A DNA stretch of 64,000 nt from Perkinsus chesapeaki ATCC PRA-425 (Eukaryota; Protista; Perkinsozoa): the NCBI GenBank assembly GCA_013115145.1, contig JAAPAO010000137.1:1942-65941 (forward strand), in the 5' to 3' direction. This document shows, piece by piece, positions 1 through 64,000 of the stretch. The notes under the pieces are model-generated. The model made no database searches and was not told the origin of the DNA. It was given only the letters and a program-made list of their open reading frames with translations. The stretch's first letter is position 1; every line of letters begins with the position of its first letter. The position numbers and the translations under genes are program-made.

Positions 1-2814
1 CAAGATCGCCTATTGGCGTGTAAATGTATAACAGAATATTGACCCCCCTGGGGTTCGAACTTGTTCCTAGATAGCTTCTGTTCTTGCAGATACTTCAGAA
101 AATGCGACCAGAGATAACTACTGGTTGTACAGTCCGTCGAGAAATGGCGCTTCAAAACCTTGCCCGGAGCGACGAGGGAGAAGGCGGGCTTTATGAACGT
201 TTGTGTAAGTCTAAGGGTCATTTCAACGGTCGAACAGTAGCACTTGTACAATGAAGAAAAATACGCGGTGCGGCAATGCGAAGAGCCAAATGCATCGCAC
301 AGCCATCAGCTACTACTAAGATGATTCGTTGCCATTGGCGTTTTAGATTGCTATTTGAATCCGATATTAAAAGGCTTTGATGGCCTGTGGTTTTATCATT
401 TGCCTTGTTTCCGGTCGCAAACTCCCCGCCCAATAGTCTCACCTTGTCAGACGAGGCAGATGGCATCACCCGGCTGATGGACTCACTTTTCCATCTAATT
501 TCGAAAGACAATCGTATCAAAGATTTCTTTCCACCAGACAGCATTCAGCTAATAAAAGAAGCTAAGCTAGTGTAAGCCCGGCAACGGTATTGTGAGATAA
601 CGCAGTGCTTCTTTAGTTTCTTCATTGAACTTTTCGGTGGCCCTCCCGAGTATGAAGGACGTGATCTGACAGGTAGGCCGTGGTACGCCGGTCTGATCCA
701 TCGAGACTCGCACAATATAGACTACAGTATATTGTGAGTCACTAACCATATCATACAGTCAGTGACTCTGGCTTATAGCTGGCAATTGTAAGCTCAAATA
801 TACACCCAACTCAGTTGGGCCAACTGTCAGCCGCCCTCAATTCCTCATAGCACTAGCACACATGTCACCGAATTCCAGCGGCAAGTTTGTACGTCACTCA
901 CTTCACAACTACTAAGAACCAGCGAGAGCATCCAATTTTGGGTGGTTTCAACTGACTAACAAACAATCAATTTCAGAAATACACGAGCCACTGGAGATCA
1001 CAGATTATCATTTCGATGCATTCATGTCGAACATGTCTCGAGCCCTGCTCTCTCAAGGCCATCCGGACAGTCTAGTGGACGAAGTCGTTATCACATTGGA
1101 CTCAGTATGGGAGTTCTGCGGCGGCGCTAAGTGGGGCATTTCTCGTCCTAGGTCCGTAACGCAGTTCTAGATCGACAATCAGAATTAGTGATAGAGCCAC
1201 GCGATGGCCTCAACCTCCTCGAGCGTATCGGTGGTGATAGCAACCTGGAAGCCGTGGTTGAAGGAATGTATCAGTATTTCGTGAATGATAGTCGAATAAA
1301 GTAAGTTACCCGATACAGGATTCGAACCTACGACCATCTGCTCCGTAGGCAGACATTCAATCCAGCTGAACTAATCGGGCCATAATTATGCTCTAGGTTC
1401 CACTTCGAGAAGAACAAATCCAAGGAAAGATCCATCACGACCAAACTATATCAGTTCCTTTCCGGGGCCTTCGGAGGACTCGTTCAGTAGACCAGAGTCA
1501 CCCTACCACGAGTTCTCACCATTTCTCAGATACGAACAAGAGAACTTGAAGCCTGCTCATTACAAAATGAATATCTCTGATTACCATTTTGATGCTGTCC
1601 TCGAATGCTTTGTAAAAAGTGCACAGGAGTTAGAGGAGATAGACGAGGATGTGAGACACCACGCGTGCTTTATAAGGTTCATTCCGTCGCGACTTCTGTC
1701 AGTCAGTAAAGCTACCACATTATTTCATGTAAATCACCCTGTCGCCGACTCCGGACATGATCTTTTGTAGCCTCGGTAGCTCAGTCGGTAGAGCGCGTGC
1801 CTTTTAAGCCCGTGGTCGTGGGTTCGAGCCCCGCCCGAGGTGCTCTTTATATCTCTTTGCCCCCATATGTTTGCTCGTTTCATCTCTGATATGATCGAAG
1901 GGAAAATTTCGGTCCAACACGCCCCACTTTTTCCGACATTCAGGTGATTCCCGACGCTCTACGGATCCTCAACTCAGTGCGGTCGGAAATCATAACAGGT
2001 AGCTTGCCCTCAACCATTCAGAAGGATGAACAACCCTCTCAGGCTCGCGAGTTCGGATGGACGCTGCGGAGCGGAAAAACAATGAAGATGGTGTTGATGA
2101 GCTGTTTAAGAAGCTCGGAAAAGTTGACGGAGTCGTGAACTTCGTGGACCACTTGTAAGTCGTTTTTTACGAAATCACAAGTTATTGCTTGAAGTATCTT
2201 CGGAACAAAATAAGGTATCCTGTAACCACAATAGGGCCCCTTACCATTACACACCGAATACAATGAAGAAGGATGAACTGAACCAGACGACTACCAATTT
2301 AATAGACACTTATTCTAATAACCTTCAGGATCGCCATCGCTTAACTGCCTATCGTACACAACCCTGCCGATACATAACACCAGAATACCGTTTCGATTCT
2401 GTGGCAGATACGAGTGTGTTGATCGTGACAAGCGAATACACATGTTTTTCGAAGGAGCGAAAGTCCAAGCCATCAAGAAGGCTCAAACACAATACTTTAT
2501 CGGAGTAGGAATCCGCTTTTCCTGACCACGATCATCATCCCTACATTCCAGCTCTTCGGCGGCCCCACGGAATATAAAGGAAGAACTCTGGAGGAAATAC
2601 ACGAAGTCACAGCAATGACCGATTACCATCTCGACTGCTTTTTCCTCAACATTCAAAAGTGCCTCAGGCAAGCTGTTCACGCTTCGGTTTGCTTTTTATG
2701 TGTTATTTTTTCAGAGGGCTCGGATTCGACAACGAAACAGTCGACCAGTTTATAGTAGTTTTAGAAAGGCTTCGTCCACAGATTCTTCATCACCATTACA
2801 AGCGAATGGGGTAG
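1..2814 (+). CDS. Multi-domain group I (2/2) truncated haemoglobin, multi-exon; 5' end lies outside the window
   Basis: Spliced exons give the tail of one domain (..MRPEITTG) plus three trHb domains: LYERL..DNRIKDFF..FIELFGGPPEYEGRDLTEIHEPLEITDYHFDAF; LLERIGG..DSRIKFHF..FLSGAFGG..LKPAHYKMNISDYHFDAVL; LFKKLG..YFIG..GGPTEYKGRTLEEIHEVTAMTDYHLDCF. Stop TAG at 2812-2814. Confidence 0.85.
40..60 (-). pseudogene. Possible 3'-terminal tRNA remnant in an intron
   Basis: Minus strand reads G-TTCGAAC-CCCAG-GGGGGTC-A, which is T-loop / 5-nt T-stem / 7-nt acceptor strand / discriminator geometry. The 5' part is absent. Confidence 0.3.
1307..1380 (-). tRNA. tRNA-Arg(ACG), filling a 96-nt intron (1301-1396) of the globin gene, antisense to host
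   Basis: GCCCGAT..ATCGGGT acceptor stem, anticodon arm TCTGC-CTACGGA-GCAGA, GGTTCGAATCC T-arm. Confidence 0.95.
1770..1842 (+). tRNA. tRNA-Lys(TTT) in globin intron 1651-1943, sense to host
   Basis: GCCTCGG/CCGAGGT acceptor stem, TAGCTCAGTCGGTAGAGC D-arm, loop CTTTTAA, GGTTCGAGCCC T-arm. One T-C mismatch in the anticodon stem. Confidence 0.9.
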
Positions 2815-3602
2815 GTCAATCGAGGCGAGTGTCCTGCAAAGTATAACACGAAATAGTGAGTTGTATCCATCACACAACTTTTTTGGCTTCCCGGTGCGCA
2901 ACCTGCGATTACTGAGTGTGAATGTCAACGTGCGCGGAAAATCCTGTCGATTTTGTACTCCTATTTGGTATGATTGGTATATTGCCGATCAACTTCTTCA
3001 TTACTGTTTTAGCATTGGTTTGGAAAATTTAGTGTAAGGTTTTTAATAGTGTTTTTCTATTATAACTTATCATACGTATCACAACCTTTTAGGATGGACT
3101 AACGTGCACCATGTTCTTCAATCGTTGTGTTATAATTATTTATTATTGCGTTATTATAATGTCAATATATTAACCGCCATTAAGCCATGTGGTAACACCT
3201 TTCTCGTAAGGTGCGTGAATACACTCGACAGGATTATAAACAAATAACCGAAAACGGAATACACCGCAAGCGAAACGAATATTGATAATACGTATTAGTA
3301 CGTATGCAACACATTACGCTGCTGCAAGCATTTATCCGGACTGGTTCGATTCGATAAGAAATCTGGCTGCTTAATTGTATATCGCGGATGCCGCACACTG
3401 AGGTTACACTCTAACAACACAAAACTGTATCATTATGAAACCCCTCATTCGATAGTTGTCCTCCGATAACCTTCACAAAGGATATAAATGTCTTTTTAAG
3501 GAATAGAAAATATACAACAACAACTGCATGATTATGTGACAATGGAAATCACATAAGCTTCCCTTATAACGCCAATCAACAGCAACAGCGGCAGCAGTTT
3601 AC

Positions 3603-5334
3603 TCACTTCTTCGATTCTGAAAACATACGCTTAGCCGAAACCGTCCTCGGAAAATATCTTACCTTCACCCGCGGCTTCAGGAGCAGCGTGCTCTCCAGTA
3701 GCGGCTGGTGGTAGAATTTGATCCTGAATTAACAAAATTATGTCCAATAAAATATTTTGTTGTTCAGTGAAAATGGATCAAGTATTAACCGCCTTTAAAT
3801 CGGCTTAAGTAGATAACCGTAGCTTTGGGTGATTCAATGATAAAAGATGAAAAATGACTCGTATGAAAAACGTTTCAAATTCGACCCGAATCTGGTAAGA
3901 ATGCTGGACTGGTCACGGCGGTGAGTCACAGTAGGGGAGTAAAACTTGAATCAAAGATCTACTAACACTAACCTCGACGTTACAAGGGACCAGTTGCCAT
4001 TGGACTTACCGGCAGCGCGCTAGCAAGAGCGGCAGCATCAGCTGGCTCTGTACTTGGGGTCAACGAGAAGGTATAGCTGCGGGCATTGCGGTAACTGTAG
4101 AGGAAAAGTCGGTATGAAAATAGTAGTGAATTCTGTTTACGTTGAACCATCCTGCATTGAGCCCATGTGCTCTTTGTATTGGACCACAGTAGAGAGATTG
4201 AGACCGAGGATCTCACGGAACTTCTCACATATTCTGAAAAAATATCATCAACAAATCGCTGATGCCGGCGGTGACCTCGCATACACAAGCGGTGGCCTTT
4301 CGATGGTCCCGCGAGGAATAGAAATGTAAGAATACAGCGGATGCGGTTTATACGGAAAATGACATATTATTATGATGATACATTTCTGCAATAGAAAAAT
4401 AAAAACTCACTTTAGTCGGCAGCATCAGAAGTGTAATAAAGTTGTTATTACCTAAACCTGACTTGGGGATTGGTGGCATTACTGTAGTTCCAGATAGATA
4501 TGATATCATCCTTATATCGAGTAGAGAGGACACAGCCAACGACGTCCGGTACTTCGAATAGTTCACCTGGAATAATCAACTAACTCATACGGAGAAGGAT
4601 TAGTCTTAATTATCACCCTTCACAAGCGACTAAGTTCGATGGAGTATCTCCTGCCACAGCAGGTAAACGGGGTTGCGCAACGGTAAAGGAATATAACTTA
4701 TAAAAATATACCGATATAGAATATTGCACTATAATAAAGAATATGGCTTAAAATATGGGGTACTGTTCAACATAATGATACGAATTGAAGGCCCCTATGA
4801 AAATCCTTGAAGGCCCATCTTACCAATGCATGCCATAACAAGGGTCTCCCAAAGTTGGCCAAGATGATTCCTGGCAGTCTTCTTCTTGATTCTGAGAATC
4901 CAACAGCCTCCATCGGGGAACTCCTCCCACATCGGCTTGTATCCCCTAAAATTCAAAGTAATTGGCGGAGAGAGCGGTATGAGGTTACTTTCGGAATAGA
5001 TGGACATTGACATTTGGTGGTAGCTCATTAGGACGAACACAGTATCTGAAGAGAAATATCTTAGGTTAAAGCGTGCAGGATACGCAGGAGCTTACGCATA
5101 ATGTCTATAGAAGCCCTCAACGGTATTGAAAGTACCGGCCTGTTTCAAACCCTCAACATAAGCATCAGACTCACGACGATCTCCCGACTTGCGGTCGAAC
5201 CTAAAACATATCTTTTTGAGCTACGAAAGTCATGCTTCAACCTACCAGAAAGTCCAGGCGGTCTCGAGAGGATGCTCGTTTGAAGGATATTCTCCTTCCT
5301 TAACTCTGGCTTCTTCGGGATGTAAAGCGTCCAT
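3603..5334 (-). CDS. eIF4E: Eukaryotic translation initiation factor 4E family protein (multi-exon)
   Basis: HPLETAWTFWFDRK..DAYVEGLKQAGTFNTVEGFYRHY..HLFRKGYKPMWEEFPDGGCWILR..LWETLVMACIG..VVGCVLSTRYKDDIISIWN. The last two small exons are less certain. Confidence 0.9.
5057..5083 (-). other. Dispersed stem-loop element, copy A (eIF4E intron 5046-5095)
   Basis: Minus strand reads GTATCCTGCACGCTTTAACCTAAGATA. Confidence 0.8.
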
Positions 5335-5355
5335 TATAAATAAAAGAACTTCGAT

Positions 5356-5411
5356 GCGACACAAAAACTGTCCCCCGCCAGACGCGACACAAAAACTGTC
5401 CCCCGCCAGAC
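5356..5411. repeat. Perfect 28-bp tandem duplication just upstream of the eIF4E start
   Basis: GCGACACAAAAACTGTCCCCCGCCAGAC x2. Confidence 0.95.
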
Positions 5412-5478
5412 GCCAACCAACTCTATCCACCGTTCGATTGAAACGACGGGTGTTTTAACAAAGTCAAATTTGGTATCT

Positions 5479-8224
5479 TTAATGAGCTCCTGGGAATCCA
5501 CCACCGGGCATCGCTCCGCCTACTTTTGACATCAATTTCTGTAGAATTGGACCGACTTCAGGATCGCTCATGTACCTGATATAGAGGGATGAAAAGCGAT
5601 GAGAATAATATGAATAATAGTCATATATTAAGAACCAATAACAACACAAGATAAACAGTAAATTTCATAGCAGTTAAAAAGTTACTTCACACTTAACGTA
5701 GTAGTAAAAGTTTAAAAAAAGAACTACAAGTTTAAAATTAAACGGCAAAATGGAGAAATCCTGGATCAATGGAAATTGCTTTAGCACACGTTACTGAGAA
5801 ATAGCACTATAATTCATCCGTGCATGCTCCTCTGTTTAAACCAGAAGAGAAAGCTTGGGATCATTCTCGCAAAATTTCAGACCAATTTTGCAGAATATAT
5901 TTTCTCCCAGGAAAATAAGGGTAATCTTGCGGGACCCTTTTCTTCATGAGGTATGGGTAATTCAAGCTTCAGAAGCCCAACACATATCTCAAGACGTCCC
6001 AAAAACGAACACGTACAAAAAATCCACTTCAAAAACTATATGACACAACCCTCCAGAAGACTAGGCCCTTGTCTGCGCCGAAAATTTACGAAAAATTTCG
6101 TATTTTTTCTGTCGTTTCCAAACTTACTTCATAGCGTTTGCAGGATTTTGCATCATCTCCTGCATGGCCGCCATTACCTTCGGATTGCTGAATGCTGCTT
6201 GGAGATCTGGATCACTCATATGGGGCATGCCTCCTGAAGGGATCGAAATGACCAATGGGAAATAACGAGGCGCGTGAAGTGTAAATGAGAGAGGGGATAT
6301 AAAGTGATAAAGACCTGCAGCTGTGATGATATGAACAACAATTTCGATCTCATATACATAACTATTAGGACACCACAAGAGAGGTGCTAGTAACCAGCAG
6401 GTAGATAAGGATAACCCCGGATTTAACCTAAGGTAGATAAGGATAGTTACCAAGAGTCCTGGTATTATTCACATATATGCTGTATTTATATTAGGATATC
6501 GAGGACAAAGGGTTAAGTTGTTAAGTGAAGAAAAGCTACACAATTGATGTTATTAGTAAGTTTATATTTACAGAAATAGTGCATACCACGAATTTGTTAA
6601 TATAAAATATTTAGTGTCAATAAGTGACTACTACTACTGTTCATCTTTCTCCAAGTAATAGCCCCATAACCCCCACACATCGATACCCACCTGGCATTCC
6701 TCCTGGGAAGCCGCCCGGCATAGAGGAGCTAGATGACTGGGGATGATGCTCTTCGTCGGCCTCCTTTTGAGCTTCATAAGCCTTTTGGGCGGCTGCTCTG
6801 AAAAAAGACGACTTCATTCACTGGCTGGAGGCTCGCAAAACTGGGATAAAAACCGAAAATTTTACAGAAAAAACCGAAAAATTTCTGAAAATTTCTTCCA
6901 CAAGGATTTACCGGCGCTTTTTAATCTCCCTCTCCTTTCTCAGCTTGTTATTCTCATCAAGCTGGTTCTGATACTCCCGTCGCATTTGCGATATCTTATC
7001 CCACTTCTCGTCCACGTATCTGATCAAAAATATCTTACTTTCCACAAAAATATTCTCGAACTCACTTGTGAACCTCCTCAGTGGCTTCGTCAAAATCGAT
7101 GTTCTGAGCAGCGGCGAGATCAGAGTGAGCTTGCTCCCATCTGAAAGAAAGATTCTTTCGAGGTCAACTTTCAGCCTCCCCTACCTCTGCAGCTTCCTGT
7201 TTGCGATTCCCCGAATTCTGTAAGCTCGACCACTATCAGGGTTAAGCTTCCTAAAGATACGCAAGTGCGCACTACAAAGATTTTTACCCTACTTACAGTG
7301 CAGCGTCGGCATCACTAATAGCAGCAAGTGGCCTCTTCAATTTGAGAAGTACTGTGGCTCTTCGAGCGAACAACAATGCGGTAGCGCCGCCCATATCAAT
7401 GGCTTCTGAGTATCTAATAAAAATGGAAAAATGATATCGTGGGAAAAACCCGAATGAGACCATTAAGAAAGAAATAAAGATATTTTTACTTGTCGAGTGC
7501 CTTGTGGAGATCACCATCTTCAAGCGCTTCAGTGGCCTCCTGCTTTAGGCCATTTTGCTTGTCCATTTCATCATCACGCAGCTCCTAAAGACAATCGGAT
7601 ATACCCGAAACTCCTTAAGGGATTGCTGGCGGGTGGAATGCGATATCATGCCATAAAACTCGAATGAGAGCTCTTGAAAGTGTACTGAACAAGACGACTG
7701 CTGCTCACCACCTTGTCCTCGGGCCCAGTAGAAGGAACAGCCTCAGATTCTGGCTCCAGCTTTTCAGGGTCGGAAGGATCATTGAAGATCGATTCATCGG
7801 GCTTCGGGGGGTCCTGGAATGACAATGGTCAATTTGCACGCATCTACATATGTTACCACAATAGGCTCCTCTTCTTCCTCTTGAGGAGTTTCCTTGGGGG
7901 AAGACTCTCCATGGGTTTCATGAGTACGAGGCATCTAAAGGATATCTTAAGTTGAAGCGTGCAAGATACTCAAAAGGTCAGTAGACCGCTCATATCCCTA
8001 CCCGTTGCTCCTCTTCTTCTTCCTCTGCAGATGAAGTATCCTCTGTCTTTGGTGGTAGCGTTGCTCCGAGGCTCTCTAAGTAAGACCTGCGAACTTATTC
8101 CATCTCACTCGGACATTTTTCGCTTTTACTTGAAAAATCCGAGCTCCGGGCGATACAGCATCTCGGGGTTCGCCTTAACGGTGTCGATGAACCCTTTAAG
8201 TTGATTAATTTTAGTTGTATCCAT
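5479..8224 (-). CDS. ST13: Hsc70-interacting protein (Hip/ST13-like), multi-exon
   Basis: N-terminal MDTTKINQLKGFIDTVKANPEMLYRPELGFFKSYLESLG; TPR LLFARRATVLLKLKRPLAAISDADAAL..DLAAAQNIDFDE; GGFPGGMP; STI1 domain SDPDLQAAFSNPKVMAAMQEMMQNPANAMKYMSDPEV. Confidence 0.9.
7943..7969 (-). other. Dispersed stem-loop element, copy B (Hip intron 7935-8001)
   Basis: Minus strand reads GTATCTTGCACGCTTCAACTTAAGATA. Confidence 0.8.
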
Positions 8225-10179
8225 TCTTATAAAAACAAACCAACTGAGCTATAAGGAATCTTCTAGGTCTATGTAGTGCAAGCTTCAACCTTGGATACCA
8301 TATGCTTTCACCACCGGCGCTCTGAACCCTCTGTAGTAGAGGTCTAGAAATAAAAGGTAACGCGATGAAGGAACACTATCTTCCCTCCTTTTACTCTACA
8401 ACGAGTTGCCCACTTCACGCTAAAACGAATATGCGTAATTTCTGATGGAAGTTCCGCAAAACCGTTCACTACAGAGAGACCCTGTACAATTAAGCATAGT
8501 CTACTCAAATAAAGTTGCAAAAGCCAATGAAAATCACAAAAAATACGACACAAGGTTTGTACAGGTTAACGCTTAGCCGAGTTCGACGGTTATTGGTGGG
8601 TAAAACCGCTCATGAGGTATTCCTAAAACGGAATAATTTCCCCGCTTGTATAATCAGCGCACTTGCTTTACAGTATTTCAGACATGCTACTGGTTCTACT
8701 ATTTACGATCGAGGTACTCTTCTTGAGCTCTGTTAGCTTACAAAGATATCTCAGGCGTATCGAGGAGATCTTACGGAGGCCCCGTATGATAAGATTTGTG
8801 GTAGAGAGTCTATGAAAGTAAGATTCTTGGGAGGTTGATATGTCCCTAAAGCATTATGTGGGGCATTCGAGTTACGTAATCTCTTTATACAATCTACATT
8901 ACTTTATTGCGTTGAAATTGGGGCAAGCGTTATTCAGCGCTTGAAGCAACCGACATCTCATCAAAAAATAGTCCGATACTATCTCTGACTTAAGCTCGAG
9001 GGTCTATGGTGAACATAAGTCAGCAATGGGCATTGCTTTATCAGGTAGATTGGCAATTCCTCGACTTATCTGTCTCTGCCCACGTTGATGGTTCATCATG
9101 TTGTACGGTTAACATTAATGATTCTCCTACTACTGCAGAGGGATGCTGCGGAAGATGTCTCAAATCTGAAGGTGAGCAATAGTTGCTCGGTTGTCGAAAA
9201 CTCTATTTTTATTCATTATATAAAACTGCGTTCTGTGGGTAACTTACGTCGTGTAACTCAGTGGTCGGGTTACTAATAGTTATTAACTGAAGCTGATGTC
9301 TTCGGTAGTGGACCCTCAAATGGTCCTCCATCAAGCAGGTTCGGGTTGATGGCGGAAGGTGCAAAAATAACGGAGATTTTCTGGGAATTTTTCCTGCTCG
9401 TCACCGTACGTGTGGTGGCGCATGATTAACGTGATTCTGCACTATATAGCTCACAACAAATGTGCGGTGGACTGGCCGACTCCGAATCAACGCCCCGCAT
9501 AATATTGAAATGATTTGCGACTCGTGGGTGAAGTTTCAGCCACGATTTGAGACAGTTTGAGGTGAGCCTCCGAGAACTTCATCTACTGCTGAAACTACAG
9601 CATTCGTGGATCAGCGAGCTTGATGAAATTGAGCACAGCTTCAGCACCATTCGGAGCTCCTAAACCACTGCCAGACGTGAATACTTTACATTTGATTTTT
9701 GCACAATATTGCAGTAATGCTCGTCTGACGGATGATGATGTTTCCGTAAGCGAATGAGTCGATGACTTGCTTAATCATAGGCGGACATGGGCACGCATGA
9801 GACTATCACAATATAAGTTTTACTTCGAAGTTAAAATAGGTTCAAATTTACGACAAAAACTGTTTGTCATAGCAACACCGTCATCGAGATGCGGTTTCAG
9901 ATTGCAACGGGTGGGTATGGCAGCCATCAAAGGGGTCATGCTGGATTGTAAGGGGATCGGGGAAAGTATGGTATGGATATAATGCAACTACAGAAGATAC
10001 TGGAGTAGTTATGGTCCCAACACCAGACAGAATCGCAGGTAGGGGAAGAGAGATTCTTGCGCGCCAAGAAATCTTGGCCATTTACCAGTGATTTTTTCGT
10101 ATCTTTCGATCTAGTCAGATGCATGCAGCAAGCTTTGATTCCTTCGTCAGGATTCGCCACGGCAACTTCGATGCCGGTA

Positions 10180-13100
10180 TTACTGGAAGGAGTATCCATA
10201 ATTGATGTTCTTAATTACCAGCAGCCAAACGGTCTTGGTGTAATCGATTACGTGATCGATTTGCTACCAAAAGCTATTGTCAGGTGATTCTCGGAGTTGG
10301 CAGAGGCGAATTTGTGATGAAACTGTTGAGTGATTGGGCGAACACAGCAGGTAGGGGGAGGGGGGTAATAGTCAAGGAGATAGACCTGCATTATATAAAT
10401 GGTGTAATAGTCAAGGAGATAGACCTGCATTATATAAATGGTGTAATAGTCAAGGAGATAGACCTGCATTATATAAATGGGGTAATAGTCAAGGAGATAG
10501 ACCTGCATTATATAAATGGTGTAATAGTCAAGGAGATAGACCTGCATTATATAAATNNNNNNNNNNNNNNNNNNNNNNNNNNNNNNNNNNNNNNNNNNNN
10601 NNNNNNNNNNNNNNNNNNNNNNNNNNNNNNNNNNNNNNNNNNNNNNNNNNNNNNTAGTCAAGGAGATAGACCTGCATTATATAAATGGTGTAATAGTCAA
10701 GGAGATAGACCTGCATTATATAAATGGTGTAATAGTCAAGGAGATAGACCTGCATTATATAAATGGGCTCGTACCTTGGATCAGATACAGTGAGTGTCTC
10801 ATCGCTTAAATTTCTACCACGTTTTCACCGTGCATTCATCATGAATAGTGAAAGTTCCAGCAGGATTGATCCGTAAACACTCTACTTGAGCGGTTCAAGC
10901 AACTTAGGGCAAACCGTTTCGAGTGGGTTGATGATGATGTTATACATTAAATTAAGCACTACTTGACTGCTGTGAAGTTACTACAGCAACATGGGATCGA
11001 TGTTATATAATACAACATGGTTCTTTTCAAGTGAGTCTGAAAATAACAGTAGCTACTTTAATGGTAGCTACTAAACTAACGAAGTAGGTAGGTCTAGCAA
11101 GCGACCAAGTACTTAATGAACCTAGTTAACGCACGTATTCGGCCAGCTGGCGAGGGCCAGACGAATCGTCGGGCGGTGCAGTATATTGCAGAAACCTGAA
11201 AGTTCCAGCGGCAGCTGCTCGCACGCTACTACTGAGTTGCTGGCTTCACCTCGACCATGTTTAACGTTTGGATCCCTGAATATCCTAACATAACCTCCTT
11301 CGCCCCAGACAGTTCCCCAACTATTTCTAAGCTTCCAGTAACTAATGTAGCATAGAAGCAAGAAATACAGTTATCCAACTAGAGCTTATTCCACATGGCT
11401 GCTCACCTCACGCCGTTTTCCGTCCCATATCCAACCAAGAGCATAGTGTGATTTGGATTCCCATCACATTTGAAACCTACAACGCTTAGTCGACGATGAC
11501 TGTGAGGATGTTCCTGCTGCTTCTCACCTTGCAGAATGCCACCGCCGTACGATTGCCATTCATCTGGCTCAACATTGATATCTACAGATATTGGACCCAC
11601 TTGCAGTTGGGCAAAAAGTACATCAAGCTGAGATTGCCGTATTACAACGGAATGCCTCTCATCTATGCAGTCTTTCTGCCATAGTTTCGCATAATGAAGA
11701 TAACTCAGCTGTACGGCATACCTTCAAGCACTGCTTAGTCACGACGGTTATGACCGCCTTGCATTTTCCTTCTACTTCGGTGTAGGGGTACAGTTGGTCG
11801 GGAACGATCCCCTTATTTTGTACGTAGTCAAAGACGCCAAAAATCCAGCCACCGTTACATCCCCTGAGAGTCATTAGTGCGGCGGAGACAACCGCCCAGT
11901 GTTGGCATGCAGAAACTCACTCGGTTCTGTATGCTCGGCCGCAATCGATGACCTGCTGCACCGAGAATTGCGCTAAGGTCCCAGTCTGGATTTTAAAGGC
12001 TCCCTCTAGTGCACCTGAGTAGTAACGTTGTAAGGCAGACATTTGATAATGTTACTCTTCTGAAAGGGGAGATTATTACCTAAAGCTGATAGTGCGTAGC
12101 AGCTAACACAGTTCCCTTGGTGAATAGGTGGGTTAACTGCTCCCTCTGCAACCCAGTCAAGGGATGCCGGAGCTTTCAGATGCCTCGGTCCTGGGATTGT
12201 TTGCGACGTGATTTGTCTGTCTTCGGTCGGGTAAGCTGGCGCTCATTTCACTGCCATGAGAATCTCAACGTGATAAGATTCTGTCACCCGAGGGGTCGGA
12301 ATCGGGCGGACTGCATGTGTTGACGGTCATGAACTCGTCCTTGGTCATGGCAGTGAACTCGTTCACTGCTAGCCAATAGGTGAGATCTGGAATCATAATA
12401 ATGATAATGATTAGGATGATAGTTTAACTAACGGTGCTATCTAAGCACGATTAACCTAATTAGGTTACAGCTTTATCTTCCGCATTCATTCCACATTGTC
12501 TTCATCCGAAACTGTTTATATCATTTCTGAGGCCTACTTTTCTTGTTAGTTTCCTCAATGAATGCCAAGTTCCTCTTGAACTCGCTAAACTTCCGTTCGT
12601 CCTCCTTAAGGTTCAAGGACCGTACCGAGTACCTACAGTCGGAAAGGCTCAAGTATGGGCTAATTCGTCATGGTTTCACCTATCCTTAAACTCTGCATAC
12701 TTGTGACGAATAGGCAGGAGCGAAGCAGCCTCTTCCATACCTACAGTCCCACTTGCGGTAAATGAGGATAGAGCTACAATGAATACTAGTTTGGTTGCGG
12801 TCATCGAAGTCAACTGCGGAGTGCCCGAAACCTACAAGAGCTCAGACCATTGCTCCCGCCGATAGTCACCCTTGGACTTGCTTTCCGACTTGTTCTCATA
12901 CACCCTCGAAGCTAGTTTAGCTTTCTGAACCTCTTCCCGGCCTTTTTTCACCGCACGCAGTGCACGTCGTGTTCTCGCTCCAGGCTGAACGGCTTCCTTC
13001 ACGAATATGCGAAACCGACGATCCTTCCTCTTCACTTAGTCGTGTCGCTCTAAGCGACTCCCCCATCACTCCTTCAAGACGGTTTGGAGGTTAAGTTATT

Positions 13101-16100
13101 AGAGTCGAACAATGCCAGAGAACTTCGCGTCGCACCCTGCCCGAAAAGAGCTGGGTGGGCAGCTTCTTCTCCTGGCAGCAGAAAGATGGACCGAAATTAC
13201 CGAAATTCAACGAAGGCGAGTCGAGTCGACATTCGTCTGACGTCACGCCGAACTCGGACCGGTTTTTGGCATGTCAGATATGCCATATCTTCCCGGAAAC
13301 GCCCGTTGTGCCACAACAGTCGTGGGCAGAGTTATGAGTATCGTACCAAACGACAGCTTAATAGCTATAAGTATGGTGCATAGTCTCGCAGAGGCTCTGC
13401 GGCAGAGCTCCTTCACCTGGTGGTTGATTCATATGCCATATATCACTCTTTTGTGACCCTTCGATAGATTCCTCCATTATGAAAAGCGACGGCTCAACTA
13501 TTCCTCTAAGCTGCTCGTGGATAATTCTGAACGCGCGCTAACTTTTCCGCCACAAATCCGACGGCGTGAAAGAAGAAGGGCAGACTGCGCTGCTTCTCCT
13601 AAAGATGTGACATAATCCGCATCGTGGAGCTGGTATACTTCGTGCGAGTGGCCAGCTCTCCGTTGTTGCTTTAAGCAGTGTGTGCAAATTTGTTATGCAA
13701 ATTGCCAAACTTTAGTTATCTCTCACCGTGGAGCGGCTTGAGATTCCTGAGTTGGAAGTTTTATGTCTTTTTACAAGGGGAAATCGATGAGATATCGATC
13801 AACCGTTTCATGAGCCGTTTCATTGTTATATTTGGCACACGGTCATTTTAGCGCGCGCCCAGAGTGCGATTTTGTTATGCAACTGCCACGGAAAATGTGA
13901 TATATCCCTCGTAAAGTGAAGCGGTACCTCCAAAACAGTTCAGATATCTCTAGACGGTCCTTAGGCACCTTGATACAGGTCAAACGACAGATATATGCTT
14001 TAAAATTGATTGGCACTGCGAGCTTTCGTCAGTCATCACTTTTGAGAGTATATCAGCTATATTATGGCTTTGCCCAGCGATTGGGAGACATGGTTTGCTT
14101 CTCTGAGCACCACATAGCATAGTTGTCAAGAGTATGTTGGGAATATGGTGTGCAACTTGATCATGTGCCAGTTTTTAGACACGAAGGAAATGAGTAACAT
14201 AGTTTGCATGCTAGTTTCGGAGATAGGTTCAACAAGTAATGTGGCCCTGATAGTAGCGCCGAGTTGGGCGTCTCCCACGGTTTCCAGAAGTATCTGATTC
14301 TCTTACTTCTTCGTAGAGACGATGACTCTGTGGCGCTAGGATTACCCCACGCGCGCGCGAACGTCCACTTAAGGTGTAAAAACCAGGTTTTCGGAGAAAT
14401 CGAAATTCGAAGTACGGGTTTGAGGAACCCAGGACGAATTGAATCGTGACCTTCATATGAGATGAAACCTAATGAGATGGAGATTCCCGCGATGATGCGG
14501 AGACTAAATCGATCGACCGTTTCGTTGATGAAACGGCTGGTCAGCCGCCTATACTATGGAAGCTTTCTCGCATTTGAGCTTGTTCAGCCATGTGCTTATG
14601 AAAGCGAAGGCAAAGAATTTTTCGCTGGTCTCCGGTCATAAGGTATTGAACCGGTGTTGGACCCAACATATGAGAGTTCGAGTGAAAATGAGCTACCAAG
14701 TGAAAAATGTTACAGTCTGCCCTGGCACAGTCCCAGCAGGCGTTTAGCATCCTAGAAATGAGTTAGTGGTGCATTCTCTGGTAGGATATCTCATTTAGGA
14801 TACTCTGGGCAGGATGCAGGATATTGAACTGGCTATCCATGAAGTGTATAACCTACTTCGTGGCAGTTGCATAACCAAATCGCACGCTGGGCGCGCGCGA
14901 AAATGACCGTGTGCCAAATATGACAATGAAACGGCCCATGAAACGGTTGATCGATATCTCATCGATTTCCCCTAGTGAAAATACATATACCATCTAAGTT
15001 TGGCATCTCAAGCCGCCCTACGGCGAGAGATAACTAAAATTTGGCAACTTGCATAACAAATTTGCACACACTGTAGAGCCCTCAGGGTGGAAGCGTCACG
15101 CTCTCGAACAGCACGCTTTGAGCGCGCATTTCGAATCGAATAGGGAGCTTCAGAGTTTCGACTGCTTGGCAGCACATCTGTTCAACTGAGCAGTCAAAGC
15201 TGCACTGTAATGCATACTTCAGGCGTCTACCTCGTGGACCCTTACATTCATATATGGCAAGGCTATACAGATCCACGAAACAATTTGAATGACAGAGATC
15301 ATCAATTAAGGTCTGTCATCACATGGAATCATCATACCGATTATGACTTATTCAGATTCGAACAGCTCCGGAATGATCTCCATTACTCCTCAGTGCCCGA
15401 TTGGAAATACACTTTTATAAGGTGGGGAACGTGCAAGGCATATCTTCCTGATACCTTATTGGCAATCCTCACAGCAATATTATAACAGGATTGCCGCATA
15501 CAGCAAAAAGCATAAGTTCATTAAGTTGACGTTAATCACTCGGTCACTGCGAGTGACTCACTGGCGTAGACTCGATCCGCTGTACACTGTCTGACTATCT
15601 ACGCCCATGCGAAATAGGCATTGTTTTCTTGCATCTGTGAAACTTTCACGAGGTGACTTCGTCGACCTTCGCCAGCTCCTCTATTAAGTTGTGAGCATCA
15701 ACGAGTGCAACCTTACTCTATGAAGCCCAATCATGTTTTTAGTAGAAACTTTTCACCTATCTCAGAGATTTCTCCTTCTCTTTCGGTCCGTGGTGGATAG
15801 GCAAGGAAGACCTCCCTCGACCGACATTCATGTAACAGTGGGTGTTGTGAAAGCTTGTAATTATCTAATCTGCTGTGCAACGTCTTGTCCTCATTGATAT
15901 ATCTCGTGTGTCTCAGTGTGAAAGATTTTGGTAGCTCAAAGCGAAAAAGCGTTGTAATTTCATCAATACGGTGACTAAGGTTTTGAAACTTCGAGGCAAG
16001 CGAGCTTTAAACATGACGGGCATAACTCCTTTGTGCAGCCAGCCTGGGTGTCAGTCGTCAACATACATCACGGTCGGTAGAAGGATATATTGCCTATTAG

Positions 16101-16190
16101 TTACGTTGATGGGAATCCCAGTTTTAAAGCTGTCCGTAGGGACTTGGATATATGGTGGCCAATACTCTCTACAGGAGGGATTATGGCAGG
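10180..16190 (+). CDS. Class I SAM-dependent methyltransferase (Methyltransf_24-like); core span only, true ends unresolved; contains a ~4.9-kb intron (10351-15222)
   Basis: In-phase splice joins give [26 protein letters not shown]|[47 protein letters not shown]. Confidence 0.7.
10365..10766. repeat. 39-bp minisatellite, interrupted by an assembly N-gap (10557-10654)
   Basis: Unit GTAATAGTCAAGGAGATAGACCTGCATTATATAAATGGT, near-identical copies on both sides of the gap. Confidence 0.97.
11122..12804 (-). CDS. Papain-family (cathepsin L-like) cysteine protease with signal peptide and I29 pro-region, nested antisense in the methyltransferase intron
   Basis: [14 protein letters not shown]..; [14 protein letters not shown]; [24 protein letters not shown]; GCNGGW; GPISV; [11 protein letters not shown]; [20 protein letters not shown]. 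Confidence 0.9.
13676..15073. mobile_element. Non-autonomous DNA transposon with ~230-bp terminal inverted repeats (Tc1/mariner-like CAGT termini)
   Basis: The left end CAGTGTGTGCAAATTTGTTATGC.. and right end ..GCATAACAAATTTGCACACACTG pair over ~230 bp. TA follows the right end; the left flank is TAAG. No intact transposase ORF. Confidence 0.85.
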
Positions 16191-17249
16191 CACCTGCTAC
16201 TGTAAGAATGCATTCGATAATATGGAAAGGGATCGCTGAAGCTTAATAGGCAGTGAAATTCATCCCTCATAATATGAGGCTCATATTACGAATAACGAAT
16301 TTCACTTCCTTATTTCCAAGCTTTATTATGAAGTTCCGCATTTATGGTGGTAATCGACACCACACAATTGAAGCCTTCACGAGCCAGCTGCGTTGCCACT
16401 AGTAAGGTAATCCTGTATTTTGGATTTATAATCCTCTCGAAGTTCACTGTAACTGGGTTACTTCAAGGCGGCTTAGGCGTTCAGCCCAGACAGACGTGTG
16501 ATAGGTTCAAGAATCATTGAACTTTCGACACATTATAACTCATAATTATTAATACTATCCGGGTAAGACTTTCTACAAGAGGCTCCTGGTAGGAATCTCT
16601 TCCCCGCCGGACTTCCCATCTTGACATTCACTGGGCCTGAAGGACGCCCAAGACCGATGCTAGGCAATCGGATGCTGCCAGTGCGACTACCAGGGCTATT
16701 GTGTGCCTATTTGCTAATTCACTATATTCCTCGAGCTGGGCGTACTGCAATCTGACTGTGTCACGTCGCCTATGTGCTCATCGCAGCCTCCAAAATTTTC
16801 AGGAAACGATGTAGGAATTTACTTTATGAATAAGAATCTCAGGCAGATATACTGTAAACAATCATTAGTTCACACTCATCCTAGTTTGCTATAATTTTGG
16901 TTTGGTCTACCACGAGCCTTCCGGTTGACAGCGTCTGTGAAAATCAAGCAAATCCTCGCAAATCTCAGAGACTCTCTTGCTATATATTCTAGTTGACTTT
17001 TTAGTTGATAGCGGAGAATCAGAGAAGCCCGTTGGAGTTGAGTCGGCTCTTGCGGAATTTCTTATGGAACGTTCTCTTGATAATGTCAATGTGTTCCTCC
17101 TTTCCCATCCCAGTCAACGTTCAGAGTGTCACGGTGCATATGACTGGGCCATTTTCAAGCCCATTGTGTCTGAGACTGACATGGCATGAGCTGTTAGCAC
17201 GCATGTACATGGCTGAGTTTCAACTATCTGAATCGTTTTTGGTTTGTTA

Positions 17250-18200
17250 GTCAAAGTATTAACTTGTAGCAAATGTGAAGAATTTTCTATCCGTCTGGAC
17301 TTCACGTCGCGAGACAGCTTTACCACCATCCCTCCTTGAACTGCCCCATTGTTGGAGTTTTCGGGTTTTCTAGGAGAAAGTTACTTCGTACGAAATATGC
17401 GAAGTCCGCGAAACTGAATCAGACATTTTCGTGGAACAACTCCCACTTGAAGCTGTTAACCGCGGTATTGTGCTTCTACGCTCGGTGGCCCAAGTCTATG
17501 CTTTCTCTTACTTTTTGTGATTCACGTATTGTCGATACCATATTGTCTTTCTTTCTCTTTAGACTAGCAGTTGCTGTATCATCACTCTTTCGCTCAGTCG
17601 CTCTACTGGTATGATGAGCACCCTCTGCTGTGGATGGATACCGGAATACTATCCAAGCAAATTTTTCTCACAATCGTTGATAATTGGTATATTCGATTTT
17701 GAAGTGTTAATCACTATAATAACGATAGTTCGCTCTCCGACTTTTGTTGAGTTGTTACTGTTAACCGACGCCAGTTCGAGTCGGCTGGGAAGCTCCATAT
17801 CTAGGCCAGCAACCAGTGGTTGCTTGTGCTCGTATGGATACCAAGTTTATAGGCTGACGAGCGTCCATGTTGAGCTAAGATTCGATTGTTGCACAACAGC
17901 ATGGTTGTCCCAACGAACACTACCACTCATGGGTGGTGCAGTAACCCCAGCAATCGCATACACACTTCCATTACAGGATCTATCCCAGTTGAAGATGAGA
18001 ACACGATCAGATTTAAAATCGATGTTACGTGAGTCGTTAGCTGTATGACGCACTGAATTGCTGATAGATATGACTCCCTTTCGTGGACAGTCTATCGTCG
18101 ATTCTCCGAATTCGACTCCCTCATCACAGAGGTATAGTCTCATCAGATTAAGGGAACAAATATAGAGAATTATCAGTTATCTGGTTGTGGACTGGCATGC
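17250..18200 (-). CDS. Hypothetical multi-exon protein (unassigned)
   Basis: Open, plausible frames (RLYLCDEGVEFGES..; FADFAYFVRSNFLLENPK..) with no recognisable family motif. Boundaries uncertain. Confidence 0.3.
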
Positions 18201-18322
18201 CTCCCAGCGCTGCCGCCGAAGACGCTAATAAAAGCACCAACTGCTAGCTCGGACGCTACAAGTACCTAACTGTTATAGGCAGCCCTTGCTCTAGCTCGAG
18301 TGCTAGAACCTGTCCGCATGCT

Positions 18323-19390
18323 TCACTGCACATCGCCGTGCTTGGTTACGGTTTCGATGTCTCCTAGTGCGAGTAGCACTAACAGGCTAGTACTTCCAGG
18401 AAGCGTTGCTTCCCCAATGAAACATAATAGAATTTTTCCCAACTATAGAAGAGCCATGAAACTCGAACAGTCAAAAGCAAAAGTGGCTATAGTAATATCT
18501 AATATTTCACCTGGGCCCTTCACTATGGCAGCAGCGGGACTAGCAGATTGTTATAGTAATGTACAGCGCCGATCACTAGTCCATTGGCAGTTGGATGAAT
18601 AATAATTATTGCATATCCTGCTCTGGCAGGATGACTGAGTCTGGAATTTAAGGCAGAAAACTCTCGATAAGAATACGTTGTCAATCAGGGAATCGAACTC
18701 ACGCTCTCCACATCCTCCTGCGCCGGCTCCTACAAAGACCTGATACTCGCTCCAGCACTCCGCTGCTCAGGTGAGCATGTCCTCAAACTAGATAAAACTT
18801 ATTCACTGAGAACTCCTGGGGAGGATTAGGAAATCATCGGTTCAATATCGCCAACTCGTCCCCATGTACCCATACGATGAGCGTCCTTAGTGCTCCTTCT
18901 AAGAACAATCGATAATTCTGTAGGTCCCGCTTTGTAGATGCTTCACCGAATTTCTTTGGAGGAAGGGCCCCACAATCCACAATGGCGATAAGTTGATAAT
19001 CATACCGTTCAGGACTTCGAAACGGTTGAATCGAGAGTGTTAGCCGTTACCTTGTAATTGTTTCATTCACTCGCTCGAACTAAGAGTCGATTTCAAAGAA
19101 CAAATTCGAGTTCAGTCAGTAATTCAGCAAAGATCTCATTATCGTCAGATTTATAGAGTTTGAAAAACACACTGACATCACCCATAACATACCGTTGCAG
19201 ATGAAAGCTGATGGGCAATCTCATTCCAGGCTTGACGACCCAAGGCAGTGCCAGGCTCTCTCGGCTACATGCATCATTAGTGTCAGATTCGCTGTTAGCT
19301 GCATACAAGTGAACTCCACTGGAACAGTTGTAATTGTTGCTCATGAGGTTGGACAACTTCAACTGCCAGTAGCCTCTCACTTGCGCCACA
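18323..19390 (-). CDS. DNA polymerase alpha subunit B-like (phosphoesterase-fold B subunit); ends approximate
   Basis: Exon peptides WIVGPFLQ, STKDAHR, NPPQEFSVN and PDSVILP resemble B-subunit motifs (LxGPF, PSxxD, NPxxF, PDxLIxP). Confidence 0.5.
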
Positions 19391-19494
19391 GGACGCCACG
19401 GCGATGGCGCGACTTGGTCGTGTGTGGTCGATTGTGGAACCGGATGAACTTGGTGCAGTAAATGTGTATCATAGAGTCATAACGGAGACAACTG

Positions 19495-22007
19495 ATGATA
19501 GTGAAGAAAGCAAAAGAGAATCTTCAGAGAAGTCGGCGCGATTCTTCCGACCCTAGGGAGCTCCTTCCTCAGATGGAAGTGCATTATGCGCGAGACCTTT
19601 CCCATGAAGATCAGAGCAGTTTCGATTATCGAGCCGTCGAGACAGTTTGTTATCGGTGCGCGTCAGGGCAGGACGCCTCGGTCTCTAGTAACGCTGTAGG
19701 CACCGAGACAGGGGCTATAATAGGATACTCGTTACCTACCAAGCAACAGCCGCAACCTAAACTACTATGGAAGTTGGACGCTCATGGCCCACATCCTGTC
19801 ACTGGGCTAGCGGCACTTGGTGATGGCAACAGGCTTGTCACAATTGGTCTTGATAATGCCGTAAGTTACATTATGGCATACTTTAACAAATAGTTCCTTG
19901 AGTTTGACGAAAAGAATCTTCATCAGTCGGGCCAGCTTATTGATTGTCCTCTTTGAAGTTCTCGAAAGAGTGTCTTGGCCAACAACAGGATTGATGGAGG
20001 AAGATTGTCGTGCCTTTCATTAGCGCTTTAACGATGACTGTCATTACGCCTACTTTGATATCGGACACGCAACTTTCCTGTTACATCTCCCAAAGCTCGT
20101 CGGTGCTCCTAATCGGTAACGTATTTACTGGCCGCAGATTGCCACACACCAGTCGGACTCGATAGCTCCAATGTTCCCTTCAAGGTTCGTATTATCGATG
20201 TCGTGATGAAACCGATACCAACCGGCGAGCTCTATTCGGGAGGAAGACTCACCAAACGACTCAAGGGCTCATCGTACTTAACCTCCGTGGTAAGCTGGTG
20301 AACACTTCTTGATTCAATTGGAGCCGTTTTCCCAGGCATTAGACACTTACGGTCGAGCCTATATAGGAAGTAGCGGTGGAGACGTATTCATTTTTGATAC
20401 GACAACCGCGCCGAGGCCGGCGTTCCTCCACCAGTTTGCCAGTCACGATGGGGCGGAGATCACGGCCTTGGTGAGATTACTCTTGAGATCGCGTTTATAT
20501 CTATGATGCTGTTGAAGCCACCTGCTACTGATCCAGTATTAGGCGACGTGGTCTCGAGCCACTGATCTGGCCAGATCGCAGAAACTGCTCAACGGACCGT
20601 TGACAACGGTGGATTGCTTCCGTCGAATTATACAACCTGTCATTCCTCTACTCACGAATCATTTGCTACTTCTTGTGTCTCACTACTCGGTTCGTGCCTT
20701 GCCGTTTTTTTCTTCAGAACATCCCACGGTCTTCCTCATCGAGTCCGTCAGCTCTTATCTTTATAGCTCACGGTTCCACGGTGTCACTATACGATATACA
20801 GAACCAAGGCTACGAGAAGAGGATGACCAGATTGAAGAAGTATACCGCTGACCGCAGTTGGGTCTCCCGGTTGCTTTCGTCTTCTACTGCCAGTTCTGTC
20901 GTGTAATGTCTCATGTTTCCTGTAAAGGTTCGTCCCGCTGACTGATTACATTAAGGCATCTTCTATGGGGAAAGTCACATGCTTATCGTTCAACAGCGAG
21001 AGGCGAATGCTTCTTGCTGGATACGCTTCGGGCGTTGTTGCAATGTGGAGCCTTAACGTCGGCGTAAGCATTCCTTGCCGCTTGCTGGAGGAATCTTTTG
21101 CGCAGCCGGAAGATTCCCCAAAGATGAGCACGGCTACCCTAGTGAGCCACCCCGATGTTGCTTCGGTTACGAGCTTGTTTTGGACTGAAGCTGATAAGAT
21201 ATTCACAGGAACCGATGAGGGGAGGGTGAAGGTAGGTATCACCCACTGCGTATGATGATGATTTAAAGGGACAAGAGTTGGCGTGTTATGATACTTGTTG
21301 GATCGGGAAGGACTATATTCGACTAGCTGCTAAGCTCCTGGATAGCTGAAGAAAAACTAACAGCTTTACAATCGACCAGCCGACAGAGAGTTCCCTGCCG
21401 GCAGGGCTTATGAGCAGCGTACAGGCTCGTTCCTTCCTTTGATGGTAGATTTGGACTCTAACTGGATGCACTGAAGATTACGAGCATGTGCCTGATATAG
21501 ACGATGACCACAATGGCCGGAACACTGCTAGCGTCGAGGCTATTCAACACAATATGACAGAGTAAGATCCGATTCAACTGGAGCCATTCTCCTGTTAGCT
21601 CTACAATCTATTCTGGGCTGTTGGATGCTGCGCCAACGGAGACGGTGAAGGCTCGTAGCGATACCGATGAAGATGAATGGTGAGTCACTATTGGTGGTGA
21701 TACCAATTGTTGTTTATGATGAGCATGTTAGTGGGGGTATTTGTCGCGTTAGTGGTTGTTGAGTTTAGTGTGCGCAATGCGATTCCACAATTGCATGAAG
21801 AATCAGCTACACTGCACACCGTCGGGTTGGCGAGGGAATTAACAATGCTGATAAGAGGTATACAACACAACCTTTGACACGGAAAGACAGACAGCATGCT
21901 CGAAAATCGACCGAAGTTAGCTCCGCCCCAGAATCTTTCGCCTCGCCTCATCGAACCTCGCTCGCCACCGTCTCCTGGCAAACAGATTCCACATAATACT
22001 CAAAGTT
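19495..22007 (+). CDS. WD40-repeat protein, multi-exon; 3' end uncertain
   Basis: LLWKLDAHGPHPVTGLAALGDGNRLVTIGLDNA; KVTCLSFNSERRMLLAGYASGVVAMWSL; VTSLFWTEADKIFTGTDEGRVK. Confidence 0.7.
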
Positions 22008-22131
22008 AATAATACCGATCTTCGTCTTACCCGGACACTATAATGCAGAGAATAACCCTCCTCAGCTAGTCAACAGTGAACCACCGTGGTCAAGTCAACC
22101 ACGGCATCATCGCATCGCTTTCTATGATATC

Positions 22132-23178
22132 GTGGCAGTTAAAAATTTCCAAGTGATGGGCTCACCTTATTCCAAGCTCGCTCCCGTTTCAGCTGCGGCT
22201 GTCCTAGCTCCAACGGTTTTCGCTGCTGCTCCGCCTGGTCAGAAGCTCCTTAGCCCGTCGCTGTCTACCGATGGCACGTACATCAGCAATGCACCCAGCG
22301 ACCTCGACCTCGAACACCTAGGCATCGATTTGTTACCTAATGATGGTCAACACTTGAATGTGAAACTTACATTGTTTACTCCTGGTATGAGGTTGACGAC
22401 CGTATCTCTGGAGATGGAACCATTCGATACGGCCATTACAGAGTCGGACAGGAAGCTGAAATCGGAGGGATGCGTCAAACCGAAAGGCTCCTATAACTGG
22501 CACCTTCAGTGGGATGGGTATCCTCCGGTTGGCCCTGGAACTATCGCTTTGTGCCCTGGAATTGGTGATGAGGGTGTAAGAACAGTCCGCATCATTCTGA
22601 ACAGAGCAGCATATGGTACACAAGGTGTTATGATCTCGCAGCTGCACAAGTCGGGAAAGGAGGATGCACCGAGAATTGACAAACCTCGAGGACTTCGAAC
22701 AGGAGAATACGTCTACTCATCCTCCGGTGGTAACGCCTTGTCTGAAATCAGGATTACCGTACCGGATGGGAGATTTTCTGAAAGAAGGAGTGGGAACATT
22801 ACTTTCACAGTTGTTGAGAATGGCCAAGAGTACAGCACAGCGGTGTGGTTCGCAAGTGTTCGGCAGATTTCATCTCTCAGAAAGAGCTCATACATGCTTG
22901 ACACATGCTTCGCTTTTCACAATCGGGGAGATGGACGCATTAATGAGATAAAAATGAAAATATATCCAGGGAAGGACACCCGTCATTCTATGATGTTGTG
23001 TGTTTCTGCCGATCAAAAAGCTTTACTGCTCTACCCTGATCAAAAAAGGTCAGATCCCAAGGATACAGTCTTCCGCTTAGTCGAAAAGCAGCCTTTGGGC
23101 CCCACTCAGGGGAGTAAGCGCGGAAGTCACCCTGATGATAAAGAAGAAGAAAACATTAAGAAAGTACGAAAGGACTGA
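22132..23178 (+). CDS. Intronless hypothetical protein (348 aa), hydrophobic N-terminus and basic C-terminal tail
   Basis: Long uninterrupted ORF; LAPVSAAAVLAPTVFAAAP near the N-terminus; ends KRGSHPDDKEEENIKKVRKD. Confidence 0.8.
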   Translation: MAVKNFQVMGSPYSKLAPVSAAAVLAPTVFAAAPPGQKLLSPSLSTDGTYISNAPSDLDLEHLGIDLLPNDGQHLNVKLTLFTPGMRLTTVSLEMEPFDTAITESDRKLKSEGCVKPKGSYNWHLQWDGYPPVGPGTIALCPGIGDEGVRTVRIILNRAAYGTQGVMISQLHKSGKEDAPRIDKPRGLRTGEYVYSSSGGNALSEIRITVPDGRFSERRSGNITFTVVENGQEYSTAVWFASVRQISSLRKSSYMLDTCFAFHNRGDGRINEIKMKIYPGKDTRHSMMLCVSADQKALLLYPDQKRSDPKDTVFRLVEKQPLGPTQGSKRGSHPDDKEEENIKKVRKD

Positions 23179-23430
23179 GCGCCTCTCTCATGTTGCTGTT
23201 GCTGTTGTACTCCATGGATCTTATGTTAAGTCATATAATAATATACGATGTTTTTAACACTATAGCGGAGCTGGAATTTTCCAGCCGTTGACGGCATCAC
23301 TGTGTGGAGATAGATAAGGGATATCAATCCTCTACAGGGCTCATTTTCAATGAACATTGACCAGCAATGGCTAGTAACAAAAATGAAGGAAACCGTGCGA
23401 AATGAGAGCTCAACGATGTAGCTTGTTTCA

Positions 23431-26400
23431 ATGAAGCTGCTAAGTGTCACCTTGGTCACATCCATATCCAATTCCATTATGTCAGAGGACTGTGTAGATC
23501 ATCCAAGTTGGAGTTGGGCACGAACGCAACTGAATAAATACGCTGATAAGTCGGTGAAGGGAACGGTCCAATCTCGCACGTGCCACCTGCTGCGAGAGCC
23601 ATCACGTTGGACACAGGTACCTTGACAGACCTGACCTTATCGCGCCTGCTCTCCACTTCGCTAGTTCGATCGACATTAGCTCTTTCCCTGACAGTATAGA
23701 TTGCCGCATTGGTATTGTGTCATTATCCCTTCTCATTGTGCTCTACACGCATCCGCCTGAAGCACTGGAGCAGGCAACGTTGCCAATAATCGAAAACCTG
23801 CAAGGACTAACATCTCTATCGGTGAGTTGTCTTGGACATGCTCACGTAAGAGCTCTACGGCTCGAACGTAAGGAAGTCGCTCGTTGGGAGACCGTCTTTG
23901 TCGTCGCTCGTTCCTTGGATTCAACGTGAAGATTGTTATTTAGCTCATTGACACCGATTGGCCTTTATTATCGATATTGGCGACGATTCATAAAGCGATA
24001 CCAAATAAAGAGACCGGAAGCTGCTCACTGGAGGCAAGTCGGCTCTGAGATGCAACCTGGAGAAAAGATCGTTCGGTAGCAGTCTTATGTATCGTGCCTG
24101 AGTTCAGGCCAATGTGTCCGCCGTGATAGAAAGAATGAAGCAAGTCGGCGGCTTAATGCCACCTTGTTATCTACAACGGCACTTGGACAGACTCTCGAAA
24201 CACGATAACTGCCGAATCTTGTAAGTGAATAAAATACCTATCCTGACGGATCCCATTTATTTGTACCTCATGCACTTCCTTGTTAAAACATTCGTGAGTA
24301 GAGACGCACCAAGTCCCGTACTAGAGATCCTGCATGCCTTCACCGTATCGGTATTGCTTACCAACGGTCAGGCGAGCAACTTTGCTCGCTCACCTCTATC
24401 GAGCCCGGCAACTGGCGGAATCTGGAGGATTAGAAGATGTCTTTCGTTATTCACATATTAATGTCGACGAGCAGGAGAAGTATGCGAGAGATGCGCTGGG
24501 CCCAGACTGGATGGGAGGCCCTGGAAGAAATCTCAGCTCCGTTGAGGGTCTCGAGGAAATCGTCGAGGAAGTAGCGTTATCGAACAGCATCATTAGCACT
24601 CCACTCGCAGTTCATTCTGAGCAATATCACCGCCGTACTGAAGGGCCGATCGCCCCTCTTCGAGGCTCTCGATCTGGCAACACTACGGCCGTCCGTGACC
24701 ATACAAACTCGAAGCCCCGACACCGGCATGACAGTGAACTACACTCAAATGGTCTCCCCCCATAGAACTGGTTCTGACGGACTAATATCTAATCGTATCA
24801 GAGTTGATCGAAGCCCGTACTGTACCCAGTCCTTTATGGATATCTTTGCCAAGTTGGAGTTGAACTCTGTTATCGAAGTTGGCCCGCATCTTGGCGACTG
24901 CGTGCTCTGGGCGGCAATCGTCATGAATGCTACTGGTGTGGCTGTGGAGCCTTTAAAGCAGCTCGCGGACATGATACGGAAATCTAGGGGTGAGCACCTG
25001 TGAACGTAACAGGTCCGTTGGAGAACCGAACTTGTATACTTCTGGTCACGCTGAACACGCGGCGATGACTGATAAAAACAAGTTGAATCCGCGAATACCG
25101 ATCCCCGATATCTTCTCTAAAACGCTGGCACGACCGATCCACGGCAATTCTGAGCGCATGTGTCCTCATCACTGTGAACGGCTCTTCCTGGCGATCTCGC
25201 TCGGGATTTCGGCGCTTTGGTGAGTGACTAGCATACAGTTCGCCGGTGTTCATCTAGATTTGAATGGTATTAGCGAAGAGGCACTGAGTGTCCACGAAGT
25301 TGCGGCATCGGATGAAGAAAAGATCGGCGAATATATTTGGGGACGTGCAGTGGTGAGAAACGGTGCACTTCCGTGTGGCTTGAAGGGCCGCTGGGGAACT
25401 TGTATTCCCGTAGGGTCTTCCTATGACTGAGTCCAAGCTCGCCTCTTTCAACTGGCAAAAGCAAATACCCGCTGACTTTGAGCGAAGCTGTTATGAGTGT
25501 TAATCGAAAATTCATGGCATAAACAATAAGTGTCTCCATGGTGGCATCTTTGCTAGGTTAAAACCCTAGATTCGTTGCTGGAAGCTTCACAGTTAACGCG
25601 CGAAAGATATGCTGAAGGTCGGAATGGCGTAGCGTTGAAGGTTCACACTAATGGAGGTGATCATATTTTGCTACTCTCTGCTGCTATCACTAAACCGACT
25701 TGAGCTCAATAGCGATTGCCATGTGACGCGCTCCATACCTAGCAAGTGATCCACTTCCTCGGAGATCACAGAGGACTGCATGTGACCTAACGCTGGGAAC
25801 TTTGCGGTTGGGAGCAGCGTTCGATATCTCTCTCAATGGCTTCAATTCGCTTCTGGTTGGCCCTTTTGGTTTGAGTGTTTGCGTTTTAGGTGAAGATGCG
25901 GTCCTTCGTGGAGCACGGGGACTTCTTTCCAGTAGAAATGGTGTACAGTTTGTCATGATAAATACCAACTCATTACAAGTAAGCTCAACCTCAATCTAAA
26001 AAGATGCTCTATTTGCCCCGGTTTTGTCTTCATCAATTACTATTGTTATCCTTTCTCTACTGTCATCTGTACTATCTAATGTTGTTATTATCTTTATTCA
26101 GTGAATATTTATTATCCTGCTCTAGATTCATTCGAGTTTAGTGCAGAAATGTGCTTAGTTCACATATGTGTGTGAGTTTATAGTCCAATGTCGAATATGG
26201 CTTAGATTATCCATACCATGTGCAACTTGAACCGAGAGGGTTTAAATTAAACTGTCTAATACCTATACCATAGTTGTCACTATCCGGTTCACCGAAGGGA
26301 GCCAGTGTCTAGAGATCCTACTTGCATATTGCCCATCACTTGTCATGTTGTCAGATGATCCTTAAATGTCGTGACTTTCTATCAAGTCTGGGACCTCACG

Positions 26401-26537
26401 CATACTATTTCTACATAACGGACAGCTACAATCAAATCATACCATTACCGACCTCACCGAACGACACTCAAGAGCTACTCCACCAGCGTGGCTCAGTGGA
26501 GCTCATCGCTATCATGACAAATACCACAGTGGCATAG
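23431..26537 (+). CDS. FkbM-family methyltransferase-like protein, multi-exon
   Basis: VIEVGPHLGDCVLWAA..GVAVEPLKQLADMIRKS; VHEVAASDE; EDAVLRGARGLLSS..VQFVMI; N-terminal signal-like MKLLSVTLV. Confidence 0.7.
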
Positions 26538-26805
26538 TGTCGTGCGCGTGCGTGCAGCTTCAATTTCGGGGCGCGCGCTTTTTACAGATCGCAGGCTGAG
26601 AATTGGGTTCTGGCAGTGGGGATAGGGGTTTGCTCGGACTATCAACCTTGAAAGATTCAAAGAAGGTTGATTCGCGAATAACTCTATGTAAGATGCTACG
26701 GAAAAGTTAGTTATGCGCTGAACTACTCACCAGACGGAATTTATAGTGAAACTCTCGACGTGCGAAATATGTCTTATTTAGTTTATAGTGTCTAGTAAAC
26801 CTCAG

Positions 26806-28104
26806 ATGTCCTCCTCCACTCCCCAAAAGCTCCTATTCGAGCCCGCAGCTGCCCGTTTGCAGAACGGTTTGAAACTCGTCTTCGGCTCTGATCACGCCGG
26901 CATCGACCTCAAGAACGAGATGATCGACGTAGGCATTCGCTGTCTAATTTTCGTCTTGTATTTGATCCGCCTTTCAGTTTGTGAAGAACACCTTGAAGGC
27001 TCCCGAGGGCAGCATCACGGATGTTGGCACTTACACTCACGACTCGGTAGGCTTTCTGGAACAGTCTGGAATATAGGCATGTCGTCGTCTACGTCTTGAT
27101 GAGGCGACGAAATTCTAGTAGAGTCTTTTGCACTTACAGCAATAGTAAGTGTATCCATTATAGCGATTCTGCAATTGGCAAGCCGAACTGAGAAAAGCCG
27201 AAGGAGACGTCGACGTCGACTTTCTGATGGATCCGATAGTCTTTGTTATGATCAAGTGAGATGCATCTCTTGTCTGATGTAGGTTGATTATCCAGATTTC
27301 GCGGAGAAGACCTGCAAGACTCTTCTGAGCACATCGGACGATACTTCGAGTAGGAATCTGGGAGCTTGGTATCTCTAGGTTGAGCGTGCAGGATATACGA
27401 GAGGTCAACTGGAGGTTATTTTCTTCTTTTATTTCAGAGGCTCTAGGCGTTGTTATTTGCGGATCCGGTCTTGGTATTTCCATGTCGGCCAACAAGTGCA
27501 AAGGCATTAGGTAGTCCACGCTCCACTATATCAACCAAAAATACGGTTTTTCCATCAGATGCGCCCTGTGCTCTAGCAACTACGATGCTCGTTATAGCCG
27601 CCTTCACAACAACGCTAATGTAGCAAGTCGTTCCTCTCGAGCATGCTTTCGTGGTATTTGTTGATCAGGTTCTCGCCATGGGTGGCCGTACAACTGGTGT
27701 TGAAGTCGCTCGGGAAATACTGGCAACGTGAGCTTCATTCTGGAATTCCGAATCGATTCTCGAATTCAGTGGCTCTTCTGCTGACTCTCCTCCCCATGTG
27801 TGTTTCAAACACTTTGTGCTTATCGTTATAATATGTATTCATCCGAGTGCCGCAGAGGGGCTAGACTCCGGCCAGTGTAACCCTCAGCATTCGATAGAAA
27901 AAAGAGCTTTCCCTGTAGGGCCATTTGATAGTTGCTACTGGAATGTCTCTTACCATCTTGAAGTCTTGGAACGTGTATCGACTCTGTTCAATTTTCGTGT
28001 TTTCATTGCTTGTTATTTCTCTCAGTTACATCAATACCGATTTCGAGGGCGGTCGCCATCAGAAGCGAATTGATAAGATGATGGCTCTCGAACAGAAGGA
28101 CTAA
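26806..28104 (+). CDS. rpiB: Ribose-5-phosphate isomerase B, copy 1 (7 exons)
   Basis: GSDHAGIDLK; DVGT..DSVDYPDFA; GVVICGSGLGISMSANKCKGIRCALC; RLHNNANVLAMGGR; FEGGRHQKRIDKM. Confidence 0.95.
27368..27398 (-). other. Dispersed stem-loop element, copy C (RpiB1 intron 27350-27437, antisense to host)
   Basis: Plus strand reads GGTATCTCTAGGTTGAGCGTGCAGGATATAC. Confidence 0.8.
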
Positions 28105-28630
28105 TTTTCTCTACTGTTAAACCGTTGTGACATTGCCGTGTCCCAAATATTTCTAATAAGCACTACTGCGTGTTGCGCGGTAGTCAGTGGAATATGCACC
28201 GGATAAAATACGCGAACGGTCAAGGTGCTTCTGGCGAACGAATCGAGTATAACTATGCGCGAGTTCGATTCCTTGTATTCCCATTAGTATGATGAGACAT
28301 TAGTCTTGCGCATACATAGTCAAAGAACCCCTACAGTTTAATCAAGTTTATAACCGCAAGTCTAACTAGCCGAATTCAGTTGGCGTGGGAAGCTCGAACG
28401 TACATGCTTCGGGGCTAGTTAACGCATCGGGCAACACAAAGACTGTCCCGTTACCGCGCAGCTACATGTTTCTAGCCACTACCAGTGTCTGGTCATAGCA
28501 CGATTATTGTAGCGTTCTGACACGGGCCTCCTGTAGGGGTGCGCGTAGAGTAAGGTATTGGCTATGTTGCTGTGGATTCACAGATATCAATGTACTCGTT
28601 GGTCAGTTGTTATTGTTATTACCTTTTATC

Positions 28631-29391
28631 ATGTCCTCTAGTGCACCAGAGAAACTTCTGTTCGAGCCTGCTGCTGCCCGGCTCGCGAATGGCCTCAAAC
28701 TTGTGTTCTGTTCCGACCACGCTGGTATCGATCTCAAGAACGAAATGATTGATGTAACTTTCGTGGAGGTTCGAATGAATGATAAGTATTTGTGTCTTAG
28801 TTCGCGAAGACGAGCCTGAAGGCACCTGAAGATTGTATTACTGATGTTGGCTGTTTCACCCACGACTCTGTAAGTTCATCTCTGTAGGCTTAATGCACTT
28901 CTCTGGATTGAGCTTCTGTAACATGCTCTGCCAATACACTTTGTCGTTTACGGATTTTCCGCTCAGGTTGACTATCCTGACTTCGCCGAGAAACTCGGAC
29001 ACAAAGTGATGGAAGTAGACGACACAACAAGTACACTGAACGTTAAATTGCTATGTTTCATCATTATCTTCAGAGTGCTTGGGTGTTGCCATCTGCGGTA
29101 GCGGTCTCGGCATGTCTATCGCCGCCAACAAGGTGAAGGGTATTCGTTGTGGTCTTTGCCATAGTAACTACGATGCCCGCTACTTGAGAATGCACAACAA
29201 TGGCAATGTAAGACTTGATAAATTCTCTGTTTCCAGCGGCGAGTCGTCAGGTCCTCGCGATGGGCGGCAGAACAACTGGTGTTGAAATTTCCAAGGAGAT
29301 TCTCGCGACTTTCATAAACACTGATTACTGCGGTGGCCGCCATCAGAGGCGCATCGACAAGATATCCGCTATCGAGGATCGTCGTGATTAG
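28631..29391 (+). CDS. rpiB: Ribose-5-phosphate isomerase B, copy 2 (5 exons)
   Basis: CSDHAGIDLK; VDYPDFA; GVAICGSGLGMSIAANKVKGIRCGLC; RMHNNGNVLAMGGR; GGRHQRRIDKI. Confidence 0.95.
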
Positions 29392-29729
29392 AGAGACTCG
29401 ATCCTTTTCGAACATCTAACAGACTGTGTTAGTATGGTTTCACTTAGCAGTTCTTGCTTAACTGTACAGAAAAGTTGTGTTGTGAAGTTTGACAGGGAAG
29501 TCAAGTCCCTGCGATTCGTCGGGGTTCTATGCGGTGACGTCTTGACCGATGACATCGTTAACTGCGAACGACGTTACGGTTACGGTTCACAGCGTACGGT
29601 AAGGCGATATAGGAGACCTCCATAGCATCGACTGTCAACTGAAGTCATGCTGCACGAAACAGACATTACATTGCAGCGAACACAAAAGAAGACCATGAGG
29701 GAACTGCTGATCATAAAAAGTCGAAAACT

Positions 29730-30972
29730 CTACCATTCCTTCTCTTCTCTATCTCGATACATCTTGCCACTCATATGCTCATCATAGTCGCAATCAACAG
29801 CTAGCCATACGATAACTTCGGCACCCTCAGTTGCTGACCGATCTCCCTTGTATCTGCCACTTCAAAGATATCATCGGATCGTCGGAAGCGATTACACTAC
29901 TCGGTCATATCAGTGGCGCAGTAGCCTGGTGTGCAAGTTGTTACGAGGATCCTTTTTGGACCACTCAGAGCCTCGCGGGCAAGCGCCTTCGTCCAAGCGA
30001 TGACCAACAGCTTAGACGTACCGTACATGTTGTCGGCAAAACCAGCTTCTGCGTGACGGCCTTGTTCAACAGCCGTCATGTACTCGTCTGCGACTGCCAG
30101 AATATCCCTTACCGAAGCGGTAGGAGAAGCAAGCCGGTGCTGCAGGGCATTGGATACCTGGTGAAATCCATACTTTACTATTACACGGAGCTATATAGAA
30201 CGTATGATTCTGTCGTATATAAAACGCTCATCACTGGTCACCAGATGTCCTTTTGTATGGTCGAGTTCCACTTACTTGCGAGAGGTTACCGAGTCCACTG
30301 CTAACATTAACTATTCTGCCCCTTTCGGCCATAATAGGCATGAACGCCTCGGTGACTTTCACACAGCCATAAAAGTTAACCTCCATTGTGTGACGTGCCT
30401 GACGAGGGGCCATATCAGCTGTAAAGCCAGAGATGGTACCTTCTCATAGGAGGGCTTCGCGCCCTCATCCCTGTCGTCCAATAATATCGCTGCGTTATTG
30501 ACAAGTGCGTCTATTACGGGAGCTATCTTAGTGATCTAAATCAGCCACGGTAATGTTGGTGCTGGACTGACAACTGTCAATAATTCCCACCTGTACTTTC
30601 GCAGCTTGGATGGATTCATCATCGCTGACATCGAGCTGTACAGCAGCATACGGTTTGAGAATATCTACAAAAAGCACAAGTCGCATTCCAACACACTCGT
30701 ACTCGCCAGATGAGAAACCCCCTAGTCACCAGCCCTGCTGGCCCAATGGATAAGGCGCCACCCTCCTAAGGTGGAGATTCCGGGTTCGATCCCCGGGTAG
30801 GGTAATTTTCAAATTCGACGATACGTTGCATACCTGCGGCTTTCTCTAAGCGTCCTTCGTCCCTTGCAGTCATAATAACCCTCACTCCCTCAGCTATCAT
30901 CCTCTTACACACTTCGAACCCGATGCCTTTGTTCGCTCCCGTCACCACAACTACTGGCGATTCGTTTACCAT
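29730..30972 (-). CDS. Short-chain dehydrogenase, carbonyl reductase (CBR1-like), multi-exon
   Basis: VVVTGANKGIGFEV; LVNNA; EVNFYG; GRIVNVSSGLG; YGTSK; CTPGYCATDMT..RSATEGAEVIVWLA. Confidence 0.92.
30732..30804 (+). tRNA. tRNA-Arg(CCT) in carbonyl reductase intron 30665-30833, antisense to host
   Basis: GCCCTGC/GTAGGGT acceptor stem, CCACC-CTCCTAA-GGTGG anticodon arm, CCGGGTTCGATCCCCGG T-arm. Confidence 0.95.
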
Positions 30973-31039
30973 TCCCAATCGAGACTGCAGCCCATCAGAA
31001 ACTCCATCGAACTCAACAACTGAACACTGGATACAAAAT

Positions 31040-34000
31040 CTATGCACCAGCACTCCCATCAGGTGTGGCTGCCATTTCATTCGCACTCGACGGCATGTTT
31101 TCTAATTTCATCGGACTCGGCGGCACCCTCAAATTCAACTCCAAATTCGTCACCTTGTCCTCTATCAGCTGCAGTCTTTTCTCGATTAATTCCAGCGTTC
31201 GTTGGACCACCTGCACCATCGCAATTGGTCACCCCCAAACTGAACTGCTCTTACCAAAAATTGATCTCCAACAGCCTCCATGGCCTTCGGAACTGTCTCT
31301 GTCGTTACACTACTTAAATCAAGGGTTCTGCTCATCACCGGCACTGAATAGAGAACCACAAGCAAGTCGAGAAGCTCGAGATTTCTCACCGAGGAGATTG
31401 CTGAATAAGAACCACTAATAAAAAGGCTCCTTTCGGGATATGCAAACGTAGTTTAATAACTTCAATGACCACAGACTCGTCAGGAGGAAAAGTGACGAGC
31501 TATGCTCCCCATCTCTCTCATGAACTTCTACGATCAATGGCACTAGGCAGACTGCTACCAACCAGACCATACTAGTCAAGATATGATACACTACTAATTC
31601 AACTCAATTGGACTCCTTCAACTAGATCCTCACCGACCACTCCCTTCGTCACCTCCTCACCTTGTCGTGTCTCCCCCAGCATCATCGGTGCAGGAGCTGT
31701 TGAGTATCCTTTGAACGGAGTACTGCCAGCCGCCATCGACTCGCCTACTGGTGTGGACTGTCGAATAGGTAGGACTACGGAGTCCTCGATATCCCAAATA
31801 TAAACCTATAAAAACGGCTCCACCCTGGTTCGAACCCGGGCCTCTCCACCTGACCGTCAGCCGACCCCACGATAAGCTCATATCGGCCCTCCGCGTCCTG
31901 GCACCATCGGACCTACCCCAACCTAATATTAGGTTCGTGAACTCTCATTACACTATTCACCGGCGGCAGCCGTGCCGGAGCCTCCTCAGCCCGACCTTGG
32001 GCCACACAGGCGATGCGTCGACCCTCTCGGAGATCCCACAACCGAATGTCTCCCTGACGGCCACCAGACGCCAGCACGTGGCCGTTGTCCGGTCGAAGAG
32101 CAAGGGAAAGAACCGAACCTGTAAGGATTCTACAGAGGTCCGGAATTACGCAGAATACCTCGATCGTGAGCTGGGGAGTATCTTTGAACCAGTTGCTTGC
32201 CAGTAGGCAATCTTATGTCCCAGAAATTAATAGATCCGTCGTCACCGGCAGCGCCCACCAGTTGGGGAGTGACGGGGGAGAACGTTACACAGCGAACGGA
32301 GAGACTGTTCTCGTATAGACTGAGCCAGGCGGAAGGTGGATCTCGACGCGAGACTTATATACACTATTACATAACAATTGTACAAATATAGTTGTATTAT
32401 TACAAAATATATATGTTTGTGAATGATTATACTTTTTCTCTTTCCGAAAGGTTTGGGGACCTCCCGTATTCTTATGGGACATGATTTTGTCTCTGCACTT
32501 TACAAGGCTGCCGCTCAGCCTTTCGCGAGTGACTGAGCTCGCAGCTACACTCCTAAACTGGCTACTGTCTGGTGGAAGGGAAAAGTGCTACCCGAGAAAA
32601 TGTACTTATATACTATTATATATTATTATTAATATACTTGAAAAGGTTCAACCTACTCTTCATGAGCAGCTGCCTGGCAGCACAAGGGTAGTGCTGCATG
32701 AGGTATGAATAATACTACAATGCGCCTAAGCATGCTATCAAGACTTGATAGGATAATAATTGATAATCAAGTACAGAGCACTTTGGGAGTCTGTTCCTCG
32801 TGTTCATGGTGATGGCAACAAAAAGAGGGCATGCCGCGTCGTCCCCAGCTGCTCCTCCTTCTCCTTCGCCCTCACTACCACGCCAGGCTGTTCCTCGTCT
32901 CTATGTCCCACACTCGAACCGTCCTATCCTCTCCACCACTCACTGCCGATCTAGCATCACTTGAAAACGCACAAGTCAACACCCAGTTAGAATGTCCAAC
33001 CAAGGAGCATATGAACCTATACAAGTACTGGAGGAGGACCACGGCTGCGCAGCAATCGTATCAGTACTTCCGGTCCTGCAAGTTTGAACTTAACCTTCTA
33101 TCACCACCCACTGGCATCTTCCACAACTTAACAGTTTTGTCATCCGAACATGACATTAGCAAATCCTAAGAATTCAAAGTGTGGCGTGAACCTTCAACTT
33201 CTTACTGTTTCTGTATGCGACCAATCTATGTCTCGTATCACTCCAGTGTGACATCCTTTATAGACGGCTGAGCTCACACCATTGGAGCTCGGGGCGTTGT
33301 ACCATAGGCGTATCTGAGAAACGTTCCAGACTAGCCGAATCCAGTAGAGCTGGAATGGTCTAGTTGGTTATGACGATCGCCTCACACGCGATAGGTCCCG
33401 AGTTCGATTCTCGGTTCCAGTATTTATCTTACCGTCTTATCAATTCCTGCACTGGCAACCCACTTCCCCGATACATCTCCAGCGACCGCCGTCACCCTGT
33501 CATTGTGGCCTTCGCACCTCAATGGTCTACAACAAAAATTAATACGTGGAAATATCTGCCGCCCCCCCTCAGTTGAGCACCGATACTTTCCTACCCGATG
33601 AGAAATTATACACTTTTTAATGTCGTTGGCAGATATAAAACTCGACGAAACTTGTGCAGAATTTTCTAAAATTTTTCCCTGCTTGTTTGCCAATACGTGT
33701 AGGAGAGCAGTTTCCGAGAGCGACCTTTTAAACGTCATTGGACTCGCACAGTAGAGGAGGTATAGTCTGGCCCAAAAATTGTCCAGCGCCGATGATCTGA
33801 ATAACTTAACGATCGAATATGAGGACAAGATTGGCAGCAGCATTCGATCAGGTCACCAGACTGTATACAACTGTCAATAAAGGGGAAAACGGAGAACATC
33901 TCAAGCTGAGATGCATTCTATAGGTAAATATGTTTTCATAGACTATCTCTTCCCGCAAGAGATAATTTATACTATTTCTCAAGCGTGCTTCCTTTTTCCT

Positions 34001-34791
34001 GATATACCTTGTATTCTGTTTAGTGCTCCATATAATAACTGAACCATCTCCCCCAGAAGAGGCGTATTGAAGGTAACCTAAAACGTATATTCTAACCAGC
34101 AAGATCGCACTCGAAAGATTCATGTCTATAAAACTTGAACGGCTACTCTTCATAATGACTTATCCTCCACACCTCGCTCCCACAGTTGTACAGCCCAAAT
34201 CAAAGAAATAGCAGACGCCCAATCAAGCATGCACCTAGCCCTACCACGGATGCTCCTCGAGGCCAAAAAGCTGTTTCTAATGGGGAGATATTTCGTAAAA
34301 TAGAGCAACCATAATCGGCTAATGGTGGTTCAACTTTTAACGGGTTTCATACATATACCGTAGAAATTTTTGCCTTGTTGATATTTTAATTGTTTCTCTT
34401 CCGATTTAGATGACCAGTATGTTCCTCGTACAAATGAGAGTACAACTAAAGTATCCCTCCTTTTTAAGAAAAGAAGGAATATTCAAGCATAACATTCACC
34501 GTTCTCGTTTGCTCCACTGTGAAGAGTCGCCGAGTGTTGTCATGATCCTCCATCACCATGTGATAACATCTCATCTGCACTCAGAGAGAGCCGTCCCCGA
34601 TACGAAGATTTCAATATACATTAAAATTAAACACTCCCAACAGACCCTCTACAAGACATGGCACGTGATGCCAAGATCACCAGCCTACCGTTGCAGCTGG
34701 GTATCGGTATGGCCCTCGTTACAGGTCCTTTATGACCCTTGAAAACCCTACCGATCGAAAGGCCAGGATTAACGGGGAGACTAGTAGACAT
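31040..34791 (-). CDS. POC1: POC1-like centriolar WD40 protein, multi-exon
   Basis: N-terminal RVFKGHKGPVT; EGHNDRVTAVAGDVSGKWVASAGIDKTIRLW; LASGGRQGDIRLWDLR; C-terminal coiled coil VQRTLELIEKRLQLIEDKV, typical of POC1. Confidence 0.75.
31806..31849 (-). pseudogene. 44-nt intron consisting of a decayed tRNA 3' half plus T-run
   Basis: GTGGAGAGGCCCGGG-TTCGAAC-CAGGG-TGGAGCC-G-TTTTT-ATAG. The flanking exons join as GSADGQ|VYIWD. Confidence 0.55.
33349..33422 (+). tRNA. tRNA-Val(CAC) in POC1 intron 33314-33432, antisense to host
   Basis: GCTGGAA/TTCCAGT acceptor stem, ATCGC-CTCACAC-GCGAT anticodon arm, CCGAGTTCGATTCTCGG T-arm. Confidence 0.95.
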
Positions 34792-35742
34792 GAAAGCTGT
34801 TGTAGTGGTATAGGATATCAATTGAACAACAACAACACTACACAGATGTGAGATAATACTACCAAACTTCCTTCAAACCATACAAGCAATAACCCGGTGA
34901 AAGAGGGCCTTCACTCAGGAAGAAGGTATCTTAACTTGAACCATGATACTTCAGAAATTGAATTCATGCTCGAAAATCGAAGGTGACAGTGATGCGCCAT
35001 GAAAAGGCCTCAACTTGCTGGCAGAGTCCCTCGACAGTATCGAGCTACGTCTTCGTCAATGCTTATTATTGAAGGGAAAAAGCAATGTAGGTCAGATTTA
35101 CTCGATAAAAGAACAACTCGTGACGTCGAGTACGAGCATCCTGACTATCACTAGCTGCTGCAAAGCACCTATTCAGTTGCATCACTGTTAAGTATATAGA
35201 ACCATACACTAATATATACGACTGGTACCAGCAGAAGCAGCAAAGTACAAGTTAGTAGTTGAATAACCTTTTGGGGAATGAGCTCTGGTATAGGGAGACT
35301 GGCAGTACCATAAGATAGATCTTAAATCAGCCTTTGAAGGAATAGGAACTTGCCAGACCTCTTCGATACACCTACTATCGACGCAGGTGTTAACCAGTCC
35401 TACTTTTCACTGGTACATACTGAAACGAACATCTTAATAATTGATATAAACAGCAACCATCCCTAACGTTGCCATGTTACTCATTGCGCTCGAGGAGACA
35501 TACATTAGGCTACTGTCGGCCTAGAACAACTCCAAGAGCTTGTTGAAGAGCCCCTGCCCAACGTTCAGATGATTTACAACCACCTCTACTACTGGATGGT
35601 ATATAATCGCTATATCACAGCGACCATAATGACCCCCCATCACAACCCATATTTATATTTAACAACACATACAACTCAAGTCTCAATATCGGCCAGTAGC
35701 CTACCGTCAAGCCGTTTGTCTACACCGCCTTCACAATTGTAT

Positions 35743-36278
35743 TTAATCAACCTGAGCCATAGCGACGTCCTTATCGGTATAAGGCTTCTTTCCAGAGTCC
35801 TTAGAGCGGTTCTTGCGCTCAAGGAGGGCCTTGCGATCCTTGTCCATCTTCAGCTTAGTGATGACAACCTTGGAAGGGTGGACACCGACATTGGCGTGGG
35901 AGCCGTTGACCTACAACAGAAAATATCTCAATCGATTACAAAGATATTTTTGAGGTTGTTACCTTGTCGCGGGTAAGACGCTCGATGTGGATAACGAACT
36001 TCTTACGGTAGCAAGCGGTGACCTTGCCCTCGCGATCGCTGTAGTGACCACGGACAACCATGACCTCGTCATCCTTGCGGATAGGAACGGACCTGAAATG
36101 AAGCAACAATGGCTAGAGGTGCCAGAAAAATGTCGGTAAACTACCTGACGTTGTACTTGGCTCTGAGCTCCTTGGAGAGAGGGGCGGACATGATGATCCT
36201 CCTCTGGTCCGAAGGGGCGGTGAAGTGGGCCTTACGGCTCTTACGACGAGAAGATGACACCGCGGGCGAGAACTTCAT
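35743..36278 (-). CDS. RPL26: 60S ribosomal protein L26 (uL24), 3 exons
   Basis: [93 protein letters not shown]. Confidence 0.97.
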
Positions 36279-36336
36279 GGTAAACAACTACGGCTACTAG
36301 GGGATATTAAAATGCTACCCAAACTTCACCTATTAT

Positions 36337-36365
36337 GTATCTTGCACGCTCAACCTCTAAGATAC
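36337..36365 (+). other. Dispersed stem-loop element, copy D (59 bp upstream of the RPL26 ATG)
   Basis: GTATCTT-GCACGCTCAACCTCT-AAGATAC, perfect 7-bp stem. Confidence 0.85.
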
Positions 36366-36970
36366 CTCAAACCCATAATATAACACTGCCAATAGCCTCT
36401 CATAGTCTCCATATAAGCCGCGACGACCTCACCAAAATGCACCGGCCGAAAATGGCAAGGTGAGAGCGCACCACAGGCAAGCTGGGGCAATATCGATCAC
36501 GTGATCGATTTCTCTGCGCACCGTCGACGGGCCCGTCTGCGGTGCCCCATGATGAGAAAAAGGAGAGATTTAGATATAGATAAGGCCTTAATGTGCCGCA
36601 TAGGCCTTGAATGATGACACTTTGATCAGCCGTAGTTAACATTCAACTTAGAAATGTCTATATCTAAACATTGATCTTACTTGGAGCTTCGAGTAGCCCA
36701 GAAGTAAGTATCCCATGATAATATATTGTCATGTAGAACTGTTATACAATAATAAATAGTATGTATTATAACACCTCATAAGAGTAGCTATTCCTTACCA
36801 ACCTAACCATATCCTCGTAGTCGTTCGATCATCATTTAACGTCATGGAAGTCCTGTTTACTACTCCAGTGGGTCTCTGTGAGGTATGCATGTGAAAGCGC
36901 TGAGGGATTCTGAGTTGAGTTCAAGTGTCATTGTAAGGGGGTTACTATCGCCGGCAAGCTGACCTATTTC

Positions 36971-36998
36971 GTATCTTGCACGCTCAACCTCAAGATAC
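36971..36998 (+). other. Dispersed stem-loop element, copy E (12 bp upstream of the METTL ATG)
   Basis: GTATCTTG-CACGCTCAACCT-CAAGATAC, perfect 8-bp stem. Confidence 0.85.
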
Positions 36999-37010
36999 CC
37001 CTGTTCCTCA

Positions 37011-37907
37011 ATGTCCTCCCTACCCCCTCTCCCCACCGTTAAACCCTATAATCCCACCAATGATGACCTCTTCGAGGCCGATCAGCTTATCTCCTCCGCC
37101 GCTGAAGTTCCCCAATTTTGGGCACAGAAATACGAAAAAGATGCCGTCAAAAATTGGGACCTATTTTACAAGCGTAACAAAGCTAACTTCTTCAAGGACA
37201 GACACTACCTCGTCACAGAGTTCGGAGAGGTGGCCAGAAGCGACGCCTTCATCGACTCTGAGGATGCCGGCCATCTAGTAGAGATTGGCTGCGGTGTTGG
37301 TAACGCAATCGTTCCCCTTGCAGAGGCATGCCCGAAGCTTACGGTCCTGGCAACAGACTGCAGTAGTGTTGCGATCGACTTGCTCGATGAGAGGCTCAGG
37401 AGTGAGGATCCTAAGGTGGCCGAGAGAGTATCTACGAGAGTCGTTGATGCGACCAGCTCGAGTTTTCCGCCTGAGGACATGGAGGGCACTGCCAACTTTG
37501 TGTTGCTGTTGTTTTGTATGAGCGCCATCTCCGAGGCACATTATGGTAGGGTTATTGAAGGATGCAAAAGGATACTGAAGCCAGGCGGAATTGTTCTATT
37601 TAGAGACTATGGAAAATACGATTTGGCACAGCTGCGGTTTTCTAAGGACAAGGGCCGTGCGGCAACGGCGTCGAGATTGCCGGGCGAGGAGGACTTCTAT
37701 GTGCGTCAGGACGGCACCCGGGCAAAGTTCTTCACGGAAGAGTCTCTTGCGGATATGTGGGAAAGTTCAGGAGGGTTTGAGAGGGTGGAGCTGATCACTC
37801 ATCGACGGTGCGTGATTAATAGGAAACAAGGCAAGGAAATGAAGCGGGTGTGGATACAGGCAAAGTGGAAGAAGCCAGAAGAGGAGGAAGATATTACTGT
37901 AATTTAG
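37011..37907 (+). CDS. tRNA m3C methyltransferase (METTL2/6, Trm140-like), intronless
   Basis: KYEKDAVKNWDLFYKRNKANFFKDRHYL..EFGE; LVEIGCGVGN; LKPGGIVLFRDYGKYDLAQLRF; YVRQDGTRAKFF; RVWIQAKW. Confidence 0.95.
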   Translation: MSSLPPLPTVKPYNPTNDDLFEADQLISSAAEVPQFWAQKYEKDAVKNWDLFYKRNKANFFKDRHYLVTEFGEVARSDAFIDSEDAGHLVEIGCGVGNAIVPLAEACPKLTVLATDCSSVAIDLLDERLRSEDPKVAERVSTRVVDATSSSFPPEDMEGTANFVLLLFCMSAISEAHYGRVIEGCKRILKPGGIVLFRDYGKYDLAQLRFSKDKGRAATASRLPGEEDFYVRQDGTRAKFFTEESLADMWESSGGFERVELITHRRCVINRKQGKEMKRVWIQAKWKKPEEEEDITVI

Positions 37908-38827
37908 TTTCTGAAGGCCTTTGGAGGGAGTTATGTCAATAGGGGGAGGAGATACGTTATAGGCGTATGTTACTGGTGTCTTGGTGGGGTTTGGGAGGCA
38001 ATGTTTCCACTCTGCGATGCGGTAGGTCCTCGTAGGGCTTTGGGCTCTAGGTAGTATTAATCTAGACGATATATTTCCGTTTAGGATCAATTACAAATAA
38101 TGATTCCCGTCAAACTTTTCCTGTGTTGTGTCTCCTCGGCAGGGAGGTCCTTCAAGATTGTTCACTGTTTTGTAAGAGTGTGTGTGATAATTTTATTAAG
38201 TTACGTACCACCTATCGTCTCCCAGGCTTGGTGAAGTGCATGTCAGACCATATAAGATATATTATTATTACTACCTTAATAATATATTTATTAAAAACAG
38301 TATAATATTATCATACTGTGCTTTCACGCCCTTCTTGTATATTGGATACTCTATGCTTACAGTAAGCAACAAGAAGGATGATGATGGTGATGATGATGAC
38401 ATATCGGCAAGAGGACGACGTAGACGTGCCGAGTTGCAGTGTTGAACTAGTCTAATGGAAGGTTAACATTTATGTGGGAAAATCCCAGTAAAATTTCCAA
38501 GGGTCCATTTTCATATAGGAAGTAATGGTGAACACTGAATGAATGCAGTGTATGTTGTTGAAAGATATCTTCCCATTGTAGAACTCATTGGCGCTAGATG
38601 AACGTTCGTCTATCACCACTGCTCATTTCTACGATCGTTTCGATGCTGGTTCATATTATCTCATGACAAGCGCGTGGATATCGCATGCCCCCAGAGAGAG
38701 CGCATTCCCGGAAGATGCTGTAGTTTTGAGAAAACGGTGCCGAATATTTAACATTTATTGCTGAATGTGTGCTTGCTGAATACGTCTTCTTAATCATCAT
38801 CGCTCCACTGTTAGTTCATATTATATC

Positions 38828-41800
38828 ATGACAACCTCAACCTCGAGGAGATTGACACCAGCAAAGAGAGCATCATCGGTCAGGGAGGAGGAGATAAGAT
38901 GGTCGCCTGGGAAAAGGAAGAAGCTTGATACTGCAAAGCCTACCTCGACTCTGGGAACTGAGCGGGAGGCTCAGGTGTACCTTAAAAGCAGTCAGACGTG
39001 TCGAACAGCTACAACGTTGAGCTCGACGCCGAGGGTGGTGAGGCGAGCGGCGACTTCGAGAGCGAGGACGAGGAGTAATGGTAGTCAGGCGGATGAGGAG
39101 ACGGTGGAGAGGAATGAAAGGGAATTGATGGGCAATTTCAGGCCGTGTGCCACGCAGGCCATGGACGCGTTTGATAGGGAGGAAGAATTAGAGCTGCTGG
39201 AGGCGGCGGAGCTGATAGAAGCGGGGGAGAGCGGTCTGAGTACGGACTGGAGCTGCTGCACGCATGCGCAGGAGAATCTTATGGGAATTGGTAATGATGC
39301 GAGGTCACCACCGATGTCGCCGGAGAGAGCAGCGGTGAAACCGTCGGGGAGAAAGTTGATACCGGGCACGCAAGTTGATGATGATTGGAGTGATATCGAT
39401 TTTGATGATTTAGATGCGGCTTGTACACAGGTAGGGAATCTTAGGTTGAAGCGGGTAGATTCTTGAGAGGTTGATTGATTTCGATGTGTTGGTTATATAG
39501 GACTGAATCAGTACTACTGATACATCTTACAGACTTTCTGTCACCAGTTTAGATTTCTCGTTCGCCCACTATCTATAGATTATTGATAAAGAAAAAATGA
39601 AGTATGTCATAGAACCTGTACCTGTCTGTCTGTCTGCCTCAACGTCATCGCCGTCTCTCTTGCTCCCCAACGATGACGCTTTGCTCTATATCTTGAGGGC
39701 CTCTGTCCGCTGCAATACGCTGATGGACGTTCCTCCTCGGATTCAACAATCACGTCGTCTAGGGATGACGCTATTATCGTATCGGCTTGTCGGTTGTGTC
39801 TATGCGATAGTCCTTAGTTGAATAGGTTGAATGCGCGGTGGCTGCACTGAAGCCATCTCCGCCTGAGGGTGATGACGATGACGAGTTCGGGTCGTTAGCA
39901 TCGGAGGACCTGCTGGCTGCTATGGATGAGATTGAGGCGGCGGCAAATAAGGCAGCTGGTGGGGAGAAGGAGGAGGGCGTTGCTGGAAGGCTCATCGATA
40001 CTGAAGCGTCATAGGGATCTTCCACAATCTTCATCAGAATTTTTTTGCCTCACCAACGAACATAGAGGGCGAAAGGCCACCCTCCTCACCGGCAGATATT
40101 CGGGACTTTCGAGGAAGTGCCCCAAAATTGCCTTTGTTATTTGGGCTCTGAAGGATGTAGTTGTACTATAGCATGTACAGTAGGTGGCGATGACGTTGGT
40201 GATAGCAACTGCAGAAAAATACGGGAAAAGATTCCGCCGCCGGGAATTGAACCCGGGTCTCCTGCGTGACAGGCAGGAATACTCACCACTATACTACAGC
40301 GGAACTGATCTCAAAAGGTGTCAAAAAGCATCCCTACCTCAAACTTAGGTTTCTACAACGAGCCGCCATCGGGTAAGTGGTCTAAGTATGTTGAGAGCCG
40401 AATAAGCGGAGAAAAGGCAGAAGTGGACGCCGTGGCTAAAGAGGTAATCCACTGGAGTGCCGGGCACTGACCAGAAGGGGAAATAAAGATTAAGTGTAGA
40501 TATTATTATAAATATTTATATTCGGACCGATATTGATTTACCATATACATTGGGAGCAATCATTAGTACCCTAGGAAAAGGTCCTTGTGAGGCTAGACGG
40601 GCTTCTGCGTCAGATTAAAATATTCCAAGTCGACGAGTCCATTTCCTCGCCTTGGTCAGGTTCGTCTTACTCTCGAAGATGGTAGAGTTGTGGTCTTGAA
40701 GGGGCCTTGGTATTGGTTTTGGCAAGACAACTGCGATAAGCTGGTCCATCCTGGCGACCCAGTGAATCTCGTTTTCGCGGAAGCGAAGGACTTCGATGCC
40801 CCTGTGGTATATTGCGGTGACACTGGAAATCTGTTGGTGTTTCATCCATCAATTTTGCTCTCCGGCACAACAGTGTCGAACACTCTACCGTGCCAGAGGA
40901 AAACGCTCCTCCAGCATCTTCTGAGCGATGTGGGGCGAGGCGATCAAAGTAACGTTTACGCGAGCGTCGGTAACGGTGTACATTCCCTACTGCAAAATGC
41001 GCTAATGTTTGGTAGTAGAGTCGATGAAAAGTTCACGCGCCACATAATTGATAGCTATCGACTGGACGCCTGGTTCAGCGGGTTCAGCGATACGAGCGTG
41101 CTGGAGCGACACATGAGGGAGAGAATTCCGCAAATCGATCAGTGGCTCGCCGATGTGATGCCGATGAAGTTCTCGAGGATGCTGGCAGCCGAACAAAATG
41201 TTAACTCCTACAAGTTTGGGCTGAAGGGCAAGATCGACGCTGTGATGGAAATGAACAAACCGGGCCGACCACTGGCCTGTTTGGAAATAAAAACTGGGAA
41301 ACCTTGGCACACCCACGTTGGTCAAGTAACTCTGTATCATCTCCTAATGGTTGACTTATACGGCGAGGAGGCCGTTAGAGATGGTCTATTGGAGATAGGA
41401 TACTTCAGCGGGAATCGACCGCAGAGAGGAGGAGGACAGCAGAGCGGAGGGGGGCAGGCGAGAGCGGAGGTTAATGAGGTAATGACTCTCGGGTTAATGA
41501 AGAGCATTCGGATGAGTGAGTGAGATCTTATTACTTGTAACCATTAATACCAGCATGAGGGAGGCTAGCAGGGAGGACTTGTGTTTATCACAGCGGTGAT
41601 ATCTATGGTTACTTACTTTGTTTGATTGTTACTTCGAGCACGACGGGTAAACTGGCAGAGAGGCCCTCTGCGAGTGATGGAGTGATTTCATTATTTAGTG
41701 AATTATCCATCTGAATTAGTACTGGAAGCTACGGTCCTTTATGACACTCAGTCGTTTGCTACTGCTACATATCTTTGGGCCAGTCTGACGATTGGGCCCC

Positions 41801-44800
41801 TGACGGAAATGATGGCTCGCCACTCGTCATCATTGTGTTATAGGTGCAAGCATTCCCTAATGAGATTGATAACCTTATCTGCGTCCGTAATGCCTTAGCC
41901 CTGCACATAGCACGGAAAGGTCTACCTCCTACAATAGGAGCTAAAAGGGAGTGCCAAAGGTGGGGGAGGAGGAGGAGGAGGGAAAATTAAGTGAAATAGC
42001 TTTAGTTGCTGAGGTGCACCTTGACGGGATTGTCGCCAGTGGGATCCTACAGGGCGCCCCAGGAGCTCTCAAGAGCTTTCAAACGCCCCGCGTGTCGCAG
42101 AAATATTCGCCCTCCTGAAAAACGCACATTTTTCTGGGACGCCCTGCAGATCCCATATAGTGGTGAGAGTTCCAGCGTTAGTTCTATGGAAAAATTTTGG
42201 TTTGCGTTGTTAAGTGACCGCGGATGATTTCCGTGACCTAAAGGTGATAGGAGGCACATATTGCGACTTGGTAGATCGGTGGTGATTATACGGTTTCATT
42301 ATCCTGGTGTCTCTGGGGTATCTTTCCCTCGATTGAAATGCACGCTCAACCTCTCAGATGCCAACTCGCTCCTCATTGTGTTGCAGCCCATAGTATCCTA
42401 GAAAAAAAGTAAGATTATTTCGTGGCGCGCGGTCATGCTCTTTTCAGAAGTGTGAATGACTTTGGATGTGAACCACCTATTACTATTGATGATGTTCCTC
42501 CTCGACTTGGTGAATACATTCGGAAGTGGTGGAGATGGCTCAGGCGGGAAGAGAGAGCTGGTAAATTCTTGGTCGCAGAAATTTCACGTTTTTGTAAAAA
42601 CGTTACACTGAGTTGAAAACGTTTACAGTTTTTCTATCAGAAGTTACATTCTCCTTTAGGTGAACGAGCCCCCATTATCGTTCTCGAGCATGCACGAGTA
42701 AGCGACATATCTGTGGTTGAAGGTAAGCAGCTATGGACAATCGAAGGAGATCCTAGCGGAGCACAGGAGATTGCCGTTGGTGATGAGCTACATGTAGGTC
42801 ATCACTCGTACATTTTTATCCCACATGTGCCTGGCTCGGGCCAAGTTTGTGACGCACCTTACTTCTCGAGTGCCTTTACTTTTGTATTAAGGCAATACAC
42901 TATCGTGGATTAGCAAATTCGTTTAAAGCGAATTAATTTCTAAATACTTTTTCAAAAAATTTTGGAAATTTTTTCGGTGTTGTATTTCTTATGTCGATGT
43001 CCTGGACCTTCCGTCTGGGGATATCTTCGAACCTTATGCAGCTGCTCAGTCTCGTGAACTAGAAGGAGCTTCATCAAATGGAAGAATCAATTTTCGTAAA
43101 TTTCCATTTTGGAAATTTTTCCACTGATTTTTTGTAAATAATATTTCGGGTATGGAGGTTGCAATATTTGCCATCAACAGTAGTATCATTTTGTGATCAG
43201 AGCATAATCGATCACATGATCGATTTCAGGTATCTTATCAACAATACGGACCTCGTAACATAGCCATGGGAGATGTAACCGAGATATCCGCCTTCGGCTC
43301 GCGTACCAAAGTTTTTCTATCAATGCGAGATGACGGCACACCAGAAGTCACTCCGGGCACACTCGACGTCGAAGATTTTCAGCAAACCGTCACTGCGCCG
43401 AATAAAAGCGTTTACATGACCGCCACCAGACTGTTCAAACTTTCGAAAGTTGATTGGGGCGGAGTCGGTCAGACGAAGCGAAATCGATCGCTCCTATTGG
43501 AGCTCGGCCATGCCACCAGTGGATGGGCCTTCATTTTATCCGGCGCGATGAAACCGAAGCTGCCGAGGCTCCGGCCATGTGTTGCCGTACCGGTCCCTTA
43601 TGAAATTCGGGCGGCATTCGGTACACTGAATGACGGCCAGAAGAGCGCCGTGTGTGGTGCTTTGGAGATGGCCCGAGGGGACATTGGCGATCGATGGATA
43701 CTGCCGGTGTGTGGCTATCCTGGCACTGGCAAGTCCAGTATGTTGGGAGTGTTACTTCTGGGGTTGATGTATGGTACCAGTTGTCGAGTGCTTTTGGTTA
43801 GTCATACTCATACAGCTGTTGATAATTTATTATTGAAGACGAAGAAGTTGGCAGAAGAAGGAGCTTTAAAGGATTTCGAGTAAGCTGCCGCCTGGCGAAG
43901 TTGTCATCGACTACAACTTATGATGAATTATCATTTCGTAGCCCTTAATTGTTGTTGGGTGGTGGTCGTTTTCAACGCCTTCGAGCCGTCATGCGCTCAT
44001 GGCCCGCCTAATGTCGTTTTATATTCTCCGAATATAACGTTTAGCATTCTCGTAAATGATTGGCTTTGGTATAAATCACTTGTTGGTGATCACTATGTAA
44101 AACGATGAGGTGCTTTATGGAGTAACTTGTCCTTTCTAAACCTTCCGGGGCACTAAGAACAACCGGAGTTCTTCTAGTTGCCCATTTTTCACTTTGCAAT
44201 CGCCCGCGGACGTTGGCGAGATACGTCCTGGGCAAATGAGCGAACTCTCGGCTACTGAGTTTCGGCAAAAATGTTTTTGGCAGTTTCGGCATTGAATGAA
44301 ACAATTCGGCAGTTCTTCATTTGTTTATTTCCTGTATATTTCCATCTAAAACGGTTATTGTAGAGTCACTAGTTATATAGATCTACTTCAACTCCATATC
44401 GAATGATATCCAATTTGCTTTACGTTTGCTCTTGGTCAGTTTCGTGCGAGTCGGCCGGTCGTCCTCGTCTACGGTACGGCCAGAGTTAGCTAATCATTAT
44501 CCACCTGATGAGTGGCCTTCAGTTGATAGTATATCTGATTTTATGTGTACGAGGGTAAGAGTGACGACCTAATTTGCATCTTGCGCCCTTAACCTAAAGA
44601 TTCTTAGGGTGGGCGGCTTGTAGCATGTACAGCGTTATCATGCCACAATCCATTACTGTGGCCACCGAAGCCACCGAATGAGGAAGATATTTCAACACAG
44701 CCTCCAGGAAGGCCCTCCAGCCAGCCGAAAGTATCCTTCTTTGGCTTGTTTATAGTTAACCTCGAAAATATCTTTCAGGTGCTGGACCGTGGGCTACCGC

Positions 44801-47501
44801 AGCCTAAAGATTTCGATATAGTAGTGGTGGATGAAGCTGGCCAGGTGAGATGGATAGGAATTCGAAGAAAGCCAGAAAGTAGACAATTTCCTAAATTTCA
44901 ACTGTATATCAATATGGTTCACCGGACGCGCGTTGACATCGCCTCGAGAAAACAATGAAACGGTTGATCGATATCTCATTTGGCATACCTGGTGAAAATT
45001 CTGTTTCATCCGACTTTGGCATGCCGAACCTCAGGCTGCGGACTCGACATTATGGTGCGCATTGAAGTTGGCATGCCGAGGAGCAGTACTCGTGGGCGAT
45101 CAGTATCAGTTGCCGCCGGTTATTAAGGACAGGTGGCGACTCTGGTTCGATCCTCGGTAGGGACATTTTTATGCAGGAAATGTCGAGATGAGGGTATGTC
45201 GGAGACTTTCTTTGCTCGCTGTGCCCGTGACGTGACGCCGATAGAGCTCACCGCACAGTACAGAATGCAGAGGGGAATTCAAAGATTTGTTAACGAGTTA
45301 TTTTATGAAGGGAAGCTTCGATGTGGCAGTCGGGAAGTTGAAAATGCTAAAATGCCGGTAAGGAAGTGTTGCTGTACTTGGCTCTCGTTGAACTTGAAGT
45401 TAATGAATTAATAACGCATCGGCATAGAGCTCGTGGAATAAGAATATATACAGCAAAGTTTATGAGTCTTCTACTAGACAATCAATCTACACTAAGCTTA
45501 GCTCAAAGATATTTGTGTTACACAAGAGATTCTTGCAATCTTGCTAATCTTGCTTGAATCACAAGTTAAGATTCTCACAGGAAGATTCCTGTTGCCGCCT
45601 GGACCAGTCTGCGAGCCTTCAACCCGATTTCTATGGAATCTGTGGAATGGTGCGATTGACAACATAATGGGGACTTCAGCCAATTATTGCAGAAGTCGCA
45701 ATGTTGAGAAGATTTTCACGAAATTCGCTGGTCTGTTTTTTGCTGAAGTATGATGATAGGCAACTGCACTACGCGTCAAATTCTTATCAACTTCGCTTTT
45801 TTCTCCATCTTAAAAATTCGATATCACGTATAAGTCTCTATGGGGCGCCCGGCATTTTGTGAGTATAGCTGTTATTGTTATGCACCCGTGATTTCAGTGA
45901 CCTATTAACAATCGTACCAGATTTTTTGGGAACGTCCTTCGGAGTTAGGAATTCACTCGATAACAATAACTGTCTATCTTTAGAAAATCTTCACATCCGC
46001 GTTGGCCCAGCCGTGGATGGAAGAAGTGTGGAATCCTGATCAAGCTCTAGTTATGGTCGATGTTGGTAGAGGTCGAGATGAATCTCGTAAAGGTGATGAT
46101 GATAATGAGGAAGAGGAAGATGGCAGGATATATAATAGAGAGGAGGCTCAGGTGAGGCACTCACCGTGGGAGTAGAGTCCATCGTCCCAGTTGACCCGAT
46201 TATATTATGAATATTACATCATTCGTCAACGGCAATTATATTACGAAACTGGTGCGGGTACATTATGCTTGGGAAGAACGATTTCCTTTCGAGAGGGGAC
46301 GGACGGTTGTGATGATGCACTGTTGATCAGGTTATTAGATCGTTAATAACAACGGTACCGACACACAGCCTTGCTAATGAAGATGTTGTGATACTGTCGC
46401 CCTATGTGAAACAGGTTAAATTAATAGAAGGACTTTTGGCTACGGGAGAGAGATCAAGTAAGCATGTGCAAGAGGAATTATACTATTAATACTTATCATT
46501 ATCCGAATTCTATTCTTATTCTATTATTATGCGGAATTATATTAATAATAACTATCATTTTTAAGCGCACAATTTCACCGCGCCATGATACTATCGCCTC
46601 TAAGTGGCACAACAACGGGTTGCGAGATAGTTAAAATCGGTAGCGTTTCGGAACGCTATTCTCATATCAGTAGCTTCCATAAACGTGTTCATCATCCCAT
46701 ACCGATTTTGCCGTCAGATGTGGAGGTTATGACGGTAGACCGTTCTCAAGGGCGAGACTGGAAGGTTGTCATCATATCTTTGGTTCGATCGCGTAAGAGC
46801 GTATCATCTCATGATGGCAGCAGCAGCAGTAGCAAGACCGCCGACGTTCTTGGTAGGGTTCTTCAGTTTGATTAATGAAGGGATCCTTTCTTGGGAGCTA
46901 CATGGCTTGATCGATAGTTGTAGATTATTCTTGGAGACTTTTGAAATTCCAAGAATGAAAGCAGCTCACGCAGCCTATCCATTGCTGGTTGCAGTGCCGC
47001 TGCTGTCATTAGATTATTAATAATAATGGCAAATGAGAGTAACATTTATAATAAGTATTTAACCATGAAACACTAACAGCGATCATTTCACTGGTGTGGG
47101 GATCGTACTCCTACTCCTCGGGTGCCGCGAATTCCTAATAGGAGCTTGGACTTCCGTCATCTAAGAATCTGTATGTCGGGGAATGTGTTCCGAGAGCATA
47201 AAGGGATGTAACATTCACTCCTGGATGCTCTTAGTGTGCCTCCATGGGTCCCTGGAAATTGATAGAAGTTATGGTAGACCTCTCAAAGTTATTATTTTCG
47301 CTTGACTCCACAGGTTTGCTGGATGATTGGCGGCGGTTGAATGTCGCCATCACTCGAGCGAAGTTGAAGGTTATCATTGTGTGCTCGCCGGAGTATCTTA
47401 CCGAGGTCGCAACTGAGCAAGATGGCCAGGGAGCTGCGGTGCTGAGACGACTTATTGAACTGTGCCGATCTAATGGGAGTTTAATTTCTGCCTTGCATTG
47501 A
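38828..47501 (+). CDS. DNA2: DNA replication helicase/nuclease Dna2, multi-exon
   Basis: Nuclease: PCQRK, GLKGKIDA, LEIKTGK, HVGQVTLY. Helicase: GYPGTGKS, VSHTHTAVDNLL, DEAGQ, GDQYQLPP, LTAQYRM, TVDRSQGRD, RRLNVAITRAK. Confidence 0.95.
39436..39462 (-). other. Dispersed stem-loop element, copy F (5 nt after a Dna2 donor, antisense to host)
   Basis: Plus strand reads GAATCT-TAGGTTGAAGCGGGT-AGATTC. Both stem arms are changed (GTATC to GAATC and GATAC to GATTC) and still pair. Confidence 0.7.
40232..40303 (-). tRNA. tRNA-Asp(GTC) inside the Dna2 gene (intronic), antisense to host
   Basis: TCCGCTG/CGGCGGA acceptor stem, CCTGC-CTGTCAC-GCAGG anticodon arm, CCGGGTTCAATTCCCGG T-arm. Confidence 0.95.
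42317..42362 (+). other. Dispersed stem-loop element, copy G (overlaps the Dna2 acceptor at 42357)
   Basis: Core TGCACGCTCAACCTCTCAGATGCC. GGTATCT ~15 nt further upstream can pair with AGATGCC across the splice site. Confidence 0.7.
44576..44601 (+). other. Dispersed stem-loop element, copy H (Dna2 intron 44555-44607)
   Basis: GC-ATCTT-GCGCCCTTAACCTA-AAGAT, 5-bp stem. Confidence 0.6.
44952..44979. mobile_element. Short fragment of the same TIR family as 13676-15073, in a Dna2 intron
   Basis: ATGAAACGGTTGATCGATATCTCAT is identical to 14938-14962. Confidence 0.75.
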
Positions 47502-47880
47502 TAACATTTTATCGACCGAGCATGTTATTCCCTGCTGGATTTGAGACAGCAGCATACTTGCATACTCGAAGTGTCGAGTTAACGAAAGGATTAATATGAC
47601 GGATTAAATTTTGACTAGCACGGCGCGATGTGGCATTTTTATGGAATTTTAGTTACGATCTTAGGGACGCGGAACATTCCCAAATAAGTGTATTTGTCGG
47701 TCTACGAATTGAAGTTCTCTTGTCGAATGGAGCTGATGAAACAGGTTACCAAAACTCCAAGAAGTTTTCACTGGTTTACTACTGCAAAATTACGGTTTTT
47801 CATTCTCACCTTTATTTTAGATTTCGCCTAGTCTTACCCTCAATAAAATTTCATATCGACTTTTCCTCATATTTTCATTC

Positions 47881-48410
47881 ATGCCGGTACCTCCTCCTGT
47901 GTACAATGTTAACTGGACCAGAATACATGAACTGTTGGAAAATAGCGATGCTCTCGTTAGGGAGGCGGTGAGCCCTCTAGAGGCTCCAGCTGACCTTTGG
48001 ATGAACGCCCGCCATTTTATTGATGGAACATTTCATTTTATTATTTTCACGGTGAGGCTTCTTCTTCGATATTGTTGTGGCTGTATGAGAGGAATTGTTC
48101 TTTTCATTTCATCCGCTGTTGCGCAGTGCTGAACAGAAGGTTATTAATTTGCCTTGATCGAAAGGCAGCGCGATATGTCACTGTCGGTGATTTGGGCCGA
48201 GGAGTAACTCCTCAGGAGTTCGATCAATCATGGATTACTTGTTGATTCTCATCACTCTGACCGAGTCGTTCAATTTCCAATTCCTGTCAGTTGAGTAGCT
48301 AGAGTAATTGTGTGTTGTCAGGTTGTGATTGGTGGTATGGTGTTGATGACTCTAGCATGCTCTAAGGCGTTGGATGACGATGAACCCGTGAAGCATGATA
48401 AATGCCAATA
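47881..48410 (+). CDS. Hypothetical protein, possibly decayed
   Basis: MPVPPPVYNVNWTRIHELLENSDALVREAV.. followed by broken frames. No family recognised. Confidence 0.3.
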
Positions 48411-48699
48411 GTCTCCCTCCTTCTCCTGACGTATTGTGTTTATCATCTATGCCTGGTTCGGGAATTCTGATTCGTAATTTATACTCTATATCTGCAGCAT
48501 GTTAATAAATATGGTCTATTAATTAATAAGCAGATTCGGTTAACAAATAAATACCGTGTTATCCATGAGACTTTCATCCAGCCTATTGTATTTTTATTAT
48601 TTCTTGGGTCAGCGAAGTCCTAATGCATTAATCGCGTATAGTTTAACCGTTGAGGAAAGGACGAGCAACTAGCAACTAGCAATCGTGCTCTTGCAAGCG

Positions 48700-51600
48700 G
48701 GCTTCGAAGAGCGTCTACCTCGGCGTTGGGCCTGCTCTCTTTCCATCGTTGCGGTTGTCAATGCCATCATGTCATTCTGTGGAACGTGGAAACATATATT
48801 TATTTGAAGTATTTGATACTTATAACGCTATAGAACGTAGGGAAAGAGATCGAACGCAGTTTCAAGTCTTTTATTAATGACAACACACTTTGGATCATAC
48901 AAGCTATTTCCTCGAGTTAGCATTCTTCGGCATCTCAAGTCGATGCACATCGCGTAGGCTAGAAAGAGTATGACGTCTTGATCGGTTGTGTAGATACTAC
49001 CCTGGCCGGGAGCACACTGAAGTTGCGAAACGGCTGGTGATGAGCGTTACCAGCGAGCCTGTGAAACAAAAGTTCCCGGAGTTCACGGTGAGGCTTACTC
49101 ATCTTCGGGTCATTTCTATCAATTGACCGTTATATGTTTGCATGTGGCGATTTGACAGCCATAAGTTCAGTGATTGCTAAGTTGTTGTCGTATCGGGTTT
49201 AATTCATTTCAGAGATCCTTAATAGGGAACAATCAAGTTGGTCTTGGCTTTTTCTGATCAGCTACGGTAGCCTTTCTGCTGCTAAGGTTAATCGGAACTT
49301 CTGATGCCACTATCTTCCTGCAACTACTCGGCTCCAGCAACTCGAGGAAATACTTAACTATCCACCGAATAGTGTTCAGGCGACTTGGGAGCTACTCGGT
49401 TATGATGGCCCTGCTACAGTCGACGTTGAGTTCCTCAATGGTGACAAAAAGCGGTATTTGGCCGATCATTTTTCCGACGGTGAAATGAATGGTATAGTGG
49501 AGAACTGGAAGTTCCAAGGTAGAGACTGAAGCATACATCGCTTGGCTTGTTACTCTAAAATCCGAAAAACGCTCCTTATTCCCATGCTTGAATCTATACC
49601 ATACCCCGGGCAGTCTGTTACCTCCGGATAGATCGCCCCTCAAACTCGGCTCGAAATTATCGTATTCGTTATACGCTCGTGTCTGTGCCTGCCCGTGCGA
49701 TCTCGCAATTCCACACATTCTTGGCGTCGCTTCGATTTTGTCGTTTTCAGCCAATTTGGAATACAATACTAATCATTCCTTATCAGAGGGAGATAAAAAG
49801 GATGGTTGAGGACGGTCATCACTTCTGTGAGGCATGTAACTGTTTCTGTTAATGTACCGCTTCGATCGTGTTTGTGTCAATACCGCTAGGGAACAAGTTG
49901 TTCCGAGCAACATGCAATAGAACTTTTTCAGGTGTGTTGCTCCGAATTCAACGATTGTATACTCTTGCCTACGGTGTTGGGTGGCGGGCCAGATTCTGTC
50001 CCCGCCGGGACTATCCGGTCTCAAAGATCCGCCGTACAGGTTGTGCTACGGTAGTTTTTGATTTTTTAATTTGTTAATTAGTTTAATTAGTCTTCGAGAA
50101 AAGGCTCTTATTGCAGGTACCTTAAGAAGGTCTTAAGCCTGCGTTCGAAAATTGTTCTTCGGTGCACAACGTGTACTTGACGAGTTGTACAGGATTTCCC
50201 CGCAGTGGAGTGCAAGTCTCAATCACTAAGGTTGAATATTACTGAGACTACATTTGCATACGAGCGAACTATGAATGACACTCTCCGAATTTCGGAGACC
50301 GAAAGAGCATAACTCATCAAGGCTTTCGCAAGCTCTATACTATAGAGCTATACAGCGATGCTATAGAGTCTATAGCCTCGCTGGAGAGCATCGAGCAAAA
50401 TCCTCAAAACTTCTGAGAAGGATTGCCGTCCACGACGTCCCGTCGGCAAGGCCGAACCGGTATTTGAGTCACGGTCCACGACTCGCGACTCGTAAGCTAC
50501 GAGCCTACTCTCAAGATCTATCGCTTTTTTCCGGGAGGTGGGAGCCGGAGAAATGGTCGGATCATCAATTACCAATGCGTGTTATGCCCAAAGATGCTTA
50601 TTAAGCATATTGTCGTTCTGTCCGCGCCTATGATTCATGAGGCACCAGTGACTGCAGTCCGATTGATAGGATATGGGCGTGTGCCTCACTGAGGCTGCCT
50701 CGGAAATATCAGGGCTGCAGGGCTGATGTTCGCAGGGAGGCTGCCAACTGTGTTCGAAGGAGAGTTTGATAAGACTGACTGAGTGAAGTTGCACACGTGT
50801 CAGTGCGCGTCTCTAGAAGGCTCACGACGGATAACTCTGTTTTCCGGTCTTCTCAGCCACCGAGCTAATGCCGCCGCCAGCGGTCCGCCGGAGTATGATT
50901 GAGTCGTCCATTTCATGGATTCCATTATGGCCCACGATTCATAGGTTTCACACCTTTTACATACAGGCTGTTATTTACGTGCTCGCGAGCGCGATAAGCT
51001 TAACGTATTACCGTAAAAATCGGTTTGGCTCCCCAACTCTGGGATCGGAACGGTCGTTCGCACGCTTCCCACGGCCCGTCTGCCCACGTTGTTCAAAAGA
51101 TGACCGTCAAGCCTTTCGAACATCGTTTGAGGTGCTTCTTCCCAAGGCGAATATTGCTGCTTGACGGTCAAGCAGTAATATTCGCCTCGGGAAGAAGCAC
51201 CTCTCAACGCATAAATTCGGAGCGCAACACAGACGCCCTGTTCTTTTGAGCAATAAGTTGTAAGAGGACCCGGCTCATTTTGCGGGCGATTTTACAGTCA
51301 TCATGCTATCTTGTGGGCCACAAGTTGCGGCTAATTGATACTCTTGTTCAATGAAGTGTTCATCTATAGTAGATGAAATAAACACAGTAACTGTGTTTAT
51401 TGATAAAGGTTTCCCTCCTCTATGTTTAAGCTGTCAATGACTGATGACTCATAGTTGCTGATGACAATGACCTTAATCTTGACTTGACTGTGTACTGCTT
51501 CATTGTTTCCTTTACGTAGCCAGGCTACGGTAGCCGAAATGAGAACATCAGTAATACTGGCGATACTGGCTTAGGCAAGTACTTTCTGCTGGAACACGTA

Positions 51601-53750
51601 GCCAGCATTTTGAGAAACCCTGGCTGTCTTGCGTCAGACCGTTACCCATTAGCCTTTCTGCCGGATAAAACAGCCTGGGATCGATTCTGGAGACTGACTC
51701 AGTCTGACTGAGAGTCCGGCTTTCGTTGCAACTTGAAGGTGCAGGGCCTAAACAGACTGGCTACTGTTCTGCCCGACCTCAGGTCGGCGACCTGGAGGAA
51801 TGGAGCATGCATATCACTCGCCAACATTGGAGACTATGTTTATGTTCAGGTCGCCTGAATCAGGTGGGGTCAGGCTAAAGGAGTAATTCTTCCCTGGAGT
51901 GATGTGCCAGCCAGCAAAGTGACATACGCGACAATAATGTCAAAGTCGAGGCTTCGCTTCGATGATATTGAAGCCACCGGCTGCCTCAATTGTAACGACG
52001 CATCGTTAACCCTCCTGCTACGGTTCCTGTGTCCGCGTTAAGTCCTACGTATCCACCGTGCACTGCTCCCAGCGTAAGCTCGAGAAGCTTGCTGGCAGTA
52101 TCAGTAGAGACTCGAAGGGCTCTGTGTTCCCGCAGAGGTCAGCCACACGGTCCTCATTGTCGGACGATAAACTGAATTTTGTCCTACGAGATCACTATGT
52201 GCCACATAGTATGTGGTCCCCAAGGATATGCTCAGCTTTGTTTGCAAGCACTTCGAAGTTCTAACTTCCATCTACCTCAAGCTGCTTCAGCAGCACCACC
52301 AGCACAGAAGGGTCGCAGAGACTCGTGGTTGGTATGGACTTTGCCGGTGGCACTGATAAAGTAGCCGTACGTCCTGCTGGACTATCCGGTGGACATGGAA
52401 CAGCAGGAAGCTGTTCAGCACTGCTGGACAGCAGGAAATACTCGAGACTCACCATTTGAAAGATCGTTTATTAGCTGGAGCCGCTCGAGCAGAGGTTCCA
52501 CTTGTTGTTCAGTTGTCGTAACAAACAACTCCAGTTTTTGGCCGGGCCATCATCTAACGCCTGCTGGTTATGCGGTATCGTCGAAGAAATGTCAGGGGAG
52601 GAACGTGTTCGCACCGGAGTATGGCGAGGGATTCTCGCCGAGAATTGGTGGGAAAAGACTCTCCATGATAAAAAGTGCACTGTGCGCAAGAGAACCCCCC
52701 ACCACGTAAACGAACAGGAGTATATGCCTTTAGTGTCTCGCGATAACCTGCTTCCTCCTACCTTGCTTTCACACTTTAATGGGAGTGATCCGTAGTGTCT
52801 TTGATGCATATGCATGCAGCATGCAGTATGCAGTTTCCTGCATACTGCATAGGTACGTACAGGGATGTAGGGCTCATCTTAACGAGAGCCCCGATTCCTG
52901 AGAAATCCCAATTTTAAGATTACCACTGTGAACTTACAGTGAACGTACGGCGCTGTGGAGTTCCAAGGATACTCCTGGATGCCAATCATGAGATCCCACA
53001 AGGCGAGTGACTCACCGTGAGATTGGAGCTAGCCGAGCTTCTTCCAACTTTTCATCTATTTGCAATCCATCCATCCCACTCGTACCGTACGAGTCGTACG
53101 CTGAGTTATGTTCTTTACCAGCACAAATCGTCTAGCTCGGGACTCATTAACAAGATTTGGCGAACACAGCAGTGAATCTTAGTATAAGGTGTCACCTTAA
53201 AGATGATTTGCAACCCTATTAATACAATTTGGAGCTGCAATTGAGACAACTTATTGATTAAGTCTTAGTCCGCGGCCTCAGGGGCTACACCTTCAAATAT
53301 ACAATACATGACAGTTTCATGTTCATTTCCGGACGAGCCGCTGACACTCCGAACTGCATATTGGGCGAGCACGAAAGATACAATAAAGAATACAAGATAG
53401 TGATGAAGATCAATCGCCCGCTGAAAGATACAGTAACGCTCCATGTTATCATTATACTTCGAAGTACCGAACTGTACTCTTTCTCACGACCGGGAGTTCT
53501 CGATAGCGTTATCATCCGTCAATAACGATAAGCACAAGGCGATAACTGATCGCCGATGATGGAGCCAGGGAAGGCTTCTTGCTTACTCTCGCAAGGGAAT
53601 CAGAAAACCGCGCAGCGGAGCAGCCGGCGCTCAATGGATAGCATACTCTTCCACTTGGTCGTGGGGGACTGCTCCCCCATCTTGGGGGCCCCACAAGCGC
53701 TACGGCATGTGTAGTGCAAGTGGTAATCACAAAACGTCGTGAATAGTCAA
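48700..53750. pseudogene. Region of fragmented ORFs; possible decayed genes or mobile-element relics
   Basis: Many stop-interrupted frames without clean splice structure. Weak hints only: HLLFSC..CWLCG near 52500 and LFHLVVGDCSPILG near 53650. Confidence 0.25.
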
Positions 53751-53939
53751 TGACTATATGCTATGCTCTTTTCGGTTGATATATCAGTTTTGTTTGTTTT
53801 TGGTAGTTTAATTAAATGATGGGTATCTTTGTTAGAAGATGTTACACAATTTCTGGGAGGTCGCGAGTTCGTACGATCGATCTGGGTTTGGCCGTGAAAG
53901 TTTCGGACTCGGAATTTTCCAGCACCTTACTCGGAAAAA

Positions 53940-56640
53940 ATGATGGGAAACTGCCAGATTCGTGAAATTATGGTCAACTCTGCTCCGCAAGTTACAGATG
54001 AAACTGACGCCACCAGCAAAGTCGCCGACATCGGGGAAAGCAATAATGGTGGAATGGTCCGACAGCAGCTAGCCTCACTTGGATATAACGTACTTACGAA
54101 GAAAAATAAGTACGAAATCAACAGTTTAACAATCACAACGATCTCAAGTCCCCTGAAACTAAGGACATGACTGCCCATTAACTCAAACATCTGCTCATCA
54201 TGCAGTCCATGGCATGAGATTGATAGCATGCGTGTCGGACATTGTGTGTCTTATTTCAAATCGGTTGCTTATGGATTGTTATGAACTTTCTATCGGATGC
54301 TTAAGGACTTTAGTATGTCTAGCAAATATGTTCTCCAAGTCGATAAAGTCTACTCAGCATGATTAGTAAACTCTCTTCTTGCTCGACATCCACGGACAAT
54401 ATGCTTCAATTTTGCCCTTCTGTACATCCTACTCTGTCGAACCGACTCCTCGAATCGACTCCGACAGTGTCGCATCCGAACCGATAATATGAAAGCTCCT
54501 TTCAGAAAGGTGCAAGTGCTACAAGTACCTAGTAACGACTGTTTCGTTGCTAACATGGTTCGAATCGCGCCCTAACTGAAGATCCATCGAATTCTCTCAG
54601 GGAAACAGGAAGTTGCTTCTGGGTTTGGAGAGAGCTCCGACGAGATGCACTCAGTGCAGCCCAGGGCCACCTCCACAGCGCCCGAGGCGAAAGAGTCGTA
54701 TACGTGAATAAGCTCGATAAGATGCCTGAGTTCGGAAATAAGTGCGGAGTAGCTGCCGCAGTGCGTCGGGGCCTCAAGGCACTAGGCAAGGAAGAGGAGT
54801 GCGAGTGGCTACCTGAGACGTACATCCTACCAAAGGTGGGCTACAACAGAATTAAAGGATTACAAAACGTCAAAGGGGAACTCATCAAGCTCAGGAAAGC
54901 AAGTCCGCCGTGGCTGCAGTGAAACGGTCAACGAACGATACTTACTGGATTATAAAGCCAAAGTCATTGAACAGAGGAATGGGGATAAAAGTGAGGATCA
55001 TCTCATACTACCGACCAAGGTGGCTACATTGGCCTGGCCAATATATTACTTAGCCTACTGTGTATTAGTGTATACCAGTACTAGTGGTACACAATGTTTT
55101 ACTATTGTTGATACTAATGATGTGAGCCAGACTCGCAGTGAAGCTGGAAGTTACAGTCTGTAAAGGGAACCATCTTACCAAGCAGCCCACGTATATTAAT
55201 TGATAATTTGACTTCCTCTCGGTACCCTTCTGCTAAGGCTAGCATAGATACTTGACCGATCGGAATCGTTGGAATACTTGCGGGCTCACAGCGAGCAACT
55301 AAGCAGCCAAGGAGTCCTCCAGCGTTACATTCCTAACCCTTTGCTCCTCGAAGGTTGCAAATGTGATGTCAGAATGTATCTATTAATCACAAGGACGCAG
55401 CCGTTGAAGGTAAGATTGTGTAACGACTACATGAGAACCATTCGATCCTGACTTAATAACAATTCTAATCTCTGGTGTCTGGAAGAATTCTACTAGAAAT
55501 AGATCTTTAATTACAGGACTTTTATCGATGATTAATATTACTATTATTATTGCCACTGTACCAGATTAAATAGTGAATATCATATCTAAGCCGTTGTATG
55601 ATACATACAATATAGGGCATGAACCGATTCGGCTTAATCTACGTTCTTATGGGTCCTTTTGTAGTCGTCCCATTTTATAGGCTTACTTCGCCCGAGGTTA
55701 CGTAAGGCGCACGTTGGCGGCCTATTCGAACGATATGTCTGATCGTCCGGCGCATCTTACGAATCAAGCTGTTCAGAAGAAGCTAGGAACGGAATACGAG
55801 AATAGGAAACATGACTCTACATGGTGAAGCATTCGACACTCCAATATTCAACTTTGAACACTAAAGTTAACAGCTTAAAGGACAAGTTGTTTTGCAAAAG
55901 CGACCTCCCCTTCTCCAGCGGAATGTCTTTCAGATGTATCAGTGCCGGTAGCTCCAACTGAACTATACCGAAAGGTGTAGGAGTGTTGCTCCACTAAATC
56001 TTAATTCTTCCAACAAGTCTACCGAGTCATAAACGTCAGAAACTACATTGCTCTGAGAGCAATGGCCTCAAAAAAGGCTCACACGCAATGCATGTAGCGA
56101 AGTTGAAATATTTTTTGACTGTGTAATATGGATTGCTCACACAATGCACCCACTTTCACGCCTATCGAAACTGCGACCAAGCTCGTGAGCAGTAGCTGTG
56201 TTGAAAATTTACTGCTCTTGGAACTTCCAAGTTGGAAGCTCAGACGTCTGGTTTGCTGCTAGGAGCCTCAATCAGCTATGCGAGTATCTCTCATCCATAT
56301 CATCTCATAACACCGATCCAAGCTGGTGGATGGATCACTGGTATATTGACAATTTCGAGCCGACGGTCATAGAGATGGCTGCAATTGCACTTGAAGGGGT
56401 GCGGAGTGACTTGGGCAGGTGAACAATGGCAAGCACCTGACCCACGCACGGACCTGGTGGAGAGTAGCTGGCGTATCCGAACGTATATTAGGTCTGTGAT
56501 GATGCGGATTAGTGGTACAATTATTGGTGGCGAGATCTTCGGCTACGATGTCCTGCCGAGTGCTGATCTGAAACCTTACCTTCTGGAATTCAATTCCAAT
56601 CCCGCTATATTCACCAATACAAGAGTTCTTCAAGAAGTAG
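53940..56640 (+). CDS. Tubulin-tyrosine-ligase-like enzyme (TTLL10-like glycylase/glutamylase), multi-exon; ends approximate
   Basis: EWLPETYIL; WIIKPKSLNRGMGI; VLQRYIPNPLLLEGCKCDVRMYLLI; HLTNQAVQKK; EIFGYDVL..KPYLLEFNSNP. Confidence 0.88.
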
Positions 56641-57648
56641 GTATGGGGATGTTTCCGGCACTCGCACTTGCCCTCTTATTCGTCCTATTCTTTAGAAGCG
56701 ATTGATAATCGCAGGATTTTCAGTGAGAACTCACTCTACGAGTTAAATGAGTTAATGAAGTTCTCGCGAAATCCTAAACGAGTTACCTTCACTAATTATC
56801 ATTTCATGCTGGTCTTGTTGGTCGTCGCGGTAAGTGGTCATCTTGCCGGTTCTGTATATGACCTTCATTCTGGTAGCAGCATAGCCATGCTTCATAACAT
56901 CGCTACGTATGCTGCATACGCGTAGGTCAAGGGCGTACATAGCATTCAATGGTGGGTGTGAGTTTATAGTCCAACGCCAAAAATGGCTTAGTTGGACTAT
57001 TTGCCGTATGTTATGGATCTCTACATATTATTGGACCAGAGCCCTGACATTGGCACTCTTTCAGTTTCTAATTTTTCTTCGGAGCAACATCCAAAAGTAC
57101 GACTTATCTTGTGTACGTAGGTTATCCCGCCGATAATCAAGCAGGCTATTGAGCTCATTGAGTTTGATAATCATCAGTTTGCAAGCCCTCTTAGTAACCA
57201 GCCGTATCCAGCACCATCGGAACTCGGACCGTGGCAACTGATTATTGATGATGAGAAAAAGCATACATTTGTGCCATCCAAGTGAACTGTTTCAAATGCC
57301 TGGATTTGTATTTGCCGCTTCTCTGTGATTATTAAATTAAACCATAAAGTTAAATCGCTTAAGTATCTAATCGTATGGATTCGTTGCTTCTAAGTTATGT
57401 CCTGATTTCTCTCTGTTCAAGTTCGTACCAAGGGGCCATAGAGGAAGATTAACTATTCTCAAATGCTGTAGGCCACATTGGCGCTTATACAATTGATGTT
57501 TCTCCTCACTCCTGCGAAACATCTCATATTCCTATTACGCTTCCAATGCGATAATACCAATTATTAATGAGAAGTGTAGTATCAATTATAAGCACCTTCG
57601 CTACGCGAATGTGGATTCCCATCGGACTGCTCAAGGTTGATTCCCCCT

Positions 57649-59167
57649 ATGAGACGCCAGTCAGATTCGTCCGACCAAAGCGGACGAAACTCGGTAGCCT
57701 CCAATGCCTCCGGGAGAGTAGATAGTTCTCATAGCGGACCAGACCCCGAACTTGTCGAGCTTGCTGAACAAATGAATTTGCCTGTTCAAGATTTGGAAGA
57801 GTTTAGAGAGGTGGGCCACCTATCATCTATGTACGTGCCAGCTCTGGACTTCCTAACGCATCCCCCACAAACCTCAATTGGCCCGTTTCCCATTCACTAT
57901 ACTCAATAGTATCGCTTCAGGTCTTCAGCCTGGTCGATACTGATAGAGGAGGGAGCATAAGCATTGAAGTGAGCATCGAGCACGTTTATATAAGAAATTA
58001 TAATATAGAGGAGACGGTCTGTAGAAGACCTTATAGCGGAACAATAATTAAGCCTATAGTAGTCACTTGAGCTGACAAGCATACAGTCTGCGAGTCTGGC
58101 CGCTAACTTTACACTGTTTATCATCCGCTTAACCACCCCACTGCTGACGATCGTTGTCTCGTTGAGACAGAGCTAAGCTCTGTCTAGTCTATCTTGCTTC
58201 TCGTGGACAAAGAGACTAGCATGACCCCACGCGCCACTTCGAGTTGCGGTACGTGACAGGAGGACGTAATGTGAATCACACAACGCAGAATCTTCATTGG
58301 AGCTTCTCAGGAGCTCGGAACACTCATGGACACGCTCGGTGTGAAAGTGACGCCGGAGGAGTTGGAAATAATGGTTGCTGAAATCGATGAAAACGGGAAT
58401 GGAGAAATAGACTTTGAAGAATTCGTGCAAGTAAGATTGATATTGTGACAGTGTTGTGTATACGTTCAAGGTGATGTCTCGGAAGACGAGCGCTGACCAT
58501 TCACCAGATGAAGTTAAGAGCGCTTTCAAACTATTCGCTGCTCCGGAGGCACCCGACGGAACAATATCATTGAAGGATTTAGAAGATGCTTTAACAGTAC
58601 GGCAGCCGAGCGGCGTACCACCTCCACACGAATTGGTTCGCCCCAGTGCGCCTACGTGCCGAGCCTCGTATTCCTATTGGGAATTTCCCGATAATAACTT
58701 CGTTATGAGAACCAGAAATGGAACGTGCTTACGGAGTACTCGCATATACACTGCGACAGATTCCAATTCTCGCCGCGCGCTGAGGGGTTGATTCCCCGGT
58801 ATATCTGGTACGAGTGTTAATAGGTCACTGATATCATGTTTGTACGTCAATAACTCACAATATGAAGACTTCATGCGCCGCATGAAGACTAATACGTGAT
58901 ATTGAATTTTTAAGATGAAAAAAAAGTTGATAAGAATTTGACGCGTAGTGTATCTTTCGAATTCTCTCGTACAACGTATCACACTGTTAGTCTGAAAATG
59001 ATGTTACAGCTTACCCCGCTCGATGTCGGGGCGGTAGTATCTTATGTCAGAATTATGGCAGGGATAGACTCACAAAGGAAGAAGCTCAAGAGTTATGCTC
59101 TCACCTTGATAACACAGATGGGCGCTTTAATTATCGTGACTATGTGAATATGACAATGGACCAGTGA
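57649..59167 (+). CDS. Calmodulin/centrin-like EF-hand protein, multi-exon
   Basis: VFSLVDTDRGGSISIE; ELGTLMDTLG..MVAEIDENGNGEIDFEEFVQVM; EVKSAFKLF..DGTISLKDLE; DGRFNYRDYVNM. Confidence 0.9.
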
Positions 59168-59787
59168 GAATCATCCGAGGTGTTCGATAATGGCATCCAA
59201 TGAAGTCATGACGCTGGTGGCACGTTAAAGTATCTTCGGAGTTCGTGTTGAATTTCAAGTCGAATATACAAGCGGACTCGAGCCGACCAGGTCAGGCGAA
59301 AGATGAGAGACGCAGATAAATGAATACGCACCCAGGCAAATCAGAGTGTCTCAGAACCAGAAAGCTAATTGCCGATACAATTCCCCCTCGTGTGTTAAGC
59401 ACAAAACCGTTTCATTAGTGGGAGAAAACAAGTGGTATAGGTCTTCATGTCCGCACCGATTGCGCATCGTTTGTCAGTGCGCTGCGACTGTATAATAGTT
59501 ATAGGACTATAAAGGTTGAACTTGACAGGGCAGGCGAATTATTAGGCGGCTATTATGAACATGAGTTTCGTAACTCAGTGAGTGTTCTGAATTCCTATGT
59601 ACTCACTAACAAACAGAATAAGCTTGAGGTGGAAAAGCAGACAACAAATAAAATATAGATCAAAGCTTGCCACTGAGGTTACTTCTGTGGACTACGCGAG
59701 CTATAATAGCTCAGATATTACTTTACTGAAATAAGTTATCCTTTAGGATACCTTATCGCAAAAGGTATCTATGAAAAGTTAGTAGAG

Positions 59788-60729
59788 CTAACACGTAACA
59801 GGATAGTTCATTGGGCTCAAACCACAATTCTGATCGATTGGGTCAATACAAACAGATGAGCCGTCAGCGTCAGTGTGAAGGCCACGACAGATGTGCCTAT
59901 CAGACCTGCACTCGATGTGATAGTTTTCCTTCGCACAGAGATTGTTGCCGTGCTCGTTACAGAATACATCACATGAGTTGCGAGGCTTGTAAGGAGTTGG
60001 GGGAGTCGTCCTCTTGCATCTTACTGGCCTGTTGGCCTTACCATAGCCACATTTACCATCTCCCTTATCGAAACACTTATGCTTGAAAGTTGAGTCGGTC
60101 CAGTAGAGGCCTCTGCATATCGGAGGAACTCTGTCTTCCCGACACTCGTACAATGTGTTGTTGAATTTACACTCATCAACGACGGGCTCAGGCACGGGTG
60201 TAGTAGTTGTAGTCGGGCAGGGCTCAGGAGTGGTAGTTGTAGTCGGGCAGGGCTCAGGAGTAGTAGTTGTAGTCGGGCAGGGCTCAGGAGTGGTAGTTGT
60301 AGTTGGGCAGGGCTCAGGAGTGGTAGTTGTAGTTGGGCAGGGCTCAGGAGTAGTACTTGTAGTCGGGCAGGGCTCAGGAGTAGTAGTTGTGGTCGGGCAG
60401 GGCTCAGGAGTGGTAGTTGTGGTCGGGCAGGGCTCAGGACCTTCAGTTGTGGTAGTAGAGCTTCCCTCACACTCCACTGGGGTGTTCATTGGATAATACC
60501 CACATTTACCATCTTCTACATCAATACATATCTCAGTTTTCTTTGCATCGGTCCAATAAAGATGCTGGCAGATGTGAACCGGCTTTTCCTTACGACATAT
60601 GAAATCACCACCATGACGAGTACAAGCACCATTACTGTGCTGGTCACAAAATGATTTGCAATCCTTTGCAATATCAGAGCGACCAAAAGCACTAGAAATA
60701 ACGAGGGCGATGCCGACTGGTGCCTTCAT
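59788..60729 (-). CDS. Intronless secreted Cys-rich protein with three related Cys modules and a mucin-like Pro/Thr/Cys linker
   Basis: Signal-like MKAPVGIALVISSAFG; three modules containing IC(Q/R)xL(Y/H)(W)TD..C..C; in-frame extension to 60801 is possible. Confidence 0.85.
   Translation of the reverse strand: MKAPVGIALVISSAFGRSDIAKDCKSFCDQHSNGACTRHGGDFICRKEKPVHICQHLYWTDAKKTEICIDVEDGKCGYYPMNTPVECEGSSTTTTEGPEPCPTTTTTPEPCPTTTTTPEPCPTTSTTPEPCPTTTTTPEPCPTTTTTPEPCPTTTTTPEPCPTTTTTPEPCPTTTTTPVPEPVVDECKFNNTLYECREDRVPPICRGLYWTDSTFKHKCFDKGDGKCGYGKANRPVRCKRTTPPTPYKPRNSCDVFCNEHGNNLCAKENYHIECRSDRHICRGLHTDADGSSVCIDPIDQNCGLSPMNYPVTC
60184..60440. repeat. Coding 30-bp tandem repeat, 8 x PEPCPTTTTT
   Basis: GGGCAGGGCTCAGGA recurs every 30 bp from ~60215 to 60425. 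Confidence 0.97.
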
Positions 60730-61690
60730 GGTGAAGAATGAATAAAAATTAGGTGTAAGTTCGCTGTATGTGGAAATGGGTGACGCGGATTCATCGCCCA
60801 ACTAGCTCCCGTGGCGGGCGTGGAGCGTTCTCCCATGGCCAGTAGTTTCATCCGCAATTTTCGAGAGTATTTACCCTGCGAGCGACAAAGCGCATTCCCT
60901 TGTATCAAGCAAAACGTGGGGCTCCAGTGCCACAACTCTAGAGAGAGCAGGAAGCAATATTGAGTGTAAGCCGACTCAGCGAGAGAATGTGCGGTACGGT
61001 TCTAGTCCCAGTGCTGCTGCTCCAGGTAACACACGCGACGTGGGAAGCCGCGAAGGTCAATTACTGGTCTTGCACTCAATTTGGCACTACCAACTTGCGA
61101 TTTGCAAGCTCATAGTGCTGCTGCAGTCTGTTGGCAGGTTTTGAAGAACCCACTCCTGACAATGGGTTTAAACACCGTATGACATTGCCTAAGTGACATG
61201 GTGATCTCCAGCGCCACCACTCGTATTAACCCCGGCCTGGGTTTGACCTTCCGTTAGCCATGAAACTGTCCCTTGGAAGCATTACCACTCTAACGTGCAC
61301 TTATAATACCGGGAAGTATCGTAGAGTCTCAACAGTGCTGAAGGTCTTCCCGCAAGAGTATGGTACTGTGAAGCTTCGGTACCCGAGTTGCTGTTGGCGC
61401 CTTGCTCCTCGGCTTCTCTCTGAGACTCTGGTCGGCGACCAGTGGTCGCTATGATACGTCTATCCTTTATCGAGCCCAAGACAAAGTAATCTTTCTGATA
61501 CGGTATCAATAAGACGTTCGACAAGGTCTAGACCTCCTACCAAACTATGGTTCATCGACTCGTACGGTGATTCCTATTAGAATGTGCGCCACGTAAAGTT
61601 TTCATAGAAAGGCGCGATATAAAGTTACTTTGGTAAAGTGACAATAGCTCCGTGACACTAATTTGGTAAAAGGCCCAGTCATCATTCTAG

Positions 61691-61986
61691 TCACTCTTCT
61701 GGCGTAGTCTTCTTACAGCAGGGACAGCTCGCACCGCCGCAAAAAGCTACGTCCGAAAAGCAGTCTGGAATCAAGAATTCTACATCCATGCATCGACGAC
61801 ATTTTTTGCACTTGGATTGCTTACAGCACGGGCAGTCGGGCCCATCACATTTAAGGGCTTGGCCAGGACATGATGGACTGAACGGGGTCCGTCTGCATAT
61901 CTTACATTCGACGCATTCTTGGGTGGGAATGCATAAGTGAGTCCGACAACAACGAGACATACGATGGCATAGGAGAGACGCATCAT
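61691..61986 (-). pseudogene. Small secreted Cys-rich peptide gene with a 1-nt frameshift between signal peptide and Cys domain
   Basis: Frame 1 reads MMRLSYAIVCLVVVGLTYAFPP. The shifted frame reads TQECVECKIC..CPG..CDGPDCPCCKQSKCKKCRRC..CGGASCPCCKK. Confidence 0.6.
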
Positions 61987-63469
61987 TTGTGGACTTACAA
62001 ATGAAACCTTAAAGAGCAGGCCAGCGTTATGAGATATATCAGCCAAAAACTGTCAAACTCTAGACGATTCTCCAGTGGTACTGAAGCTTTTTCACTGAAA
62101 ATCGATCATGTCGCCTATCTTGTGCTTGCGGAGCAACTCCCATGCATACTCCGGCTTCCTATGGCCTTGACACTGACTCCACAGAACGGGTCAATCTACA
62201 AGAGCTCTGCAAGAGTAACGTGGAGGACTACCGCAGCAAAAGATATTTCAGTAGTTATGGTATTATCCCTGAGATAGTGAGGGGTAGTGGCTGTGCCAGT
62301 GGTTGTGCCTGGGGAGCCTTACGGTGTATTGATGGCCAAAATGTGGTTCCGCACAAGTCCATCCCCGGTTCCTTTTTTTCACGATCGCCGACGTCTCCCA
62401 ACTCGAAATCTGCAACCGAGTGGTAGAGGCTCCTCGCGATTCATTAGATGGTCTCAAGTCGAGACCCCCAACTATTAATCGATCATGGCGTGTACAAGAT
62501 CTATTATGGAATCACGGATCCACGTGATCCACCGTGTGTGCGTGTGTAGTGACTTTTTAATCACCACAACACAACTCACAAAGAGTTATTAAAGTTTAAC
62601 CTTATTTATTGTATTTACAGTGTGATTACAATTACACTAGCTTACGCTAAGATACCATCACAAAAAGGGACACAACACAAACTCATCACACGTGGACCAG
62701 CTGACTTGCCTACACATTCTTCCTATGGGATAGACAATGATTCCACGGAACAGCTCTCAAAGTTCAAGAATAGAGAACTGGGTAAATCAGTGAGGATGTC
62801 ACAAATGTTAATATCCTCCCCGCAGCATCGAAACGATGAGAAGTAGTGAGCGCGTGATAATCTTCAGAAGACTTTTGTGTGATGTACGATTGTGTCGACG
62901 GACGAGTGAGTATTGATTAGAGTGATTTTCGTTGAGTGACAGAACTTGAATCGCCGTAGTTCATGCTCTCTCGTTGCGCGTTCGAGAGCTCAGCCGCGGC
63001 GGCGATCATCAGCTGCTATAGCCTGTGATATTCTATCTATAAATGTGAGTGAATTACAAATCGACAGGGTTGTGGGAAGCAGTAACTAAGTTGCTCAACT
63101 TGCTTTTGGTAACACTCGTCATACCACTGAGGCGAAGGCGCTGAGAGAGTGGATTCGACCACTTTAAAGAGACTGATCTACGATGCGGCCATTATGGTGT
63201 AAGGCCACTGGCGCGTTACTGTAACAAGCTTGAGAGGTATATCTCTGTACTATCCTGTAACATAAGGGAGCTGAATGAAAGTCAGCCTTCATTTATTGTG
63301 AAGCCTAGTGTATTGCATTATGTTGAACTGCTGCTATGTGAAATGATTACTCCTTTGTCACACGACAAACTAGGCTTCCCTTTCGGAAGGGGCGTCGTGC
63401 CCAACAATGTATATCACTGGAAGTTCGACTCTCAACCCAACAACAAGGTACATAACACGTTCTAACACC

Positions 63470-63907
63470 TTACACCATCACTTTGCATACACCATTTTTC
63501 TTCGTGAGGTCCCTCATACGGCCACCAAATGACAAATATAGCTTCTCGTTTCTGCTTCCGAAGATAAGATTTTTCATATCCCCATCCGTGATACTCATGA
63601 CTGGAGCACAATCAGTCCTCAATGAGTCCTTGAATTCACCGTAACCAAGCTGACCATATACATTTGGAGAAAATATACCAACTGAAGCTTCGTCCATTTC
63701 GATATAGGAAGATGTAACGTTTTTCTCGCCACATTTAGCAAACAGGTAAACAGCCAGGTAACCCTCGGCATCTTCAAAACATGATACTTGTACACACACA
63801 TCTTTGGTGATGTTAAGAGCGTAATCTCCTGTAGGTATTGATACGTGCCCTATTACACATAACACCAAATTAGACACAAAGTAGATAAGGAGAAAGTCAG
63901 GCGACAT
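63470..63907 (-). CDS. Intronless hypothetical secreted protein (145 aa)
   Basis: Hydrophobic N-terminus LLIYFVSNLVLCVIG, single ORF, 4-5 Cys. Confidence 0.75.
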   Translation of the reverse strand: MSPDFLLIYFVSNLVLCVIGHVSIPTGDYALNITKDVCVQVSCFEDAEGYLAVYLFAKCGEKNVTSSYIEMDEASVGIFSPNVYGQLGYGEFKDSLRTDCAPVMSITDGDMKNLIFGSRNEKLYLSFGGRMRDLTKKNGVCKVMV

Positions 63908-64000
63908 TATGACACAAATGAACGCCTAATGTTGTTGGGCTCCCTGCTCGCCCGGAGGGGGAGGAGACGCTGTACGAGCCCGCTTCGCCCGAGTCCGACT

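Follow-up and report, generated by a model that had tools for sequence, protein, structure and literature searches.

What is the short sequence that recurs at unrelated loci across this 64,000-nt stretch of the Perkinsus chesapeaki genome (hereafter, the window), and what might it do there? An earlier note had described eight clear copies of a unit of about 27 bp, which it could not match to a known element. All eight copies (A to H) are present: a profile built from the copies recovers them with nhmmer at E values between 5e-13 and 1.5e-6, and the 14-mer core, when up to two mismatches are allowed, has 5 occurrences where 0.46 would be expected, a count reached in none of 100 shuffles. The unit proved longer than claimed. 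The element itself spans 28 nt, nearly invariant between unrelated loci, GCACGC linker included, and is preceded by a conserved 5' flank, YTRACCT-N5, giving the extended unit YTRACCT-N5-GTATCYT-GCACGCT(T)CAACCT-N0-2-AAGATAC of approximately 41 to 46 nt; copies D and E are near-identical. The assembly gap at 10557-10654 is more than 1.7 kb away from every copy. The core 12-mers are carried by no paper in the searchable literature, in line with the element being previously undescribed, and Rfam returned no match to it at E values up to 10. On balance, we consider it probable that the element is a portable cassette that brings with it a branch site and an acceptor, spreads by insertion, and stands closest to the introner elements of Amoebophrya.

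The GTATCTT/AAGATAC arms, 7 nt each, had been described as inverted repeats whose pairing is kept in copy F. Indeed, 92.7% of the arm cells are paired and copy F carries one compensatory change, from T-A to A-T, with one broken pair each in A, C, and H. Covariation is nevertheless weak, the observed score being reached by 39 of 500 shuffles, and the RNA hairpin of the element has a folding energy of -3.5 to -7 kcal/mol (z from -0.1 to -3). Copies A, B, D, E, G, and H are sense and copies C and F antisense relative to transcription, a ratio of 6 to 2 that does not depart significantly from random. The orientations previously assigned to C and F and to A, B, E, G, and H hold, as does the observation that the exon-proximal end of the element is the AACCT/AAGATAC end.

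Copy E alone among the copies has direct RNA support. Its extended unit, CTGACCT-ATTTC-GTATCTTGCACGCTCAACCTCAAGATAC, occupies positions 36955-37002 of the + strand, and the AG at 36993-36994, within AAG|ATAC, is a spliced-leader trans-splice acceptor, that is, the 3' end of an outron, as directly supported by leader-primed cDNA contigs. In runs X1 and X4, representing two samples, the contigs start at 36989 with CCGTAGCCATTTTGG upstream; because CTCAAG is common to the leader primer and the genome, the junction is placed after AG 36994, so that the mRNA body begins at 36995, 16 nt ahead of the ATG (37011) of a tRNA methyltransferase gene. This junction has 6 nt (CTCAAG) in common with the PCR primer and could conceivably reflect mispriming. 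At a second leader junction, 36628-9, the overlap with the primer is limited to AG, indicating that the libraries report real junctions. The suggestion that the best copies could be trans-splice acceptors is directly supported for copy E. A poly(A) site at 36903 precedes the leader acceptor at 36994, the genes around copy E being closely spaced and on the same strand. Across 48 nt, the block is 92% identical to positions 765-812 of P. marinus L001, compared with 73% identity for coding DNA between the two species; conservation begins exactly at the CTGACCT flank and the sequence upstream is unalignable. Descent from a relic spliced leader was rejected, since CTCAAG is found in E only and no leader-like 21-mer occurs anywhere in the window.

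Copy D (36325-36365, + strand), identified as an extended unit by its sequence and profile match, is a second candidate leader acceptor, with 72 nt separating its AAG from a downstream ATG at 36437, which is followed by a GTGAGA donor. In both E and D, a branch-site-like CTGAC/TTCAC is located 32-34 nt upstream of the acceptor (a candidate one in D), with no AG in between.

Three further sense copies reside in tiny GT-AG introns. Reading frames were homology-guided and checked by hand; ab initio gene finding was set aside, as the finder chained the whole window together because of weak codon bias, and the ORF at 22132-23178, used as a protein query, found no homologue. Copy A (5056-5083), whose earlier placement had to be corrected, lies within the 50-nt intron 2 of eIF4E (5046-5095, - strand), which is supported by the joined reading frame (...FYRHYAYCVRPNELPPNVNVHLFR) and by Pfam IF4E matches on the flanking exons; the copy is 12 nt past the donor and 10 nt ahead of TTCAG|, and the sole branch-site candidate of the intron is CTTTAACCT. 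Copy B (7942-7969), with a CTGACCT flank, is found in a 67-nt intron of a Hip/ST13-like gene (7935-8001, - strand), defined by the reading frame, with the acceptor CCTTTAG| 7 nt past the element and an STI1/HOP DP domain (Pfam) in the downstream exons. Copy H (44576-44603), with a CGACCT flank, is likewise contained in a frame-defined intron of 53 nt, in Dna2 (44555-44607, + strand); TTAG| lies 4 nt past the element, and Dna2 profile positions 904-942 and then 945-959 are encoded on either side. In all three cases, continuous homologous frames are obtained only with GT-AG introns of 50-67 nt that have the element near the 3' end, the acceptor 4-10 nt past it, and ordinary donors (GTAAGC, GTAGGG, and GTAAGA, respectively) 12-32 nt upstream of it.

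Part of this arrangement recurs in the genome's own introns. A generic intron 3' module, TTAACCT-CGAAA-ATATCTT-TCAG|, detected by motif enrichment at 44756-44778 (+ strand), with further examples at 7149-7167 and 8820-8838 (- strand), resembles the 5' half of the element, and the corresponding pattern, RACCT-N5-WATCTT..YAG, occurs 11 times against 1.0 to 2.5 expected in two counts. RACCT-N0-3-AAGA is also enriched (10 occurrences against 1.9 expected), and an intron with a B box, at 54550-54600, has the 3' grammar CTAAC-TG-AAGATCC..CAG in common with the element. Generic splice signals do not explain the near-identity of all 28 positions, GCACGC included.

The two antisense copies allow comparison with homologous introns, a check that had been proposed earlier. 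Copy C (27369-27396, flank to 27408) lies in an 88-nt GT-AG intron of RpiB copy 1 (27350-27437, + strand), placed by the joined frame VDYPDFAEK...ALGVVICGSGLG and by LacAB_rpiB (Pfam); the intron of the paralogous RpiB copy 2, near 28.99-29.04 kb, measures about 43 nt and has no such element. Copy F and its flank, TCAACCT-CTCAA-GAATCT...AAGATTC (39434-39475, - strand; P. marinus alignment and profile match), begin 5 nt past CAG|GTAGG, the donor in a gene on the + strand, and the orthologous P. marinus intron lacks the copy, the alignment stopping at the donor and the intron being unalignable. Both copies are missing from the homologous introns, in comparisons where the introns are otherwise unalignable and no clean empty site is seen.

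Copy G, contrary to the earlier note, is located inside the Dna2 reading frame and not in an ordinary intron. This 42-nt block (42314-42355, + strand), composed of GTATCTT, a 14-nt insert, and TGCACGCTCAACCT and flanked by CTC/CTC, interrupts the conserved Dna2 motif CxxCx5C, which is present in all nine Dna2 homologues compared. Removing the 42 nt yields SWCLRCQLAPHC, in which the motif is restored, and the Dna2 HMM scores 1.4 bits with G spliced out versus -2.4 bits unspliced; a protein search with the Dna2 region found no Perkinsus Dna2. There is no GT-AG solution for G, as GT..AG removal shifts the frame into a stop. Only the 42-nt removal without GT-AG ends, bounded by the CTC repeat, restores the motif, and the exon ends flanking G are able to pair. 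Sequence and frame suggest that G sits in a coding exon, where it would either be spliced out as an intron lacking GT-AG ends, flanked by repeats and bracketed by a hairpin, or be kept as a 14-residue insertion. It may simply be an in-frame insertion that the protein tolerates, or an error in the assembly.

As a portable cassette, the element would operate in Perkinsus introns and outrons, the latter being the stretch removed ahead of leader-joined mRNA. Read in the sense RNA, it would offer a putative branch box (YTRACCT), a 5-nt spacer, GTATCYT, the linker GCACGC, a second putative branch box (T(T)CAACCT), and the AAG within AAGATAC. Where no donor lies upstream, the AG inside the element would take the spliced leader, as shown for copy E. 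In the tiny introns with A, B, and H, the frames suggest that the element supplies the branch site and that a YAG 4-10 nt downstream is used, because the inner AAG is too near the second branch box. The family would spread by insertion in either orientation, sense insertions into transcribed DNA presumably being retained as acceptors and the antisense C and F representing probable passengers. A more tentative extension, which we regard as possible but doubtful, is that this is an introner-like family, active or recently so and with units (28-46 nt) shorter than in any seen before, which creates new introns and leader acceptors and of which some copies, such as G, are removed without GT-AG through a hairpin and direct repeat, as in Amoebophrya.

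Several other explanations have to be weighed against the portable cassette. The inverted half-sites GTATCTT/AAGATAC, 21 bp apart centre to centre, and the asymmetric core could be bound by a dimeric protein, such as a transcription factor, boundary factor, or recombinase, with the splice-related positions being secondary; a DNA site of this kind was the idea favoured in the earlier note. The occurrence of copies on either strand relative to transcription fits such a DNA site, as do the conservation of arm sequence even where pairing is broken (A, C, and H), the weakness of the RNA hairpin, and the position of D, E, and a composite variant at 8242-8299 just upstream of gene starts. We nevertheless consider this unlikely, given that RNA shows use of the AG within E, that the conserved flank and second box fit the intron branch-site grammar of the genome, that the spacing from sense copies to acceptors is short and fixed, and that no binding protein is known. 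Equally unlikely, in our view, is a purely selfish miniature mobile element, a micro-MITE or introner that does nothing for the host and whose likeness to splice signals merely permits survival in transcribed DNA. This possibility, raised in the earlier note, gains indirect support from the presence of both orientations, from the paralogous and orthologous introns without C and F, from the insertion of G, with its 3-nt direct repeat, into a coding motif, and from the similarity of D and E. However, copy E serves as a leader acceptor and has been retained at the corresponding position in P. marinus amid unalignable non-coding DNA, a length of 28-46 nt is far below those of known MITEs, and the inverted arms are not terminal, since the conserved unit runs past the 5' arm. 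Furthermore, in agreement with the earlier note, a target-site duplication is seen at none of the eight canonical copies; the exception to its claim is the CTC/CTC repeat, found at G only. An hAT excision scar was rejected, as the arms and core are alike at every locus rather than locus-specific.

Two readings tie the element to RNA more specifically than does the cassette. The spliced-leader RNA could dock on the element, with TGACCT, GTATCT, and CAAGAT pairing with AGGTC, AGATAT, and ATCTTG around the leader RNA donor and the core CTYAACCT, similar to the 5' end of U1, pairing with the 5' splice site, thereby uniting donor and acceptor. The complementary segments are co-linear with respect to the leader RNA compared, which is the L-type of P. 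marinus rather than that of this species, its 5' part assembled from the leader sequence and a primer table (PMC3101222). Duplex energies reach -15.5 to -24.6 kcal/mol, but the z-scores of -0.7 to -2.5 are modest, the S-type leader RNA performs more weakly still, the copies are not independent tests, and the majority of sense copies are in cis-spliced introns, making docking improbable. The copies could also be ultra-short U12-type introns, with RTATCYT as the 5' splice site, CTYAAC as the branch site, and AAG or AC as the 3' end. U12-type introns have the 5' splice site /RTATCCTT and the branch site TCCTTAAC, which GTATCCT/ATATCCT and CCCTTAACC resemble. In A, B, and H, the branch box is 15-20 nt ahead of the acceptors (CCCTTAACC 15 nt before TTAG| in H; CTTTAAC/TTCAAC at 20 and 17 nt in A and B), although it also fits the generic RACCT branch motif of the genome. 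Despite these likenesses, this reading is largely refuted, and we give it very little credence: the 5' motif lies away from the exon boundary, in-frame stops in A, B, and H bar a start at the element, the boundaries of these introns are ordinary and upstream of it, and C and F are antisense. The same frames speak against the 24-25 nt GT..AG micro-introns envisaged earlier, since A, B, and H need larger introns that start upstream and the frame of G runs into a stop. Minor introns and minor snRNAs are reported absent from alveolates in surveys (PMC10639083; PMC7789003), and an Rfam scan of the window detected tRNAs only and no minor snRNA. An origin from tRNA was rejected: the element contains no B box GGTTCGANTCC, its core has G in place of the invariant C56, and it matches none of the five tRNA genes in the window.

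Among known systems, the Ur element of Caenorhabditis elegans operons is an outron or intercistronic signal for leader trans-splicing. Like Ur, the Perkinsus element is a short conserved signal bearing a stem-loop between a poly(A) site and a leader acceptor, but the sequences are unrelated, the acceptor is inside the Perkinsus element, and the latter is also present in cis-spliced introns. The tRNA-remnant intron fillers are similarly short conserved modules in tiny introns, and the one at 54550-54600 has a comparable 3' grammar; they differ from the Perkinsus element in having a B box. Introners known from algae, dinoflagellates, and fungi bring along a single splice site and obtain its partner at the insertion site, entering genes and possibly adding codons (Gozashti et al. 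2022, PMC9860276). The Perkinsus element would share this division of labour; however, those introners measure tens to hundreds of nt and usually constitute the whole intron, whereas the unit of 28-46 nt is often part of an intron and also occurs antisense and at a trans-splice acceptor. In Amoebophrya, a sister lineage, introners are short repeated intron elements with inverted repeats near both ends, which can form a hairpin that draws the exon ends together; direct repeats of 3-5 nt lie over the boundaries, many are without GT-AG, and some sit within canonical introns (Farhat et al. 2021, PMC7789003). Judged by sequence and frame, copy G would fit this description in its CTC/CTC repeat, the lack of a GT-AG solution, and its pairable flanks. 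Nevertheless, the arms in Amoebophrya are 8-20 nt rather than 7 nt, the Perkinsus copies form one family of almost invariant 28 nt with a fixed asymmetric core, and most of them reside in conventional GT-AG introns or coincide with a leader acceptor.

RNA processing signals of Perkinsus are essentially undescribed, and the cassette, if confirmed, would be a defined signal, portable between genes, that directs leader addition and the splicing of tiny introns in this shellfish parasite; gene models and transfection constructs would both benefit. It would also connect Perkinsus with Amoebophrya and dinoflagellates through their invasive intron elements and offer a very small, sequence-defined model of mobile DNA turning into introns, with copy G as a concrete example, in an essential gene, of what may be an intron without GT-AG ends. 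Should the introner-like extension be true, the hairpin and direct-repeat mode of splicing would already have existed in the ancestor that perkinsids and dinoflagellates have in common.

Finally, the element has composite variants. Of the weaker copies listed in the earlier note, those at 8271 and 5233 are real and composite, whereas the profile does not retrieve the one at 12438. Both real ones have 14-18 nt between arm and core, as does copy G (42318). The variant at 8242-8299 (+ strand) consists of an arm, a 14-nt insert, GCAAGCTTCAACCT, and TGGATACC; read on the - strand, it gives GACCT-AG-AAGATTCC-TTATAG, with the ATG of Hip following 27 nt downstream. The variant at 5198-5248 (+ strand) is the reverse complement of the 45-nt eIF4E intron 1 (GT-AGGTTGAAGCA...GCTCAAAAAGATATGTTTTAG).

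All eight clear copies of the element, A to H (starts at 5057, 7943, 27368, 36337, 36971, 39436, 42317 and 44576), were present where the earlier note had placed them. In the window, the 14-nt core has 5 matches against 0.46 expected when up to 2 mismatches are allowed, and a profile made from the copies recovered A, B, C, D, E and H (E 5e-13 to 5e-10) as well as F (E 1.5e-6); the weaker copy proposed at 12438 was not matched by the profile. The element stands as reported, but alignment of the copies with their flanks shows a longer conserved unit than had been described, YTRACCT-N5-GTATCYT-GCACGCT(T)CAACCT-N0-2-AAGATAC. Composite variants, in which arm and core lie 14-18 nt apart, occur at 42318 (copy G), 8242-8299 and 5198-5248. 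The core sequence was found in no paper of the literature library searched.

Of the readings considered, a portable branch-site and acceptor cassette has the best support. Its 5' half, RACCT-N5-WATCTT, also closes ordinary introns (11 occurrences in the window versus 1.0 or 2.5 expected), e.g., TTGACCT-CGAAA-GAATCTT-TCTTTCAG at 7149-7167 (-) and TTAACCT-CGAAA-ATATCTT-TCAG at 44756-44778 (+), with further ends of this type at 8820-8838 (-) and 26652-26670 (-). RACCT-N0-3-AAGA is likewise enriched (10 versus 1.9 expected in the window), and both enrichments indicate that the element is made of the local branch-site grammar repeated twice in tandem; the near-invariant linker and arms nevertheless mark out a single repeat family, as opposed to signals that arose by convergence. 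The ordinary intron end, YTRACCT-N5-WATCTT-(Y-rich)-YAG, is a constrained module of much greater specificity than the common combination of branch site and pyrimidine tract. A tRNA-remnant intron at 54540-54600 (+), with an intact B box (GGTTCGAATC) followed by GCGCCCTAAC-TG-AAGATCC..CTCAG, has a 3' grammar in common with the element (compare copy H, GCGCCCTTAACCT-A-AAGATTC). At 35941-35990 (-), an inverted pair with similar arms and a different core (AAATATCTT-TGTAATCGATTG-AGATATTT) directly follows a branch-like ACAACCT.

The use of the cassette as an acceptor for the spliced leader is shown at copy E. In small 454 libraries primed with a dinoflagellate spliced-leader primer and mapped to 36300-42299, contigs from two samples begin at 36989, with ..CCGTAGCCATTTTGG directly upstream. 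Since CTCAAG is both the 3' end of the leader and genome 36989-36994, the leader is joined just 3' of copy E's AG (CTCAAG, then ATAC), the mRNA body starting at 36995 and the ATG following 16 nt on. The suggestion that the copies could be trans-splice acceptors thus receives direct support at E, the sole copy with RNA support. A second leader junction, after AG 36628-9, has only AG in common with the primer, indicating that the libraries report true junctions; mispriming through the 6-nt primer overlap is a slight risk at E. A poly(A) tail follows 36903; the E acceptor is just 91 nt further downstream. The short RNA delimited by these ends (36628-36903) starts with CCGTAG.., resembling the start of the leader itself, includes unspliced intron-like stretches and has no long ORF; it may represent a relic-leader transcript; alternatively, its leader site may be an internal acceptor of a gene starting at ATG 36437.

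The intronless METTL2/6-like methyltransferase ORF at 37011-37907 is 80% identical to a P. marinus protein, which fits a source in a Perkinsus species other than P. marinus ATCC 50983. The copy E block occupies the same place in one orthologous P. marinus contig, L001 (765-812 versus 36955-37002, 92% over 48 nt). Upstream of the block nothing is alignable to L001, and the coding DNA is 73% identical. On the same contig, ~5 kb of Dna2 seem to be omitted (L001 4648-5265 versus window 40929-46324), which may be an assembly collapse or real.

By Pfam and homologue profiles, the genes concerned are eIF4E, Dna2, a Hip/ST13-like gene and a tandem pair of RpiB genes. Copies A, B and H lie in sense orientation within introns needed for the reading frames to join: a GT-AG intron of 50 nt in eIF4E (5046-5095, -), one of 67 nt in the Hip-like gene (7935-8001, -) and one of 53 nt in Dna2 (44555-44607, +), with acceptors 10, 7 and 4 nt past the element, respectively. 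In the copy A intron, the sole branch-site candidate is the element's own CTTTAACCT. In these tiny introns the cassette would probably serve cis-splicing, and it has presumably spread by inserting itself in both orientations, as at C, F and G. The antisense placement claimed for C and F was borne out: C lies in an 88-nt RpiB-1 intron (27350-27437) and F 5 nt past a donor. The paralogous RpiB-2 intron (~43 nt) lacks the element, as does the P. marinus intron orthologous to that of F. Copy D is 72 nt upstream of an ATG. The ribose-5-phosphate isomerase B (RpiB) genes themselves (26800-28100 and 28600-29400, +) are two old copies with ~70% DNA identity, and their same-position introns are unlike in length and content.

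Besides serving as a splicing cassette, the element may have a role as a DNA-binding site, and the signs that it pairs with leader RNA are no more than suggestive. Evidence for a selected structure is mixed: 92.7% of cells in the arms pair and F carries a compensatory change, but it is the only one, A, C and H each have one broken pair, and the covariation score was reached in 39 of 500 shuffles. As RNA, the element folds into a hairpin of little stability (-3.5 to -7 kcal/mol). A U12-type intron reading did not pass the test that defines such introns, and the minor spliceosome is reported to be missing from alveolates (PMC10639083; PMC7789003).

At copy G, the Dna2 exon frame reads through the element (SWC-LWGIFPSIEMHAQPL-RCQLAPHC) at a site where all 9 homologues examined have C-x-x-C-x5-C, e.g., CSRCFSRQAC. 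Excising exactly 42 nt (42314-42355, position ambiguous within a CTC/CTC direct repeat) yields SWCLRCQLAPHCVAAHSILE and raises the Dna2 profile score from -2.4 to 1.4 bits. If the 40 nt from GT to AG are removed instead, the frame changes and runs into a stop, and none of the other canonical pairs tried works. The flanking exon ends are able to pair (z -1.2, alone not significant). The block resembles Amoebophrya introner elements (PMC7789003) in its 3-nt direct repeat across the boundaries and its inverted repeats. A tolerated 14-residue insertion is the leading candidate, though short of an even chance; a non-GT-AG intron is a close contender, and an assembly error is unlikely.

Elsewhere, the window's longest ORF (22132-23178, +), 348 aa in length, gave no Pfam match, nor did a search of 5.8 billion proteins turn up a homologue; it may not be a gene. 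An assembly gap at 10557-10654 is far from every copy, and the apparent ORF at 10284-10793 crosses it only by reading through the Ns.
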